From: Myxococcota bacterium
GTDB lineage: Bacteria > Myxococcota_A > UBA796 > CAJQPC01
NCBI GenBank assembly: GCA_036229005.1
Contig: JAZAMN010000055.1
Span: forward strand, 1 to 49,516
Length of the DNA stretch: 49,516 nt
Reading direction: 5' to 3'
The position numbers and the translations under genes are program-made. The notes below the pieces were generated by a model that worked only from the letters and a program-made list of their open reading frames with translations, made no database searches and was not told the DNA's origin. Positions 1-49,516 of the stretch are shown in pieces. Numbering within the stretch: position 1 is the first letter of the stretch; each line of letters begins with the position of its first letter.

Positions 1-2
1 TG

Positions 3-257
3 CGGGGACCGGCCTATGTGGGGGCGCTCGCGGGGCTGGGGGTGGGCCTGCACGCTGCGCGGTGGCTGGGCTACGCCTTGGGCGGCGCGCCGGAGGGGCT
101 GCTGTGGGGGCTGCTGCTGGCGGGCGGGGTGGCGCTTGGCAATGTGGTCGGCCGGGCGCTGGCCTCGTGGGTGCCGGGGCCGTGGTCTGGGGGATTGGCC
201 CTTGCATCTCTGTGGGTCTGTGGTGGTATGGCTGCGCTCGGGATGTTGACTGGGTGA
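3..257 (+). CDS. C-terminal fragment of a hydrophobic membrane protein (truncated at window start)
   Basis: Frame open from base 3 to TGA at 255-257; Gly/Leu/Ala/Trp-rich with about three TM-like segments. Confidence 0.55.
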   Translation, partial: RGPAYVGALAGLGVGLHAARWLGYALGGAPEGLLWGLLLAGGVALGNVVGRALASWVPGPWSGGLALASLWVCGGMAALGMLTG

Positions 258-318
258 CTGGAGCGCTCGGGCTGCAGGCCGCTAAAGGCCGCATGAAAGC
301 TGCCGATTCCCCTCCACA

Positions 319-2493
319 ATGACCGGAGCCGCTGTGCCCGCTGGGATGAACATCGAGGTGTCGCTGCTGGCCATGGTGGTCGGCGCGAACCTGTTCATTG
401 GGCTCTTCTACGTCGCCGCCTGGATCATGCGGGGGCGGCGCGCGGAGCTGGAGCCCTGGATCGCCGCTTGGGCCCTGGTCAGCGGGGGCGCGGTCGCGGT
501 CCGGGCGGTGCAGCTCAGCACCCAGGAGCCCGCCGTCGCGATCTGGATGCTCAAGGTGCTGTTCGCGCTGATCTGCCTGCTGGTGCCCATCCTGTTCCAG
601 ATGACCTGGATCTACGCCCGGCGGCCAGGCTGGCGCCGCGTCGGCTGGGGGCTCTGGGGGCTCTACGGGATCCAGGCGGTGCTGGCGTTGACCACCGACC
701 TGTACGCGCAGTCGCAGGCCCACCTGCGCACGGGGCTCTTTGGCGAGCCCTTTCTGGGGGTGCCCAATGGCGCGATGGGGCCGCCCTTCTTGATCTCGAT
801 GTGGCTCAGCTACGGCCTGGTCGTGGCGGTGCTCCGGACGGCCCGGGTGGCGGACTGGTCCCGGCGTATGGCCCTGGCCTTGTTCACCATCTACCTGGGC
901 ATGGGCTCGCTGGAGCTCTTTGATGGCCTGGGGTTGTTGGACATGCCGGGCACCTTCCCCTACGCCTTCTTGGTCCAGTCGCTGGGGCTGGCGATGATGG
1001 GGGTGGTGAGCTTTGCCCAGGTGGAGCAGGAGCTGGAGCGGCAGCGGGAGACCCTGGCCGAGCGCGCCCGGGTCTTGGATCAGGCGCTGGTGGAGGCGCG
1101 CTCCGCGACCCGCGCACGCACCCGCTTTGTGGCCAACATGAGCCACGAGCTACGCACCCCCCTCAACGGCGTGCTCGGCATGGCCCAGCTCCTGGAGCGC
1201 ACCCAGCTCGACGCCACCCAGACCGACTACCTGCGGGCCCTGCAGGACAGCGGGCGCGGGCTGCTGGCGCTGATCCGGGACGTGCTCGACTTCTCCAAGA
1301 TCGACGCCGGGGAGCTGGTCCTGGAGCGCCGCGAGTTCCCCCTGCTCCCCCTCTTTGAGGAGGCCTTGGCCGGGGTGGCGCCAGCGGCTCTGTCCAAGGG
1401 CCTGGAGCTGGCCCTGATCCCCGGCCCCGGGGTGCCTCGCACCGTGTTCAGCGACGAGGCCCGCCTGCGCCAGATCCTGGTCAACCTGCTGGGGAACGCC
1501 GTCAAGTTCACCGAGCGGGGCCAGGTCGTCCTGCGGGTGGGGCTGCGCGGCGGCGAGCTCTTCATCGAGGTGCAGGACAGCGGCATCGGCATCGCCCAGG
1601 ACCGCCAGGGGGAGCTCTTCAAGCCCTTTGTCCAGGCGGACGACTCCACCACCCGGCGCTTTGGCGGGACGGGCCTGGGGCTGGCCATCACGGGGGAGCT
1701 GGTGCGCGCCATGGGCGGTCAGATCCAGCTCTGGAGCCGCCCCGGTCAGGGCAGCCGCTTCACCATCACGCTGCCGGTGGAGAGCGGCGGGTTCGGCTAC
1801 CGGGACAAGCCGCGCGTGATCCACACCCGGGGCCTCTCGGCGCTGCAGCGGGAGGAGCTGACCGCCCGGCTGCCTGCCAGTGAGCTGCGCGGTGAGCCCA
1901 GGGAGGGGGAGGAGGTGGAGCTGCTGGTCGTCACCCCCGCGGCCCTCCGCTCGGACGAGGGGGCCGCTCGGGTCCTCTGTCTGATCCCGCGCGGCGACGA
2001 GGTCGGGATGGAGCTCGCGGAGCGCAAGGGCTGCGACGGCGTGCTGAGCCACCCGCTGCACCAGCAGCAGCTCCTGGAGGTCCTGGCCGGCATCGAGGCC
2101 GCCAAGCTCGCCCCGGTGGAGCCCAGCGAGGGCGGTCGGATCCTGCTGGTGGAGGACAACCCCATCAACCAACTGGTGGTGCAGCAGATGCTGAACGCCC
2201 TGGGCTACGAGGTGGTGGTCGCCAACAACGGCCGCGAGGCGCTCGAGCGCCTGGACGGCATCGAGCTTGTGCTCATGGACTGCCAGATGCCGGAGATGGA
2301 CGGCTACGAGGCCACGCGGGCGCTGCGCCTGCGCGGCGTCGGGCTGCCGGTGGTGGGCCTGAGCGCGAACGCGCTGGTGGGGGACGCGGAGAAGGCGATC
2401 CAGGCGGGCATGGACGCCTACCTGACCAAGCCGGTGGCCATGCGCTCCCTGGCGGCGGTCGTGCGGGAGCGGCTGCAGCGCCGGGCTGGCTGA
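319..2493 (+). CDS. Hybrid sensor histidine kinase (about 7 TM N-terminal sensor, HisKA, HATPase, degenerate REC, REC)
   Basis: H-box FVANMSHELRTPLNG, N-box QILVNLLGNAVKFT, G-boxes DSGIG and GGTGLGL, REC motifs LLVEDN, LMDCQMPEMDG, KP. Start could be ATG 346. Confidence 0.95.
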   Translation: MTGAAVPAGMNIEVSLLAMVVGANLFIGLFYVAAWIMRGRRAELEPWIAAWALVSGGAVAVRAVQLSTQEPAVAIWMLKVLFALICLLVPILFQMTWIYARRPGWRRVGWGLWGLYGIQAVLALTTDLYAQSQAHLRTGLFGEPFLGVPNGAMGPPFLISMWLSYGLVVAVLRTARVADWSRRMALALFTIYLGMGSLELFDGLGLLDMPGTFPYAFLVQSLGLAMMGVVSFAQVEQELERQRETLAERARVLDQALVEARSATRARTRFVANMSHELRTPLNGVLGMAQLLERTQLDATQTDYLRALQDSGRGLLALIRDVLDFSKIDAGELVLERREFPLLPLFEEALAGVAPAALSKGLELALIPGPGVPRTVFSDEARLRQILVNLLGNAVKFTERGQVVLRVGLRGGELFIEVQDSGIGIAQDRQGELFKPFVQADDSTTRRFGGTGLGLAITGELVRAMGGQIQLWSRPGQGSRFTITLPVESGGFGYRDKPRVIHTRGLSALQREELTARLPASELRGEPREGEEVELLVVTPAALRSDEGAARVLCLIPRGDEVGMELAERKGCDGVLSHPLHQQQLLEVLAGIEAAKLAPVEPSEGGRILLVEDNPINQLVVQQMLNALGYEVVVANNGREALERLDGIELVLMDCQMPEMDGYEATRALRLRGVGLPVVGLSANALVGDAEKAIQAGMDAYLTKPVAMRSLAAVVRERLQRRAG

Positions 2494-2571
2494 GAGGCCG
2501 CCTTCCTCGCCTGTGACTTGAGGGTTGACATGGGGGCCTCCGCGGGTTCCTCTGCTGCGGAGGAAGTCCGC

Positions 2572-4833
2572 ATGGAAGGGGCCGAGCGCTCGCTGAAATG
2601 GCTGCTGTGGCTGGCCCTGGGCCTGAGCGCGCTGATCACGCTGTGGAGCGCGGCGGGCCTGCTGCCGTCCAACATCGACGACGCCCTGATCACCCTGCGC
2701 TACTCCATCAACCTGGTGGACGGGCAGGGCCTGGTGTTCAACCCCGGCGAGCGCGTCGAGGGCTACTCCAACCCCGTCTGGACCCTGCTGCTGGCCCTGC
2801 CGCTGGCTGTGGGCATGGACGGCCTGCTGGGCGCCAAGCTGCTGGGCATGGCCTTTGAGCTGGCGGGGGTCTGGGGGGCCATCCTGCTGGCCTGGGAGCT
2901 GATCCAGCCCAAGCGTCTGGAGATCGCCCTGGCGGTGGTGCTGGGGGCGGGCTTCGCGGCGCTGTGCCACCCCCTGGCCTACTGGGCGACCGCTGGCCTG
3001 GAGACCCCCCAGTACGCGGCGCTGCTGGTGCTGGCGCTATGGCGGCTGGTCGTGGAGCACCGGGAGCCCCACCGCTTCCCCATCTCGGGCCTGCTGGCCG
3101 GTCTGGCGGCGATCTCCCGCCCCGAGGCGCCCCTGTTGGTGTTGGCCCTGGTGACCTCGCGGGGGTGGGATCTGTTCAAGGCGCGCGCGGATCCGGGTGC
3201 CCGGCGGTTGGCCGCCAAGTGGGCGGGGCTGTTCGCCCTCCCGACCTTCGGCTGGCTGCTCTTCCGACTGGCCTGGTACGGCGCGCTGCTGCCCAACACC
3301 TTTCACCGAAAGACGGCGCGAGAGGCGAGCTTTGCGCGGGTCTGGGAGTACATCGCCCCCTGGGTGGGGCTGGAGCTGCTCTTTGTGCTGGCCGCGGGGA
3401 TCGGCGTGGGCGCGCTGCTCTGGCGGCGCAAGCAGCACGGGCTGGTCCTGCTCGCGATGTTGGCCGCGCAGGGGGTGTTCCTGTACATCGCCGGCAGCGA
3501 CTGGATGCCCTCGATGCGCTTTGTGGTGCCGGTGCTCCCGCTGCTCGCGGCGGCGGCCGGGGTGGGGGCGGCGCAGCTCACGGGGACGCTCTCTGAGCGG
3601 GGGAAGGCGGCCTTTGTGGTGCCCGGGGTCTTTGGGCTCACCCTCTTGGGTCAGGGGGCCCGCAGCCTGCCTGTAGAGCAGATCCGCGCCGGCGAGGTCA
3701 TCCGCAGGGAGACCAACGACCACTTCCCGGGCTCGCTGGACCAGCAGTGGGGCGGCAGCCTGGAGTGGGTGCTGGCCGATCTTGCCGAGGTCATCCCCCC
3801 CGACGCCACTCTGGCCTATACCGAGGTGGGCATGGTGGGCTACGGCGCGAGCTGGCGCATCATCGACCTGGCGGGGCTGATCACGGCGGAGACCGCGGGG
3901 GCCACGGGGCTGAGCACCGAGCAGCAGGTGGCCTGGGTGCGGGAGCAGCGCCCGGAGTGGATGCTGCTCAAGGACAACACGGCGATCCTGGTGCCGGAGC
4001 TGCTGGCGAGCGACTGGATCTGGCAGGAGTACGAGCGGCTTCCGGGACCCCGCGAGGGTCTGACCCTGGCCCGCCGCAAGGACGCGCCCTGGGCCACGCC
4101 GGAGCAGGTGATCCAGAACCTGGAGTTTGCGGCCGAGCGGGCGCCGCGCTTTGCGATCCTGCAGCAGCGGCGGCTGGTCTGGGTGGGCCACTACGGGACG
4201 CCGGCCCAGCGGCAGGCGCTGTGCGGGGACCTGGAGCGCTACCTGGCGCAGAAGCCCGAGGTGCTGGAGCGCTGCCGGGAGAGCCTGGACAAGGACCTCA
4301 AGGAGCCCAAGGCCAAGCTGCGGGTGGACCCGCTGCCGGTCGCGGTGGAGGCCGCGTCGGGGATGGATGACGTACCGGTGTCCTCGCTGGCGGAGCGCAG
4401 CCTGGAGCCGTGGTTCTCGCCGAACGGGACCCCCGAGCGGTATGCCTGGGTGGAGCAGGGCCAGCTCACCCTCTCGGGTCCCCGAACGGACCCCCCCGAG
4501 AAGCCGACGCTGGCCTACGCCTGCCTGGCATCGGTGCCCGTGACCGCGGACCTGCAGCTCCAGGCGGAGTGGATGGGCGATGGGGGCGGAGACGGCGGCG
4601 GGCTGGCGAGCACGGTGGCCTACCTGCGCTACGTGGACGCGGACGGGGAGCTGGTCGAGGTGGACGGGGCGCCTGCGCGGCAGAGGCTGCATCGGGGGGC
4701 GCCGCCGCGGGAGTGGGGGGCGTTGAAGGGCAGCGTGGACGCGCCGCCAGGGGCCGAGGCGGTGGAGCTCTGCGTGACGGTGGAGAGCAGCGGCGGACAG
4801 GTGCGCGTGCGGGACTGGCGCTTCTACAAGTAG
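2572..4833 (+). CDS. GT-C-fold polytopic membrane glycosyltransferase (AftB-like) with extracytoplasmic C-terminal domains
   Basis: [55 protein letters not shown] and IIDLAGL motifs; many TM segments; GGAGGA before ATG 2572. Confidence 0.8.
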
Positions 4834-4875
4834 CGCCCATCGGAGGGGGCCCGGCGAAGGGGCTCAGCGGAGGGC

Positions 4876-5865
4876 TCAGCGGAGCTGGACGGCGACCTTG
4901 CCGGTGCTGCGGCCGGAGGCGACGTGGTCCATGGCCTGGTTGATGTCCTCCAGGGGGTAGACGGCGTCGATCACGGGCTTGATGGCGCCCTGCTCGACCA
5001 GAGCGGTGATCTCCGCGAGCTGGTGGCCCAGGGGTTTCTTGATGACCTGGGCGGTGTTGATGCCCTTGAGCAGGCCCCGGGCGTGGAAGGACACGACCCC
5101 GGCGGCGGAGGCGCCCAGGCCCAGGATGGGGCCGTAGCGGGCGGTGTTCTGAGGGAGCCAGGTGACGATGGAGGCCAGGTGGCCGCCGCGCTTGAGCACG
5201 GTGAAGGCGCGGGCCTGCTCGGGGCCTCCCAGGGCGTCCAGGACGATGTCCTGGGGCGGGAGCAGCTCGTCGTAGCGCTGGGTGCGGTAGTCGATGCAGC
5301 GCTGCGCGCCGAGCCCCTGGAGCAGGGCGTGCTTGGCGGGGCTCGCGGTGGTCGACACGAAGGCCCCGTGGTGGGCCGCGAGCTGGATGGCGAAGCTGCC
5401 GACGCCGCCGGCCCCGGCCTGGATGAACACCAGGGGGTTTGGGCGCTCGGTGAGGGCGGGCAGCAGGCACTGCCAGGCGGTGAGGCCCACCAGCGGGAGG
5501 GTGGCGGCCTGGACGTGGTCCAGGTTCCGGGGCTTGAGGGCGAGCTGGCTGTGGTCGACCACGGCGCGCTCGGCCCAGCAGCCGGGGCGGGTGGCGCTGG
5601 GGGAGCCGTAGACGGCGTCGCCGGGCTTGAAGGTGGTGACCTGCTCGCCGACGGAGAGCACCACGCCGGAGAGGTCCATGCCCTGGATCCAGGGCAGCTT
5701 GTAGCGCAGAGCGCCGCGCTGACCGCCGGCGCGGACCTTGACGTCGATGGGGTTGACGGAGCTGGCGTGGACCTGGACCAGCACGTCGCTGGGGCCGAGC
5801 AGGGGCTCGGGGACCTGGTCGAGCGAGAGGGGCTCGCCGTAGGCGTGGAGCTGGGCGGCCTTCAC
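4876..5865 (-). CDS. NADP-dependent oxidoreductase (MDR / quinone oxidoreductase-like)
   Basis: GTG start overlaps the tdh stop (GTGA); SVNPIDVK, GMDLSGVV, AGAGGVGSFAIQLA, GRSTGKV. The ORF-track call 4876..6858 is over-extended. Confidence 0.9.
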   Translation of the reverse strand: MKAAQLHAYGEPLSLDQVPEPLLGPSDVLVQVHASSVNPIDVKVRAGGQRGALRYKLPWIQGMDLSGVVLSVGEQVTTFKPGDAVYGSPSATRPGCWAERAVVDHSQLALKPRNLDHVQAATLPLVGLTAWQCLLPALTERPNPLVFIQAGAGGVGSFAIQLAAHHGAFVSTTASPAKHALLQGLGAQRCIDYRTQRYDELLPPQDIVLDALGGPEQARAFTVLKRGGHLASIVTWLPQNTARYGPILGLGASAAGVVSFHARGLLKGINTAQVIKKPLGHQLAEITALVEQGAIKPVIDAVYPLEDINQAMDHVASGRSTGKVAVQLR

Positions 5866-7037
5866 TCCGCGCCAGCGAAGCGGAGCAGGGCCTTGGGGTG
5901 CGTGGAGATGATGTCCTCGAACGCGGCCTTGTCCCAGTCGCGGATGTCCATCATGGTGCCCTGGCCCTTGTTCAGGATGGTCTCCCAGACGGCCTGCTGG
6001 ATGCCGTTGTGTTCGGTCTCCAACAGATTCTTGGTGATCTCCCAGGTGCCGAAGATCTGGCGGCCCACCACGCCGTGCATGGTCAGGCCGTTCATCACCA
6101 CGCGGTGGAAGTCCTGGATCTGGGCGTCTCCGTTCTTGACGCCGAAGGCGACCACGTGGCCGCCGCGCCGGGCGATGTGGATGGCGTTGTTCAGGCTGGA
6201 GTTGAAGCCGCTCATCTCCATGGCGACGTCCACGCCGATGCCGTCGGTGAGGTCCAGGATCTGCTCCTTGAGGCCGGGGTCGTGGGCCCAGGGGCGCTCG
6301 GGGTCGGGCTTGCCCGGGGTGAGCACGGCGTCGCAGCCGAGCTGGCGGGCGAGCTCGGCGTTGTGGGGGTTCACCTCGACCCCGATGACGCGGCCGGCGC
6401 CCAGACCGCGAGCCACCAGGGCGGCGAAGAGGCCGATGGTGCCCGTGCCCAGGATGGCCACCGTCTGGCCGCGCAGGTCGGCGGCCTGGCAGGCGTGGAC
6501 GGCGTTGCCGAAGGGCTCCTGTACGGCGGCGACCTCGGGCCGGATCTTGGAGAGGTCGGTGGGCCAGAGGGACTTGGCGGGCAGCTTGATGTACTCGGCG
6601 AAGCACCCGTCGGTGCTGATGCCGATGATCTTGTCCTTGGCGCAGACGTGGAGGTCGCCCACGCGGCACTGGTGGCAGGCGCCGCAGACGATGTGGGACT
6701 CCGTGGTGACGATGTCCCCGACCTTGAAGGGGTACTTGGTGGAGACCCGGGGGCCGAGCTCGACGATGCGGCCCAGGAGCTCGTGGCCGACCACGCGCTT
6801 GTCGCGGCCGTCCTCGTCCAGGGAGTCGCTGATCATGTCTCCAAAGGCCTTGCGCCACCAGATCCCGCGATCGCTGCCGCAGAAGCCGGCGTACATGACC
6901 TGGATGATGACCTGGGAGCCGTCCGGGCCGTGATCAGGGTCGATCGTGGGGACCGGGATGCGCTCTCGAACCAGGCCCGTGCTGCCTTCCCAGGTCTCAC
7001 GGCTGCGGTCGAAGGTGAGGGCGAGCATGTCGGACAT
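5862..7037 (-). CDS. tdh: L-threonine 3-dehydrogenase-like zinc alcohol dehydrogenase
   Basis: CGSD, GHE, structural Zn site CGACHQC...C, EPFGNAVH, GTGTIG, DVAMEMSG as in Tdh; GGAGG RBS. Confidence 0.75.
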   Translation of the reverse strand: MSDMLALTFDRSRETWEGSTGLVRERIPVPTIDPDHGPDGSQVIIQVMYAGFCGSDRGIWWRKAFGDMISDSLDEDGRDKRVVGHELLGRIVELGPRVSTKYPFKVGDIVTTESHIVCGACHQCRVGDLHVCAKDKIIGISTDGCFAEYIKLPAKSLWPTDLSKIRPEVAAVQEPFGNAVHACQAADLRGQTVAILGTGTIGLFAALVARGLGAGRVIGVEVNPHNAELARQLGCDAVLTPGKPDPERPWAHDPGLKEQILDLTDGIGVDVAMEMSGFNSSLNNAIHIARRGGHVVAFGVKNGDAQIQDFHRVVMNGLTMHGVVGRQIFGTWEITKNLLETEHNGIQQAVWETILNKGQGTMMDIRDWDKAAFEDIISTHPKALLRFAGAE

Positions 7038-7118
7038 GGAGCCTCCAGGGGCTTGGATCCCTAACGCCGGACTGTAGCGGAGGCTTCAGAAGATGGTCAG
7101 GGAGCCGATTCAAGAGAG

Positions 7119-9323
7119 GTGAAGCCAGCGGGCGATACCAGCATCGAGGCGCTCTTCGAGCGTGCATGGTCGGGCGAGATGGACCTGGGTCCGGCGCTCG
7201 AAGACGCGCTGCGCGTGGCGCGGGTGGCCGAAGATCCCAAGGGGGCCATGCTGGCCTGCCTGGGGCTGGCCGTGATCCAGATGCGCCAGGGCGAGGGCGC
7301 GGCCTGCGACCGCTGGCTGGATCTGGGCATCAGCCTGGGGGGCTACGCGCACGACCCCGAGCGGTGGATCTCGCTGTTGAACTTCCGCGCACAGCGCTTT
7401 CTGTCCCAGGGGCTGCTGGTGGAAGCGCTGGAGCCCCTGGCCGCGGTGCTGCAGCGAGGGGATGGGGTCCGCGCCGGGCAGCAGGCGCAAGCGCTGGGGA
7501 ACCTGTCCAGCGTGCTGGCGCTGCTGGGAGATCAGGACGCCGCGCTGGAGTACAGCCGGAGGGCTCTGGACCTGAGCCGAGGCCTGGGGGAGGACAGCCC
7601 CATCGGTCAGCTCCTGCCTCTGCGCGCGGCGGCGCTGCTGGAGCAGGATCTGCCGGGAGGGGAGGCCTTGGTCGTCGAGACCCGGGCGCTGCTCCCCGCG
7701 CAACAGGGACACCGACTGCGGCGCGTCGGGGCGCTGCTGGAGCGGGCCGAGGCCTGGCTGGCCCTTCGCCAGGGGCGGCCGGTCGACGCGGTGGAGCACG
7801 CCCGTCGAGCGCACGAGGCGCTCGAGCCCTGGGGAGACGGCGAGGAGCTGTCGTCCTGCCTGGAGGCCGAGGCGCGGGGGCTGATGGCCCTGGGCGCAGT
7901 GGACGAGGCGGCCGAGGCGGCTGCGCGCTGCTGGGAGGGCATGGACGGGGTCGCCGGAGAGGCGCTCCCCAGGCGGGTGCTGCGGCTGCGCGCTCAGATC
8001 GCCCGCGCCCGAGGCGACCAGGACACGCTGCTGGAGGTGGTCGAGCAGCTCACCGACCCCGGCTGGACCCAGCGCAAGGGACACCCCACCCAGGCGGTGT
8101 GGTCGCTGGTGCGGCGCCACGTGGCCCAGAGCGCGGCCAGCGACTCCGAGATCGCCGCGGTCAACCACTCCCTGCGCCAGGCGATGGACGCCGCCGAGCT
8201 CGCCCGGGAGAGTGCCCAGCGCCTGGCCGGCCACCGGCTCAGCTTCCTGGCGCAGGTCAGCCACGAGCTGCGCACCCCCCTGCAGGGCGTCCTGGGCACC
8301 GTCGAGCTGCTGGGGGACGAGCCCCTGAGCCCCGCTGGGCTCGAGCTCGTGGAGATCCTGGGGGACTCCTCGCGGCTCACTTTGGGGGTGGTCGACGAGG
8401 TCCTGGACCTCTCCAAGCTCGAGGCCGGCGCCCTGGATCTGGAGCAGCAGCCCTTCGCTCTGCTCCCGGCCCTCAACGAGGTCCTGGATGGCCAGCGCGC
8501 CCGCGCCGCGGACTTTGGTCTGCAGCTCCAGCTCCAGCTCAGCGGGAGCACCGTCCCGGTGGTGACCGGGGACCGAAAGCGCCTCCAGCAGCTCCTGATG
8601 AACCTGGTCGGCAACGCGATCAAGTACGCCAGCAGCATCGTCGTCGTCCGGGTCGACACCCAGCGGGGCGCGCTCCAGTGCAGCGTGGAGGACGACGGGC
8701 CGGGCATCCCCCTGGCGCTGCAGGCCACGCTCTTTGAGCCCTATGTGCAGGCGGCGAGCAGCCGGCGATCGGGCGGGACGGGCCTGGGGCTGGCCATCTC
8801 CCGAGCGCTCACCAAGCGGCTGGGGGGAGACATCTCGCTGCGGTCGGTCCCGGGGGAGGGGGCTTGTTTCCGCTTTGAGCTCCCATTCCCACCGGGAGAG
8901 CTGGCTGTGCGTGAGCAGGGCCCGATGGAGGACCTGTCCGCAGTCGAGGTCATCCTGGCCGAAGACAACGAGACCAACCGCATGGTGCTCACCCGGCAGC
9001 TTGAGCGCATGGGGGCCACGGTCCGCGCCTTCTCCGACGGGAGCCAGGTGCTGGACCAGCGCGGTGACCTCTTCCTGCTGGACATGAACATGGTGCACAT
9101 GCACGGACCTGAGACGGCGCGCGCGCTGCGCAGTCGGGGGGTGAAGGCGGTGATCCTGGCGCTCACCGCATCGGTGATGGAGCACGACCACCAGACCTGC
9201 CTCGCGGCGGGGATGGATGGCGTGCTGACCAAGCCCCTGGCGGGGGAGCGCCTGCTGGCGCTGCTGAGCGGCCTCGGGAGCCCGGGGGCCCGGGCCTCCG
9301 GCGAGCCGGAGGTGCGCCGATGA
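7119..9323 (+). CDS. Cytoplasmic hybrid histidine kinase with N-terminal TPR-like repeats and C-terminal REC
   Basis: VSHELRTPLQG, NLVGNAIKY, DDGPG, GGTGLGL, LAEDN, LLDMNM, KP; helical Ala/Leu repeats (ALGNLSSVLALLGDQDAALEYSRRAL); no TM. Confidence 0.92.
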   Translation: MKPAGDTSIEALFERAWSGEMDLGPALEDALRVARVAEDPKGAMLACLGLAVIQMRQGEGAACDRWLDLGISLGGYAHDPERWISLLNFRAQRFLSQGLLVEALEPLAAVLQRGDGVRAGQQAQALGNLSSVLALLGDQDAALEYSRRALDLSRGLGEDSPIGQLLPLRAAALLEQDLPGGEALVVETRALLPAQQGHRLRRVGALLERAEAWLALRQGRPVDAVEHARRAHEALEPWGDGEELSSCLEAEARGLMALGAVDEAAEAAARCWEGMDGVAGEALPRRVLRLRAQIARARGDQDTLLEVVEQLTDPGWTQRKGHPTQAVWSLVRRHVAQSAASDSEIAAVNHSLRQAMDAAELARESAQRLAGHRLSFLAQVSHELRTPLQGVLGTVELLGDEPLSPAGLELVEILGDSSRLTLGVVDEVLDLSKLEAGALDLEQQPFALLPALNEVLDGQRARAADFGLQLQLQLSGSTVPVVTGDRKRLQQLLMNLVGNAIKYASSIVVVRVDTQRGALQCSVEDDGPGIPLALQATLFEPYVQAASSRRSGGTGLGLAISRALTKRLGGDISLRSVPGEGACFRFELPFPPGELAVREQGPMEDLSAVEVILAEDNETNRMVLTRQLERMGATVRAFSDGSQVLDQRGDLFLLDMNMVHMHGPETARALRSRGVKAVILALTASVMEHDHQTCLAAGMDGVLTKPLAGERLLALLSGLGSPGARASGEPEVRR

Positions 9324-10477
9324 GTCCGCTCCAAGCCTTGAAGCAGGTGGACGCGGCGCTGGCTCAGGGTGACCTCGCTGACACCCTGGTGGTGCTGACC
9401 CGGCTCGCGCGCCAGGCAGCCGTGGACGGTGAGGCCGGGATGCTCCAGCTCGCCTGTGCCATGCGCCTCTCCCGGATCCTGTGGCTGCTCGGAGACACCC
9501 GCGGCGCCCTGGAGCAGAAGGAGGCCGCCTTCCAGCTCTCCCTGCGCCACGGAGAGCCGCTGGAGCGAGGCTTGGCGGCGGGGAAGCTGGCCGAGACCCT
9601 GCTGATCGCCGGCCGCCCCACCCAGGCGCGGCGCCCCATCGCGATGCAGGTGCGCAGCCTGCGCTTCTGTCCGGACAGCGTGGCGCTCACGGCCGCCCGC
9701 AAGCGGATCCGGGGCTGGGAGCTGCTGGCCGAGGACGACGCGGAGCAGGCGCTGGACTACGCGGAGCAGGCCCTGGAGTTGGATCCTGGGGACATCGCAG
9801 ACCGGGCCTCGGCGCTGGAGCTGCAGCAGCGCTGTCTGTTGGAGCTGGGGCGGCTGGAGGAGGCCTTGGCGGTCTCGGCGCAGGCGGTGGGGCTCACCCG
9901 CAATGCGCCGGGCGTCTACCTGCTGCGGCGCGCCTTGCTGACCCGGGGGGAGCTGCTGGCGGAGGTGGGGGACAGCCGGGGGCTGCTCCTGGTGATGGCG
10001 GAGGCGATCTCGCCCGAGCTGGAGGCGCGCCCCGGGGGCCCGCTGGCCACGCTCAAGCTGGTGCTGGAGGCGGCGCCGATCGAGCTGGAGCCCGAGCCCG
10101 AGGACAAGGCGCTGCGTGTGCTGCTGGCCGAAGACAACCCCATCAACCAGCGCATCATCGCGCGGCAACTGCAGACGCTGGGCATGGAGGTGCTGCTGGC
10201 CTCTGACGGTCTGGAGGCGCTGGAGCGGGCGCAGGAGCTGCAGCCGGATCTGGTGCTGATGGATCTGCAGATGCCCGGCATGGACGGCGACCGGGTCGCT
10301 GTGGCGCTGCGCAGTCGGGGCTTCACGCGGCCCATCCTGGCGCTGACGGCGTCGGACTATCAGGCGGATCGCCGGCGCTGTCTGCAGGCGGGGATGGACC
10401 TGGTGCTGACCAAGCCGCTGGAGGTCGCGCAGCTCGAGGACTGGCTGGAGGCACGGGGGCTGCGCGTGGCGGGGTAG
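9320..10477 (+). CDS. TPR-like + REC response regulator without output domain
   Basis: ATGA overlap with the kinase; LLAEDNPINQ, LMDLQMPGMDG, ALTA, KP at the C-terminus. Confidence 0.88.
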   Translation: MSPLQALKQVDAALAQGDLADTLVVLTRLARQAAVDGEAGMLQLACAMRLSRILWLLGDTRGALEQKEAAFQLSLRHGEPLERGLAAGKLAETLLIAGRPTQARRPIAMQVRSLRFCPDSVALTAARKRIRGWELLAEDDAEQALDYAEQALELDPGDIADRASALELQQRCLLELGRLEEALAVSAQAVGLTRNAPGVYLLRRALLTRGELLAEVGDSRGLLLVMAEAISPELEARPGGPLATLKLVLEAAPIELEPEPEDKALRVLLAEDNPINQRIIARQLQTLGMEVLLASDGLEALERAQELQPDLVLMDLQMPGMDGDRVAVALRSRGFTRPILALTASDYQADRRRCLQAGMDLVLTKPLEVAQLEDWLEARGLRVAG

Positions 10478-10486
10478 AAGGGGGGC

Positions 10487-11710
10487 ATGCTCTCTGCCCT
10501 CTCGATGTTCGTCGCCTGCAGCCTGTCCTCGCCGGAGCCCAGCCAGCCCCCTGCGCAGTCGGACAAGCACCTGATCGTGATCGTGGTGGACACGACCCGT
10601 GCGGACCTCCTCGCAGCCGCTTCCACCCCGAACATCGACGCGCTGGCGGCCAAGGGGCAGGTGGTGGAGCGGGCCTGGTCGGCGGGGACCTGGACGGTGC
10701 CGGGGGTCACCTCGCTGATGAACGGGCACGCGGTGCGGGCGCACGGGTGGGACCTGGGGAGCGCGCGGATCGGCCGCTACCCGGCGCTGCCGGAGGTGCC
10801 CATGCTGGCCGAGGTGCTGGACGCCGAGGGCTTTGCGACCGTGGGGCTGCACGCGAACCCCTACCTGTCAGAGGCGCTGGGCTTTGACCGGGGCTTTGAC
10901 ACCTGGCGGCGGGTCTCGGACAAGACCATGGCCAAGGAGCTGAGCAAGAAGCTCGCGGCCACCGACCCCCAGGCGCGGCACTTTGTGTACCTGCACTACA
11001 TCGGGCCCCACAGCCCGCTGCACCCCAGCGAGGAGGCCCAGGCGCGCCACGAGCTGGACCCCAGGTGGTTTCAGTCGGGGCGCATGGGCATGGAGATCGG
11101 GGTGGCCAAGCGCAACCAGGAGCCGGGGGCACGGGAGGCCTACCGCGCCGGGTACATCGCCGCGCTGGAGGACACGGACGCCCGCATCGGCGAGGCCCTG
11201 GAGGTGCTGGCGCCTCTGCTGGACGACGCGGTGGTGATCCTGACTTCGGACCACGGGGAGCTGCTGGGGGAGCACGGGCGGGTGGGCCACGGCTGGTACG
11301 TGCACGAGCCGCTGACCTGGGTGCCCTTCGTGGCGACGGGGGTGGATCAGGCGCTGCCCGCGCACATGAGTACGGCCGCTCTGCCGGCGATCGCTGTCCG
11401 AGAGCTTGGGATCAACGCCGAGTTTCCGGTCAAGCCCAGCTCGTTGGTCGCCTCCCAGCGGGAGGGCAAGCTGGCGCTGACGGACGGCCGCTACAAGGGC
11501 GAGTGGGACGAGAAGGGGGCGGCCTATTTCGACCTGGACAACGACCCGCTGGCGCTGCAGCCGCTGACGGTGGACCCGGGCATGGAGGCCCTGCGGGCGC
11601 GCTATCTGGAGCAGACCCCCCAGGCCGCGCCGCTGGAGCTGCAGGTGCAGCTTCCCAAAGAGACGCAGGAGCAGCTCCAGGCGCTGGGCTACCAGGAGGG
11701 CGCGCACTGA
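10487..11710 (+). CDS. Sulfatase-like (alkaline phosphatase superfamily) lipoprotein, Thr at the nucleophile position
   Basis: VVDTTRAD, WTVPG, HYIGPHSP, SDHGE, GHG, LQALGY; MFVAC lipobox. Confidence 0.85.
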   Translation: MLSALSMFVACSLSSPEPSQPPAQSDKHLIVIVVDTTRADLLAAASTPNIDALAAKGQVVERAWSAGTWTVPGVTSLMNGHAVRAHGWDLGSARIGRYPALPEVPMLAEVLDAEGFATVGLHANPYLSEALGFDRGFDTWRRVSDKTMAKELSKKLAATDPQARHFVYLHYIGPHSPLHPSEEAQARHELDPRWFQSGRMGMEIGVAKRNQEPGAREAYRAGYIAALEDTDARIGEALEVLAPLLDDAVVILTSDHGELLGEHGRVGHGWYVHEPLTWVPFVATGVDQALPAHMSTAALPAIAVRELGINAEFPVKPSSLVASQREGKLALTDGRYKGEWDEKGAAYFDLDNDPLALQPLTVDPGMEALRARYLEQTPQAAPLELQVQLPKETQEQLQALGYQEGAH

Positions 11711-11747
11711 GCGCCGCATGAATGGACCGTGACGGGCCTACCGGGGC

Positions 11748-12548
11748 ATGGACTTCGCCCTCAATCAGGTCACGCTGGCCCCGCGCCCCTTCCTCGAGTT
11801 CCTCGACATCGCCGCTGAGCTGGGCTGCGTCGGGGTGGAGCCGCGCAACGACCTGGGCCGCCCCCTCTTTGACGGGCTGAGCCCGCGCGAGGCTGGGGCC
11901 CAGGCGGCGCGGCGGGGGCTGCGCTTTCTGAGCCTCAACCAGGTCTGGCCCTTCGACCGCTGGTCCCCCGAGCGGGCCCGGGAGCTGGAGCGGCTGATCG
12001 CGCAGGCGCAGGCCGCCGGGGCCGAGGGGGTGAGCCTGATCCCCGACATCGAGAGCCCCATGCAGACCCGGAGCGAGCGGGTGGCGCACCTGACGCGGGC
12101 GCTGGAGCGCACCCTGCCGAGCCTGGAGCGGGCGGGGCTGGTCGGCTTCGTGGAGGCCTTGGGCTTCCCGCGGGCCTCGATCCGCGCGCCGGACGAGGTG
12201 GAGCAGGCCATCCGGTCCCTGGGCGCGGGCGGGCGCCTGAGGCTGGTCCACGACACCTTCCAGCACCGGGTCTCCGGGCTGGGGGGGCCCATCGCGGCGT
12301 GCACGGGGCTGGTGCAGGCCTCCTCGGTGACCTCGACGCAGGGGACACTCAGCGCAGAGCTGGACCCCCACCGGGGCCTGATCGGTGAGGACGACGCGGT
12401 GGACAACGCAGGACAGCTCCGCACCCTCTGGGAGCAGGGCTACCGCGGGCCGGTCTGCTTCGAGTGCACGGACGCGCGCGTCCAGTCCCTGCCAGACCCC
12501 GTGCGGGCCATCGGGGAGAGCATGGAGCGGCTGCGCGGCTGCGTCTGA
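11748..12548 (+). CDS. Sugar phosphate isomerase/epimerase TIM-barrel protein (IolI-like)
   Basis: FALNQ, GVEPRNDL, VEALGF, VHDTFQH, GYRGPVCFE. Confidence 0.8.
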   Translation: MDFALNQVTLAPRPFLEFLDIAAELGCVGVEPRNDLGRPLFDGLSPREAGAQAARRGLRFLSLNQVWPFDRWSPERARELERLIAQAQAAGAEGVSLIPDIESPMQTRSERVAHLTRALERTLPSLERAGLVGFVEALGFPRASIRAPDEVEQAIRSLGAGGRLRLVHDTFQHRVSGLGGPIAACTGLVQASSVTSTQGTLSAELDPHRGLIGEDDAVDNAGQLRTLWEQGYRGPVCFECTDARVQSLPDPVRAIGESMERLRGCV

Positions 12549-12579
12549 GGGCGGCTAAGGTGCCCGCCTGGAGGACTCC

Positions 12580-13410
12580 ATGCTGCTGCTGCTGTTGGCC
12601 CTGGCCTGCAAGGGCGATGCGCCCCCCGACACCGACCCCGCGGAGACCGGCGAGACCGGCGAGGTGAGCGCCCGGGCCGGCTTCTGCGCCCCCGAGCAGC
12701 GGATCGGCAGCGTCCGCGTCGAGCGCTACGGGGACGGGGCGGTCAGCAGCTTCACGGTGCAGATCCAGGACACACCCCACCCGCTGGCCGCGCCCGCCGT
12801 CCTGGAGACCGAGGCCTGCAGCTACCACGAGTACACCCCGGGCTTCTGCGACGGCGGCTGCGGCGCCCAGCAGCTCTGCAGCCCGGAGGGTGTCTGCGAG
12901 GACACGCCCCGGAACCTCAAGGGCCTGGAGCTCACCCTGTGGGCGGACGGCGTGGAGAGCACCCACCAGGCCAACGACCAGGGGCTGATCTTCGGCCAGC
13001 TCGGCGCGGAGACGCGCTTTGTGTTCAAGGTCTCCGGGGAGGGCGTGGACCTTGAGAGCTCGGAGCTGGCGTTGCCCACCGCTCTGGCCGCTGAGGTGGT
13101 CTCCGCGGGCGACTACGACGCCCCCGGCGCCTTGAGCGTGAGCTGGGAGGGCACCAGCGAGGCCACCGTCCACACGGACATCCCCATCAACCACCACGCC
13201 GCCAGCCAGACCTTCACGGGCTGCCAGGCGCCGGCCAGCGCGGGGGGCTTCCAGGTGCCCGCCGAGATGGTGGACCCCCTGGCGGTGCACACGGGCCTGG
13301 AGTTCCAGGGCCTGGAGTTCGGCAGCTACGAGGCCATCGAGACCCCGCAGGGCTGCGTGCAGGTGTCGGTGCTGACGCACGCCTACGTGGACGTGACGTT
13401 CAGCCCCTGA
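12580..13410 (+). CDS. Hypothetical lipoprotein with short Cys-rich module
   Basis: GGAGG RBS, MLLLLLALAC, DT/ETG linker, C-x9-C-x3-C-x5-C-x5-C cluster, host-like codon usage. Confidence 0.75.
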   Translation: MLLLLLALACKGDAPPDTDPAETGETGEVSARAGFCAPEQRIGSVRVERYGDGAVSSFTVQIQDTPHPLAAPAVLETEACSYHEYTPGFCDGGCGAQQLCSPEGVCEDTPRNLKGLELTLWADGVESTHQANDQGLIFGQLGAETRFVFKVSGEGVDLESSELALPTALAAEVVSAGDYDAPGALSVSWEGTSEATVHTDIPINHHAASQTFTGCQAPASAGGFQVPAEMVDPLAVHTGLEFQGLEFGSYEAIETPQGCVQVSVLTHAYVDVTFSP

Positions 13411-13416
13411 GCCCGG

Positions 13417-13944
13417 CTACTCGATGCTGTAGTTGCCGTTTGCGTCGCGCACGTACTTCTGGTCGGCCTCCAGGGCGGGGAACTCCAGGGCCTGGATGAT
13501 TGCGCCATCGGCGTCCAGGATGTGCACGGTCTCGCCGTCGCCGGAGAGCTTGAAGTTGGCGTGCAGGTCGCCCTGCTCGGGCTCGTCGTCGCACCAGATC
13601 CGCAGGGTGGCGCCGGGGGCCAGGGACTGCCCGCTGGGTACGGGCCAGGGCTCCTCGACCTCGTAGTCGTCGGTCAGGCTCCAGCCCTCCAGGGAGACCT
13701 CCGCGTCGCCGACGTTCTCCAGGACCAGTCAGTCGTCGTTGTCGCCGTTCTCGTCGGTCTCCAGGCTGTCGTTCTTGGCGACCAGCTCGGAGATGACGAT
13801 CTGGCCTTGGGCGGCGCTGCCGGTGTCTTCGCTGCCGGTGTCGTCGGCGGTGTCCTGGGCGCTGGTGTCGGCGCTGTCGGTGTCGGCGGGCTTGGCGCAG
13901 GCGGCCAGCAGGAGCAGGGCGGAGAGGGAGAGGAGGTGACGCAT
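13417..13944 (-). pseudogene. Lamin-tail-domain (LTD) lipoprotein interrupted by one in-frame TGA at 13729-13731
   Basis: LLLAAC lipobox, then IVISELVAKN...NDD*LVLENVGDAEVSLEGWSLTDD...LAPGATLRIWCD...HANFKLSGDGETVHI...TAG at 13417, all in one frame. The TGA sits at the conserved Trp of the LTD D-W-x-x-L motif. Confidence 0.85.
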
Positions 13945-13947
13945 GGT

Positions 13948-14994
13948 TCAGTCCACGATCAGGGGGTCAAGGTCGAAGACGCCTCGCATGGAGACGCCTA
14001 GCTGCAGGCCCACCACCCAGGCTGCCGTGTCTACGCCAGGGGTGGAGGAGGCCGTGTCGGTGGCGAGGAGGTATTCGGCGGTGGCCAGCACGCTCCAGGG
14101 GCTGTCCCGCGGCGCCACGCCCCCGGCGACCAGGAGCTGGCTGCTGTGTCCACCCTGGAGCTCCCGGAGCTGGCTGCCGCGCAGGACCACGACGGGGAGC
14201 TGACCGGGGGTGGCGCTGGCCCATCCGGCGAGCACCCAGGGCTCTCGGGTGGCGTCCCCGGCCACACCCCAGGCGCGGATGGCGCTGGCGCCGGCGCCGA
14301 AGCTGGGGCTGCGGTAGCTGGCGCGGGCGCCCAGGCGGTGGTCCCGGGCGGAGGCCACCCCGACGCTGCCCTGGCGGGCCAGGAGGTCGACGCGCAGGTC
14401 CTGATCGGCCAGGGGGCGGGCGCTCACGTAGAGGCTCACGGACTGGCCGGCGTTGCGCTCGCGCCAGCGGGCGCCCTCGCCGGTGGTCCCCATCAGGGTG
14501 ACCTCGACGGTGCGGGAGGGTGCGACCCAGGTGGCGCCCACGCCGGCGTCCGAGCGGTTGAGGACCGATGTGGTCTGCACCCAGGGCTTGCTCACGATCC
14601 GGTACCCGAAGCGCTGGTTCTCCATCAGGACCCAGGGGACGTCGATCAGCCCGGCGAAGGCGGTGATCCCCAGCTTGGGCAGGGCGACGCGGGCCTCGGC
14701 GATCTGGAGCTCGGGGACGTAGGCCTCGCCGTTGATGCCCAGGTAGCCGCCGTCCGGGGCGCTGCGGGCCTCGGTGAAGGCGACGCGGGCGCTGGCGGCG
14801 CCCGAGGACAGGCCGCCCTCGATGCGCATCCGGTTGAACTGGAGCTGGGTGGGCAGCGCCGCGTCGGGGCCCTGGACGATGCCGCGGCCGGAGATCTGGG
14901 CCTGGGCGAAGGCGCAGTGGCCCTGGGCCTCGGAGCCCAGCTCGTAGGTGACGGGGTTGCTGGCCAGGAAGGCGGCGCAGAGGACGGGGTTCAT
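13948..14994 (-). CDS. Outer-membrane beta-barrel / porin-like protein
   Basis: Alternating amphipathic strands, FNRMRIEG, RSDAGVG, GTTGEG; ATGA overlap with the upstream DUF2252 gene. Confidence 0.65.
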   Translation of the reverse strand: MNPVLCAAFLASNPVTYELGSEAQGHCAFAQAQISGRGIVQGPDAALPTQLQFNRMRIEGGLSSGAASARVAFTEARSAPDGGYLGINGEAYVPELQIAEARVALPKLGITAFAGLIDVPWVLMENQRFGYRIVSKPWVQTTSVLNRSDAGVGATWVAPSRTVEVTLMGTTGEGARWRERNAGQSVSLYVSARPLADQDLRVDLLARQGSVGVASARDHRLGARASYRSPSFGAGASAIRAWGVAGDATREPWVLAGWASATPGQLPVVVLRGSQLRELQGGHSSQLLVAGGVAPRDSPWSVLATAEYLLATDTASSTPGVDTAAWVVGLQLGVSMRGVFDLDPLIVD

Positions 14995-16307
14995 GGGATG
15001 CGCTCCGCGCCCAGCAGGGCGCTGTCGTCGACCAGGAGCAGGAAGGCCTGGTGGTCGGCCTCCAGGGTCTGCAGGTCGGAGGCGGCGATGGCGGCCAGCT
15101 CAGCGGGGTCGGGGGCCTGCCAGCTCACGGGGTCCCCGGTGGAGGTCCCGCCGCGCAGGTGGGCGGCGCCCAAGGCGTGCCCCAGGGTGAAGCCCAGGTC
15201 GATGAGATCCTGGGGTTGCAGCTCGCCTTCTGCCCAGGCCTCGGCCACCTTCTCGTGGTCGAAGGTCTGGAAATAGGAGCCCGCAGAGGTGAGCTTGAAC
15301 GCCAGGTTTCCCTGGAGGGTCGCGTCGGCGTAGCGCTCGGTCTGGGACCAGAGGGCCTGCCCCGCCGTCACCCGCTCGGCGTTGTCCTGGAAGAGGGGGG
15401 AGGGAGGTCCCGCGGCGGCCAGCAGGGGGGGATCCCACACCTCCCGGACCTGGAGCAGCAGGTCGTCATCGGGTCCGGGCTGGCCGGTGTCGGCGAGGAG
15501 CTGGAAGCGCGCGGCGGGCAGGCTGGCGATGCCCGAGCCCCAGCGGCGACAGACCGCGAGCAGGCGGGTGTCGGCGGGGAGCAGCGCGTCGGCGACGGCC
15601 TGGACGCGGGCCAGCTCGGCGTCGGTGGCGGGGAGCATGCCGCGGCCCAGCTCGTCCAGGTCCTCGTCCAGGCGGAAGCGGCGCTCGGTCTCGTCCAGAT
15701 GCACCGGCGCGCGGTCGTCCAGGCGCTTGCGCTCCAGGCCCTCTTCGGCCGCCTCTTCGAGCAGATCCAGGGTGATGGGGCCGTAGGCGGGGGCCTCTGC
15801 GGCGAGCCCGGCGGCGTAGCCCTCGGCCATGGCCTTCACGGCGTCCTGGGTGCAGTCGCAGCCCTCCAGGGGGTCCAGCATCGCGGCCAGACCCAGGGCA
15901 CCCCGGCGCAGGTCCAGGGTCCAGGGGCCCCAGCCCACCGCGTCGAGGTCCACCCACTCCAGCGACAGGGTGACCTCGTCTGCGGACGCCGGCATCTCAC
16001 CGATCAGGAGGGTCCCCAGGTTCTCGGGGTGGGGATCGCCGACCACGAGCACCTGGGTTGCCTCCTGCTCCAGGACCCCGGCGGTCTGCTGGGCCCCGCC
16101 TGCGCGGGAGACGTCTGCGTAGAACCACCCGGCCGTGCCCCGCATGAAATCGTAGCGGTCCAGGGCCATGCGGTTGTACTTTTGGGCCAGGGCCTGGGGC
16201 TCGCGGGCCTCGTAGATGCGGTTCTCGCGGATCAGCTGGGCCTGCAGCAGCGCGCTGCGGGCATCGCTGGAGCTGGGGGCCGCGCAGGCGAGCAGGAGGG
16301 GGAGCAC
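14991..16307 (-). CDS. DUF2252-family (kinase-like fold) protein with lipoprotein signal
   Basis: KYNRM...DFMRGT..WFY, GDPHPENLG, VDLD, LDLRR, GSGIASL...R, HLRG; N-terminus VLPLLLAC. Confidence 0.8.
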   Translation of the reverse strand: MLPLLLACAAPSSSDARSALLQAQLIRENRIYEAREPQALAQKYNRMALDRYDFMRGTAGWFYADVSRAGGAQQTAGVLEQEATQVLVVGDPHPENLGTLLIGEMPASADEVTLSLEWVDLDAVGWGPWTLDLRRGALGLAAMLDPLEGCDCTQDAVKAMAEGYAAGLAAEAPAYGPITLDLLEEAAEEGLERKRLDDRAPVHLDETERRFRLDEDLDELGRGMLPATDAELARVQAVADALLPADTRLLAVCRRWGSGIASLPAARFQLLADTGQPGPDDDLLLQVREVWDPPLLAAAGPPSPLFQDNAERVTAGQALWSQTERYADATLQGNLAFKLTSAGSYFQTFDHEKVAEAWAEGELQPQDLIDLGFTLGHALGAAHLRGGTSTGDPVSWQAPDPAELAAIAASDLQTLEADHQAFLLLVDDSALLGAERIP

Positions 16308-16410
16308 GGCGGGGGTCTATTGGGGGGCGAGGTGGCCTGTATGGCGCGTCCGTGACGGCCTCGCGGCGAGTGGGATCCCGCCGGTTCAGGGGCCCGCTCA
16401 GGATGCCCAT

Positions 16411-17655
16411 TCAGGGGGCGATCACGGTCAGCTCCAGGCCGTACATGGGGGCGATGGTGTCCAGGATGCGCTGGGCGTCCGCCGAGCCTTCGGGGGCCCG
16501 GATGTCGCGCCAGACCACGTTGCTGTTGAGCCAGGCCTTGTTGGAGAAGTGCCACTGGGCGAAGCCGGCGACCTCGTCCAGCAGGCGCTGATCGGCGCCG
16601 CCGTCGGGGAGGCTGTCCAGGTGGGCCCAGTGCGCGCCCAGCTCCAGCTTGTTCCAGCGGTAGGAGGCCAGGGCGGTGGTGCCCCAGGCGTCGCCATCGG
16701 GGTTGTAGGCCAGGGGGTTGCCGGCGAAGGGGGGCGAGAAGCCGGTGGTGAGCATGCCGGCTGCGTAGATGAACTCGCCGCGCAGGCGCAGGCCCGAGTG
16801 GATGAGCTGGGCGCCGCCGCCGGCGCGGGTGCGCTGGGCCTGGGTGCCGTCCCAGACGGGGCGCGTGCCGGTGACGCCCCAAGCCCAGACTGCGGCCTCC
16901 TGGCGGGTGGGGCTGCGGGCGGGGCCGTCGTCGAGCTGCCAGGCGAGCTGGACGCGGGCGCTGACATCCTTGCCGGGGTTGTTGTCGCCAAAGCGGGTGG
17001 TGCCGTTGCTGCCCTGGACCAGCCAGGTGAGCTCCAGAGGCCCGGGATTGTGGATGCCGAAGACCTGCACGCCCACGTCGCGGAAGCCGTTGGCCCGCCC
17101 GGTCCAGGTGGCGGCGTCCGAGGAGGTCTCGCGCTCCAGCAGCAGCCTGCGGGTCACCACGCTGAACTGGAGCAGGTCGGCGGACATGTGGACGGCCTCC
17201 AGGACCGCGTCCGAGGTCGGGGTCTTGAACTGCCCCACCCGCACGTGCACGCTGCCCGGCGAGCGCCAGGTGATGCTGGCGTCCATCAGGGCGGGGCGCC
17301 ACTGGCCGCCTGCGGTGGTCACGCCGTTCTGGCCCAGCTCCACGGCGGCGAAGGTGTTGAAGGCGGTCCCGGGGATCTGCCCGCGCACGCCCACGCGCAC
17401 CCGGCGCAGGTTCAGGGCGCTGGGCTGGCCCTGGTTGCCCACGGTGTTGAAGACCGCGAGCTCGCCATTGTAGGGCTGCAGCTTGTCGGCCTCCAGGCCG
17501 GTCACGGGCTGCGCGTAGACGCCCTCACCGAGCACCTGCACAAAGCCCCAGGCCCGCAGGCCGGCCTTGTCCGGGTCGCTGGGCTCCAGGTTCTGCAGGG
17601 CCACCCAGTTGGCGGCCTGGGCGCTGCTGGAGAGTGCCATCAGCAGGGCGATCAC
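16411..17655 (-). CDS. Outer-membrane porin, phosphate-selective porin O/P-like
   Basis: Signal peptide ending AQA; LRRVRVGVRG, DASIT, RVGQFKTP, RDVGVQVFG, DNNPGKD; GTGA overlap with tsdA. Confidence 0.8.
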   Translation of the reverse strand: MIALLMALSSSAQAANWVALQNLEPSDPDKAGLRAWGFVQVLGEGVYAQPVTGLEADKLQPYNGELAVFNTVGNQGQPSALNLRRVRVGVRGQIPGTAFNTFAAVELGQNGVTTAGGQWRPALMDASITWRSPGSVHVRVGQFKTPTSDAVLEAVHMSADLLQFSVVTRRLLLERETSSDAATWTGRANGFRDVGVQVFGIHNPGPLELTWLVQGSNGTTRFGDNNPGKDVSARVQLAWQLDDGPARSPTRQEAAVWAWGVTGTRPVWDGTQAQRTRAGGGAQLIHSGLRLRGEFIYAAGMLTTGFSPPFAGNPLAYNPDGDAWGTTALASYRWNKLELGAHWAHLDSLPDGGADQRLLDEVAGFAQWHFSNKAWLNSNVVWRDIRAPEGSADAQRILDTIAPMYGLELTVIAP

Positions 17656-18572
17656 CGGGCCCCCAGGCGCTGGCCGTCCACGCTCTCGCCGTAGTGGCAG
17701 TCGTGGTTGTGGAACTCGGCGTCGGTGGCCTGGATGCCCTTGGCGTCGCGGGGGTCGCCGGGCCGCGGCTTGGCGTTGATGTAAGAGGCCACGTCCCAGG
17801 CCTCCTGCTCGCTGAGGGTCTTGGGCTGGCCCAGGGGCATGTTGGCCCAGATGAAGCCCGCGGCGGTGTTCACGCGGTGCATGCCCGCGCCCCAGTTGTA
17901 GGAGTCGGGGCCCCAGAGCGGCGGCAGGATGACCTCGCCGTCGGGACCGGTCTTGCCCTGTCCGTCCGCCCCGTGGCAGGTCGCGCAGCGGGCGGTGTAG
18001 ACCTCAGCTCCGTGGGCCACGCTCACCTCCTCTGGCCTGTCGAGCTTGGGGAAGCCCTGGCCCTTCATGTGGGCCTCTCCGGTGGGGGCGCCGGTGGCCA
18101 GCCAGTAGGCGTAGGCCTCCAGATCGACGATGACCTGGCTGCCGGGCTCGGGGGCGCTGCCGTGCTCGGAGGCCTGGCCGTTCATGGAGTAGGTGAAGCA
18201 GCCGCGCAGGCGCTCGTCGAAGTCGTTGACGTGCTTGTTCTTGCCTCGGTACGCGGGGTAGCGCACCCAGGCGGCCCACATGGGAGCGGCGTCGGCGCGG
18301 CGGCCGTCGTCGATGTGGCAGTTGGCGCAGGTCAGGCTGTTGCCGGAGTACTCCGGGGCGTTGTCCTGGACGTTGTGGAAGATGGCCTCGCCGCGGCGCA
18401 CGGCCTCACCGAACTCGCCGTCGGGGTAGGCGTCCCGGGCGGGGGGGACGTGGGTGTCGGCGGTGTCCGGCTGGGCGGTCTGGGCGGGGGCTTCGGGCTG
18501 CTCGGTTGCGGTGGATTCGGGTGCGGCGGGGGGCTGGGGGGCCTGGGCGCAGGCCAGCAGCAGGGCGATCAC
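17652..18572 (-). CDS. tsdA: Thiosulfate dehydrogenase / tetrathionate reductase, diheme cytochrome c, lipoprotein form
   Basis: CANCH and CATCH; TsdA signature RLRGCFTYSMNG, PPLWG, SYNWGAGM, FIWANMPLG; GTGA overlap with tsdB. Confidence 0.9.
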   Translation of the reverse strand: MIALLLACAQAPQPPAAPESTATEQPEAPAQTAQPDTADTHVPPARDAYPDGEFGEAVRRGEAIFHNVQDNAPEYSGNSLTCANCHIDDGRRADAAPMWAAWVRYPAYRGKNKHVNDFDERLRGCFTYSMNGQASEHGSAPEPGSQVIVDLEAYAYWLATGAPTGEAHMKGQGFPKLDRPEEVSVAHGAEVYTARCATCHGADGQGKTGPDGEVILPPLWGPDSYNWGAGMHRVNTAAGFIWANMPLGQPKTLSEQEAWDVASYINAKPRPGDPRDAKGIQATDAEFHNHDCHYGESVDGQRLGAR

Positions 18573-19192
18573 TGGGCACCTCCGTCAAAGGCGGCGATGG
18601 TCGCGGAGAGGGCTGAGATCTCGTCGGCCGTCAACCGCTCCCCAACGCCTGACATCAGAGCCCCCGGGTCGCTGCGCGTCCCCGACTGGAAGGCACCGAG
18701 CTGTGCGGCGAGGTACTCCGGGGTCTGACCGGCCAGGGCCGGCACGTTGTCTCCGGCGCCCTGCAGCTTCTCGCCGTGGCAGGCGCTGCAGGCCGGCAGG
18801 TCCCGTCCGGTCCAGTCGCCGCGCTCGATCAGCGGGGTGGCCAGGGTGAGCTGGGCTTGGGTGGGGGTGCCGCGGGGGGCGGGGCGGGCCTGGGAGGCGT
18901 ACCAGGCGGCCACCTGGGCGGCCTCTTCATCCGTGAGCTTGGCGATGCTGGGGGCCATCACCGGGGCTGCGCGCTCGCCGTCCCGGATGGCCAGGATCTG
19001 GGCCTCCAGGTAGTCGGCGTTCATGCCAGAGATCGCGGGAAAGGTGGCGTTCCCATTGCCTTCAGGGCCGTGACAGCTTCCGCAGGGGGCGACGCCCGCG
19101 GGGGTGCCCTGGGTGGCGATGGACGCGCCGGGACCGGCGGCCTGGGCGCTCAGCAGGCCGAGCAGGGCCGCGAGCAGGGAGAAAGGGAACAT
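18569..19192 (-). CDS. tsdB: Diheme c4-type cytochrome, electron partner of TsdA
   Basis: CGSCH and CSACH, two c4-like halves each with a distal Met; directly upstream of tsdA. Confidence 0.85.
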   Translation of the reverse strand: MFPFSLLAALLGLLSAQAAGPGASIATQGTPAGVAPCGSCHGPEGNGNATFPAISGMNADYLEAQILAIRDGERAAPVMAPSIAKLTDEEAAQVAAWYASQARPAPRGTPTQAQLTLATPLIERGDWTGRDLPACSACHGEKLQGAGDNVPALAGQTPEYLAAQLGAFQSGTRSDPGALMSGVGERLTADEISALSATIAAFDGGAQ

Positions 19193-19267
19193 GGGTCAAC
19201 TCCGATGCTCCCTGGGGATCGCAAGACCTGGGCCAGGAATCCGGCCGGGATCGACCGTGATTCTGGG

Positions 19268-20929
19268 TCAGAATGTGTCATCCGGCGCTGGGTGTGGCGC
19301 ATTGTCGCGGGTCAGCGTCGCAGCGTGGCCCGCCTTCAGCGCTTCGCAGCGACGCCGCAGGAAGCCCTGGCCTGGGCCCGCGCTGCCCCCGACCAGGTCC
19401 TGCAGGGGAGAGCGGCTGGACTGGAGCAGGGTGTGCGCCTGCTGGATCGCAACGTCGGAGGGCCGGCCTGTGGCTTGGGTGCACCAGGCCTGCCAGAGCC
19501 AGGCGACCCCCACCAGCTCGATGTCCTGGATGCCCTCGAGTTGGGTGGGCAGCGTCTGGAGCTGGCACCAGGCCTGCTCCCAGTCCCCGGCTTGCAGGGG
19601 GATCCAGGCCAGGTAGAGCCGCGAGTAGCCCTCCAGGCGGCGGTCCCCCAGGCTGGCGGCGAGGTAGGCGCTGCGCTCCAGCGCCTCTTGGGCTCGGGGC
19701 CAGTCCCGGCGCTCCAGATCGAGCCGGCCTTGGTGGTAGCTGAGCCGGAGCTCCCGCTGTCGCGGCGTGGCTGGGCTGGGGGTGTTGGCTAACTGGTCCA
19801 GGACGGCCTGCGCTTGGGGGATGCGCCCCTGGTTCAGCCGCACGGAGACCAGGCTGCCCAGGATCATCAGGCTGTGGGCGTGCCCGTCCCAGCTCTGGGC
19901 CAGCGCCAGCGCCTCTTCGTAGCACTGGGCGGCCTGCTCCATCTCGCCGCGCAGGTAGTGCAGGGTGCCGCGGTTGTTGGTCAGCTCGGTCCAGGTCAGC
20001 ACGCAGTCTGTCTCCGCCAGGAAGCGCTGGGCGTCCCGGCTGAGCTGCACGGCCTCGTCCAGCCGGTGGCTTCGGCGGGCCAGGAAAGCGCGGCGGTCGT
20101 AGGCCAGGGCCAGCAGCTTGGGGTGCCGCAGGGTCTCGGCGATCACGCAGGCCTGGGCCGCCGCGCTCCGGGCCGCTTCCACCTGCCCCAGGCGTGCGTT
20201 CGCGGTGCAGCGGAGCACAGACAGGAGCCCCCGGGCGAGCCCCTGGTCCCAGCGGCTGAGGCCTTCGATGGCCTGGACCTGGTCCGCTCCGGTGAGCACA
20301 GCGGGCCAGATGCCTTTCTGCTCGAGGGCGAGCAGGGCCAGCAGTCCGCAGCGGAGCTGGAGGCCGGGGTCACTGGCCTGATCGACGTCCCGCCACAGGC
20401 CGGGGATGTCCAGGGTCTCGCCCGAGAGCAGCCCCAGCCAGGCCAGCTCCAGGCGGGCCAGGATGCCCAGGTCGTCGGGCTGCAGGGCCCGCTCCTGGAG
20501 CGTCCGCTTGCGCGCGCGCAGGTCCTGGAGGGTGGCCAGGGAGGTCGCGAAGCTCGCGTCAGGGAGCTCTGGGGTCTCCTCGGAGGGGGGCTCGGGGGCC
20601 AGCCATTCGCCGGCGCGTAGGATGTAGCCCTGCCCCCGGATGGTGCGGAGCAGGGAGGGGTCGCCCAGCTTCTTGCGCAGGCGGCTGAGCAGCAGCGAGG
20701 GGGCGCGGGTGGTCGCGCTCACCCGGTAGTGCCAGACCTGGACCAGCAGCTCTTCGCGGCTGACCAGGCGCTCCGGGCGCTCGGCCAGGTAGTGGAGCAC
20801 CTTGGCTTCCAGGGAGGTCAGGGGGACCACCTGGTCCCCTCTGACCAGCTCCGCCCGCTGGAAGTCCACCCGGCAGTAGCCCAGACGCAGGATGCTCCGG
20901 CCTGGGCTCAGGGGCGGACTCTCCGACAA
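19268..20929 (-). CDS. OmpR-type winged-helix + TPR transcriptional regulator
   Basis: LTSLEAKVLHYLA..PERLVSREELLVQVW...LSRLRKKLGDP...TIRGQGY, then TPR-like repeats. Likely TTG start at 20929 after GGAG (ORF track extends to 21055). Confidence 0.85.
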   Translation of the reverse strand: MSESPPLSPGRSILRLGYCRVDFQRAELVRGDQVVPLTSLEAKVLHYLAERPERLVSREELLVQVWHYRVSATTRAPSLLLSRLRKKLGDPSLLRTIRGQGYILRAGEWLAPEPPSEETPELPDASFATSLATLQDLRARKRTLQERALQPDDLGILARLELAWLGLLSGETLDIPGLWRDVDQASDPGLQLRCGLLALLALEQKGIWPAVLTGADQVQAIEGLSRWDQGLARGLLSVLRCTANARLGQVEAARSAAAQACVIAETLRHPKLLALAYDRRAFLARRSHRLDEAVQLSRDAQRFLAETDCVLTWTELTNNRGTLHYLRGEMEQAAQCYEEALALAQSWDGHAHSLMILGSLVSVRLNQGRIPQAQAVLDQLANTPSPATPRQRELRLSYHQGRLDLERRDWPRAQEALERSAYLAASLGDRRLEGYSRLYLAWIPLQAGDWEQAWCQLQTLPTQLEGIQDIELVGVAWLWQAWCTQATGRPSDVAIQQAHTLLQSSRSPLQDLVGGSAGPGQGFLRRRCEALKAGHAATLTRDNAPHPAPDDTF

Positions 20930-21109
20930 GACACAGTCTCCATGGATGCAGGCCCAAGGCCTATCGAGCCCATGGACTGCTCGCATGGTGGAGGGCGCCT
21001 GAGCACCCTCCACCCCCCCTCCCGCGAGGGGCGAATCACGCCCGTTCCTCCACAACTGTGGGGGGTTGGGCCTGCGTGTGGAGTTTTTGTGTCGAGTCGG
21101 CAGCGTGGA

Positions 21110-22384
21110 TCAGGGGCAGACGGCCGACTGAGGGTAGCCCTGGGTGGTATCCCAGAGCAGGTCCGACAGCTTGGTCGTGGTGGCCGAGGTCCCGGCTGCG
21201 GGGCGCGCTCCAGCCACGTCGGCGTAGTACCAGGCGTTGCGCTTGGAGAGGACGTGGTCGGTGGTGCAGGGCGCGAAGACGCCCTTGAACTCGGGCTCGT
21301 AGTAGGGGGAGGTCGAGGAGCTCATCTCGTTGAAGGTGCTCCGGAGCGTGTCGGCGGTGCAGTCCTGCTTCTCTGCAGCGCTCCAACCACCGATCACTGT
21401 GGGGTTCGCAGGCTCGACGTGGCTCTCGAAGTACTTCTGGTCGTAGAGACCAATGGAGACGTAGAAGGGGGTGTCCCAGTACTCTCCGGAGGCCATGACC
21501 GCGGTCGAGAAGCAGTCGGAGTCCACCGCTTCTCCGGTCATGCAACTGTCATCGAGCACTGCGTTCCAGGTGCTGAACTTGGTCGCGTAGCCACCGGGGA
21601 TGTACGGGGTCGCGCCGGCCTCCATCTCGCTCTCGCAGGTGCCGGTCCCGGTGTTGAAGGCCGTGACGGAGTTGGAGTCGACCAGGTCACCGAAGGAGGC
21701 ATCGAAGAGCCCCACCACCCTGATGCTGGGGTCTGATCCCTTGATCAAGTCGGCGATGCGATCCAGGTTGCGCTGGACGCCGGCTGAACCGGCCGAGCCG
21801 CCGGCCACCAGCACGTTGGTTGCCGTGTCCATGCCGTGCCGGTCCTGCAGGTCGGCGATCACCGCCTTGGTCAGGGCGTTGCCGTTGAAGTTCACGGTCC
21901 CGGGGCTGGTCATGTGGGGAAAGCCGGAGACAGTGACGGAGCCGCCACCGCCCACGTAGGTGTCCGAGCTGCAGTACTCCACGTAGACCCGGTTCCAGTC
22001 CTCAAAGGGGTTGGCGGTCGTGGGGTACAGCGGGTCGTTGGGGCTGAAGAACCCACCACTGGGGGTGGCGGGGGTGGGGGGCGCGGGACTGACCGAGTAG
22101 ACACCCACGCTCGCGCCGCAGCTCCCGCCGGTGCAGCCTGTCCCCATGCGCTGCGGCTTCCGGGCCGCACAACTCGCCGCGTCGGTGCAGGTTCCGCCGC
22201 CCTCGAAGTAGATCACCCAGTCGTCCGAGGTGGTCCTGGCGGGCTCGATCCAGTACGCCGGATCGGAGCCGTCGTTGCAGGTGAAGTCCGGCAACGTGGA
22301 CCACGCCGGCAGGCTGGAGTCGACGGTGTAGATCGTCGGAGCCGCCTGGGCCATCGAAGCCATCAGGAGCAGAGAGTTCATCAT
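21110..22384 (-). CDS. Secreted pectinacetylesterase / Notum-family alpha-beta hydrolase
   Basis: CNDGSDPAYW, WVIYFEGGGTC, WNRVYVEYCSSD, nucleophile GGSAG; signal peptide ending AQA. Confidence 0.85.
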   Translation of the reverse strand: MMNSLLLMASMAQAAPTIYTVDSSLPAWSTLPDFTCNDGSDPAYWIEPARTTSDDWVIYFEGGGTCTDAASCAARKPQRMGTGCTGGSCGASVGVYSVSPAPPTPATPSGGFFSPNDPLYPTTANPFEDWNRVYVEYCSSDTYVGGGGSVTVSGFPHMTSPGTVNFNGNALTKAVIADLQDRHGMDTATNVLVAGGSAGSAGVQRNLDRIADLIKGSDPSIRVVGLFDASFGDLVDSNSVTAFNTGTGTCESEMEAGATPYIPGGYATKFSTWNAVLDDSCMTGEAVDSDCFSTAVMASGEYWDTPFYVSIGLYDQKYFESHVEPANPTVIGGWSAAEKQDCTADTLRSTFNEMSSSTSPYYEPEFKGVFAPCTTDHVLSKRNAWYYADVAGARPAAGTSATTTKLSDLLWDTTQGYPQSAVCP

Positions 22385-22612
22385 GTTTGACCTTCCCGTG
22401 TTGAGCAGACGCAGGAGCCCTGGCCAGCGCCGGGATTGGGCTGGTGGTGGGGCTCTGTGGGCCTGCGCTTGCGGCCCGGGTCTGTCCCCTCAGGACCGCG
22501 AACCCAACCTACTGGCTCACCTGGGGGTCGAATGCATCATCTGTGCATCCAAACAATGATGCCCTCTTCTGGTGAAACCAATTTGTAAGAGGTCCCCCTT
22601 CAAGGGCCACAG

Positions 22613-22637
22613 CCGCCCCCGTCTCCAGCCGGTGGTC
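22613..22637. repeat. 25-bp exact direct repeat, copy 1 (part of a degenerate duplicate of the NUDIX gene 3' end)
   Basis: ccgcccccgtctccagccggtggtc is identical to 23129-23153; similarity extends over about 22598-22655 vs 23113-23181. Confidence 0.9.
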
Positions 22638-22657
22638 TCGCCGTCGAAGATGGCCGG

Positions 22658-23062
22658 TCAGTCTACCTCGGGCCCCTCTTCCCAGAACATCGTCGCGCCG
22701 GTCTTGGTGCGCTTGACCTGCGCGTCCCCCTCCGGCACCACCACGCGGAGGTCGATGTCGGTCTCCTCCCAGATGACGTACAAGTCGACCTCGCTGCCCT
22801 CCCAGATGAGCTCGGACGGCGTGTCGTCGCCCCACTGCATGTGGAGATTCTGGCTGTCGTCGACCCAGACGTGCAGGTCGAGCTCGCCGTCCTCCCACGC
22901 CACATAGAGGTCGAGCCCGTCCTCGTCCCAGACGACCTTGTCAAACCTGGACGCGTCGATCGTGGGGGTGAAGGTGGTCGTTCCCTTGGTCTGGGACACC
23001 TCCAACTGAATGTCGGCGGCGCTCGCGGTCGAGGCGAGCACCAGAGCGCTGAGAAGAAGCAT
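22658..23062 (-). CDS. Small secreted hypothetical protein with W-x(4-5)-DL-[YHR]-V repeats
   Basis: TAGACT...GGAGG-N4-ATG at 23062; signal MLLLSALVLASTASA; 134 aa. Confidence 0.75.
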   Translation of the reverse strand: MLLLSALVLASTASAADIQLEVSQTKGTTTFTPTIDASRFDKVVWDEDGLDLYVAWEDGELDLHVWVDDSQNLHMQWGDDTPSELIWEGSEVDLYVIWEETDIDLRVVVPEGDAQVKRTKTGATMFWEEGPEVD

Positions 23063-23114
23063 GAGACCTCCAGGCCTCAGTCTACCTGACGCACATCTCA
23101 CGTTCGGACTCGCT

Positions 23115-23615
23115 TCAGGGGCACAGGCCCGCCCCCGTCTCCAGCCGGTGGTCCAGCATGCGCTCCGCATCAAAGATGGCCTCCAGGTGGAAGGGCACGC
23201 CGGCCAGCAGCTCGGGCAGCCACACCCGGTCGTCCGCCCACATCTCGTCAAAGGGCAGCGCGTCCACCGCGCACCACAGCGGGATCGCCTCGCGGGTCTC
23301 GGTGGGCGTGCCTGTGTAGAAGCGGGAGTGGAAGACCTGGCACTGCAGCCGCAGGCCGTCGGTGAACTCAAAGCGCAGCCGGCCGCACCAGCGGGCCTCC
23401 AGGGGGGTGACGCCCAGCTCCTCGATGACCTCACGGACGGCGGCTTGGGGGGCGGACTCGCCGGGATCGATCTTGCCGCCCGGCGCGTTGATCAGGCCCT
23501 TGCCCAGCCCGGTCTTCTTGCGGATGAGCAGCAGCCGCTCCCCCTGCTGGATGAACAGGAGGGTCGCGCGCATGGTGGGGGTCCAGGTGTTCCAGGCCAC
23601 GTCTTGGTGTCGCAT
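23115..23615 (-). CDS. NUDIX hydrolase, 8-oxo-dGTP diphosphatase (MTH1-like)
   Basis: LLIRKKTGLGKG..NAPGGKIDPGESAPQAAVREVIEELG Nudix box; PFDEMWADDRVW. Confidence 0.9.
   Translation of the reverse strand: MRHQDVAWNTWTPTMRATLLFIQQGERLLLIRKKTGLGKGLINAPGGKIDPGESAPQAAVREVIEELGVTPLEARWCGRLRFEFTDGLRLQCQVFHSRFYTGTPTETREAIPLWCAVDALPFDEMWADDRVWLPELLAGVPFHLEAIFDAERMLDHRLETGAGLCP
23129..23153. repeat. 25-bp exact direct repeat, copy 2 (inside the NUDIX 3' end)
   Basis: Identical to 22613-22637, 516 bp apart. Confidence 0.9.
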
Positions 23616-23672
23616 GGGGGGCAGCGTAGCGGTCCTGGGGTAGCTTGCACAGGACGTTTGGAGTCCGCTCAG

Positions 23673-24473
23673 ATGCTGTCCCTGTTGACCTCGCTGGTCG
23701 CCGCGCAGGAGCCCCTGCCCGAGCACATCGCCGCCACGCAGATCATCGCCCACCGCGGCGGCGCCGCCCTGGCCCCCGAGAACACCCTGGCCGCCTTCAC
23801 CAAGGCCGCTGAGCTGGGCGTGGGCTTCGAGCTGGACGTGACCCTGTCCAAGGACGGACAGGTCATCGTGCTCCACGACGACAGCGTGGACCGCACCACC
23901 AACGGGCAGGGCCTGGCGGGGGACCTTAGCGCCGCCGAGCTGGCCGCCCTGGACGCCGGGAGCTGGTTCGCCCCGGAGTTCGCCGGCGAGCCCGTGCCCA
24001 CCTTGGATCAGGTGCTCGACGCCTTCGGCGGCCAGGTGCTGATCGACATCGAGATCAAGACCCACCCCCAGCGCGAGCAGCTCGCCCAGGGTGTCGTGGA
24101 CGCCGTGGTGTCCCGCGGCCTGGAGGACCAGGTCCTGGTCACCAGCTTCGACCCCCTGATGCTGGAGCAGGTCAAGCTCAAGGCCCCCGCCATCCCCCGC
24201 GGGCAGCTCACCGGCACCTTCAAGGGCGCCGAGCTCAACCCCATCACCAAGCTGGTGCTCAAGCGCATGTGGCTCAACGGCAAGTCCGAGCCCCAGGTCA
24301 TCGCCGTCGAGGCCAGCCGCGTCACCCGCCGCTTCGTGCGCAAGCAGCAGCGCCACGGCTGCCAGGTCTGGGCCTGGACCGTCAACGACCCCGCCGAGAT
24401 GCAGCGCCTGCTGGAACTGGGCGTCACCGGGCTGATCACCGACCACCCGGACGTGGGGTTGGAGCAGCTCTGA
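23673..24473 (+). CDS. Glycerophosphodiester phosphodiesterase
   Basis: IIAHRGG..APENTLAAF, ELDV..SKDG..IVLHD, IEIK, WTVN, GLITDHP; ATG 23673 after GGAG. Confidence 0.93.
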   Translation: MLSLLTSLVAAQEPLPEHIAATQIIAHRGGAALAPENTLAAFTKAAELGVGFELDVTLSKDGQVIVLHDDSVDRTTNGQGLAGDLSAAELAALDAGSWFAPEFAGEPVPTLDQVLDAFGGQVLIDIEIKTHPQREQLAQGVVDAVVSRGLEDQVLVTSFDPLMLEQVKLKAPAIPRGQLTGTFKGAELNPITKLVLKRMWLNGKSEPQVIAVEASRVTRRFVRKQQRHGCQVWAWTVNDPAEMQRLLELGVTGLITDHPDVGLEQL

Positions 24474-24480
24474 GGGGAGG

Positions 24481-25620
24481 TCAGGGAGCGCTGTCGTCTA
24501 CGCAGGGAGCGTTCTGCACCTCTCCCTGCAGCACGACGCAGAAGGGGGTCTGGTAGCGCGGGTCGTCCATCAGCGAGGAATCGCTGAGCGCGTCCAGAAA
24601 GGCCAGGAGATCACTGCGCTCCTGCTGGCTCAGCTCGAAGCCGCGGATCAGCCGGTGCTTGTAGGGGTTCTCGGCCCCATCGCCCGGGTTGGGGCCGCTC
24701 TCGATGCGCCTGCCGCCGCGCGCGTAGGCGTCGATCACATCGCCCAGATCGTTGGCGCTGCCGTCGTGCAGCCAGGGGCCGGACTGCGCCACGTTGCGCA
24801 GGCTGGGGGTGCGGAACACCCCCATGTCCTCGGGGGCACCGGTGACCTCGATCAAGCCCTGCTCGGACTCGGGGTAGGCCCCCAGGCCGTCGACGTTGTA
24901 GAGCCCCGTGTTGAAGTAGCCGTGGCGTGCGCTCACCCTCCCCAGGGCGCTGGTGGGGCTGTCCAGGAAGACCCCGCCGTGGCAGCGGCTGCACGCCAGC
25001 TCCCGCGAGAAGAAGAGCTGCCGACCCCGCTCCGCGGCAGGCTCCAGGGGGGTGCCGTCCCGCAGGTAGCGGTCGTAGGGGCTGTCCCCGCCGACGATGC
25101 TGCGCTCGAAGCTGGCGAGCGCCTGCTGGACCTGCTCCAGGTTCCACTCCTGGCCCGGATAGGCGGCCTCCCACAGCGGGGGGTAGATCGGGTTCTGCGA
25201 GAGGCGGGGCTGCAGCGTCTCCCAATCCATCCCCATCTCCAAGGGATCGTGGCCACTGAGGGGCACCAGCACCTGCTCCTCCAGCGAGGACGGGGCGTCC
25301 CCACGCCAGCCCAGGTCCTCACGCCAGGCCACGTTGGCCAGGCTCAGGGTGTTGCGGGGGTGCATCTCGTTGGTGGCCCCCAGCGCCCGCACGAAGCCGT
25401 CGGTGAAGCCCTTGGCGGCCTCGTGGCAGATGCCGCAGCTCCGCGTCCCGTTGACCGACAGGCCGGGGTCGTAGAAGAGGTGGCGCCCCAGCTCCACCTT
25501 CTCGGGGGTCATGGGGTTGTCCTGGGGGACGGCGGCCGGCGGGAAGTGCTCGGGCACCCCCCACAGCCCGGTGTCCAGCGGCGTCCCCGGCTGGGCGCAG
25601 GCCAGCCAGAGGGCCAGCAT
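24481..25620 (-). CDS. MbnH / MXAN_0977-type di-heme enzyme (cytochrome c peroxidase/MauG superfamily), lipoprotein
   Basis: FP...VPQDNPMTPEKVELGRHLFYD..LS, CGICH, GFTDG, CSRCHGG, FNTGLYN, FRTPSLRNVA, HDGS, YARGGR, GDG..NPYK; TGATG overlap. Confidence 0.85.
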   Translation of the reverse strand: MLALWLACAQPGTPLDTGLWGVPEHFPPAAVPQDNPMTPEKVELGRHLFYDPGLSVNGTRSCGICHEAAKGFTDGFVRALGATNEMHPRNTLSLANVAWREDLGWRGDAPSSLEEQVLVPLSGHDPLEMGMDWETLQPRLSQNPIYPPLWEAAYPGQEWNLEQVQQALASFERSIVGGDSPYDRYLRDGTPLEPAAERGRQLFFSRELACSRCHGGVFLDSPTSALGRVSARHGYFNTGLYNVDGLGAYPESEQGLIEVTGAPEDMGVFRTPSLRNVAQSGPWLHDGSANDLGDVIDAYARGGRRIESGPNPGDGAENPYKHRLIRGFELSQQERSDLLAFLDALSDSSLMDDPRYQTPFCVVLQGEVQNAPCVDDSAP

Positions 25621-26141
25621 CAGCTCTCGATCAGCGCCACGAACCAGATCTCGCGGGGGCTGTCCTCGTCGAAGCGGAGGACGTAGCTGCCCCAGGCGTG
25701 GAAGGCGTAGCGGTTGTCGTGGATCTCGGTGTCCGGGCAGGCGCCGGCCCGTCGGATGCCGGTGAGCTCCTCGGCGTCGACGTGGTCGATGCTGTAGGTG
25801 GCCTGCTCGTCGGCGAAGAAGCGGATGGTGCTCATCCACTCGGGGACCTCGACCGTGAGGTAGCCGGGGCCGCTCTCAGGCAGCTCCAGGCGGTGGACCA
25901 GGGTGTCTCCGGAGGGCACGATCAGGGCCTGACCGGCCTCGGCTTCGGACCCAGCGATCACCATGGCCTCGCCCGTCTCCTCGAAGAGGCCGCACGCCTG
26001 CTGGGAGAAGGCGTCGTCGACCCCATCGGGCAGCTCGCGGCGGGGGAGCTCCTCGGGGGCGGTGTCCAGGACCTGGGTGTCCTGGGGCTCGGAGCTATCG
26101 GGGGCGGTGCAGGCCAAGGCCAGGAGCAGGGCGTTGATCAT
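25620..26141 (-). CDS. Hypothetical lipoprotein (173 aa)
   Basis: MINALLLALAC; ATGA and TGATG coupling on both sides; two further Cys and three Trp. Confidence 0.8.
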   Translation of the reverse strand: MINALLLALACTAPDSSEPQDTQVLDTAPEELPRRELPDGVDDAFSQQACGLFEETGEAMVIAGSEAEAGQALIVPSGDTLVHRLELPESGPGYLTVEVPEWMSTIRFFADEQATYSIDHVDAEELTGIRRAGACPDTEIHDNRYAFHAWGSYVLRFDEDSPREIWFVALIES

Positions 26142-26848
26142 CGGGCGCTCTCGATGCTGAGGATGGTGTCCAGGGCGTCCTGGTCGTTGTCGTGGCCGGT
26201 CCAGCACTGGACCAGCTCCATGTCGGGGCTGAGCAGGCACTTGCCGGGCAGCTCGCTCCCGTCGTAGGGCGAGGCCTCCAGCCAGGCCCGCTCGGGGTCG
26301 GCGAACACCGGGATGGCGGGATCCCCGACGTTGGGGGCGTAGTCCACCGCGGTCTGGTCGTTGGGCGGGTCGCCGGTGACGCTGGAGAAGAGCAGGATCA
26401 TGTAGGAGAAGTCGATCCCGGTCTGCGCCTGGAACTCGGCGCCCGCCTGCTCTAGCCCGCTTGCCTCGGACAAGCAGGCGGAGCACCAGGCCGCCGTGGC
26501 GAACACGATGCGCCACTGGCCCGAGAAGTCGTAGAGCGAGGTCTGCTCCCCGCACTGATCCACCAGGCCGATGTCGGCCACGGTGTCCCCGATGTCCGCT
26601 CCGGTCGCGCTGAGCGCGCTGCTGTCCGCCCGGCTCCAGCCGCAGGCGTAGCAGGTCACGCTGGCGTCCAGGGGGTCGCCGCCGCAGTCCAGCTCCTCCC
26701 CGTCGGAGAAGCCGTCCAGGTCGCTGTCCCAGGCGGCCGGATCGCTGCCCTCCTGCGCCTCGACGCAGTCGCTGAGGCCATCGCCATCGCCGTCGGGGGA
26801 GTCCGCGCAGGGATCGGTGGGCGCGCAGGCCAGCATCAGCCAGAGCAT
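26138..26848 (-). CDS. Thioredoxin-fold (TlpA-like) lipoprotein with N-terminal DxDxDG Ca-binding repeats
   Basis: GGAGG RBS, MLWLMLAC, DGDGDGLSD/DSDLDGFSDGEE, LVDQCGE..SLYDFSG, AAWCSAC. Confidence 0.8.
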   Translation of the reverse strand: MLWLMLACAPTDPCADSPDGDGDGLSDCVEAQEGSDPAAWDSDLDGFSDGEELDCGGDPLDASVTCYACGWSRADSSALSATGADIGDTVADIGLVDQCGEQTSLYDFSGQWRIVFATAAWCSACLSEASGLEQAGAEFQAQTGIDFSYMILLFSSVTGDPPNDQTAVDYAPNVGDPAIPVFADPERAWLEASPYDGSELPGKCLLSPDMELVQCWTGHDNDQDALDTILSIESAR

Positions 26849-26915
26849 GGGGAACCTCCAGCCCCGGAGGGTAGCCGACAGGGCGGAGGCGATCAAGCTA
26901 AGTCGCTGAAATTAC

Positions 26916-26942
26916 GAATATTCTAAAGGGTTCAGAATATTC
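26916..26942. promoter_or_regulatory. AT-rich inverted repeat: candidate operator or hairpin
   Basis: gaatattct-aaagggttc-agaatattc, directly after the tnaA stop and about 70 bp upstream of the di-heme operon. Confidence 0.45.
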
Positions 26943-28280
26943 TCAATCCACCGGCTCCAGCGCCGCCGAGAAGTGCCGCAGGAAGTCCGGCGCCTCCACG
27001 ATCCGCATCGGCCGGATCTCCGCCGCCTGGGCCACGACCTTGGCCGCGACCTCGACCACGTAGTGGATGTGCGCCTCGGTGTAGACTCGCCGCGGCATCG
27101 CCAGGCGCAGCAGCTCCCGGGGCGCGCCGTCGAACATCAGGCTGCCGATCTCCACGCCGCGCACGCCGCCCTCCAGATACAGCGCGTTGCCCAGGGCCAC
27201 CCCGGGCAGCTCGGCGGGCTTGAGGTGGGAGAGCAGCGCCCCCGCGTCCAGGTACACCGCGTGCCCACCCGGGGGCGTCACCACGGGCACCCCCGCCCCC
27301 TGCAGGGCGTTCGCGAAGTGCTCTACCGAGCGCGCCCGGTAGCGCAGGTAGTTCTCGTCCAGAGCCTCCAGCAGGCCCACCGCCATCGCCGCCATGTCGC
27401 GGCCCGCCAGCCCGCCGTAGGTGGGGAAGCCCTCGCCCAGGATCAGCTGGTTGCGGAACATCGTCGCCAGCTCCGGGTCCCGGCAGGCCAGCAGCCCGCC
27501 GATGTTCACGATGGCGTCCTTCTTCGCGCTCATGGTGAGCCCGTCGCAGAGATCGAAGGCCGCCCGCGCGATCTGCTCGCAGCTGTGGTCCTTCCAGCCC
27601 TGCTCCCGCTCCCGCACGAACCACGCGTTCTCCGCAAAGCGCGCCGCGTCCATGAACATCGGCACCCCGGCCTCCCGACACAGCGCCGAGACCGCCTGCA
27701 GGTTGGCCATGCTCACCGGCTGCCCGCCCACCGCGTTGTTGGTCAGCGTCATCAGCACCAGCTTGACCTCGCGGGTGGAGAGGATCTCCTTGAGGCGTGG
27801 CAGGTCCATGTCCCCCTTGAAGGGGTGGTCCCCCGACTGGTCCACGGGCAGATCCATCGCCTCCGCCCCCGCCTGCTCCACGTTCGCGCGCGTGGTGTCG
27901 AAGTGCGTGTTCGAGACCACCAGCCCGCCGTCCCGGAGCATGGTGCGCGCCAGGATGCGCTCGGCCGCCCGACCTTGATGCACGGGCAGGACCTCGGGCA
28001 TGCCGGAGATGCGCTTGACCACCGCGTCCAGCTCGTAGAAGGAGCGCGAGCCCGCGTAGGACTCGTCGCCGCGCATGATGGCCTCCCACTGCGCCGCCGA
28101 CATGGCCCCCGTGCCGCTGTCCGTCAGCATGTCTATGGTGACCACGCTCGCGGGCAGCTTGAACAGGTTGTACCGGGCCTCGCGCAGGGCGGCCTCGCGC
28201 TCTGGGCGGTTCAGCAGGGGGATGGCCTCCACGCTCTTGATGCGGAAGGGCTCGATGATGGTCTTCCAGGGCCAGGACAT
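26943..28280 (-). CDS. tnaA: Tryptophanase (beta-eliminating PLP lyase)
   Basis: IIEPFRIKSVE, IDMLTDSGT, GDESYAGS, HQGRAAE, HFDTTR, PLP-Lys motif MSAKKD (tyrosine phenol-lyases typically have MSGKKD), GFPTYGG, LRHF. Confidence 0.85.
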   Translation of the reverse strand: MSWPWKTIIEPFRIKSVEAIPLLNRPEREAALREARYNLFKLPASVVTIDMLTDSGTGAMSAAQWEAIMRGDESYAGSRSFYELDAVVKRISGMPEVLPVHQGRAAERILARTMLRDGGLVVSNTHFDTTRANVEQAGAEAMDLPVDQSGDHPFKGDMDLPRLKEILSTREVKLVLMTLTNNAVGGQPVSMANLQAVSALCREAGVPMFMDAARFAENAWFVREREQGWKDHSCEQIARAAFDLCDGLTMSAKKDAIVNIGGLLACRDPELATMFRNQLILGEGFPTYGGLAGRDMAAMAVGLLEALDENYLRYRARSVEHFANALQGAGVPVVTPPGGHAVYLDAGALLSHLKPAELPGVALGNALYLEGGVRGVEIGSLMFDGAPRELLRLAMPRRVYTEAHIHYVVEVAAKVVAQAAEIRPMRIVEAPDFLRHFSAALEPVD

Positions 28281-28495
28281 GCGCACACTCCAGTGCGCTC
28301 GCCGTGTGCACAGCCCGTGCCGGGTCGCTCTCTTTGGGAGGAGGTGGCTCTGGGGTGCTCGGGGTTGGGTCATCTCACCCGATCCACCTGTGTGGGATCA
28401 CGCCACTTGTGCACATCCCCGCCCGCCAGCGAGGACAGGCTGGGCCCGACCCGCCCGGCACGACTCTTGCTCCTGTTGCGCCCAAGGAGCCGCCC

Positions 28496-29089
28496 ATGTC
28501 CTCTGTCCCCGAGCACATCGACCACGTCCTGGCCACCTTCCACGAGAAGGAGTGGCGGCTGCTGGCGGAGCTCGACGCCGCGCTCGCGGGCAACCCCGAC
28601 AAGCGCCTGACCGCGCCCTGGCGGCACCTGCACGACACCCTGGCCGCGCACATGACCAAGGAAGAGCAGATCCTCTTCCCGGCCATGCGCGCCAAGGCCG
28701 CGGGCAAGGTGGGCATGGACTTCCGCGTGCCGCTGCAGGTGATGGCCCACGAGCACGAGATCCTGGGCACCCTGGAGATCGCCATGCGGGCCGCCGCGCG
28801 CGATGCCGGCGAGCTGGAGGAGCCCCTGCTGGAGCTGCTCGACGACCTGGGCGCCCACGCGGCCTTCGAGGACGACACCCTCTTCCCGGCGGCGCTGGCG
28901 CTCTACGCCGCCGAGCCCGCCGAGGCCTCCCCAGAGGCTCCTCAGGCAGCCCCCAACCGAGCTGAGCCTAGCCCGGCGCCCCAGCGGCCTGAGCCAAAAC
29001 GGGCCGCACCCAAGCACGGGCCGATCGCGGGCCTGCGGGCGCGAGCGCAGGGGGTGAAGTCCAGGATCAAGGGGCTGCTGCACCTATGA
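28496..29089 (+). CDS. Hemerythrin-like di-iron protein (Ric/YtfE C-terminal-like) with Pro/Ala tail
   Basis: HIDHVLATFH, HMTKEEQILFP, PLQVMAHEH, HAAFEDDTLFP; AAGGAG RBS. Confidence 0.8.
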   Translation: MSSVPEHIDHVLATFHEKEWRLLAELDAALAGNPDKRLTAPWRHLHDTLAAHMTKEEQILFPAMRAKAAGKVGMDFRVPLQVMAHEHEILGTLEIAMRAAARDAGELEEPLLELLDDLGAHAAFEDDTLFPAALALYAAEPAEASPEAPQAAPNRAEPSPAPQRPEPKRAAPKHGPIAGLRARAQGVKSRIKGLLHL

Positions 29090-29125
29090 GCGCCCAGCCT
29101 GACCTCGCCTGCGCCGGGATCTGCG

Positions 29126-29779
29126 CTAGCTGTTGAGCGCCTCATAGGCCAGGTGGTAGGGGCGGGAGCGGAAGACCAGGTGGATCTTCTTGTCGTCGTC
29201 GTCGTCGGGCTTGAGGTCGATGCCGTCCTTGTGCTCGGGGCACATGGGGACCTTGAGCTTGTAGGTGGTGATCTTGCCGCCGACGCCCATCATCACGCCG
29301 ATGCCGGCGTCTTGGACCTCCAGCTCCTCGAGCTCCGCGTGGCCGGCGCAGACGGGGCAGGACAGGTGGTCGTCGTCGGTGCGGGGCCAGCGCATGCCCT
29401 CGCCCTTGAAGGGGGTGGTGAAGGTGGCGATCTCGGCCACGTAGTCGTCCGGGACCAGGCCCATGGTGTCGGTGCCGTGGGACCAGGCGCCGCACTCGGA
29501 GCAGTGCTCGATGCGGTGGTCCTTGGGGTTGACGAACTCCAGGGTGTGGCCGCAGGAGGGGCAGGGGGCCTGGGCGAAGCCGCCGCCCTTGAGCTGGCCG
29601 ACCAGCCCGCCGCCAAAGCCGACGATGGCCACGCCGATCCAGAACATGCCCAAAAAGTCCCAGTCCTTGACCCAGCCAAAGGCGAAGAGGGCGATGAAGA
29701 CGAGCACCAGCACGCTCAAGACCGCCTTGGCCTTGTTGTTCGCGCTGGTGTCCATGGTCACTTGGGTCGTCGAAGACAT
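29126..29779 (-). CDS. Two-TM membrane protein with zinc-ribbon motifs
   Basis: Two hydrophobic helices; CPSC...CSEC and CPVC...CPEH; AGGAG RBS. Confidence 0.75.
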   Translation of the reverse strand: MSSTTQVTMDTSANNKAKAVLSVLVLVFIALFAFGWVKDWDFLGMFWIGVAIVGFGGGLVGQLKGGGFAQAPCPSCGHTLEFVNPKDHRIEHCSECGAWSHGTDTMGLVPDDYVAEIATFTTPFKGEGMRWPRTDDDHLSCPVCAGHAELEELEVQDAGIGVMMGVGGKITTYKLKVPMCPEHKDGIDLKPDDDDDKKIHLVFRSRPYHLAYEALNS

Positions 29780-29907
29780 TCGGGGGAGCTCCTGTGGGGC
29801 AGTGAATGTAGTTCACCCCGAGTGGCTATGTGCGAGTTTGTAGGAGATCTCCATGAGACTTGCCGCAGCTCGACGATAGAGAATAGGGAGCGCGAGAGGA
29901 GGGGGGC

Positions 29908-30306
29908 ATGGCCAACCTGATCGACTGGCTGATGGGCCTGGGCCGAAAGGGCGCGGTGCTCAGCTTCGGGATCGCCCTGGCTGCGCTGCTTGGGCACCTG
30001 GTCCTGTGGCGCATGGGGATCGTGGTGTTCGTCATCCCGGGGATCGCCCTGCTCTTTGGGCTGATGGGGCTGGGCATCTGGCTCAAGGGCGACAGTCTCA
30101 AGGTGACCCGGATGCCAGACCGAGCGCAGGTCACCCAGGCGCACCGCGACCAGGTGCAGAACGCCCAGGTCCCCTTCCACTATTGCACGCACTGCCTGCT
30201 GTTCTCAGACATCCCCATGTGTACCCACTGCGACCGCACGCTGGACACCATCAGCGTGCACGCGGAGCGGGACCGCAAGCTGTTGCTGGCGGAGCTGGAT
30301 CGCTGA
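29908..30306 (+). CDS. Two-TM membrane protein with C-terminal zinc ribbon
   Basis: Two hydrophobic helices; CTHC-x8-CTHC; GAGGAG RBS. Confidence 0.7.
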   Translation: MANLIDWLMGLGRKGAVLSFGIALAALLGHLVLWRMGIVVFVIPGIALLFGLMGLGIWLKGDSLKVTRMPDRAQVTQAHRDQVQNAQVPFHYCTHCLLFSDIPMCTHCDRTLDTISVHAERDRKLLLAELDR

Positions 30307-30321
30307 GAGCGTCCGGACCGC

Positions 30322-31128
30322 TCAGAGCCAGCTCCACCGCATCGTGAAGTTGGCGCTGCCGCTGCCCATGGCGCCGGTCTCGTTGCAGTTCTCCTGGCCG
30401 CTTGCGTAGTAGCTGTCCACGACCAGCTTGAGCTGGCGGCCGTCGTCCAGGCGCACCACGAAGGGCACGGCCGTGGTGGCCACGCAGCCGGGGTAGGACC
30501 ACCAGGAGCTCAGGGCGAGCTGGGGGCTGCCCTCCAGGCCGGAGCTGTCGTTGATCAGCGTGCAGTCCGACGTGAAGAAGTCGTCCACCAGGAACTCGGC
30601 GTCGGCGTCCAGGGCCGTGGTGTCCTCGTAGGCGGTCTCCAGCAGAGGGATCGCCCCGACGCAGGAGGGGCCGGAGCTGCCTCCGTTCAGGCGGAGCAGG
30701 TAGCGCTTGGCGGCCAGGTGCCAGTCCATGCTCTCCAGGGCCTCTTCGTCCCCGAGCTCCACCTTGACGGCGCCGTCGTCTTCAAAGCGCACGTACACCC
30801 AGGGGGCGCTCGGGGCCTGGGAGATGCCCCCGCCGGTGGCGTCGATCTGGAGGGTGAACTCGCCGCCTGAAGCGGTGGAGACGACCTCGCCGGCGCTGAC
30901 CTCCTCGCCGTCCTGGAGGCCCAGGTTCAGGATGAGTTCGTCCAGGCACTCGACCTCGACCGGGTCTTCGCAGACGGCCTCGACCGTTGGGCTGGTGTCC
31001 TGGGTGTCCTGGGGCTCGCTGCCCTTGTCGCAGGCGGCGAGCAGGGGCAGGCCCAGCAGCAGGATGCGGGACAGAGCCCGGGTGTCCAGAGGGCGCGCGG
31101 CCCTCTGCTCGACGCAGAGCAGGCACAT
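30322..31128 (-). CDS. hmuY: HmuY-family lipoprotein (Cys-rich variant)
   Basis: IDATGGG, WVYVRF, WHLAAKRY...NGGSSG, KLVVDSYY, FTMRW; LAAC lipobox; last gene of the heme operon. Confidence 0.75.
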   Translation of the reverse strand: MCLLCVEQRAARPLDTRALSRILLLGLPLLAACDKGSEPQDTQDTSPTVEAVCEDPVEVECLDELILNLGLQDGEEVSAGEVVSTASGGEFTLQIDATGGGISQAPSAPWVYVRFEDDGAVKVELGDEEALESMDWHLAAKRYLLRLNGGSSGPSCVGAIPLLETAYEDTTALDADAEFLVDDFFTSDCTLINDSSGLEGSPQLALSSWWSYPGCVATTAVPFVVRLDDGRQLKLVVDSYYASGQENCNETGAMGSGSANFTMRWSWL

Positions 31129-31150
31129 GGTGTGCTCCTTTCTCAGGGGG

Positions 31151-31366
31151 TCAGTTCAGGGGACCCTTGACTGGGCGCAGGCCCCGGTAGGAGCGGGCCT
31201 CGGCCAGCTCCTGGACGGCCAGGTTGGACATGCCGTGTGCCAGCACCTCCAGCAGCTCCTGGGCCACGCGCCGGTTCATGGTCACCTGCACCGGGCCGAT
31301 CTGGAGCTGGAGGGTGCCGCACTCGCAGCGCTCCAGGCGGGTGTGTTCAGCGTTCGCGAGGGTCAT
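31151..31366 (-). CDS. Small cytoplasmic CxC protein (71 aa)
   Basis: ATGA overlap with the hmuS stop, GGAGG RBS; RCECGTLQLQIGPVQVTM followed by a helix. Confidence 0.75.
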   Translation of the reverse strand: MTLANAEHTRLERCECGTLQLQIGPVQVTMNRRVAQELLEVLAHGMSNLAVQELAEARSYRGLRPVKGPLN

Positions 31367-32382
31367 TGGTCCTCCCAGGGGGCGGGGATGAAGCGGTCGA
31401 GCAGGGTGCGCCAGGCGGGGAGCTCGACGCGACCCTCCTTGCGCTCGCCAAAGAAGAGCGCGACGTTCTGGCCGGCGCTGTCGTAGAGCTCCAGGGAGTT
31501 CACGTCGCCGTCGGTGGTGGGCTTGCGCACGCGCCAGACGGTGGCGACCTTGGACTGGTCCAGGTGCAGGTTGAAGCTGGGATCCAGCACGTTTGCCCAG
31601 GTGCCCATGGCCTTGGTCTTGTGGATGGGGCCGGTGTGGATCTGGATGTTCCCGGGGTTGCCCACAAAGCACATGATGCTCAGGCCGTCGGCGGCGGCGG
31701 CCTCCAGGAAGGCCATCAGGTCGACCTGCGCGGACACGGCAAAGTCGGGGCACAGGCGCAGCGCCTGCTCGCGGCCCACCTGGAACTTGCGGATCAGGCC
31801 AAAGAACTGGTGGGTGTCGGTGAGCGCGCCCCAGGCGGCGTTCAGGCCCTCCACGTCGATCTCGGCGTCGGGGCGGTCCACGGCGGGGGCGGGGCGGGGG
31901 CTGGGCGCGGGGGCGTCCTGCTCGGGCTCGGCGAACTCGGCGATCAAGGCCTGGTAGGGGGCGAGATCGGCGTCCTTTGCGTACACCTTCATCACGGCGT
32001 CGCCGTGGGCGTCAAAGAACTGGATGGAGTGCAGGGTGCGCCCGCGGGCCTCCTTGGTCTGGGCGAAGGCCCACTTCCACTTGCCCAGGAACATGCGCTG
32101 GTCGATCTCCCCCAGCACCAGCGAGGCGTGGGGGCCCACGCGCACCTTGGCCCAGGTGCCGGTCTTCTCGTGGACCACGGCGTGGTTGCGGGTGAGCACC
32201 ATGGTCTTGCCCAGGGTGGGCATCCGGCGCAGGATCTCGCCGAAGTCGGCCCGCAGGGGCGTGACCTGGGGCTGCAGTGCCAGCAGCTCGACTTCGCTGC
32301 AGCCCAAGGTGTCGGCGGCGTCGCGAATGCGGATGCTGGGGTTGTCTTGACGGAGGGTGTCGTAGCGGGCGCTCAGGGTCAT
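31363..32382 (-). CDS. hmuS: Heme chaperone/degrading factor HemS/HmuS (two ChuX-like domains)
   Basis: RIRDAA..LGCSEVELL, LTRN..VHEKTG, SIQFFD..GDA..K, DTHQFF, IMCFVGNPGNIQIHTG, NVLDPSFNLHL, FFGERKEG. Confidence 0.93.
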   Translation of the reverse strand: MTLSARYDTLRQDNPSIRIRDAADTLGCSEVELLALQPQVTPLRADFGEILRRMPTLGKTMVLTRNHAVVHEKTGTWAKVRVGPHASLVLGEIDQRMFLGKWKWAFAQTKEARGRTLHSIQFFDAHGDAVMKVYAKDADLAPYQALIAEFAEPEQDAPAPSPRPAPAVDRPDAEIDVEGLNAAWGALTDTHQFFGLIRKFQVGREQALRLCPDFAVSAQVDLMAFLEAAAADGLSIMCFVGNPGNIQIHTGPIHKTKAMGTWANVLDPSFNLHLDQSKVATVWRVRKPTTDGDVNSLELYDSAGQNVALFFGERKEGRVELPAWRTLLDRFIPAPWEDQ

Positions 32383-32386
32383 GTTC

Positions 32387-33181
32387 TCAGTCTCCAGGGA
32401 ATAGAACGGGCCGCCCCCCCAGCTCGTGGCGCGCCAGGGTCAGTCCGTAGATGGGACCCAGGATCGCGGGCTGGAGGAGCGCATCAGGCGGGGTTGGCGG
32501 TGCGACCGCGCGGCCTCGGTGCATCAGCAGCACCCGGTCCGCGTAGCGGGCCGCCAGGTTCAGGTCATGCAGCACCACGATCACCACCAGCCCATCGTGG
32601 GCCAGGCGGGCTGCGAGCTCCAGGGTCTGGTGCTGGGCGCCCAGATCCAGGGCGCTCGTGGGCTCATCCAGCAGCAACACCGGGGGGCTGCCGGGGGGCG
32701 GGTCGGAGAGCTGCGCCAGGGCGCGCGCCAGGTGGATGCGCTGGTGCTCGCCGCCGCTGAGGGTCTCCACGCGCCGGTGGGCGAAGGCGCTCATGCCGAC
32801 CTGGGCCAGCGCCTGTTGGGCTGCGCGCCGGTCTTCCGGGGTGGGGGCCCCGCCGCTCTGGTGGGGGAGGCGGCCGAGCTGGACGATGTCCAAGACGCTG
32901 AACCCCACCGCCCGGGGCAGGGTCTGGGGCAGCACCGCCCGCCGACGGGCCAGCGCCAGCGAGGACAGGCTGTTCAGCTCCGCATCCCCGATCCAGACCT
33001 GCCCGGCGTCCGGCCGCCGCTCCCCCGAGAGCAGGGAGAGCAGGGAGCTCTTGCCGGCGCCGTTGGGGCCGATCACCGCGAGCACCTCGCCGGCGGACGC
33101 GGTCAGAGAGACGTGGTCGACCACCGACTGGCCCCCGAGGGTGAGGGAGAGCTTGTCGGCGCGCAGTGCAGCTCTCCTCAC
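32387..33181 (-). CDS. hmuV: Heme ABC transporter ATP-binding protein
   Basis: GPNGAGKS, LSGGEHQRIHLARALAQL, LLDEPTSALD, VLHDLNLAARYAD; GTGA overlap with hmuU. Confidence 0.92.
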   Translation of the reverse strand: MRRAALRADKLSLTLGGQSVVDHVSLTASAGEVLAVIGPNGAGKSSLLSLLSGERRPDAGQVWIGDAELNSLSSLALARRRAVLPQTLPRAVGFSVLDIVQLGRLPHQSGGAPTPEDRRAAQQALAQVGMSAFAHRRVETLSGGEHQRIHLARALAQLSDPPPGSPPVLLLDEPTSALDLGAQHQTLELAARLAHDGLVVIVVLHDLNLAARYADRVLLMHRGRAVAPPTPPDALLQPAILGPIYGLTLARHELGGRPVLFPGD

Positions 33182-34206
33182 CACTGGGACTCCTTGCGGC
33201 GCAGCAGCCAGATGAAGAAGGGCACGCCCAGGGTGGTGGTGAGGATCCCGATGGGGATCTCGGTGGGGGCCGCCAGGGTGCGGGCGGCGGTGTCTGCGGC
33301 GAGCAGCAGCAGGCTGCCCAGGGCCAGGGTGGCGGGCAGCAGCCGCGCGTGGGCGGGGCCCAGGACCATGCGCACCAGGTGGGGCACGGCCAGGCCGACG
33401 AAGCCGATCATGCCGCTGGCGGCCACGGAGCTGCCCACGGCGAGGGAGGCGCCGACGAGCACGAGCAGGGTGAGGCGCTGGACGTTCAGGCCCAGGTGCT
33501 GGGCGATCTGCTGGCCCAGGGCGAAGGCGTCCAGGCCGCGGGCCTGCGAGAGCACCAGGCCCAGGCCCAGGGTGACCCCCAGGGCGACGGTGCCCACGGT
33601 GGACCAGCTCGCGCCGCCCAGGCTGCCCAGCACCCAGAAAGTGTAGGAGCGGAGCTGGGCGTCGTCGGCGAACAGGGTCGCGACGCCCACCAGCGCGCTG
33701 GCGGCGGAGGTCAGGGCGACGCCGGCCAGCAGCACGCGGGCGGTGTCGGTGCGGCCCCGGACGCGCCCAAGCTGGAGGACCAGCGTGCTGGAGATCAGGG
33801 CGCCGAGGAAGGCCGCGATGGGCACCCGGGCGACCCCGTGGGGCCCCCAGGGCATGACGATGGCCAGGGCGGCTCCAGCGGAGGCCCCGGCGGAGACGCC
33901 GAGCAAGGTGGGCGAGGCGAGCGGGTTCCGGAACAAACCCTGGAAACCGGCGCCTGAACCCGCCAGCCCCGCCCCAACGAGCACGGCGAGGCAGATCCGG
34001 GGGAGGCGGATCTGCCACAGGACCTGCGCCGACACGGGCAGCGGGTCCTGGCCTGATGTGAGCGCTCCAACCGCCTCCCACAAGCCAGCGCTTGTCATGG
34101 AGAAAGCACCTTGCGTCGCTGAGAACACGGCGAGAAGCAGGGTGGCCCCGACCAGCAGGGGCGTAGCGACGCGCTGGATCGGGGAGACGGGGAGCGAAGC
34201 GTTCAT
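33178..34206 (-). CDS. hmuU: Heme ABC transporter permease (FecCD family)
   Basis: IRLPR, QGLFRNPLA.P.LLGVSAGA, FWVLGSL, GMIGFVGLAVPHLVR, EIPIG. Confidence 0.92.
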   Translation of the reverse strand: MNASLPVSPIQRVATPLLVGATLLLAVFSATQGAFSMTSAGLWEAVGALTSGQDPLPVSAQVLWQIRLPRICLAVLVGAGLAGSGAGFQGLFRNPLASPTLLGVSAGASAGAALAIVMPWGPHGVARVPIAAFLGALISSTLVLQLGRVRGRTDTARVLLAGVALTSAASALVGVATLFADDAQLRSYTFWVLGSLGGASWSTVGTVALGVTLGLGLVLSQARGLDAFALGQQIAQHLGLNVQRLTLLVLVGASLAVGSSVAASGMIGFVGLAVPHLVRMVLGPAHARLLPATLALGSLLLLAADTAARTLAAPTEIPIGILTTTLGVPFFIWLLRRKESQW

Positions 34207-35054
34207 GCCAAGGCGTCCCGGAGGGCCTGGGCCAAAGCGGTGATGGCCTTCCCGGTGCGGGGCCCAAAGCCCAGCAGCAACAGGTCGTCCACGGCGGCGA
34301 CAGCGCCCTTCTGCCCAGCGGGCGTGAGGGCCAGCGCGGGGTTCTGCAGGGCAGCCTGCTTGCCGCCGGAGGCCTCGAGGCCGCGGGTGGTGAAGAGCAC
34401 CACGTCCGGGGCGGCGGCCACGGCGGCTTCGGGGGTCAGGGGCTTGTAGCCGGAGAAGCCCGCCGCCGCGTTGACGCCGCCTGCGAGGCGGATCATGGCG
34501 TCGGCCGAGGTGCCCTCGCCTGCGACGTTCATCACCCCGCCGGCTCTGGCGTAGATGAAGAGCACCCGCGGTGCACCTGACAATGCCGCAGACCGACCGG
34601 CCTCCACCTCCTCATCGAAGCGGGAGAGCAGCGGGGCGGCCTCGGCGTCCAGGGCGGTGGCGACGGTCTCGATCCGGGCGCGGGCCTCGGGGACGGAGTC
34701 GGCCTCCTCCAGGTAGACGATGGGCAGGCCGGTGGCCTCGAGCTGGGCCATGACCGGGGGCGGGCCGCTTCCCTCCAGCGCCAGGATCACCGTGGGCTGC
34801 AGAGAGAGCACGCCCTCGGCGGAGACGGCGCGGTAGTAGCCGACCTGGGGCAGCGCGGTGACCGACTCCGGGTACAGGGACGAGGCGTCCACGCCCACGA
34901 GCTGGGACTCCATGCCCAGGGCGGCCACGGTCTCGGTGATGGAGCCGCCCAGGCACAGGATGCGGGCGTTGTCATCGACCGTGACCTCGCGGCCCTTGGC
35001 GTCGGTGACGGTGCCCGCCAGCGCCAGGGAGGCCCAGAGCAGCAGGCTACTCAC
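34203..35054 (-). CDS. hmuT: Heme ABC transporter substrate-binding protein
   Basis: GGSITETVAALG, LVGVD.SSLYP, VGYYRAVSAEGVLSL (heme-ligand Tyr), GYKPL, LLGFGPR. Confidence 0.92.
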   Translation of the reverse strand: MSSLLLWASLALAGTVTDAKGREVTVDDNARILCLGGSITETVAALGMESQLVGVDASSLYPESVTALPQVGYYRAVSAEGVLSLQPTVILALEGSGPPPVMAQLEATGLPIVYLEEADSVPEARARIETVATALDAEAAPLLSRFDEEVEAGRSAALSGAPRVLFIYARAGGVMNVAGEGTSADAMIRLAGGVNAAAGFSGYKPLTPEAAVAAAPDVVLFTTRGLEASGGKQAALQNPALALTPAGQKGAVAAVDDLLLLGFGPRTGKAITALAQALRDALA

Positions 35055-36030
35055 CGAGCACCTCGGCCCAGCGGAAGGTGGGGTGACCGCTCACGCCGTC
35101 GGCGTCGTAGTAGCTGGTGAACTCCAGCTTGTAGACGCCGCCGTCGCCGCTCTGCAGCAGGTAGGTCTGCTCCTTGGCCGAGAGCTGGTGGGTGCTGGAG
35201 TCGTAGTCGTACCAGGCGCTCATGTCGGCGTCCCAGCTCAGATCGGCGGGCAGCGAGGCCAGGCCGTCGAAGGCCTCGTCGGTGATCGCCACCTGCACGT
35301 CGTTCAGGGTGACGTTGTAGCGGTCGAAGCTCAGGTTCCAGGCGTCGGGGTTGGCCGCGGTGGCCTCCGCGCCGCTGGCCAGTCGCAGGGTGACAGCGCC
35401 GTCGGAGGCGTCGACCTCGGTGGTGCGCACGCCAGAGGTGCTCTCGTGGCTGAGCTTGGACTCCGGCGCGGCGTCGGCGGCCTTGACCTGGAACTGGGGG
35501 TAGCCGGAGGCGCCGGTCTCGGGGTGGTAGTAGCCGGTCCACTGCAGCAGCCAGGTGCCGGAGTCCAGCTCGAGCGCGAAGCTGCCGGCCAGGGGGCTGA
35601 GCACGTGGGTGGTGCTGTCGTAGGCCCACCACGCGCCGGGGTCGGAGTCCCAGGGCAGGCCGGCGATGGGGGCGCTCAGGGCGTCGAAGGACTCGTCGGG
35701 CTGCCAGCCAGCCGCGCCGCCCTCCGGCAGGTTCATCGCGTAGCGCTGCAGGGCCACGTCCCAGGCGTCGGACTCGCTGACCTGGCCGGTGGCGAAGTCC
35801 ACGTAGATCCAGGCCTCGGCGTCCGTGCCGTCGACCACAAAGGAGATCACGCCGCCGTCCTCGCTGCGCTGGACCGTCTCGACGGGCTCTCCGGTGTCGC
35901 CGGTGTCCTCGGCGCCGGTGTCTTCGGACCCGGTGTCTTCGGAGCCGGTGTCGTCGTGGACGTGGCTGTCGTGGGTGTCGGTGGTCTCGCCGCTGTCGCA
36001 GGCCAGCAGCATCATCAGGGGCAGGGTCAT
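35047..36030 (-). CDS. hmuY: Tandem two-domain HmuY-family lipoprotein
   Basis: Two copies of WD/WN-L-x-F/L-x-RY ... W-x-x-YD-x3-H-x-L ... YY...G.SG.P.F; EDTG-repeat linker. Confidence 0.8.
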   Translation of the reverse strand: MTLPLMMLLACDSGETTDTHDSHVHDDTGSEDTGSEDTGAEDTGDTGEPVETVQRSEDGGVISFVVDGTDAEAWIYVDFATGQVSESDAWDVALQRYAMNLPEGGAAGWQPDESFDALSAPIAGLPWDSDPGAWWAYDSTTHVLSPLAGSFALELDSGTWLLQWTGYYHPETGASGYPQFQVKAADAAPESKLSHESTSGVRTTEVDASDGAVTLRLASGAEATAANPDAWNLSFDRYNVTLNDVQVAITDEAFDGLASLPADLSWDADMSAWYDYDSSTHQLSAKEQTYLLQSGDGGVYKLEFTSYYDADGVSGHPTFRWAEVLGE

Positions 36031-36602
36031 TGCGCGTCTCCGCTTGGGGGCATCTCGTCCAGGCGCAGCTGCAGCTTTGCGGGGCTGCCGGCCGCGTCGT
36101 AGTAGCTGTCAAAGACCAGTTTGAAAGTCTGCTCTGGTGTCCGCACCACGTAGACCCGCTCCTTGGGGGTCAGGCTGTGGTCGTCCACGTCGTAGTCGTA
36201 CCACTCGTCGAACACGCGGTCGGGCTCGGTGTCCTCGTCGTCGCCATCGGGTGCGTCCTGGGCCCAGCCGGAGGCGGGCAGGTCCTCCCAAGCCAGAGCG
36301 GTGAAGTCGGCCCCCTCGATGTAGGTGGCCTCCACCTCTCCCTCTCCCGAGACCCCGCCGTCCAGCTCCACCAGGTAGCGCTGGAAGCGCAGATCCCAAC
36401 CCTCCAGGGACTCCCCGGGCGCGCCCAGGGTGAGGGTGTCCAGGTCCAGGGGGACCCACAGCGTGTAGTCGGTGGCGTCGATCTTGAGGGCGGTCGGCCC
36501 CTCGGTGGCCTGGGTGTCGTCCAGCGCCAGCGAGCCCGTGTCCCAGGTGTTCATGGACTCCGAGAGGTCCGGCAGGCAGGCGAGCAGGGTCAGCAGGATC
36601 AC
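36027..36602 (-). CDS. hmuY: HmuY-family lipoprotein
   Basis: IDATDY..WV.LDL, WDLRFQRY..LDGGVSG.G, WYDYD..DHSLTPK..VYVVRT, SYYDAAG; GTGA overlap with the receptor. Confidence 0.85.
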   Translation of the reverse strand: MILLTLLACLPDLSESMNTWDTGSLALDDTQATEGPTALKIDATDYTLWVPLDLDTLTLGAPGESLEGWDLRFQRYLVELDGGVSGEGEVEATYIEGADFTALAWEDLPASGWAQDAPDGDDEDTEPDRVFDEWYDYDVDDHSLTPKERVYVVRTPEQTFKLVFDSYYDAAGSPAKLQLRLDEMPPSGDAQ

Positions 36603-38458
36603 GCGCCCCTCCAGTGTCCGTCGATGCTCAGGACCACCTCGCGGGGGCGGATCAGCACCAGCCCGCTGGGGTCCTGGGTGTTGAGCAGGTTCTCGCAGCC
36701 CAGCCGGAAGCGCATGTCCTGCGGTCCCTGCCACATCAGCCACGCGTCCCACTGGGTGTAGGGGGCGGCGAGGGGGAGGTCGGTGCCCACAGTCCGGGCC
36801 CCAACCCAGCGCATCTGGGTGCCCAGGTCCACCGCAGGGACCGGGGTCCAAGCGAGGCGCGTCGTGGCGCTGTGGCGGGGGCGGCCCGGCAGTGCCTCGC
36901 CGGTGGAGAGATCCAGCGTGTGGTTGAAGGTGTAGCTGGTGTCGGCGGTGAGGGCGCCCAGCTCGAGCACCGCGGCCACCTCGCTCCCCGAGCTGCGTGC
37001 CTGGTCGATGTTCACGTACTGGTAGACCGTCGCCGTGCTGGTCTGCTCTCCGGGGCCGACGCCGATCAGGTCGTCGATCTCGGTGAACCAGCCGGCGGCG
37101 CTCAGGGTCAGGGGGCCCAGGCCCTGGCGCAGCTCCAGGTCCACGCCCTGGGAGGTCTCGGGGCCCAGCTCCGGGTTGCCCTCGACGCGGTAGCCGGAGC
37201 TGGGGTTGGAGAAGCGCAGGAGCTGCTCGGAGAAGCTGGGCGCGCGGAAGCCCTGGCCGTAGCTGACCCGGAGCTGGGGGCCCTGGGTGGGGGCCCACAT
37301 CAGCGAGAGCTTGGGCGCGAGCTTGCGGCCGAACTGGCTGTCCAGCTCCCAGCGGGCGGCGGGGATCACCAGCAGGGTGGCGGTGGGCCGGTACTCAAGC
37401 TGGGCGAAGGGCGCGATCCGGACGCGGCTGCCGACGCTGTCCAGGCGGTCGGCGTCCAGGCGCTGGGCCAGGGTGTCCGTGCCCACGCTGAGCACGCCGA
37501 TCGCGGTGGAGCGCTCGTGCAGCAGGGAGAGCTCCCCCAGGTCTTCGCGGGAGCGCTCGTAGACGTCCAGGGCGCTGGACTTGCGCTGGTCCACTGCGTA
37601 TTGATCCAGGTAGAAGCTGTAGCTTCCGTGGATCGTGTTCAGCGCCCGGGGGGTGCTCCAGCTCAGGGAGGCTTGGTTCACCAGGGTCTCGGTGGCCACG
37701 CGACGGTCCAGGATGGCCCCGCCGTTCCCGGCGTCGATGCCGTGGATCAGGCGCGCGGTGTAGGCCGAGCGGGCGTCCAGCGTGAACTGGTCCTGGGGGC
37801 TCAGGTGGGCGCTCAGCGCCAGCTCCCCCTGGTGGAAGCCCTCCAGGGTGGTGAAGCCCTCATCGTCGCTGATGGGCGCGGCGCCGTGGTAGCCGGCCTC
37901 GGCCTTGAGCCCCAGGTCCCCGATCCCCCCGCCGAGCATCACGCTGGCGTCCGCCGTCGGTGCGCCCTGCTCCAGGGTGTGGCCCACGGCGAGCTGGCCG
38001 CCCACGCTGGGCACGGGCTCGGCCTTGCGGGTGGTGATGCGCACCACGCCGCCCATGGCCTCCGACCCGTAGAGCGCGGACTGGGGGCCCTTGATGACCT
38101 CGACGGACTCGACCTCCTCCAGGGGGATGCGGGAGAGGTCGACCGCGCCGCCCACCTGACCGCCCAGGCGCTGGCCGTCGACCAGGATCAGCGTGTGCTG
38201 GGGGTCCAGGCCGCGCAGGGAGATCTCGGTCCCCCGGTAGTTGTCCTGCACCTGCACGCCCGGGAGGGTGTCCAGCGCCTCCCCCAGGTTCTGCGCGCCC
38301 ATCGCCTGGAGCTGCTCGGCGTCCAGGACCAGGATGCGGCTGGCGACCTGATCCCCGACGCGCTGGCTGCGGGGAGCGGTGACGGTCAAGACCTCCCCGG
38401 ACTCGTCCGGCGGCGGAGGGTCTGGCTCGGCGACGAGCAGCGGCAGGAGGGGAATCAC
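36599..38458 (-). CDS. TonB-dependent outer-membrane receptor (heme, by context)
   Basis: TonB-box-like EVLTVTA, plug ISLRGLDPQHTLILVDG, VEVIKGPQSALYGSEAMGGVV, GFRAPS, GNPELGPE, ENLLN. No clear FRAP/NPNL His was checked. Confidence 0.93.
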   Translation of the reverse strand: MIPLLPLLVAEPDPPPPDESGEVLTVTAPRSQRVGDQVASRILVLDAEQLQAMGAQNLGEALDTLPGVQVQDNYRGTEISLRGLDPQHTLILVDGQRLGGQVGGAVDLSRIPLEEVESVEVIKGPQSALYGSEAMGGVVRITTRKAEPVPSVGGQLAVGHTLEQGAPTADASVMLGGGIGDLGLKAEAGYHGAAPISDDEGFTTLEGFHQGELALSAHLSPQDQFTLDARSAYTARLIHGIDAGNGGAILDRRVATETLVNQASLSWSTPRALNTIHGSYSFYLDQYAVDQRKSSALDVYERSREDLGELSLLHERSTAIGVLSVGTDTLAQRLDADRLDSVGSRVRIAPFAQLEYRPTATLLVIPAARWELDSQFGRKLAPKLSLMWAPTQGPQLRVSYGQGFRAPSFSEQLLRFSNPSSGYRVEGNPELGPETSQGVDLELRQGLGPLTLSAAGWFTEIDDLIGVGPGEQTSTATVYQYVNIDQARSSGSEVAAVLELGALTADTSYTFNHTLDLSTGEALPGRPRHSATTRLAWTPVPAVDLGTQMRWVGARTVGTDLPLAAPYTQWDAWLMWQGPQDMRFRLGCENLLNTQDPSGLVLIRPREVVLSIDGHWRGA

Positions 38459-38466
38459 GGTGCAAG

Positions 38467-38481
38467 TGATACTTGTTATCA
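38467..38481. promoter_or_regulatory. Fur box overlapping a sigma70-like promoter of the heme operon
   Basis: TGATACT-T-GTTATCA matches 12 of 14 positions of TGATAAT-N-ATTATCA; minus strand reads TTGCGT-N17-TATCAC-N7-GTG. Confidence 0.8.
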
Positions 38482-38601
38482 ACAGAGAACGCAAGTCGTT
38501 TTCAATAAGGAGTCCTGAAAGGATCTCAGCCCGGTTGCGCCCCTTGGTGGGCCGTGTTGTTCTGGCCCGGGCGCTCGCGCCTGCACCGCCCTGGAGCGAC
38601 C

Positions 38602-41600
38602 GTGTCCATTCTGCTGCTTCTCTCTTCGCTCTCGCTGCTGGGCTGCAAGGACCGCAGGGCCGTCACGGACACCGCTGATGTGCTCAAGGTGGACAACGAC
38701 GCGGACGGCTTCACGGAGGAGGAGGGGGACTGCAACGACGGCGTGGCCGCGATCAACCCGGCGGCGGGGGAGTCCTGCGACTACCTGGACAACGACTGCG
38801 ACGGCGTCGTGGACGAGGACACCACGGCGGAGTGGTTCCTGGACGGCGACGGGGACGGCTACGGGGATCCAGAGGGATCGGCTGTCACTTGTGAACAACC
38901 TCTGGGGTACATCTCCCGGGGTGGGGACTGCGATGACGGCGACGGCAGCAGGAGCCCGGGCATCGACGAGGTCTGCGATGGCGTGGATCAGGACTGTGAT
39001 GACCTCGTCGACGAGGGGGTGCTGACCGAGTGGTTCGCGGACCTGGATGGGGACGGTATGGGCGACCCGGAGACGGGCACCCAGGCCTGCTCGGCCCCCG
39101 CGGAGCACGTGGACAACGACTTTGACTGCGATGACGGGGACGCCCAGGTCAACGAGCTGGCCCTGGACGGCTGCGATGGGGTGGACAACGACTGCGACGG
39201 CGCGGTGGACGAGGCCCCGGACGTGCTCTGGTACCGCGACGCCGACAGCGACGGGGCGGGCGACAGCGAGGACTCGGTGGCCTCGTGCGAGCAGCCCAGC
39301 GGGTACGTGGGGGCGGGCGAGGCCTTTGACTGCGACGACGACAACGTGACCGTGGGCGCGGGGGCCTACGAGTACTGCGACGGCGTGGACAACGACTGCG
39401 ACGGGGAGGCCGACGAGGCTGACGCCCTGGACGCGGGCACCTGGTATGACGACCTGGACGGGGACGGCTACGGCGACGACAGCACGGCCCAGGCGGCCTG
39501 CGAGCAACCCAGTGGCACGGTGGATGTGGGCGGGGACTGCGCGGACAGCGACGGCAGCCTGAGCCCCGAGACCCTGTGGTACGCGGACAGCGACGGGGAC
39601 GGCTACGGCGACGCGGCGACACCCACGGCGAGCTGCACGCAGCCCAGCGGCTATGTGGCCGATGACAGCGACTTCGACGACAGCGACGCGGCGGCCTGGC
39701 CCGGCGCCACCGAGCTCTGCGATGGCGTGGACAACGACGGGGACGGGGAGGTCGATGAGGCCGACGCCGCCGACGTGAGCACCTTCTATCTGGACTACGA
39801 TGGGGACGGATACGGGCGGGCCGGGACCACCACCACGGGCTGCTCGGCGCCCTCCGGCTACGTCGCGGACAGCAGCGACTGCGAGGACACCGACGCGGCG
39901 ATCAACCCCGGCGCCCTGGAGCTCTGCGACGGCGACGACAACGACTGCGACGGCAGCACCGACGAGAGCGACGCCGCCGACGCCAGCACCTGGTACGCGG
40001 ACAGCGACCTGGACGGCTACGGCGACGCGGCCACCAGCCAGACCGCCTGCACGGCGCCCAGCGGCTACGTCTCGGACGCCTCCGACTGCGACGACGCGGC
40101 CGCCGCCGTGAACCCCGGCGAGGCGGAGATCTGCGATGCCGTCGACAACGACTGCGACGGCAGCACCGACGAGTCCGACGCCAGCGACGCGGACACCTGG
40201 TACCTGGACAGCGACGGGGACGGCTACGGGCGCAGCACCACCAGCACGACGAGCTGCAGCCAGCCCAGCGGCTACGAGGCCAGCTCCACCGACTGCGACG
40301 ACGGCGACAGCGCCATCCACCCGGCCGCCAGCGAGGTCTGCGACGGCGCCGACAACGACTGCGACGGGGAGACGGACGAGTCCGACGCCACCGATGTGAG
40401 CACCTGGTACCTGGACAGCGACGGGGACGGCTACGGCGACGCCAGCGACAGCCTGGACGCCTGCGATCAACCCAGCGGCTACGTGGCCGACAACACCGAC
40501 TCCGACGACGAGAGCGCCGAGACCCACCCCGGCGCCAGCGAGGTCTGCGACGGCCTGGACAATGACGGCGACTCCAACATCGACGAGTCCGCCAGCGACA
40601 TGGGCACCTGGTATGTCGACGCGGACAGCGACGGCTACGGCGACCCGGCCACCAGCACCACCGCCTGCGACGCCCCCAGCGGCTACGTGGCCGACAACAC
40701 CGACTGCGACGACGGCGACGCGGTCGCCTACCCCGGCGCCACCGAGTACTGCGACGACACCGACAACGACTGCGACGGCACCATCGACGGCGTCGCGTCG
40801 GTGGACCTGAGCACCTGGTACTACGACCGCGACGGGGACGGCTACGGGCGCTCCGACACCACGGCCGATGCCTGCGATCAGCCCAGCGGCTACGTCTCGG
40901 ACTCCACCGACTGCGACGACGACAACGCAGACGTGAACCCCGGCGCGACCGAGGTCTGCGACGACCACGACGTGGATGAGGACTGCAACGGCTATGCGGA
41001 CGACGACGACAGCGGCGTGACCGGCCTGCTGACCTTCTACGACGACGGCGACGGCGACGGCTACGGCGACAGCACCCTGACCACCAGCGCCTGCGAGGCC
41101 CCCAGCGGCTACGTGGATGTGGACGGGGACTGCGACGCCTACGACAGCAGCGTGCACCCCGGCGCGACCGAGATCTGCGACGACGGCATCGACAACGACT
41201 GCGACGGCAGCGGCGGGAGCTGCGGCCTGGGCGGGAGCGACCTTCTGGTCTCCGATGCGGTGGCCAGCATCAACGGCACGGTGGTCGGCGGCAGCTTCTC
41301 CTACACCGGCAGCCACGTCCTGTTCCTGGATGACATGGACAGCGACGGCTACGACGAGCTGGTGGTCTCCAGCGAGGTCAACGGGGGCTACTACCGGGGC
41401 CGCGTCTACATCTTCGACGGGCCCCTCAGCGGCGCGCTCAGCTCCGAGGGCGACGCAAACACCCTGCTCGCGGCCGTCGGGTCCCACGGCTACTTCGGCA
41501 CCGAGCTTGGGGGCGGAGACGTCGACGGCGACGGGGTGAGCGACCTGTTGGTGGGCGCGCCCTACTACAACAACAGCGCCGGCAGCGACGGCACCGTGTT

Positions 41601-42567
41601 CATCTACTACGGGCCCCCCGCGGACGGCTCGGAGGCCGACGCCGATCTGGTGGTCCAGAACGACAGCACCAGCGTGAACATGGACCAGGTCGCGGTGGGG
41701 GACGTGGACGGCGACGGCAACGCGGACCTGGTGCTGGGCGCCTGGGGCGACTCCAGCGACCCCGGCGATGTCTACCTCTTCCTGGGCCCGGTGACCGCGG
41801 ATCTGGTGGCCGGCACCGACGACGACACCCACTGGGACGGCGGCGTCGCCGCAGACTACGCGGGCGCCGATGTGGCCCTGGCAGACGTCAACGGAGACGG
41901 CCTGGACGACCTCTGGGTGGGCGCCCCCCGCGACGACGATCTCGCGTCCCAGGGCGGCAGCGCGATGCTCGTCCACGGGCCCGCCAGCGTGGGCTTCACC
42001 TGGGGCCCCACCAGCGCGGCGGCCTACGTCCGCGGGACCACCTCCAGCGGCTACCTGGGCGAGTTCCTGGGCAGCGCCGGGGACTTCAACGGCGACGGCT
42101 ACGAAGACCTGCTGCTTGGCGCCCCCGGGGCCGGAACCGAGGGTGGCGGCGAGCTCAACATCTTCTACGGCCCCATCACCGGCACCCTGCGGGCCAGCCA
42201 CGCCGAGGTGTCCATCAACGGCGAGCACGGCTCCGACGAGCTCGGCAGCGCCAGCGCGGTCGACGACATCGACGGGGACGGCAACATGGACCTCGCCGTG
42301 GGTGCCCTCTACATCAGCACCTGCTCCGGCAGCACCTGTCGCGGGCGCGCCCACATCTACTACGGGCCCATCACGGGCAGCTACAGCACCACCGACTCGG
42401 ACGGCACGGTCGGCTACGCCGGCAGCGGCAGCAACAACTTCGGCAGGGCCCTGGACCTTGGCGACTCCGACGGCGACGGCTACCCCGACCTGGCCGTCGG
42501 CGCGTACTCGGACACCTCCGGCGGCGGCTCTGGCATGACCTACCTCTTCGCGGGCAGCGGCATCTGA
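38602..42567 (+). CDS. Large surface lipoprotein: 13 MopE-type Cys/Asp repeats + C-terminal FG-GAP (integrin-alpha-like) propeller
   Basis: LLGC lipobox; repeats WY.D.DGDGYG...C..PSGYV....DCDD...PGA.E.CDG.DNDCDG; about seven D.DGDG..DL.VGAP blades; GTG 38602 after GGAG. Confidence 0.92.
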   Translation: MSILLLLSSLSLLGCKDRRAVTDTADVLKVDNDADGFTEEEGDCNDGVAAINPAAGESCDYLDNDCDGVVDEDTTAEWFLDGDGDGYGDPEGSAVTCEQPLGYISRGGDCDDGDGSRSPGIDEVCDGVDQDCDDLVDEGVLTEWFADLDGDGMGDPETGTQACSAPAEHVDNDFDCDDGDAQVNELALDGCDGVDNDCDGAVDEAPDVLWYRDADSDGAGDSEDSVASCEQPSGYVGAGEAFDCDDDNVTVGAGAYEYCDGVDNDCDGEADEADALDAGTWYDDLDGDGYGDDSTAQAACEQPSGTVDVGGDCADSDGSLSPETLWYADSDGDGYGDAATPTASCTQPSGYVADDSDFDDSDAAAWPGATELCDGVDNDGDGEVDEADAADVSTFYLDYDGDGYGRAGTTTTGCSAPSGYVADSSDCEDTDAAINPGALELCDGDDNDCDGSTDESDAADASTWYADSDLDGYGDAATSQTACTAPSGYVSDASDCDDAAAAVNPGEAEICDAVDNDCDGSTDESDASDADTWYLDSDGDGYGRSTTSTTSCSQPSGYEASSTDCDDGDSAIHPAASEVCDGADNDCDGETDESDATDVSTWYLDSDGDGYGDASDSLDACDQPSGYVADNTDSDDESAETHPGASEVCDGLDNDGDSNIDESASDMGTWYVDADSDGYGDPATSTTACDAPSGYVADNTDCDDGDAVAYPGATEYCDDTDNDCDGTIDGVASVDLSTWYYDRDGDGYGRSDTTADACDQPSGYVSDSTDCDDDNADVNPGATEVCDDHDVDEDCNGYADDDDSGVTGLLTFYDDGDGDGYGDSTLTTSACEAPSGYVDVDGDCDAYDSSVHPGATEICDDGIDNDCDGSGGSCGLGGSDLLVSDAVASINGTVVGGSFSYTGSHVLFLDDMDSDGYDELVVSSEVNGGYYRGRVYIFDGPLSGALSSEGDANTLLAAVGSHGYFGTELGGGDVDGDGVSDLLVGAPYYNNSAGSDGTVFIYYGPPADGSEADADLVVQNDSTSVNMDQVAVGDVDGDGNADLVLGAWGDSSDPGDVYLFLGPVTADLVAGTDDDTHWDGGVAADYAGADVALADVNGDGLDDLWVGAPRDDDLASQGGSAMLVHGPASVGFTWGPTSAAAYVRGTTSSGYLGEFLGSAGDFNGDGYEDLLLGAPGAGTEGGGELNIFYGPITGTLRASHAEVSINGEHGSDELGSASAVDDIDGDGNMDLAVGALYISTCSGSTCRGRAHIYYGPITGSYSTTDSDGTVGYAGSGSNNFGRALDLGDSDGDGYPDLAVGAYSDTSGGGSGMTYLFAGSGI

Positions 42568-42599
42568 GCCTGCCGGCGCTGCGGGCTCCGCGCGGGGTT

Positions 42600-43067
42600 A
42601 TGGACGCTGGCATGTGGTCCGCTCTGCTACACGACCCCGACCCCACTCTGCCCACGCTGGACTGGCAGGCCCTGGCCACGCCCCCCGCCCCCGGGGAGCC
42701 CTACGGTCGCCGAATCCTGCACGCCGAGCCCGCTGGGGAGTGGCTGCTGATGTGCTGGGCGCCGGGCATCCCGACGGTGCCTCACGACCACGGGGGGGCA
42801 GAGGGGCGGATCTGGGTGCTGCAGGGCAGGCTCCTGGAACACCACCTGAGCACCTCGCTTGCGGTCACAGCGCAGAGATCTGCGGGCGCCGGCGAGGTCA
42901 TGACGGTGCAGACGGACACCATCCACCGGGTCACAGCCGCTCCTCACACCCTCTCCCTGCACTGCTACAAGCCTCTGGCCCAGCGGGGGATGCGCGCGTT
43001 CACCGAGCAGGGCGTGGTCCTCTTGCCGGCCGGACACGGCGCCTGGCTGCCCCTGGAGGCCCCGTGA
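42600..43067 (+). CDS. Cysteine dioxygenase-family cupin
   Basis: YGR..L, W.PG..T.PHDHG, IHRV, LSLHCY; start may be 42612. Confidence 0.8.
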   Translation: MDAGMWSALLHDPDPTLPTLDWQALATPPAPGEPYGRRILHAEPAGEWLLMCWAPGIPTVPHDHGGAEGRIWVLQGRLLEHHLSTSLAVTAQRSAGAGEVMTVQTDTIHRVTAAPHTLSLHCYKPLAQRGMRAFTEQGVVLLPAGHGAWLPLEAP

Positions 43068-44443
43068 TCTGGCTGCTGCTCGGCTGCGCGGACCCGCCCC
43101 CGCCGCCCCCGGTCGCGGAGAGCACCGAGACCGTCATCGTGGTCGTGGGCTGCACCCTGCGGGCCGACCGGACCAGCGTCTACGGAAACCCCCGCCAGAC
43201 CACGCCCTACCTGCAGGAGCTCGCCGATCAGGGCGTGGTGTTCGAGGACATGGTCTCCAACGCGCCCTGGACGCGCCCGGCCATCGCGAGCCTGATCTCG
43301 GGGCTCTACCCGGGGCGCCTGGGCATCGACGATGAGCGCGGCGAGCTGAACACCAACCGGGGCCTGCACCCGGACGTGGTGACCCTGGCGGAGCGCTTCT
43401 CGGAGGCGGGCTGGAGCACGGTGGGGGCCACGGCGAACCCCAACGCGAACGCCTACTTCCAGATGGACCAGGGCTTCGCGGAGTACCACGAGGCCAGCGG
43501 GCTCTGGCGCGAGGGCTACGCCAAGGTCGACGGAGAGACCCTGGTCCGGGACTGGGCCAAGCTGGCCGCGCAGGTGGAGGGGCCGCTCTACGGGCAGCTC
43601 GTGGTGGTCGACACGCACAAGCCCCTGGGGAGGGGGACGAGGCACCCGGCTGGCTGGGGCTTGCGGGTCTTCCTCTCGCCCTCTGGGGTGGACCGCTACG
43701 ATGCAGCGCTGGGGCTCTTCGACGAGGTGCTGCGGGGCCTGGACGCCGCCCTGGCCGAGATGGGGCGCTCGGATCGCCTGCTGGTGGTGGTGGGCGACCA
43801 CGGGGAGGGGCTGTCTGACCCCGACTGGGCTGGGCACGCGCACGGCCGCTACCTCTACGACGCCAACCTGCGGGTGCCCTGGGTGATGCACGGCGCGGGG
43901 GTGCAGCCGGGCACGCGGGTGGACGGGCTGGTGGAGTCCATCGACCTGCACCCGACCCTGCTGGAGCTCGCGGGGCTGCCGGACCCGGGGGTGGATGGGC
44001 GCAGCCTGGCCGCGCAGGCGCGGGGGGAGTCGGAGCAGAGCGGCAAGGAGCTGGGCTTCTCGGAGACCTTCTTTGCCTCGGACCACCGGATGCGCGCCTC
44101 GACCCCGGAGTGGGTCTACATCCAGAACGACCAGGGCGCGCGGGATCGGGGCGAGCACGAGCTCTACGCGGCCGCCGACCGCCAGCAGTCCGAGAACCTG
44201 GCGCTGCTGGAGCCCGGGGTCGTCGAGGCGCTCTCCGGGCGGGTGGAGACCCTGGCGCAGGGCGTGCACAGCGAGCGCCTGGTCCTGGATCTGGACGAAG
44301 ACCTGGACGACGAGCTGCGCGGGCGCCTGGAGGCCCTGGGCTACATCGAGGACCCGGCGCTGCCCGAGGGCAAGCCGCCACCCCCGGAGCTGAGGCCGGA
44401 CCCTGGCGCGCTCAGGCCTCCGGGGGCGCCGCCGGCACCCTGA
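43064..44443 (+). CDS. Sulfatase-like lipoprotein, Thr at the nucleophile position
   Basis: GTGA overlap; VIWLLLGC; TLRAD, APWTRPAIASLISG, DTH.P, GDHGE, HG..LY, LEALGY. Confidence 0.87.
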   Translation: MIWLLLGCADPPPPPPVAESTETVIVVVGCTLRADRTSVYGNPRQTTPYLQELADQGVVFEDMVSNAPWTRPAIASLISGLYPGRLGIDDERGELNTNRGLHPDVVTLAERFSEAGWSTVGATANPNANAYFQMDQGFAEYHEASGLWREGYAKVDGETLVRDWAKLAAQVEGPLYGQLVVVDTHKPLGRGTRHPAGWGLRVFLSPSGVDRYDAALGLFDEVLRGLDAALAEMGRSDRLLVVVGDHGEGLSDPDWAGHAHGRYLYDANLRVPWVMHGAGVQPGTRVDGLVESIDLHPTLLELAGLPDPGVDGRSLAAQARGESEQSGKELGFSETFFASDHRMRASTPEWVYIQNDQGARDRGEHELYAAADRQQSENLALLEPGVVEALSGRVETLAQGVHSERLVLDLDEDLDDELRGRLEALGYIEDPALPEGKPPPPELRPDPGALRPPGAPPAP

Positions 44444-45794
44444 TCCGGGCGCGGGTCCCGCCCGCGGCGTTGTCCAGGAACTCCAGGTCGCCGCCCATGG
44501 CGTTCAGCAGCCGGGGGACCAGGGTCAGGCCCAGGCCCAGGCCGTCCTTGGCGCGGGTGGAGCGGTCGTCGCCCACCTCGAACAACCCGAGCTGTGGGAT
44601 GGCGGCGGGGCCGGGGCCGCAGTCGTCGACGTCGATCACGCAGTGGCCACCGTGGATCGCCGCGGTCACGCTCAGGGTGCCCTCGCCGTGGGTCAGAGCG
44701 TTCTCGACGAGCGCGTCCACGACCTGCTCCAGGCGGTGGGGATCGGTGTGTGCGTGCACCGGTCCGTCCACCTCTACCTGCAGGAGGCGCCCCTGGACGC
44801 TCATGAGGTTGAGGAAGCGGGCCCCGATGCCGTCCAGCAGATCGGCGACGCTGACGCGCTCGGGGCTGAGCTTGAAGGCCTCACCGTCAAGCTGGGTGAG
44901 GTCCAGCAGGCCGTCGATCATGCGGGTCAGGTGGCGGCCGGAGGCGTCGGCGGTCTCCAGGAGCATGGCGCGCTCGGCGGGGTCTTCCTCCAGCCTGGAC
45001 AGCTCGACGAGCGCCAGGACCTGGTGGGCGGGGGTGCGGAGCTCGTGGGAGATGCGGCGCAGGAAGGCGTTCCGTACCTGCAGGGCGTCCTCGGCGGCTT
45101 CGCGGGCGAGCTGGGCCTCTCGGCGGGCCTTGTCGACCTCGGACAGGCGGGCGCGGATCTCCTGGTTCTTCTGCTCCAGCAGGTCCAGGGCGGCGTCGCG
45201 GCTGCGGAAGCTCTGGAGCCAGCGCTGGAAGCGCACACGCAGGCTGGGCCGAGAGGGGTGGACCTCGTAGAAGGCGGTCCGGGAGTCCACCTGGACCATC
45301 TCGATCTGGGCGTCTGGGTCGATGGCCAGGAAGCTGGTCCGGTTCCCGGCCAGAGAGAGCTGGAAGAAGGCCTGGTGGGTGGGCAGCGGCTCGGGGACGT
45401 GGATCCACAAGCGGAACTCGTTGCCGTCGAGCACCTCGATGTGGGTGCTGACTGCGGGGAAGGCCTGGGCGCCGGCGACCTTGGCCAGGGCCCGCGCGAC
45501 CCCGGCGGGGTTGGGGGACCAGCGGACGAGGGCGTGGAGGGTGCGCATGCTCGGAGAGCGGAAGGACTCGGCGATCACCTCTTCGAGCTGGCCCACGTCG
45601 TGGATGTGGGGGCTGATGCGCTCCAGGACCCGGATGAACTCGCCCCAGGGCATCTCGCGGGGGCGGTCAAGCCCGACGTCCTCTGGACGCAGACCCAGCG
45701 CGGGCAGCAGGCCCAGGGTGAGCTCGATGGCGGCGGCGGCGGCCACGGGCCGGGTGCTCCGGACGAGGTGCTGCATGGGGCTGGCGGAGTTCAT
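44412..45794 (-). CDS. Cytoplasmic sensor histidine kinase
   Basis: ISHELRTP, LVENALTHG, DCGPG, GLGLGL; soluble N-terminal domain not identified; 32-bp convergent overlap with the sulfatase-like gene. Confidence 0.88.
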   Translation of the reverse strand: MNSASPMQHLVRSTRPVAAAAAIELTLGLLPALGLRPEDVGLDRPREMPWGEFIRVLERISPHIHDVGQLEEVIAESFRSPSMRTLHALVRWSPNPAGVARALAKVAGAQAFPAVSTHIEVLDGNEFRLWIHVPEPLPTHQAFFQLSLAGNRTSFLAIDPDAQIEMVQVDSRTAFYEVHPSRPSLRVRFQRWLQSFRSRDAALDLLEQKNQEIRARLSEVDKARREAQLAREAAEDALQVRNAFLRRISHELRTPAHQVLALVELSRLEEDPAERAMLLETADASGRHLTRMIDGLLDLTQLDGEAFKLSPERVSVADLLDGIGARFLNLMSVQGRLLQVEVDGPVHAHTDPHRLEQVVDALVENALTHGEGTLSVTAAIHGGHCVIDVDDCGPGPAAIPQLGLFEVGDDRSTRAKDGLGLGLTLVPRLLNAMGGDLEFLDNAAGGTRARIRVPAAPPEA

Positions 45795-45893
45795 GGGTCC
45801 TTCCTATCGCCCTCATCGGACGGATCTGCGGCCACGACAGCTCAAAGGGGGGCGGAGCGGTTAGTGGCGGCGCCCAAGAACAAGGTGCAACCG

Positions 45894-46715
45894 ATGGTGA
45901 TCCTGGTCACAGGCTGTCGATCCGGCTTCGGGCTCCTCGCTGCGGTCGAGGCCGCTCGGCGTGGACACAGGGTCTATGCGGGGCTGAGGGATCTGGGGAC
46001 CGCGGGGCCCCTGCGGGAGGCTGCGGGGGAGCTCCCGGTCTTCCCGGTGCAGTTGGACGTGACCTCGGCGGAGCAGCGCCAGCAGGTGGTCCAGCGGATC
46101 CTGGAGGAGGAGGGGAGGCTCGATGCGCTGGTCAACAACGCTGGGATCGCCCTCGGGGGCTACCTGGAGCAGATCGACGAGGATGAGCTCCGGCGCGTGC
46201 TCGAGGTCAACGTGATGGCGGTCTGGTCGCTGACCAACCTGGTGCTCCCGGCCATGCGCGAGCAGGGGAGCGGGACCATCGTCAACGTGAGCTCGATCTC
46301 GGGTCGCCTCGCGCTGCCGGGGCTGGGCGCCTACGCCTGCTCCAAGTTCGCGCTGGAGGGCATGAGCGAGGCGCTGCGGCACGAGCTGCGGCCCTTCGGA
46401 GTGCGGGTGTGCCTGATCGAGCCGGGGCCCTACAAGACGGACATCCTGGGGCGGAACCGCGCGCTGTGCAGGCGGGCCTACGAAGACGGGCCCTACACCC
46501 CCTACACCGAGAAGGCCGAGCAGCTCTTCGATCGCATCGCGACCACCGCTGGGGACCCCCTGGACGTGGCGCGGGAGATCGTGGCGCTGTGCGAGTCCAA
46601 GCGGCCGCCGCTGCGGACGGTGATGGGACCCTCGGCGCGCCTGCGGGTGCTGCTCAAGCGCTACGGCCCATGGGGCCTGTTGGAAGGCGTCATCGGGCGG
46701 GCCACCAGTCCGTGA
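45894..46715 (+). CDS. Short-chain dehydrogenase/reductase
   Basis: VTGCRSGFG, LDVT, VNNAG, NVSS, YACSK, IEPG. Confidence 0.93.
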   Translation: MVILVTGCRSGFGLLAAVEAARRGHRVYAGLRDLGTAGPLREAAGELPVFPVQLDVTSAEQRQQVVQRILEEEGRLDALVNNAGIALGGYLEQIDEDELRRVLEVNVMAVWSLTNLVLPAMREQGSGTIVNVSSISGRLALPGLGAYACSKFALEGMSEALRHELRPFGVRVCLIEPGPYKTDILGRNRALCRRAYEDGPYTPYTEKAEQLFDRIATTAGDPLDVAREIVALCESKRPPLRTVMGPSARLRVLLKRYGPWGLLEGVIGRATSP

Positions 46716-46811
46716 CAGAGCCCTGACAGTGTTTCATCCGCTGGGGTGGGGGCCAGAGAGGGGGCCAGCGGAGTAGACTTAGGGCCCAGACCCCTTGGAT
46801 CGGAGTGAGAC

Positions 46812-49516
46812 ATGCGCCGCTTGACCCTTCTGCTCGGTGCCTCCGCCGTGTTCGCCGCGCCCTCCCTGGCGAGCGCCGCATGTGGCGACGGAAGCCTCGA
46901 CAGCACCGAGAGCTGCGATGACGGGAACACCACCAGCGGGGACGGCTGCGACAGCACCTGCGCGGTGGAGGCTGGCTTTGAGTGCACGGAGGCCACCTTC
47001 GAGCTGGACTTCTACGAGCGCGTCTCCTCGGACGGCGGCTCTTCACCGAGCTGGAGCCTGAGCTCCGACAACCGAACGGTCACCCAGTCCCTCAACTCGG
47101 CGCCGGGCGTCTACATGTCCACGCTGCCGGCCACGGGCGTGACCATCGAGATGGACATCTCGGTCAACACCTCCAGCGACGACGACTTCAACGGCTTCGT
47201 CATCGGCTACGAGACCGGCGACTACACCAGCAGCTCGGCGGAGTGGATCCTCTTCGACTGGAAGCAGGGCAACCAGAACAATGGCTGCAGCTCCGGCTCC
47301 GGGGACGGCGACAAGGGCACCGCGCTGAGCCTGGTGGACGGCCCCATCAGCACCTACACCGACCTGTGGTGCCACCAGAACAACGTCAACGAGATCACCC
47401 GCGGCTCCGCCTACGGCAGCACCGGCTGGTCCGACAACAGGACCTACACGGTCGAGGTCACCTACAGCACCAGCCAGATCGACATCTACATCGACGGCAG
47501 CCTGGACTTCTCGGTGGTGCCCGCCGACGCGGGCCTGAGCGCCTTCCCCACCGGCTACTTTGGCTTCTACACCCTCTCCCAGCCCCACAACGAGTTCAGC
47601 CTGGTCTCCCCGGACGAGGGCCTGAGCGTCTGCGCCGAGCTGGACAGCGACGGGGACGGCCTGACCGACCCGGTCGAGATCGCCGCGGGTCTGGACGAGA
47701 CCTCCTCGGACACCGATGGCGACGGCATCGACGACCTGACCGAGTATGGCGATCCCACCGGCTCCGGTGAGGACACGGACGGCGACGGCACCATCGACGC
47801 AGCGGACAGCGACGACGACGGCGACGGCGTGGACACCGTGGACGAGGACATCGACGGCGACGGCGATCCCACGGACGACGACAGCGACGGTGACGGCATC
47901 GCCGACTACCTGGACTCCGACGATGACGGGGACGGGGTGGACACGGCAGACGAGGTGTACGGCTCCGTGACGGACCCCATGTCTCAGGACACCGACGGCG
48001 ACGGCGTCGCCGACTACCTGGACACTGACGACGACGACGACGGCATCCTGACCGAAGACGAGGTCTACGATGGCGTCAGCGATCCGGCCGATCAGGACAG
48101 CGACAGCGACGGCACCCCAGACTACGTCGACGCGGACGATGACGGTGACGGCATCGACACCGTGGACGAGGACATCGACGGCGACGGCGACTCCACCAAC
48201 GACGACTCCGACGGCGACGGCGTCTACGACTACCTGGACGCGGACGACGACGACGACGGCGTCGACACCATCGACGAGGACGTGGACGGCGACGGCAGCT
48301 ACAGCGACGACACCGACGGCGACGGCATCGTGGACTACCTGGACACCGACGACGACGGTGACGGCGTGGACACCGCGGACGAGGCCTACGGCAGCACCAC
48401 CGATCCCACCGCCCAGGACACCGACGGCGACGGCACCGCGGACTACCTGGACACCGACGACGACGGTGACGGCCTGCTCACCACCGACGAGGATATCGAC
48501 GGGGACGGCGACCCCACCGACGACGACTCGGACGGCGACGGCACCGCCAACTACCTGGACGATGACGACGACGGCGACGGCGTCCTCACCGAGGACGAGG
48601 ACACCACGGCCGACACGGACGGCGACGGCATCCCCGACTACCTGGACAGCGACGCGGACGGAGACGGCATCGACGACGGCGACGAGGTCACCGCCGGCAC
48701 CGATCCCTTCGACGCGGACTCCGATGATGACGGCCTGACGGACGGCGAGGAAGCGGAGCTTGGGACCGACCCCAACGACGCTGGCGGAGACCTGGACGGT
48801 GACGGCCTGAGCGACGCGGACGAGGTCAACATCCACGGCTCCGACCCCGGGGACGCGGACTCCGACGACGACGGCCTGGACGACGGCGAGGAGGTCAACA
48901 CCCACGGGACCGATCCCACCGACTCGGACTCCGACGACGATGGCCTGGACGACCGCGAAGAGGTCGAGGACTACGACACCGACCCCAACAGCGGCGACAG
49001 CGACCTGGACGGCCTGGGCGATCTGGAGGAGATCGAGGACTCCGGCACCGACCCCAACAAGGCGGACACGGACGATGACGGCCTGACGGATCTGGAGGAG
49101 ATCGAGGACTTCGGCACCGATCCCCTGGACGAGGACAGCGACGACGACGGCCTGCTGGACGGCCGTGAGATCGACGAGACCTTCACCGACCCCCTGGACG
49201 AAGACAGCGACGACGGCGGCCGCACCGACGGGGAGGAGGTCGACATCGACGGCACCGACCCCAACGACATCACCGACGACATGAGCGACCGGGACAACGA
49301 CGGGATCACCGACTGGGTCGAGGAGAACGAGACCGGCACGGACCCCGACGACGCGGACAGCGACGGCGACGGCCTGGACGACGGCACCGAGTACTACACC
49401 GAGGGCACCGACCCCCTGGACAGCGACAGCGACGACGACGGCCTGAGCGACGGCGCCGAGGTCCTGGACGAGGGCACCGACCCCCTGGACACCGACACCG
49501 ACGACGACGGCCTGGA
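46812..49516 (+). CDS. Large secreted protein, truncated at window end: Myxococcus Cys-rich repeat + thrombospondin C-terminal-like domain + long TSP3-like Ca-binding repeat tract
   Basis: Not in the ORF track (no stop in window). [45 protein letters not shown]...[27 protein letters not shown], then dozens of DxDxDG repeats. Confidence 0.92.

Follow-up and report, generated by a model that had tools for sequence, protein, structure and literature searches.

The window analysed here, a stretch of 49,516 nucleotides from an uncultured Myxococcota MAG that is 94% complete (G000), carries ten genes whose products begin with a very short leader ending in a lipobox Cys. On the forward strand lie a sulfatase at 10487..11710 (MLSALSMFVA-C, Cys11, encoded by 10487-10519), a protein at 12580..13410 (MLLLLLALA-C, Cys10) and a second sulfatase at 43064..44443 (GTG start, VIWLLLG-C, Cys8). 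The reverse strand encodes a DUF2252 protein (14991..16307; GTG start, VLPLLLA-C, Cys8), a dihaem SoxA/TsdA-type cytochrome c (17652..18572; GTG start, VIALLLA-C, Cys8), a dihaem cytochrome c peroxidase of the CCP_MauG family (24481..25620; MLALWLA-C, Cys8), a protein at 25620..26141 (MINALLLALA-C, Cys11), a TSP3-repeat/AhpC-TSA protein (26138..26848; MLWLMLA-C, Cys8) and two HmuY-family proteins (35047..36030; MTLPLMMLLA-C, Cys11, and 36027..36602; GTG start, VILLTLLA-C, Cys9). A first-pass annotation had described ten such leaders, with the Cys at residue 8-11 and no preceding Lys or Arg, and all ten were recovered. Its labels for the passengers hold as well, including those of the GDPD and TonB receptor described below; the proteins starting at 12580 and 26141 matched no Pfam family.

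The same annotation had regarded the starts as supported, and this is borne out. Five starts are forced, since no ATG, GTG or TTG separates them from the nearest in-frame stop upstream, the open codons numbering three at 10487 and 16307, four at 18572, seven at 12580 and 26 at 36030. The starts at 25620, 36602 and 43064 have longer open frames, overlap the stop of the upstream gene and have no ATG, GTG or TTG within 25 codons upstream. Two starts have weaker alternatives: at 26848 a TTG lies 16 codons up without an SD, the called ATG having GGAGG, and at 26141 a GTG alternative 22 codons up falls within the upstream gene. GGAGG also precedes the starts at 12580, 18572, 36602 and 43064, and an SD that at 36030; coupling is by GTGA (18572, 36602, 43064), ATGA (26141, 36030) or TGATG (25620), and a TA is found at -12 of 16307. 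The in-frame stop before the 10487 gene is part of TAGAAG (10475..10480, forward strand), 12 nt ahead of the ATG, at the position of the TAnnnT -10-like box of this genome; the match is imperfect, and a leaderless transcript is possible there.

Other proteins of the window show a related anatomy. Leaders of the SPI type that lack an n-region were found on a porin-like beta-barrel (13948..14994, reverse; about 11 residues, SD and ATGA coupling; no Pfam match, porin-like by Atlas), a Porin_O_P protein (16411..17655, reverse; about 14 residues, GTGA coupling), a pectinacetylesterase-family protein (21110..22384, reverse; about 14 residues), a GDPD (23673..24473, forward; about 11 residues, SD) and a periplasmic binding protein (34203..35054, reverse; about 13 residues, SD). 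The earlier claim that non-lipoproteins follow the same trend thus stands for the porin and GDPD, but is uncertain for the TonB-dependent receptor (36599..38458, reverse), since initiation at a TTG 12 codons upstream of 38458 would yield a signal of 22 residues containing Arg2. A MopE/FG-GAP repeat protein (38602..42567, forward), absent from the earlier list, has an uncharged 15-residue lipobox leader, with TTG/GTG alternatives 15-16 codons upstream. A small lipoprotein at 13729..13944 (reverse) with a canonical 16-residue signal (Arg2) serves as an internal control.

Across the whole genome, the histogram of lipobox Cys position in 699 start-supported genes is bimodal, with a peak at residues 8-11 (428/699), a trough at 14-15 and a second peak at 16-20; the short uncharged class is real and genome-wide. 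The Cys lies at residue 7-13 in 512 genes, and 505 of these leaders have no Lys or Arg, and hence neither a positively charged n-region nor a Tat twin-arginine motif. Signals with Lys or Arg amount to 0/114, 1/110, 0/130, 1/74 and 0/44 for Cys at 8, 9, 10, 11 and 12, against 13/18, 18/20, 20/22, 19/21 and 18/18 for Cys at 16, 17, 18, 19 and 20. The short-lipobox rule applies to the called start of 521/4534 proteins, to 15/24957 internal Met (2.7 expected) and, after 20 shuffles of residues 2-30, to a mean of 6 (maximum 10), which places these leaders well beyond chance. Some 500 genes carry these leaders. They consist of 6-12 Leu-rich uncharged residues ending in L-x-[AGS]-C, with a mean Kyte-Doolittle value of 2.58. 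In the forced lipobox genes (n=345) the composition is A83/G13/S4 at -1 and L68 at -3, figures that are partly set by the selection filter; in an unfiltered test, 78% of 854 cases with the Cys at 8-13 have A, G or S at -1 and 51% have L at -3, and no such composition is seen for Cys at 40-70. By rough rules, SPI-type leaders without an n-region number 307 and canonical ones 114; the former have an Ala-rich end, comprise about 11-16 residues with an apparent A-x-A end, and have their last Ala mostly at residue 11-16 (the last Ala itself being the anchor used). That both the SPI and SPII classes are affected points to the translocon they share.

The proposal that this lineage exports proteins with minimal signals is partly supported: the trait is lineage-wide and includes both types, but a separate canonical class coexists (187/699, mostly Cys 15-24 with Lys or Arg). 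Pal (18-residue signal with Arg) and BamD (16-17 residues with Arg) belong to it, and were for this reason discarded as test cases for short signals.

Could the short leaders result from erroneous start calling, with true starts upstream, at rare codons or through stop read-through, supplying basic n-regions? Upstream alternatives do exist for 26848, 26141 and the TonB receptor, and among the 73 stops at exactly three codons upstream, 57 are TAG. However, no in-frame start codon lies upstream in 345/784 lipobox genes. The SD, -10 box and coupled stops all centre on the short start: GGAG peaks 9-12 nt upstream, an SD is seen at 56% against 16% at internal starts, and TAnnnT occurs 12-13 nt upstream in 58/231 genes without SD or coupling. 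Same-genus orthologues retain the short leader over unconserved upstream sequence, and a second Myxococcota cytochrome c peroxidase has the same leader with a stop three codons up. TAG is a working stop that terminates 1025/5243 called genes, and its overrepresentation at -12 is explained by the TA of the TAnnnT box; stop read-through and a changed genetic code were rejected on these grounds. From these sequence signals it is close to certain that the short starts are used, and an artefact is extremely unlikely. Leaderless -10 boxes were assigned to 65/624 short-signal genes and 1/137 others, but the start scoring rewards that box.

The passengers look extracytoplasmic: CxxCH is present in 35/565 against 47/4647, DxDxDG in 18% against 4%, and a downstream transmembrane segment is predicted in 6/565. 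Export and lipidation of the short-leader proteins are probable. A helix of 7 residues does not reach across a bilayer, and a leader too short to cross the membrane might indicate that the proteins are made as read and escape Sec/SPII processing, as uncleaved anchors, through acylation on the cytoplasmic side or by not being exported. We consider this very improbable, given the lipobox composition at -1 and -3, a Cys that is positionally homologous to that of canonical lipoproteins, and passengers such as c-type cytochromes, HmuY and porins that have to reach the periplasm or the outer membrane.

In homologues elsewhere, this lipobox Cys follows an ordinary signal with basic residues, which indicates that the n-region was lost. 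Canonical basic lipoprotein signals were found on cytochrome c peroxidase homologues from Pyxidicoccus, Bacteroidota, Gemmatimonadota and Acidobacteriota (19 of 66 loci inspected), and long-signal homologues were also paired in G022 (60%), G005 (56%) and the class outgroup G297 (57%). The 10487 sulfatase has a homologue in G022 (41%) whose signal is 19 residues long and contains Lys. The short uncharged class accounts for 38/110 lipobox leaders in one order against 1/32 outside, and for the single outside case an upstream GTG would give an Arg-bearing signal. The exact 8-residue pattern occurs 0-4 times per genome in 257 genomes outside the order, and scores 0 in 11/44 genomes within it. Longer lipobox leaders without Lys or Arg are found outside the order (3/32), as is one SPI-type leader without an n-region, in G297.

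The source genome encodes lgt x4, lspA x2, lnt, lepB, yidC, ffh/ftsY, secA and secY, with several S26 peptidase matches; secA, secY and yidC are single. An accessory SecA2/SecY2 system was dismissed on these counts. Loss of deformylase, with retention of a neutral fMet, was likewise rejected, because the genome has two def genes with HExDH motifs and gene loss therefore offers no argument for formyl retention. The first-pass annotation had foreseen altered specificity in SecA, SecY, Lgt or LspA. The single SecA looks ordinary in a pairwise comparison with E. coli (52% identical, the 289-294 acidic loop shorter, E708 replaced by Q). Both LspA aspartate motifs align to E. coli. The aligned Lgt copies keep R143, G154 and R239, and have Y, M or N at H103, positions that we take to be functional.

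The multiple Lgt copies, the LspA pair and the S26 matches could be read as a component dedicated to the short class (an Lgt/LspA paralogue pair, YidC or a novel targeting factor), and the sharp split of signals into two classes could mean two routes. Yet Lgt numbers 3-7 in 30/30 genomes, with similar counts where the trait is abundant, where it is scarce and in outgroups, LspA numbers 1-2, and neither follows the trait; the LspA and Lgt differences from E. coli, including that at H103, are common to the outgroups; and SPI substrates are affected as well. A dedicated component is accordingly improbable, and specialisation of Lgt/LspA was rejected; no additional targeting factor emerged among the genes inspected.

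What remains of the altered-machinery claim is SecY, whose identity was matched by a solved-structure search. In SecY, 2/344 columns separate 25 members of the order from 24 outgroups without overlap, namely I187A/S and E110Q/R, each present in 25/25 members and 0/24 outgroups; under a looser rule 15 columns are enriched in the order. F192 is replaced by T, S, A or V. All 25 members keep the four isoleucines of the core ring, I86, I191, I278 and I408. By our own mapping, Sec61 I179 is taken as the equivalent of I187. I187 has been named as a member of the isoleucine ring in which prlA sites lie (PMC2171872), but a recent structure counts four ring residues only, with Sec61 I179 merely nearby (PMC11186639). 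The log2FC values from a cell-free E. coli screen were +0.47 for I187M and +0.28 for F192S, against +2.45 for I191S; I187A/S and the E110 variants were not found in the accessible part of its supplement. The SecY changes are also present in members of the order that score 0 for the 8-residue pattern and can be at most permissive, and, having arisen once, allow no statistical test of their link to the trait. That they are permissive for short signals is a tentative suggestion from the alignment, with a chance at or just short of even.

It could instead be that an ordinary translocon suffices, a high Leu content (perhaps with SRP and co-translational targeting) offsetting the lost charge, n-regions having been lost by drift from accessory proteins of low flux, and the changes in SecY being incidental clade markers. 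According to a review, the h-region is essential and a basic N-terminus improves efficiency (PMC9360617). Short signals are more hydrophobic (best 7-residue value 2.90 vs 2.69), charged signals are kept on the core proteins Pal and BamD, longer leaders without an n-region do occur outside the order, the core SecY ring is intact, and Ffh and FtsY are present. Nevertheless, we find this explanation rather unlikely: outside the order, where GC is similar, the short class hardly occurs, and drift alone should yield it there too.

The preferred explanation, on which we are evenly poised, is that these are genuine Sec signals cut down to the h-region, served by a relaxed, prl-like translocon and lipidated by Lgt/LspA. 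The short peptide, its N-terminus possibly still formylated, would engage the SecY lateral gate by hydrophobicity alone, and the acidic mature N-terminus would supply the N-in/C-out bias. After SecA-driven translocation, it would form a short helix in the outer leaflet whose Cys, at the periplasmic surface, would be handled in the usual way by Lgt, LspA and Lnt. The weakest step is an order-wide loosening of SecY proofreading through A/S at the ring-side position I187, T/S/A/V at F192 and loss of the acidic residue E110 that follows TM2b. This may have made short signals workable; n-regions would then have eroded unequally across genera, with canonical signals retained by the core proteins of the envelope.

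Textbooks describe signal peptides as tripartite (n-h-c) with a basic N-terminus, and we know of signals this short only as engineered or mutant constructs. Our literature search found no natural precedent for such signals and no paper on the trait. One intriguing possibility, which we regard as somewhat doubtful, is that an order of Myxococcota has naturally evolved a proofreading-relaxed SecY (I187A/S + E110Q/R) accepting half-membrane, h-region-only signals with as few as 7 residues ahead of the lipidated Cys; roughly a tenth of the proteome would be so anchored and about 300 more proteins exported through an SPI version, a hidden surface proteome that departs from the n-h-c scheme. Some 500 natural examples, matched pairs of long and short homologues and two candidate SecY residues make questions of minimal signals and proofreading testable in E. 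coli or with cell-free SecYEG, and provide a natural test of the minimum size of a signal peptide. Secretome predictions for the order may be undercounted, and minimal lipid-anchoring tags are suggested.

In comparison with known systems, the lipoproteins resemble canonical Sec/SPase II (Lgt-LspA-Lnt) substrates in their L-x-[AGS]-C lipobox, Leu-rich h-region and polar, Pro/acid-rich tether after the Cys, and the genome encodes the full Lgt/LspA/Lnt set. They differ in having no basic n-region and only 6-12 residues before the Cys in about 500 genes, the average lipoprotein signal length being 16-26 (PMC8689077). The SPI-type leaders share the hydrophobic core and polar mature start of canonical Sec/SPase I substrates, with a putative A-x-A between them, but begin directly with the h-region. 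A small or polar residue in place of a ring isoleucine, together with export of defective-looking signals, would be reminiscent of E. coli prlA. However, the prl alleles were obtained in the laboratory and mostly affect I191, I278, I408 or the plug, all intact here, and I187A/S and E110Q were not found among the tested alleles; here they would be the natural, order-wide state. The leader of type IV prepilins (Sec/SPIII) is also very short and N-terminal. It is cleaved at the n-h border, as described in a review (PMC9360617). Its anatomy is the opposite, a charged leader cut before the hydrophobic stretch, whereas the leaders described here consist of the hydrophobic part only and end in a lipobox.

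The ten leaders reported in the first-pass annotation (starts at 10487, 12580, 16307, 18572, 25620, 26141, 26848, 36030, 36602 and 43064) are present in the window sequence as claimed, with Cys at residue 8–11 and no K/R ahead of it. Our own codon-model gene caller, using no signal-peptide information, chose the same start for all ten. Five starts are forced by an in-frame stop upstream, and three more lack any ATG, GTG or TTG for 25 codons upstream and overlap the preceding gene's stop; at 26848 and 26141 alternative upstream starts exist and are weaker. Most passenger labels were confirmed by Pfam, and the porin label at 14994 is supported by Atlas. The TonB receptor offered as a further short-leader example is doubtful, because a TTG 12 codons upstream yields a canonical 22-residue signal. 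Elsewhere in the window are a 15-residue lipobox leader without charge (38602), additional SPI-type leaders without a basic n-region (“n-less”; 17655, 22384 and 35054) and a canonical lipoprotein (13944). Three coupled short-leader lipoproteins (TSP3/AhpC-TSA, unknown and CCP_MauG) form an operon at 24481–26848 (minus strand) that may be a redox or metal module of the periplasm. An AT-rich palindrome, TGATAnnnnnTATCA (38460–38490), lies directly upstream of a haem uptake cluster (TonB receptor-hmuY-hmuY-binding protein-ABC-hemS; 31363–38458, minus strand) and looks like an iron-regulator operator.

The short-signal trait holds up across the whole genome and is concentrated in a single order, which we take to be UBA796 of GTDB. 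Contig C55 of genome G000 (6.4 Mb, 70% GC, 94% complete) constitutes the window. In this genome, 784 of 5243 called genes carry a lipobox-like Cys close to the start; counted from the furthest-upstream possible ATG/GTG/TTG, the Cys is still at residue 13 or earlier in 345 genes, with K/R in 6 of them. A second pipeline found 845 lipobox genes, from which 146 were set aside and the 699 with a supported start gave 512 short signals, 505 of them lacking K/R, and 187 long ones. The genome-wide histogram of Cys position, proposed as a check on the claim, is bimodal, with peaks at 8–11 and 16–20, and n-region charge switches with signal length. K/R is nearly absent for Cys 8, 9, 10, 11 and 12 (0/114, 1/110, 0/130, 1/74 and 0/44), partly by construction for Cys 8 and not for Cys 11–12, since the lipobox filter bars charge in the five residues preceding Cys; it is nearly always present for Cys 16, 17, 18, 19 and 20 (13/18, 18/20, 20/22, 19/21 and 18/18). 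Unfiltered, Cys is maximal at residues 8–11 (146–195 per position vs ~60), and A/G/S occupies −1 in 78% of 854. At the start, 521 of 4534 proteins fit the short-lipobox rule, against 15 of 24957 internal Met and a mean of 6 after shuffling. A hydrophobic uncharged start occurs in 878 proteins, of which 551 have [AGS]C at 7–14, 20 are long anchors and 307 are n-less SPI-like, compared with 114 canonical SPI-like proteins by rough rules.

An SD precedes the start in 370 of the 656 short candidates; 127 overlap the preceding gene's stop, and 231 show neither feature. The figures for internal starts are 16% for SD and 2% for TA. TAnnnT lies 12–13 nt upstream in 58 of those 231 candidates and in 192 of 2396 unambiguous genes genome-wide, which suggests many leaderless mRNAs in this lineage. 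The stop 12 nt upstream, cited in support of a start, is present, but is mostly just the TA of this −10-like box, consistent with leaderless transcripts. Stop read-through is unlikely, as TAG terminates 1025 genes.

Indirect evidence indicates that the short-leader proteins are probably exported lipoproteins. CxxCH is enriched in their passengers (35/565 vs 47/4647), as are DxDxDG motifs; the passengers are acidic, and later TM segments are almost absent from them. The window peroxidase has its closest named relative, at 56%, in a “Myxococcota bacterium”. Of 66 homologous loci 19 were inspected, and most with a readable N-terminus have a basic signal of ~17–27 residues followed by a lipobox Cys; a few have an SPI-type signal or none clear, and in one Myxococcota locus (L279) the leader spans 8 residues and a stop lies three codons upstream. 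Among homologue pairs in sampled relatives (40 SPII and 14 SPI, some being uninformative repeat-domain matches), several homologues retain the Cys and add a basic n-region (60% in G022, 56% in G005 and 57% in G297). In same-genus pairs the short leader is retained and the sequence upstream is unconserved. The Pal and BamD signals remain charged in G000 and most of 30 genomes. BamD homologues (L041 on contig C7 of G000; L042–L069) have an SPI-type signal without lipobox Cys in most order and class members, where BamD thus seems not to be a lipoprotein; the Cys is retained in a few (G010, G086 and G008).

An exact M-h5-A-C pattern, tallied across 301 genomes from the phylum, occurs 56 times in G000 and 90 times in G001, at least 5 times in 15 of 44 in-order genomes and not at all in 11; each of the 257 genomes outside the order has 0–4. 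In stretches of 42–100 kb sampled from each of 25 relatives, the 18 order members have 110 supported lipobox genes, 38 of them with short uncharged leaders, vs 1 of 32 in seven outgroups, the single case having an alternative upstream GTG, with Arg. The genomes compared are kin to one another and represent a sample.

The first-pass annotation invoked altered SecA, SecY, Lgt or LspA specificity, or an extra factor. G000 encodes one secA, one secY, ffh, ftsY, yidC, lnt, two def, several S26 peptidases, four lgt and two lspA. Lgt copy number does not follow the trait, with 3–7 Lgt matches in all 30 genomes tested, trait-rich or not; Lgt/LspA motif divergence from E. coli is common to outgroups too, and SecA, compared with E. 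coli only, gave nothing decisive. The two lspA, adjacent in same-genus genomes, lie in a cluster with a 495-aa membrane protein and lgt (lspA, membrane protein, lspA, lgt; G000, contig C8, 68311–71830). LspA of this class has a ~15-residue insertion missing in E. coli and G085. The position of E. coli Lgt His103 is Tyr, Trp, Leu or others in nearly all Myxococcota copies, outgroups included, and adjoins a conserved Cys-Cys motif. Weak partial second SecY-profile matches (L248 in G197:C5, E 4e-16; L249 in G095:C32, 2e-7) sit in ~400-aa open frames of two genomes of family f3; in G095, an lgt copy is ~5 kb away.

SecY does diverge. Between 25 order members and 24 outgroups (E. coli and 23 class/phylum genomes, 20 picked from 29 matches), 15 of 344 columns show order enrichment, and in two the residues do not overlap at all (I187 to A/S; E110 to Q/R); F192 is T/S/A/V in all 25 members and T in one outgroup, and I86, I191, I278 and I408 are intact. 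I187 is described as the fourth isoleucine-ring member, and prlA sites include G69, I191, I278, S282 and I408 (PMC2171872); another account counts four ring residues, with Sec61 I179 merely nearby (PMC11186639). The prl alleles fall in the ring, the gate and the plug (PMC3164448, PMC2585858, PMC8082313). Ring substitutions often give super-active translocons, with log2FC of +0.47 for I187M, +0.28 for F192S, +1.31 for F192L and +2.45 for I191S, and the supplement rows listed include no I187A/S or E110 variants (PMC13537251). The changes also occur in trait-poor order members and represent one evolutionary event; as they are found in trait-poor members they would be permissive at most. A relaxed SecY is a testable lead, about evenly balanced with an ordinary translocon that accepts such leaders unaided: the h-region is described as essential and charge as an aid to efficiency (PMC8689077, PMC9360617), but an ordinary translocon sits less easily with the scarcity of the class in the seven outgroups.

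The short leader most likely functions as a signal of the Sec/SPII (and SPI) type that has kept only its h-region. Our literature search, with most subscription journals outside its coverage, returned no publication describing such short signals, and the passages on the large secretome of a UBA796 MAG make no mention of them (PMC11495043). Described signals average 16–26 residues and have a basic n-region (PMC8689077, PMC9360617), of at least 2 and on average ~4 residues (SignalP 6.0 preprint). Set against the canonical Sec/SPII signal family, the short leaders depart in both n-region and length, and are therefore classed as a variant of it.
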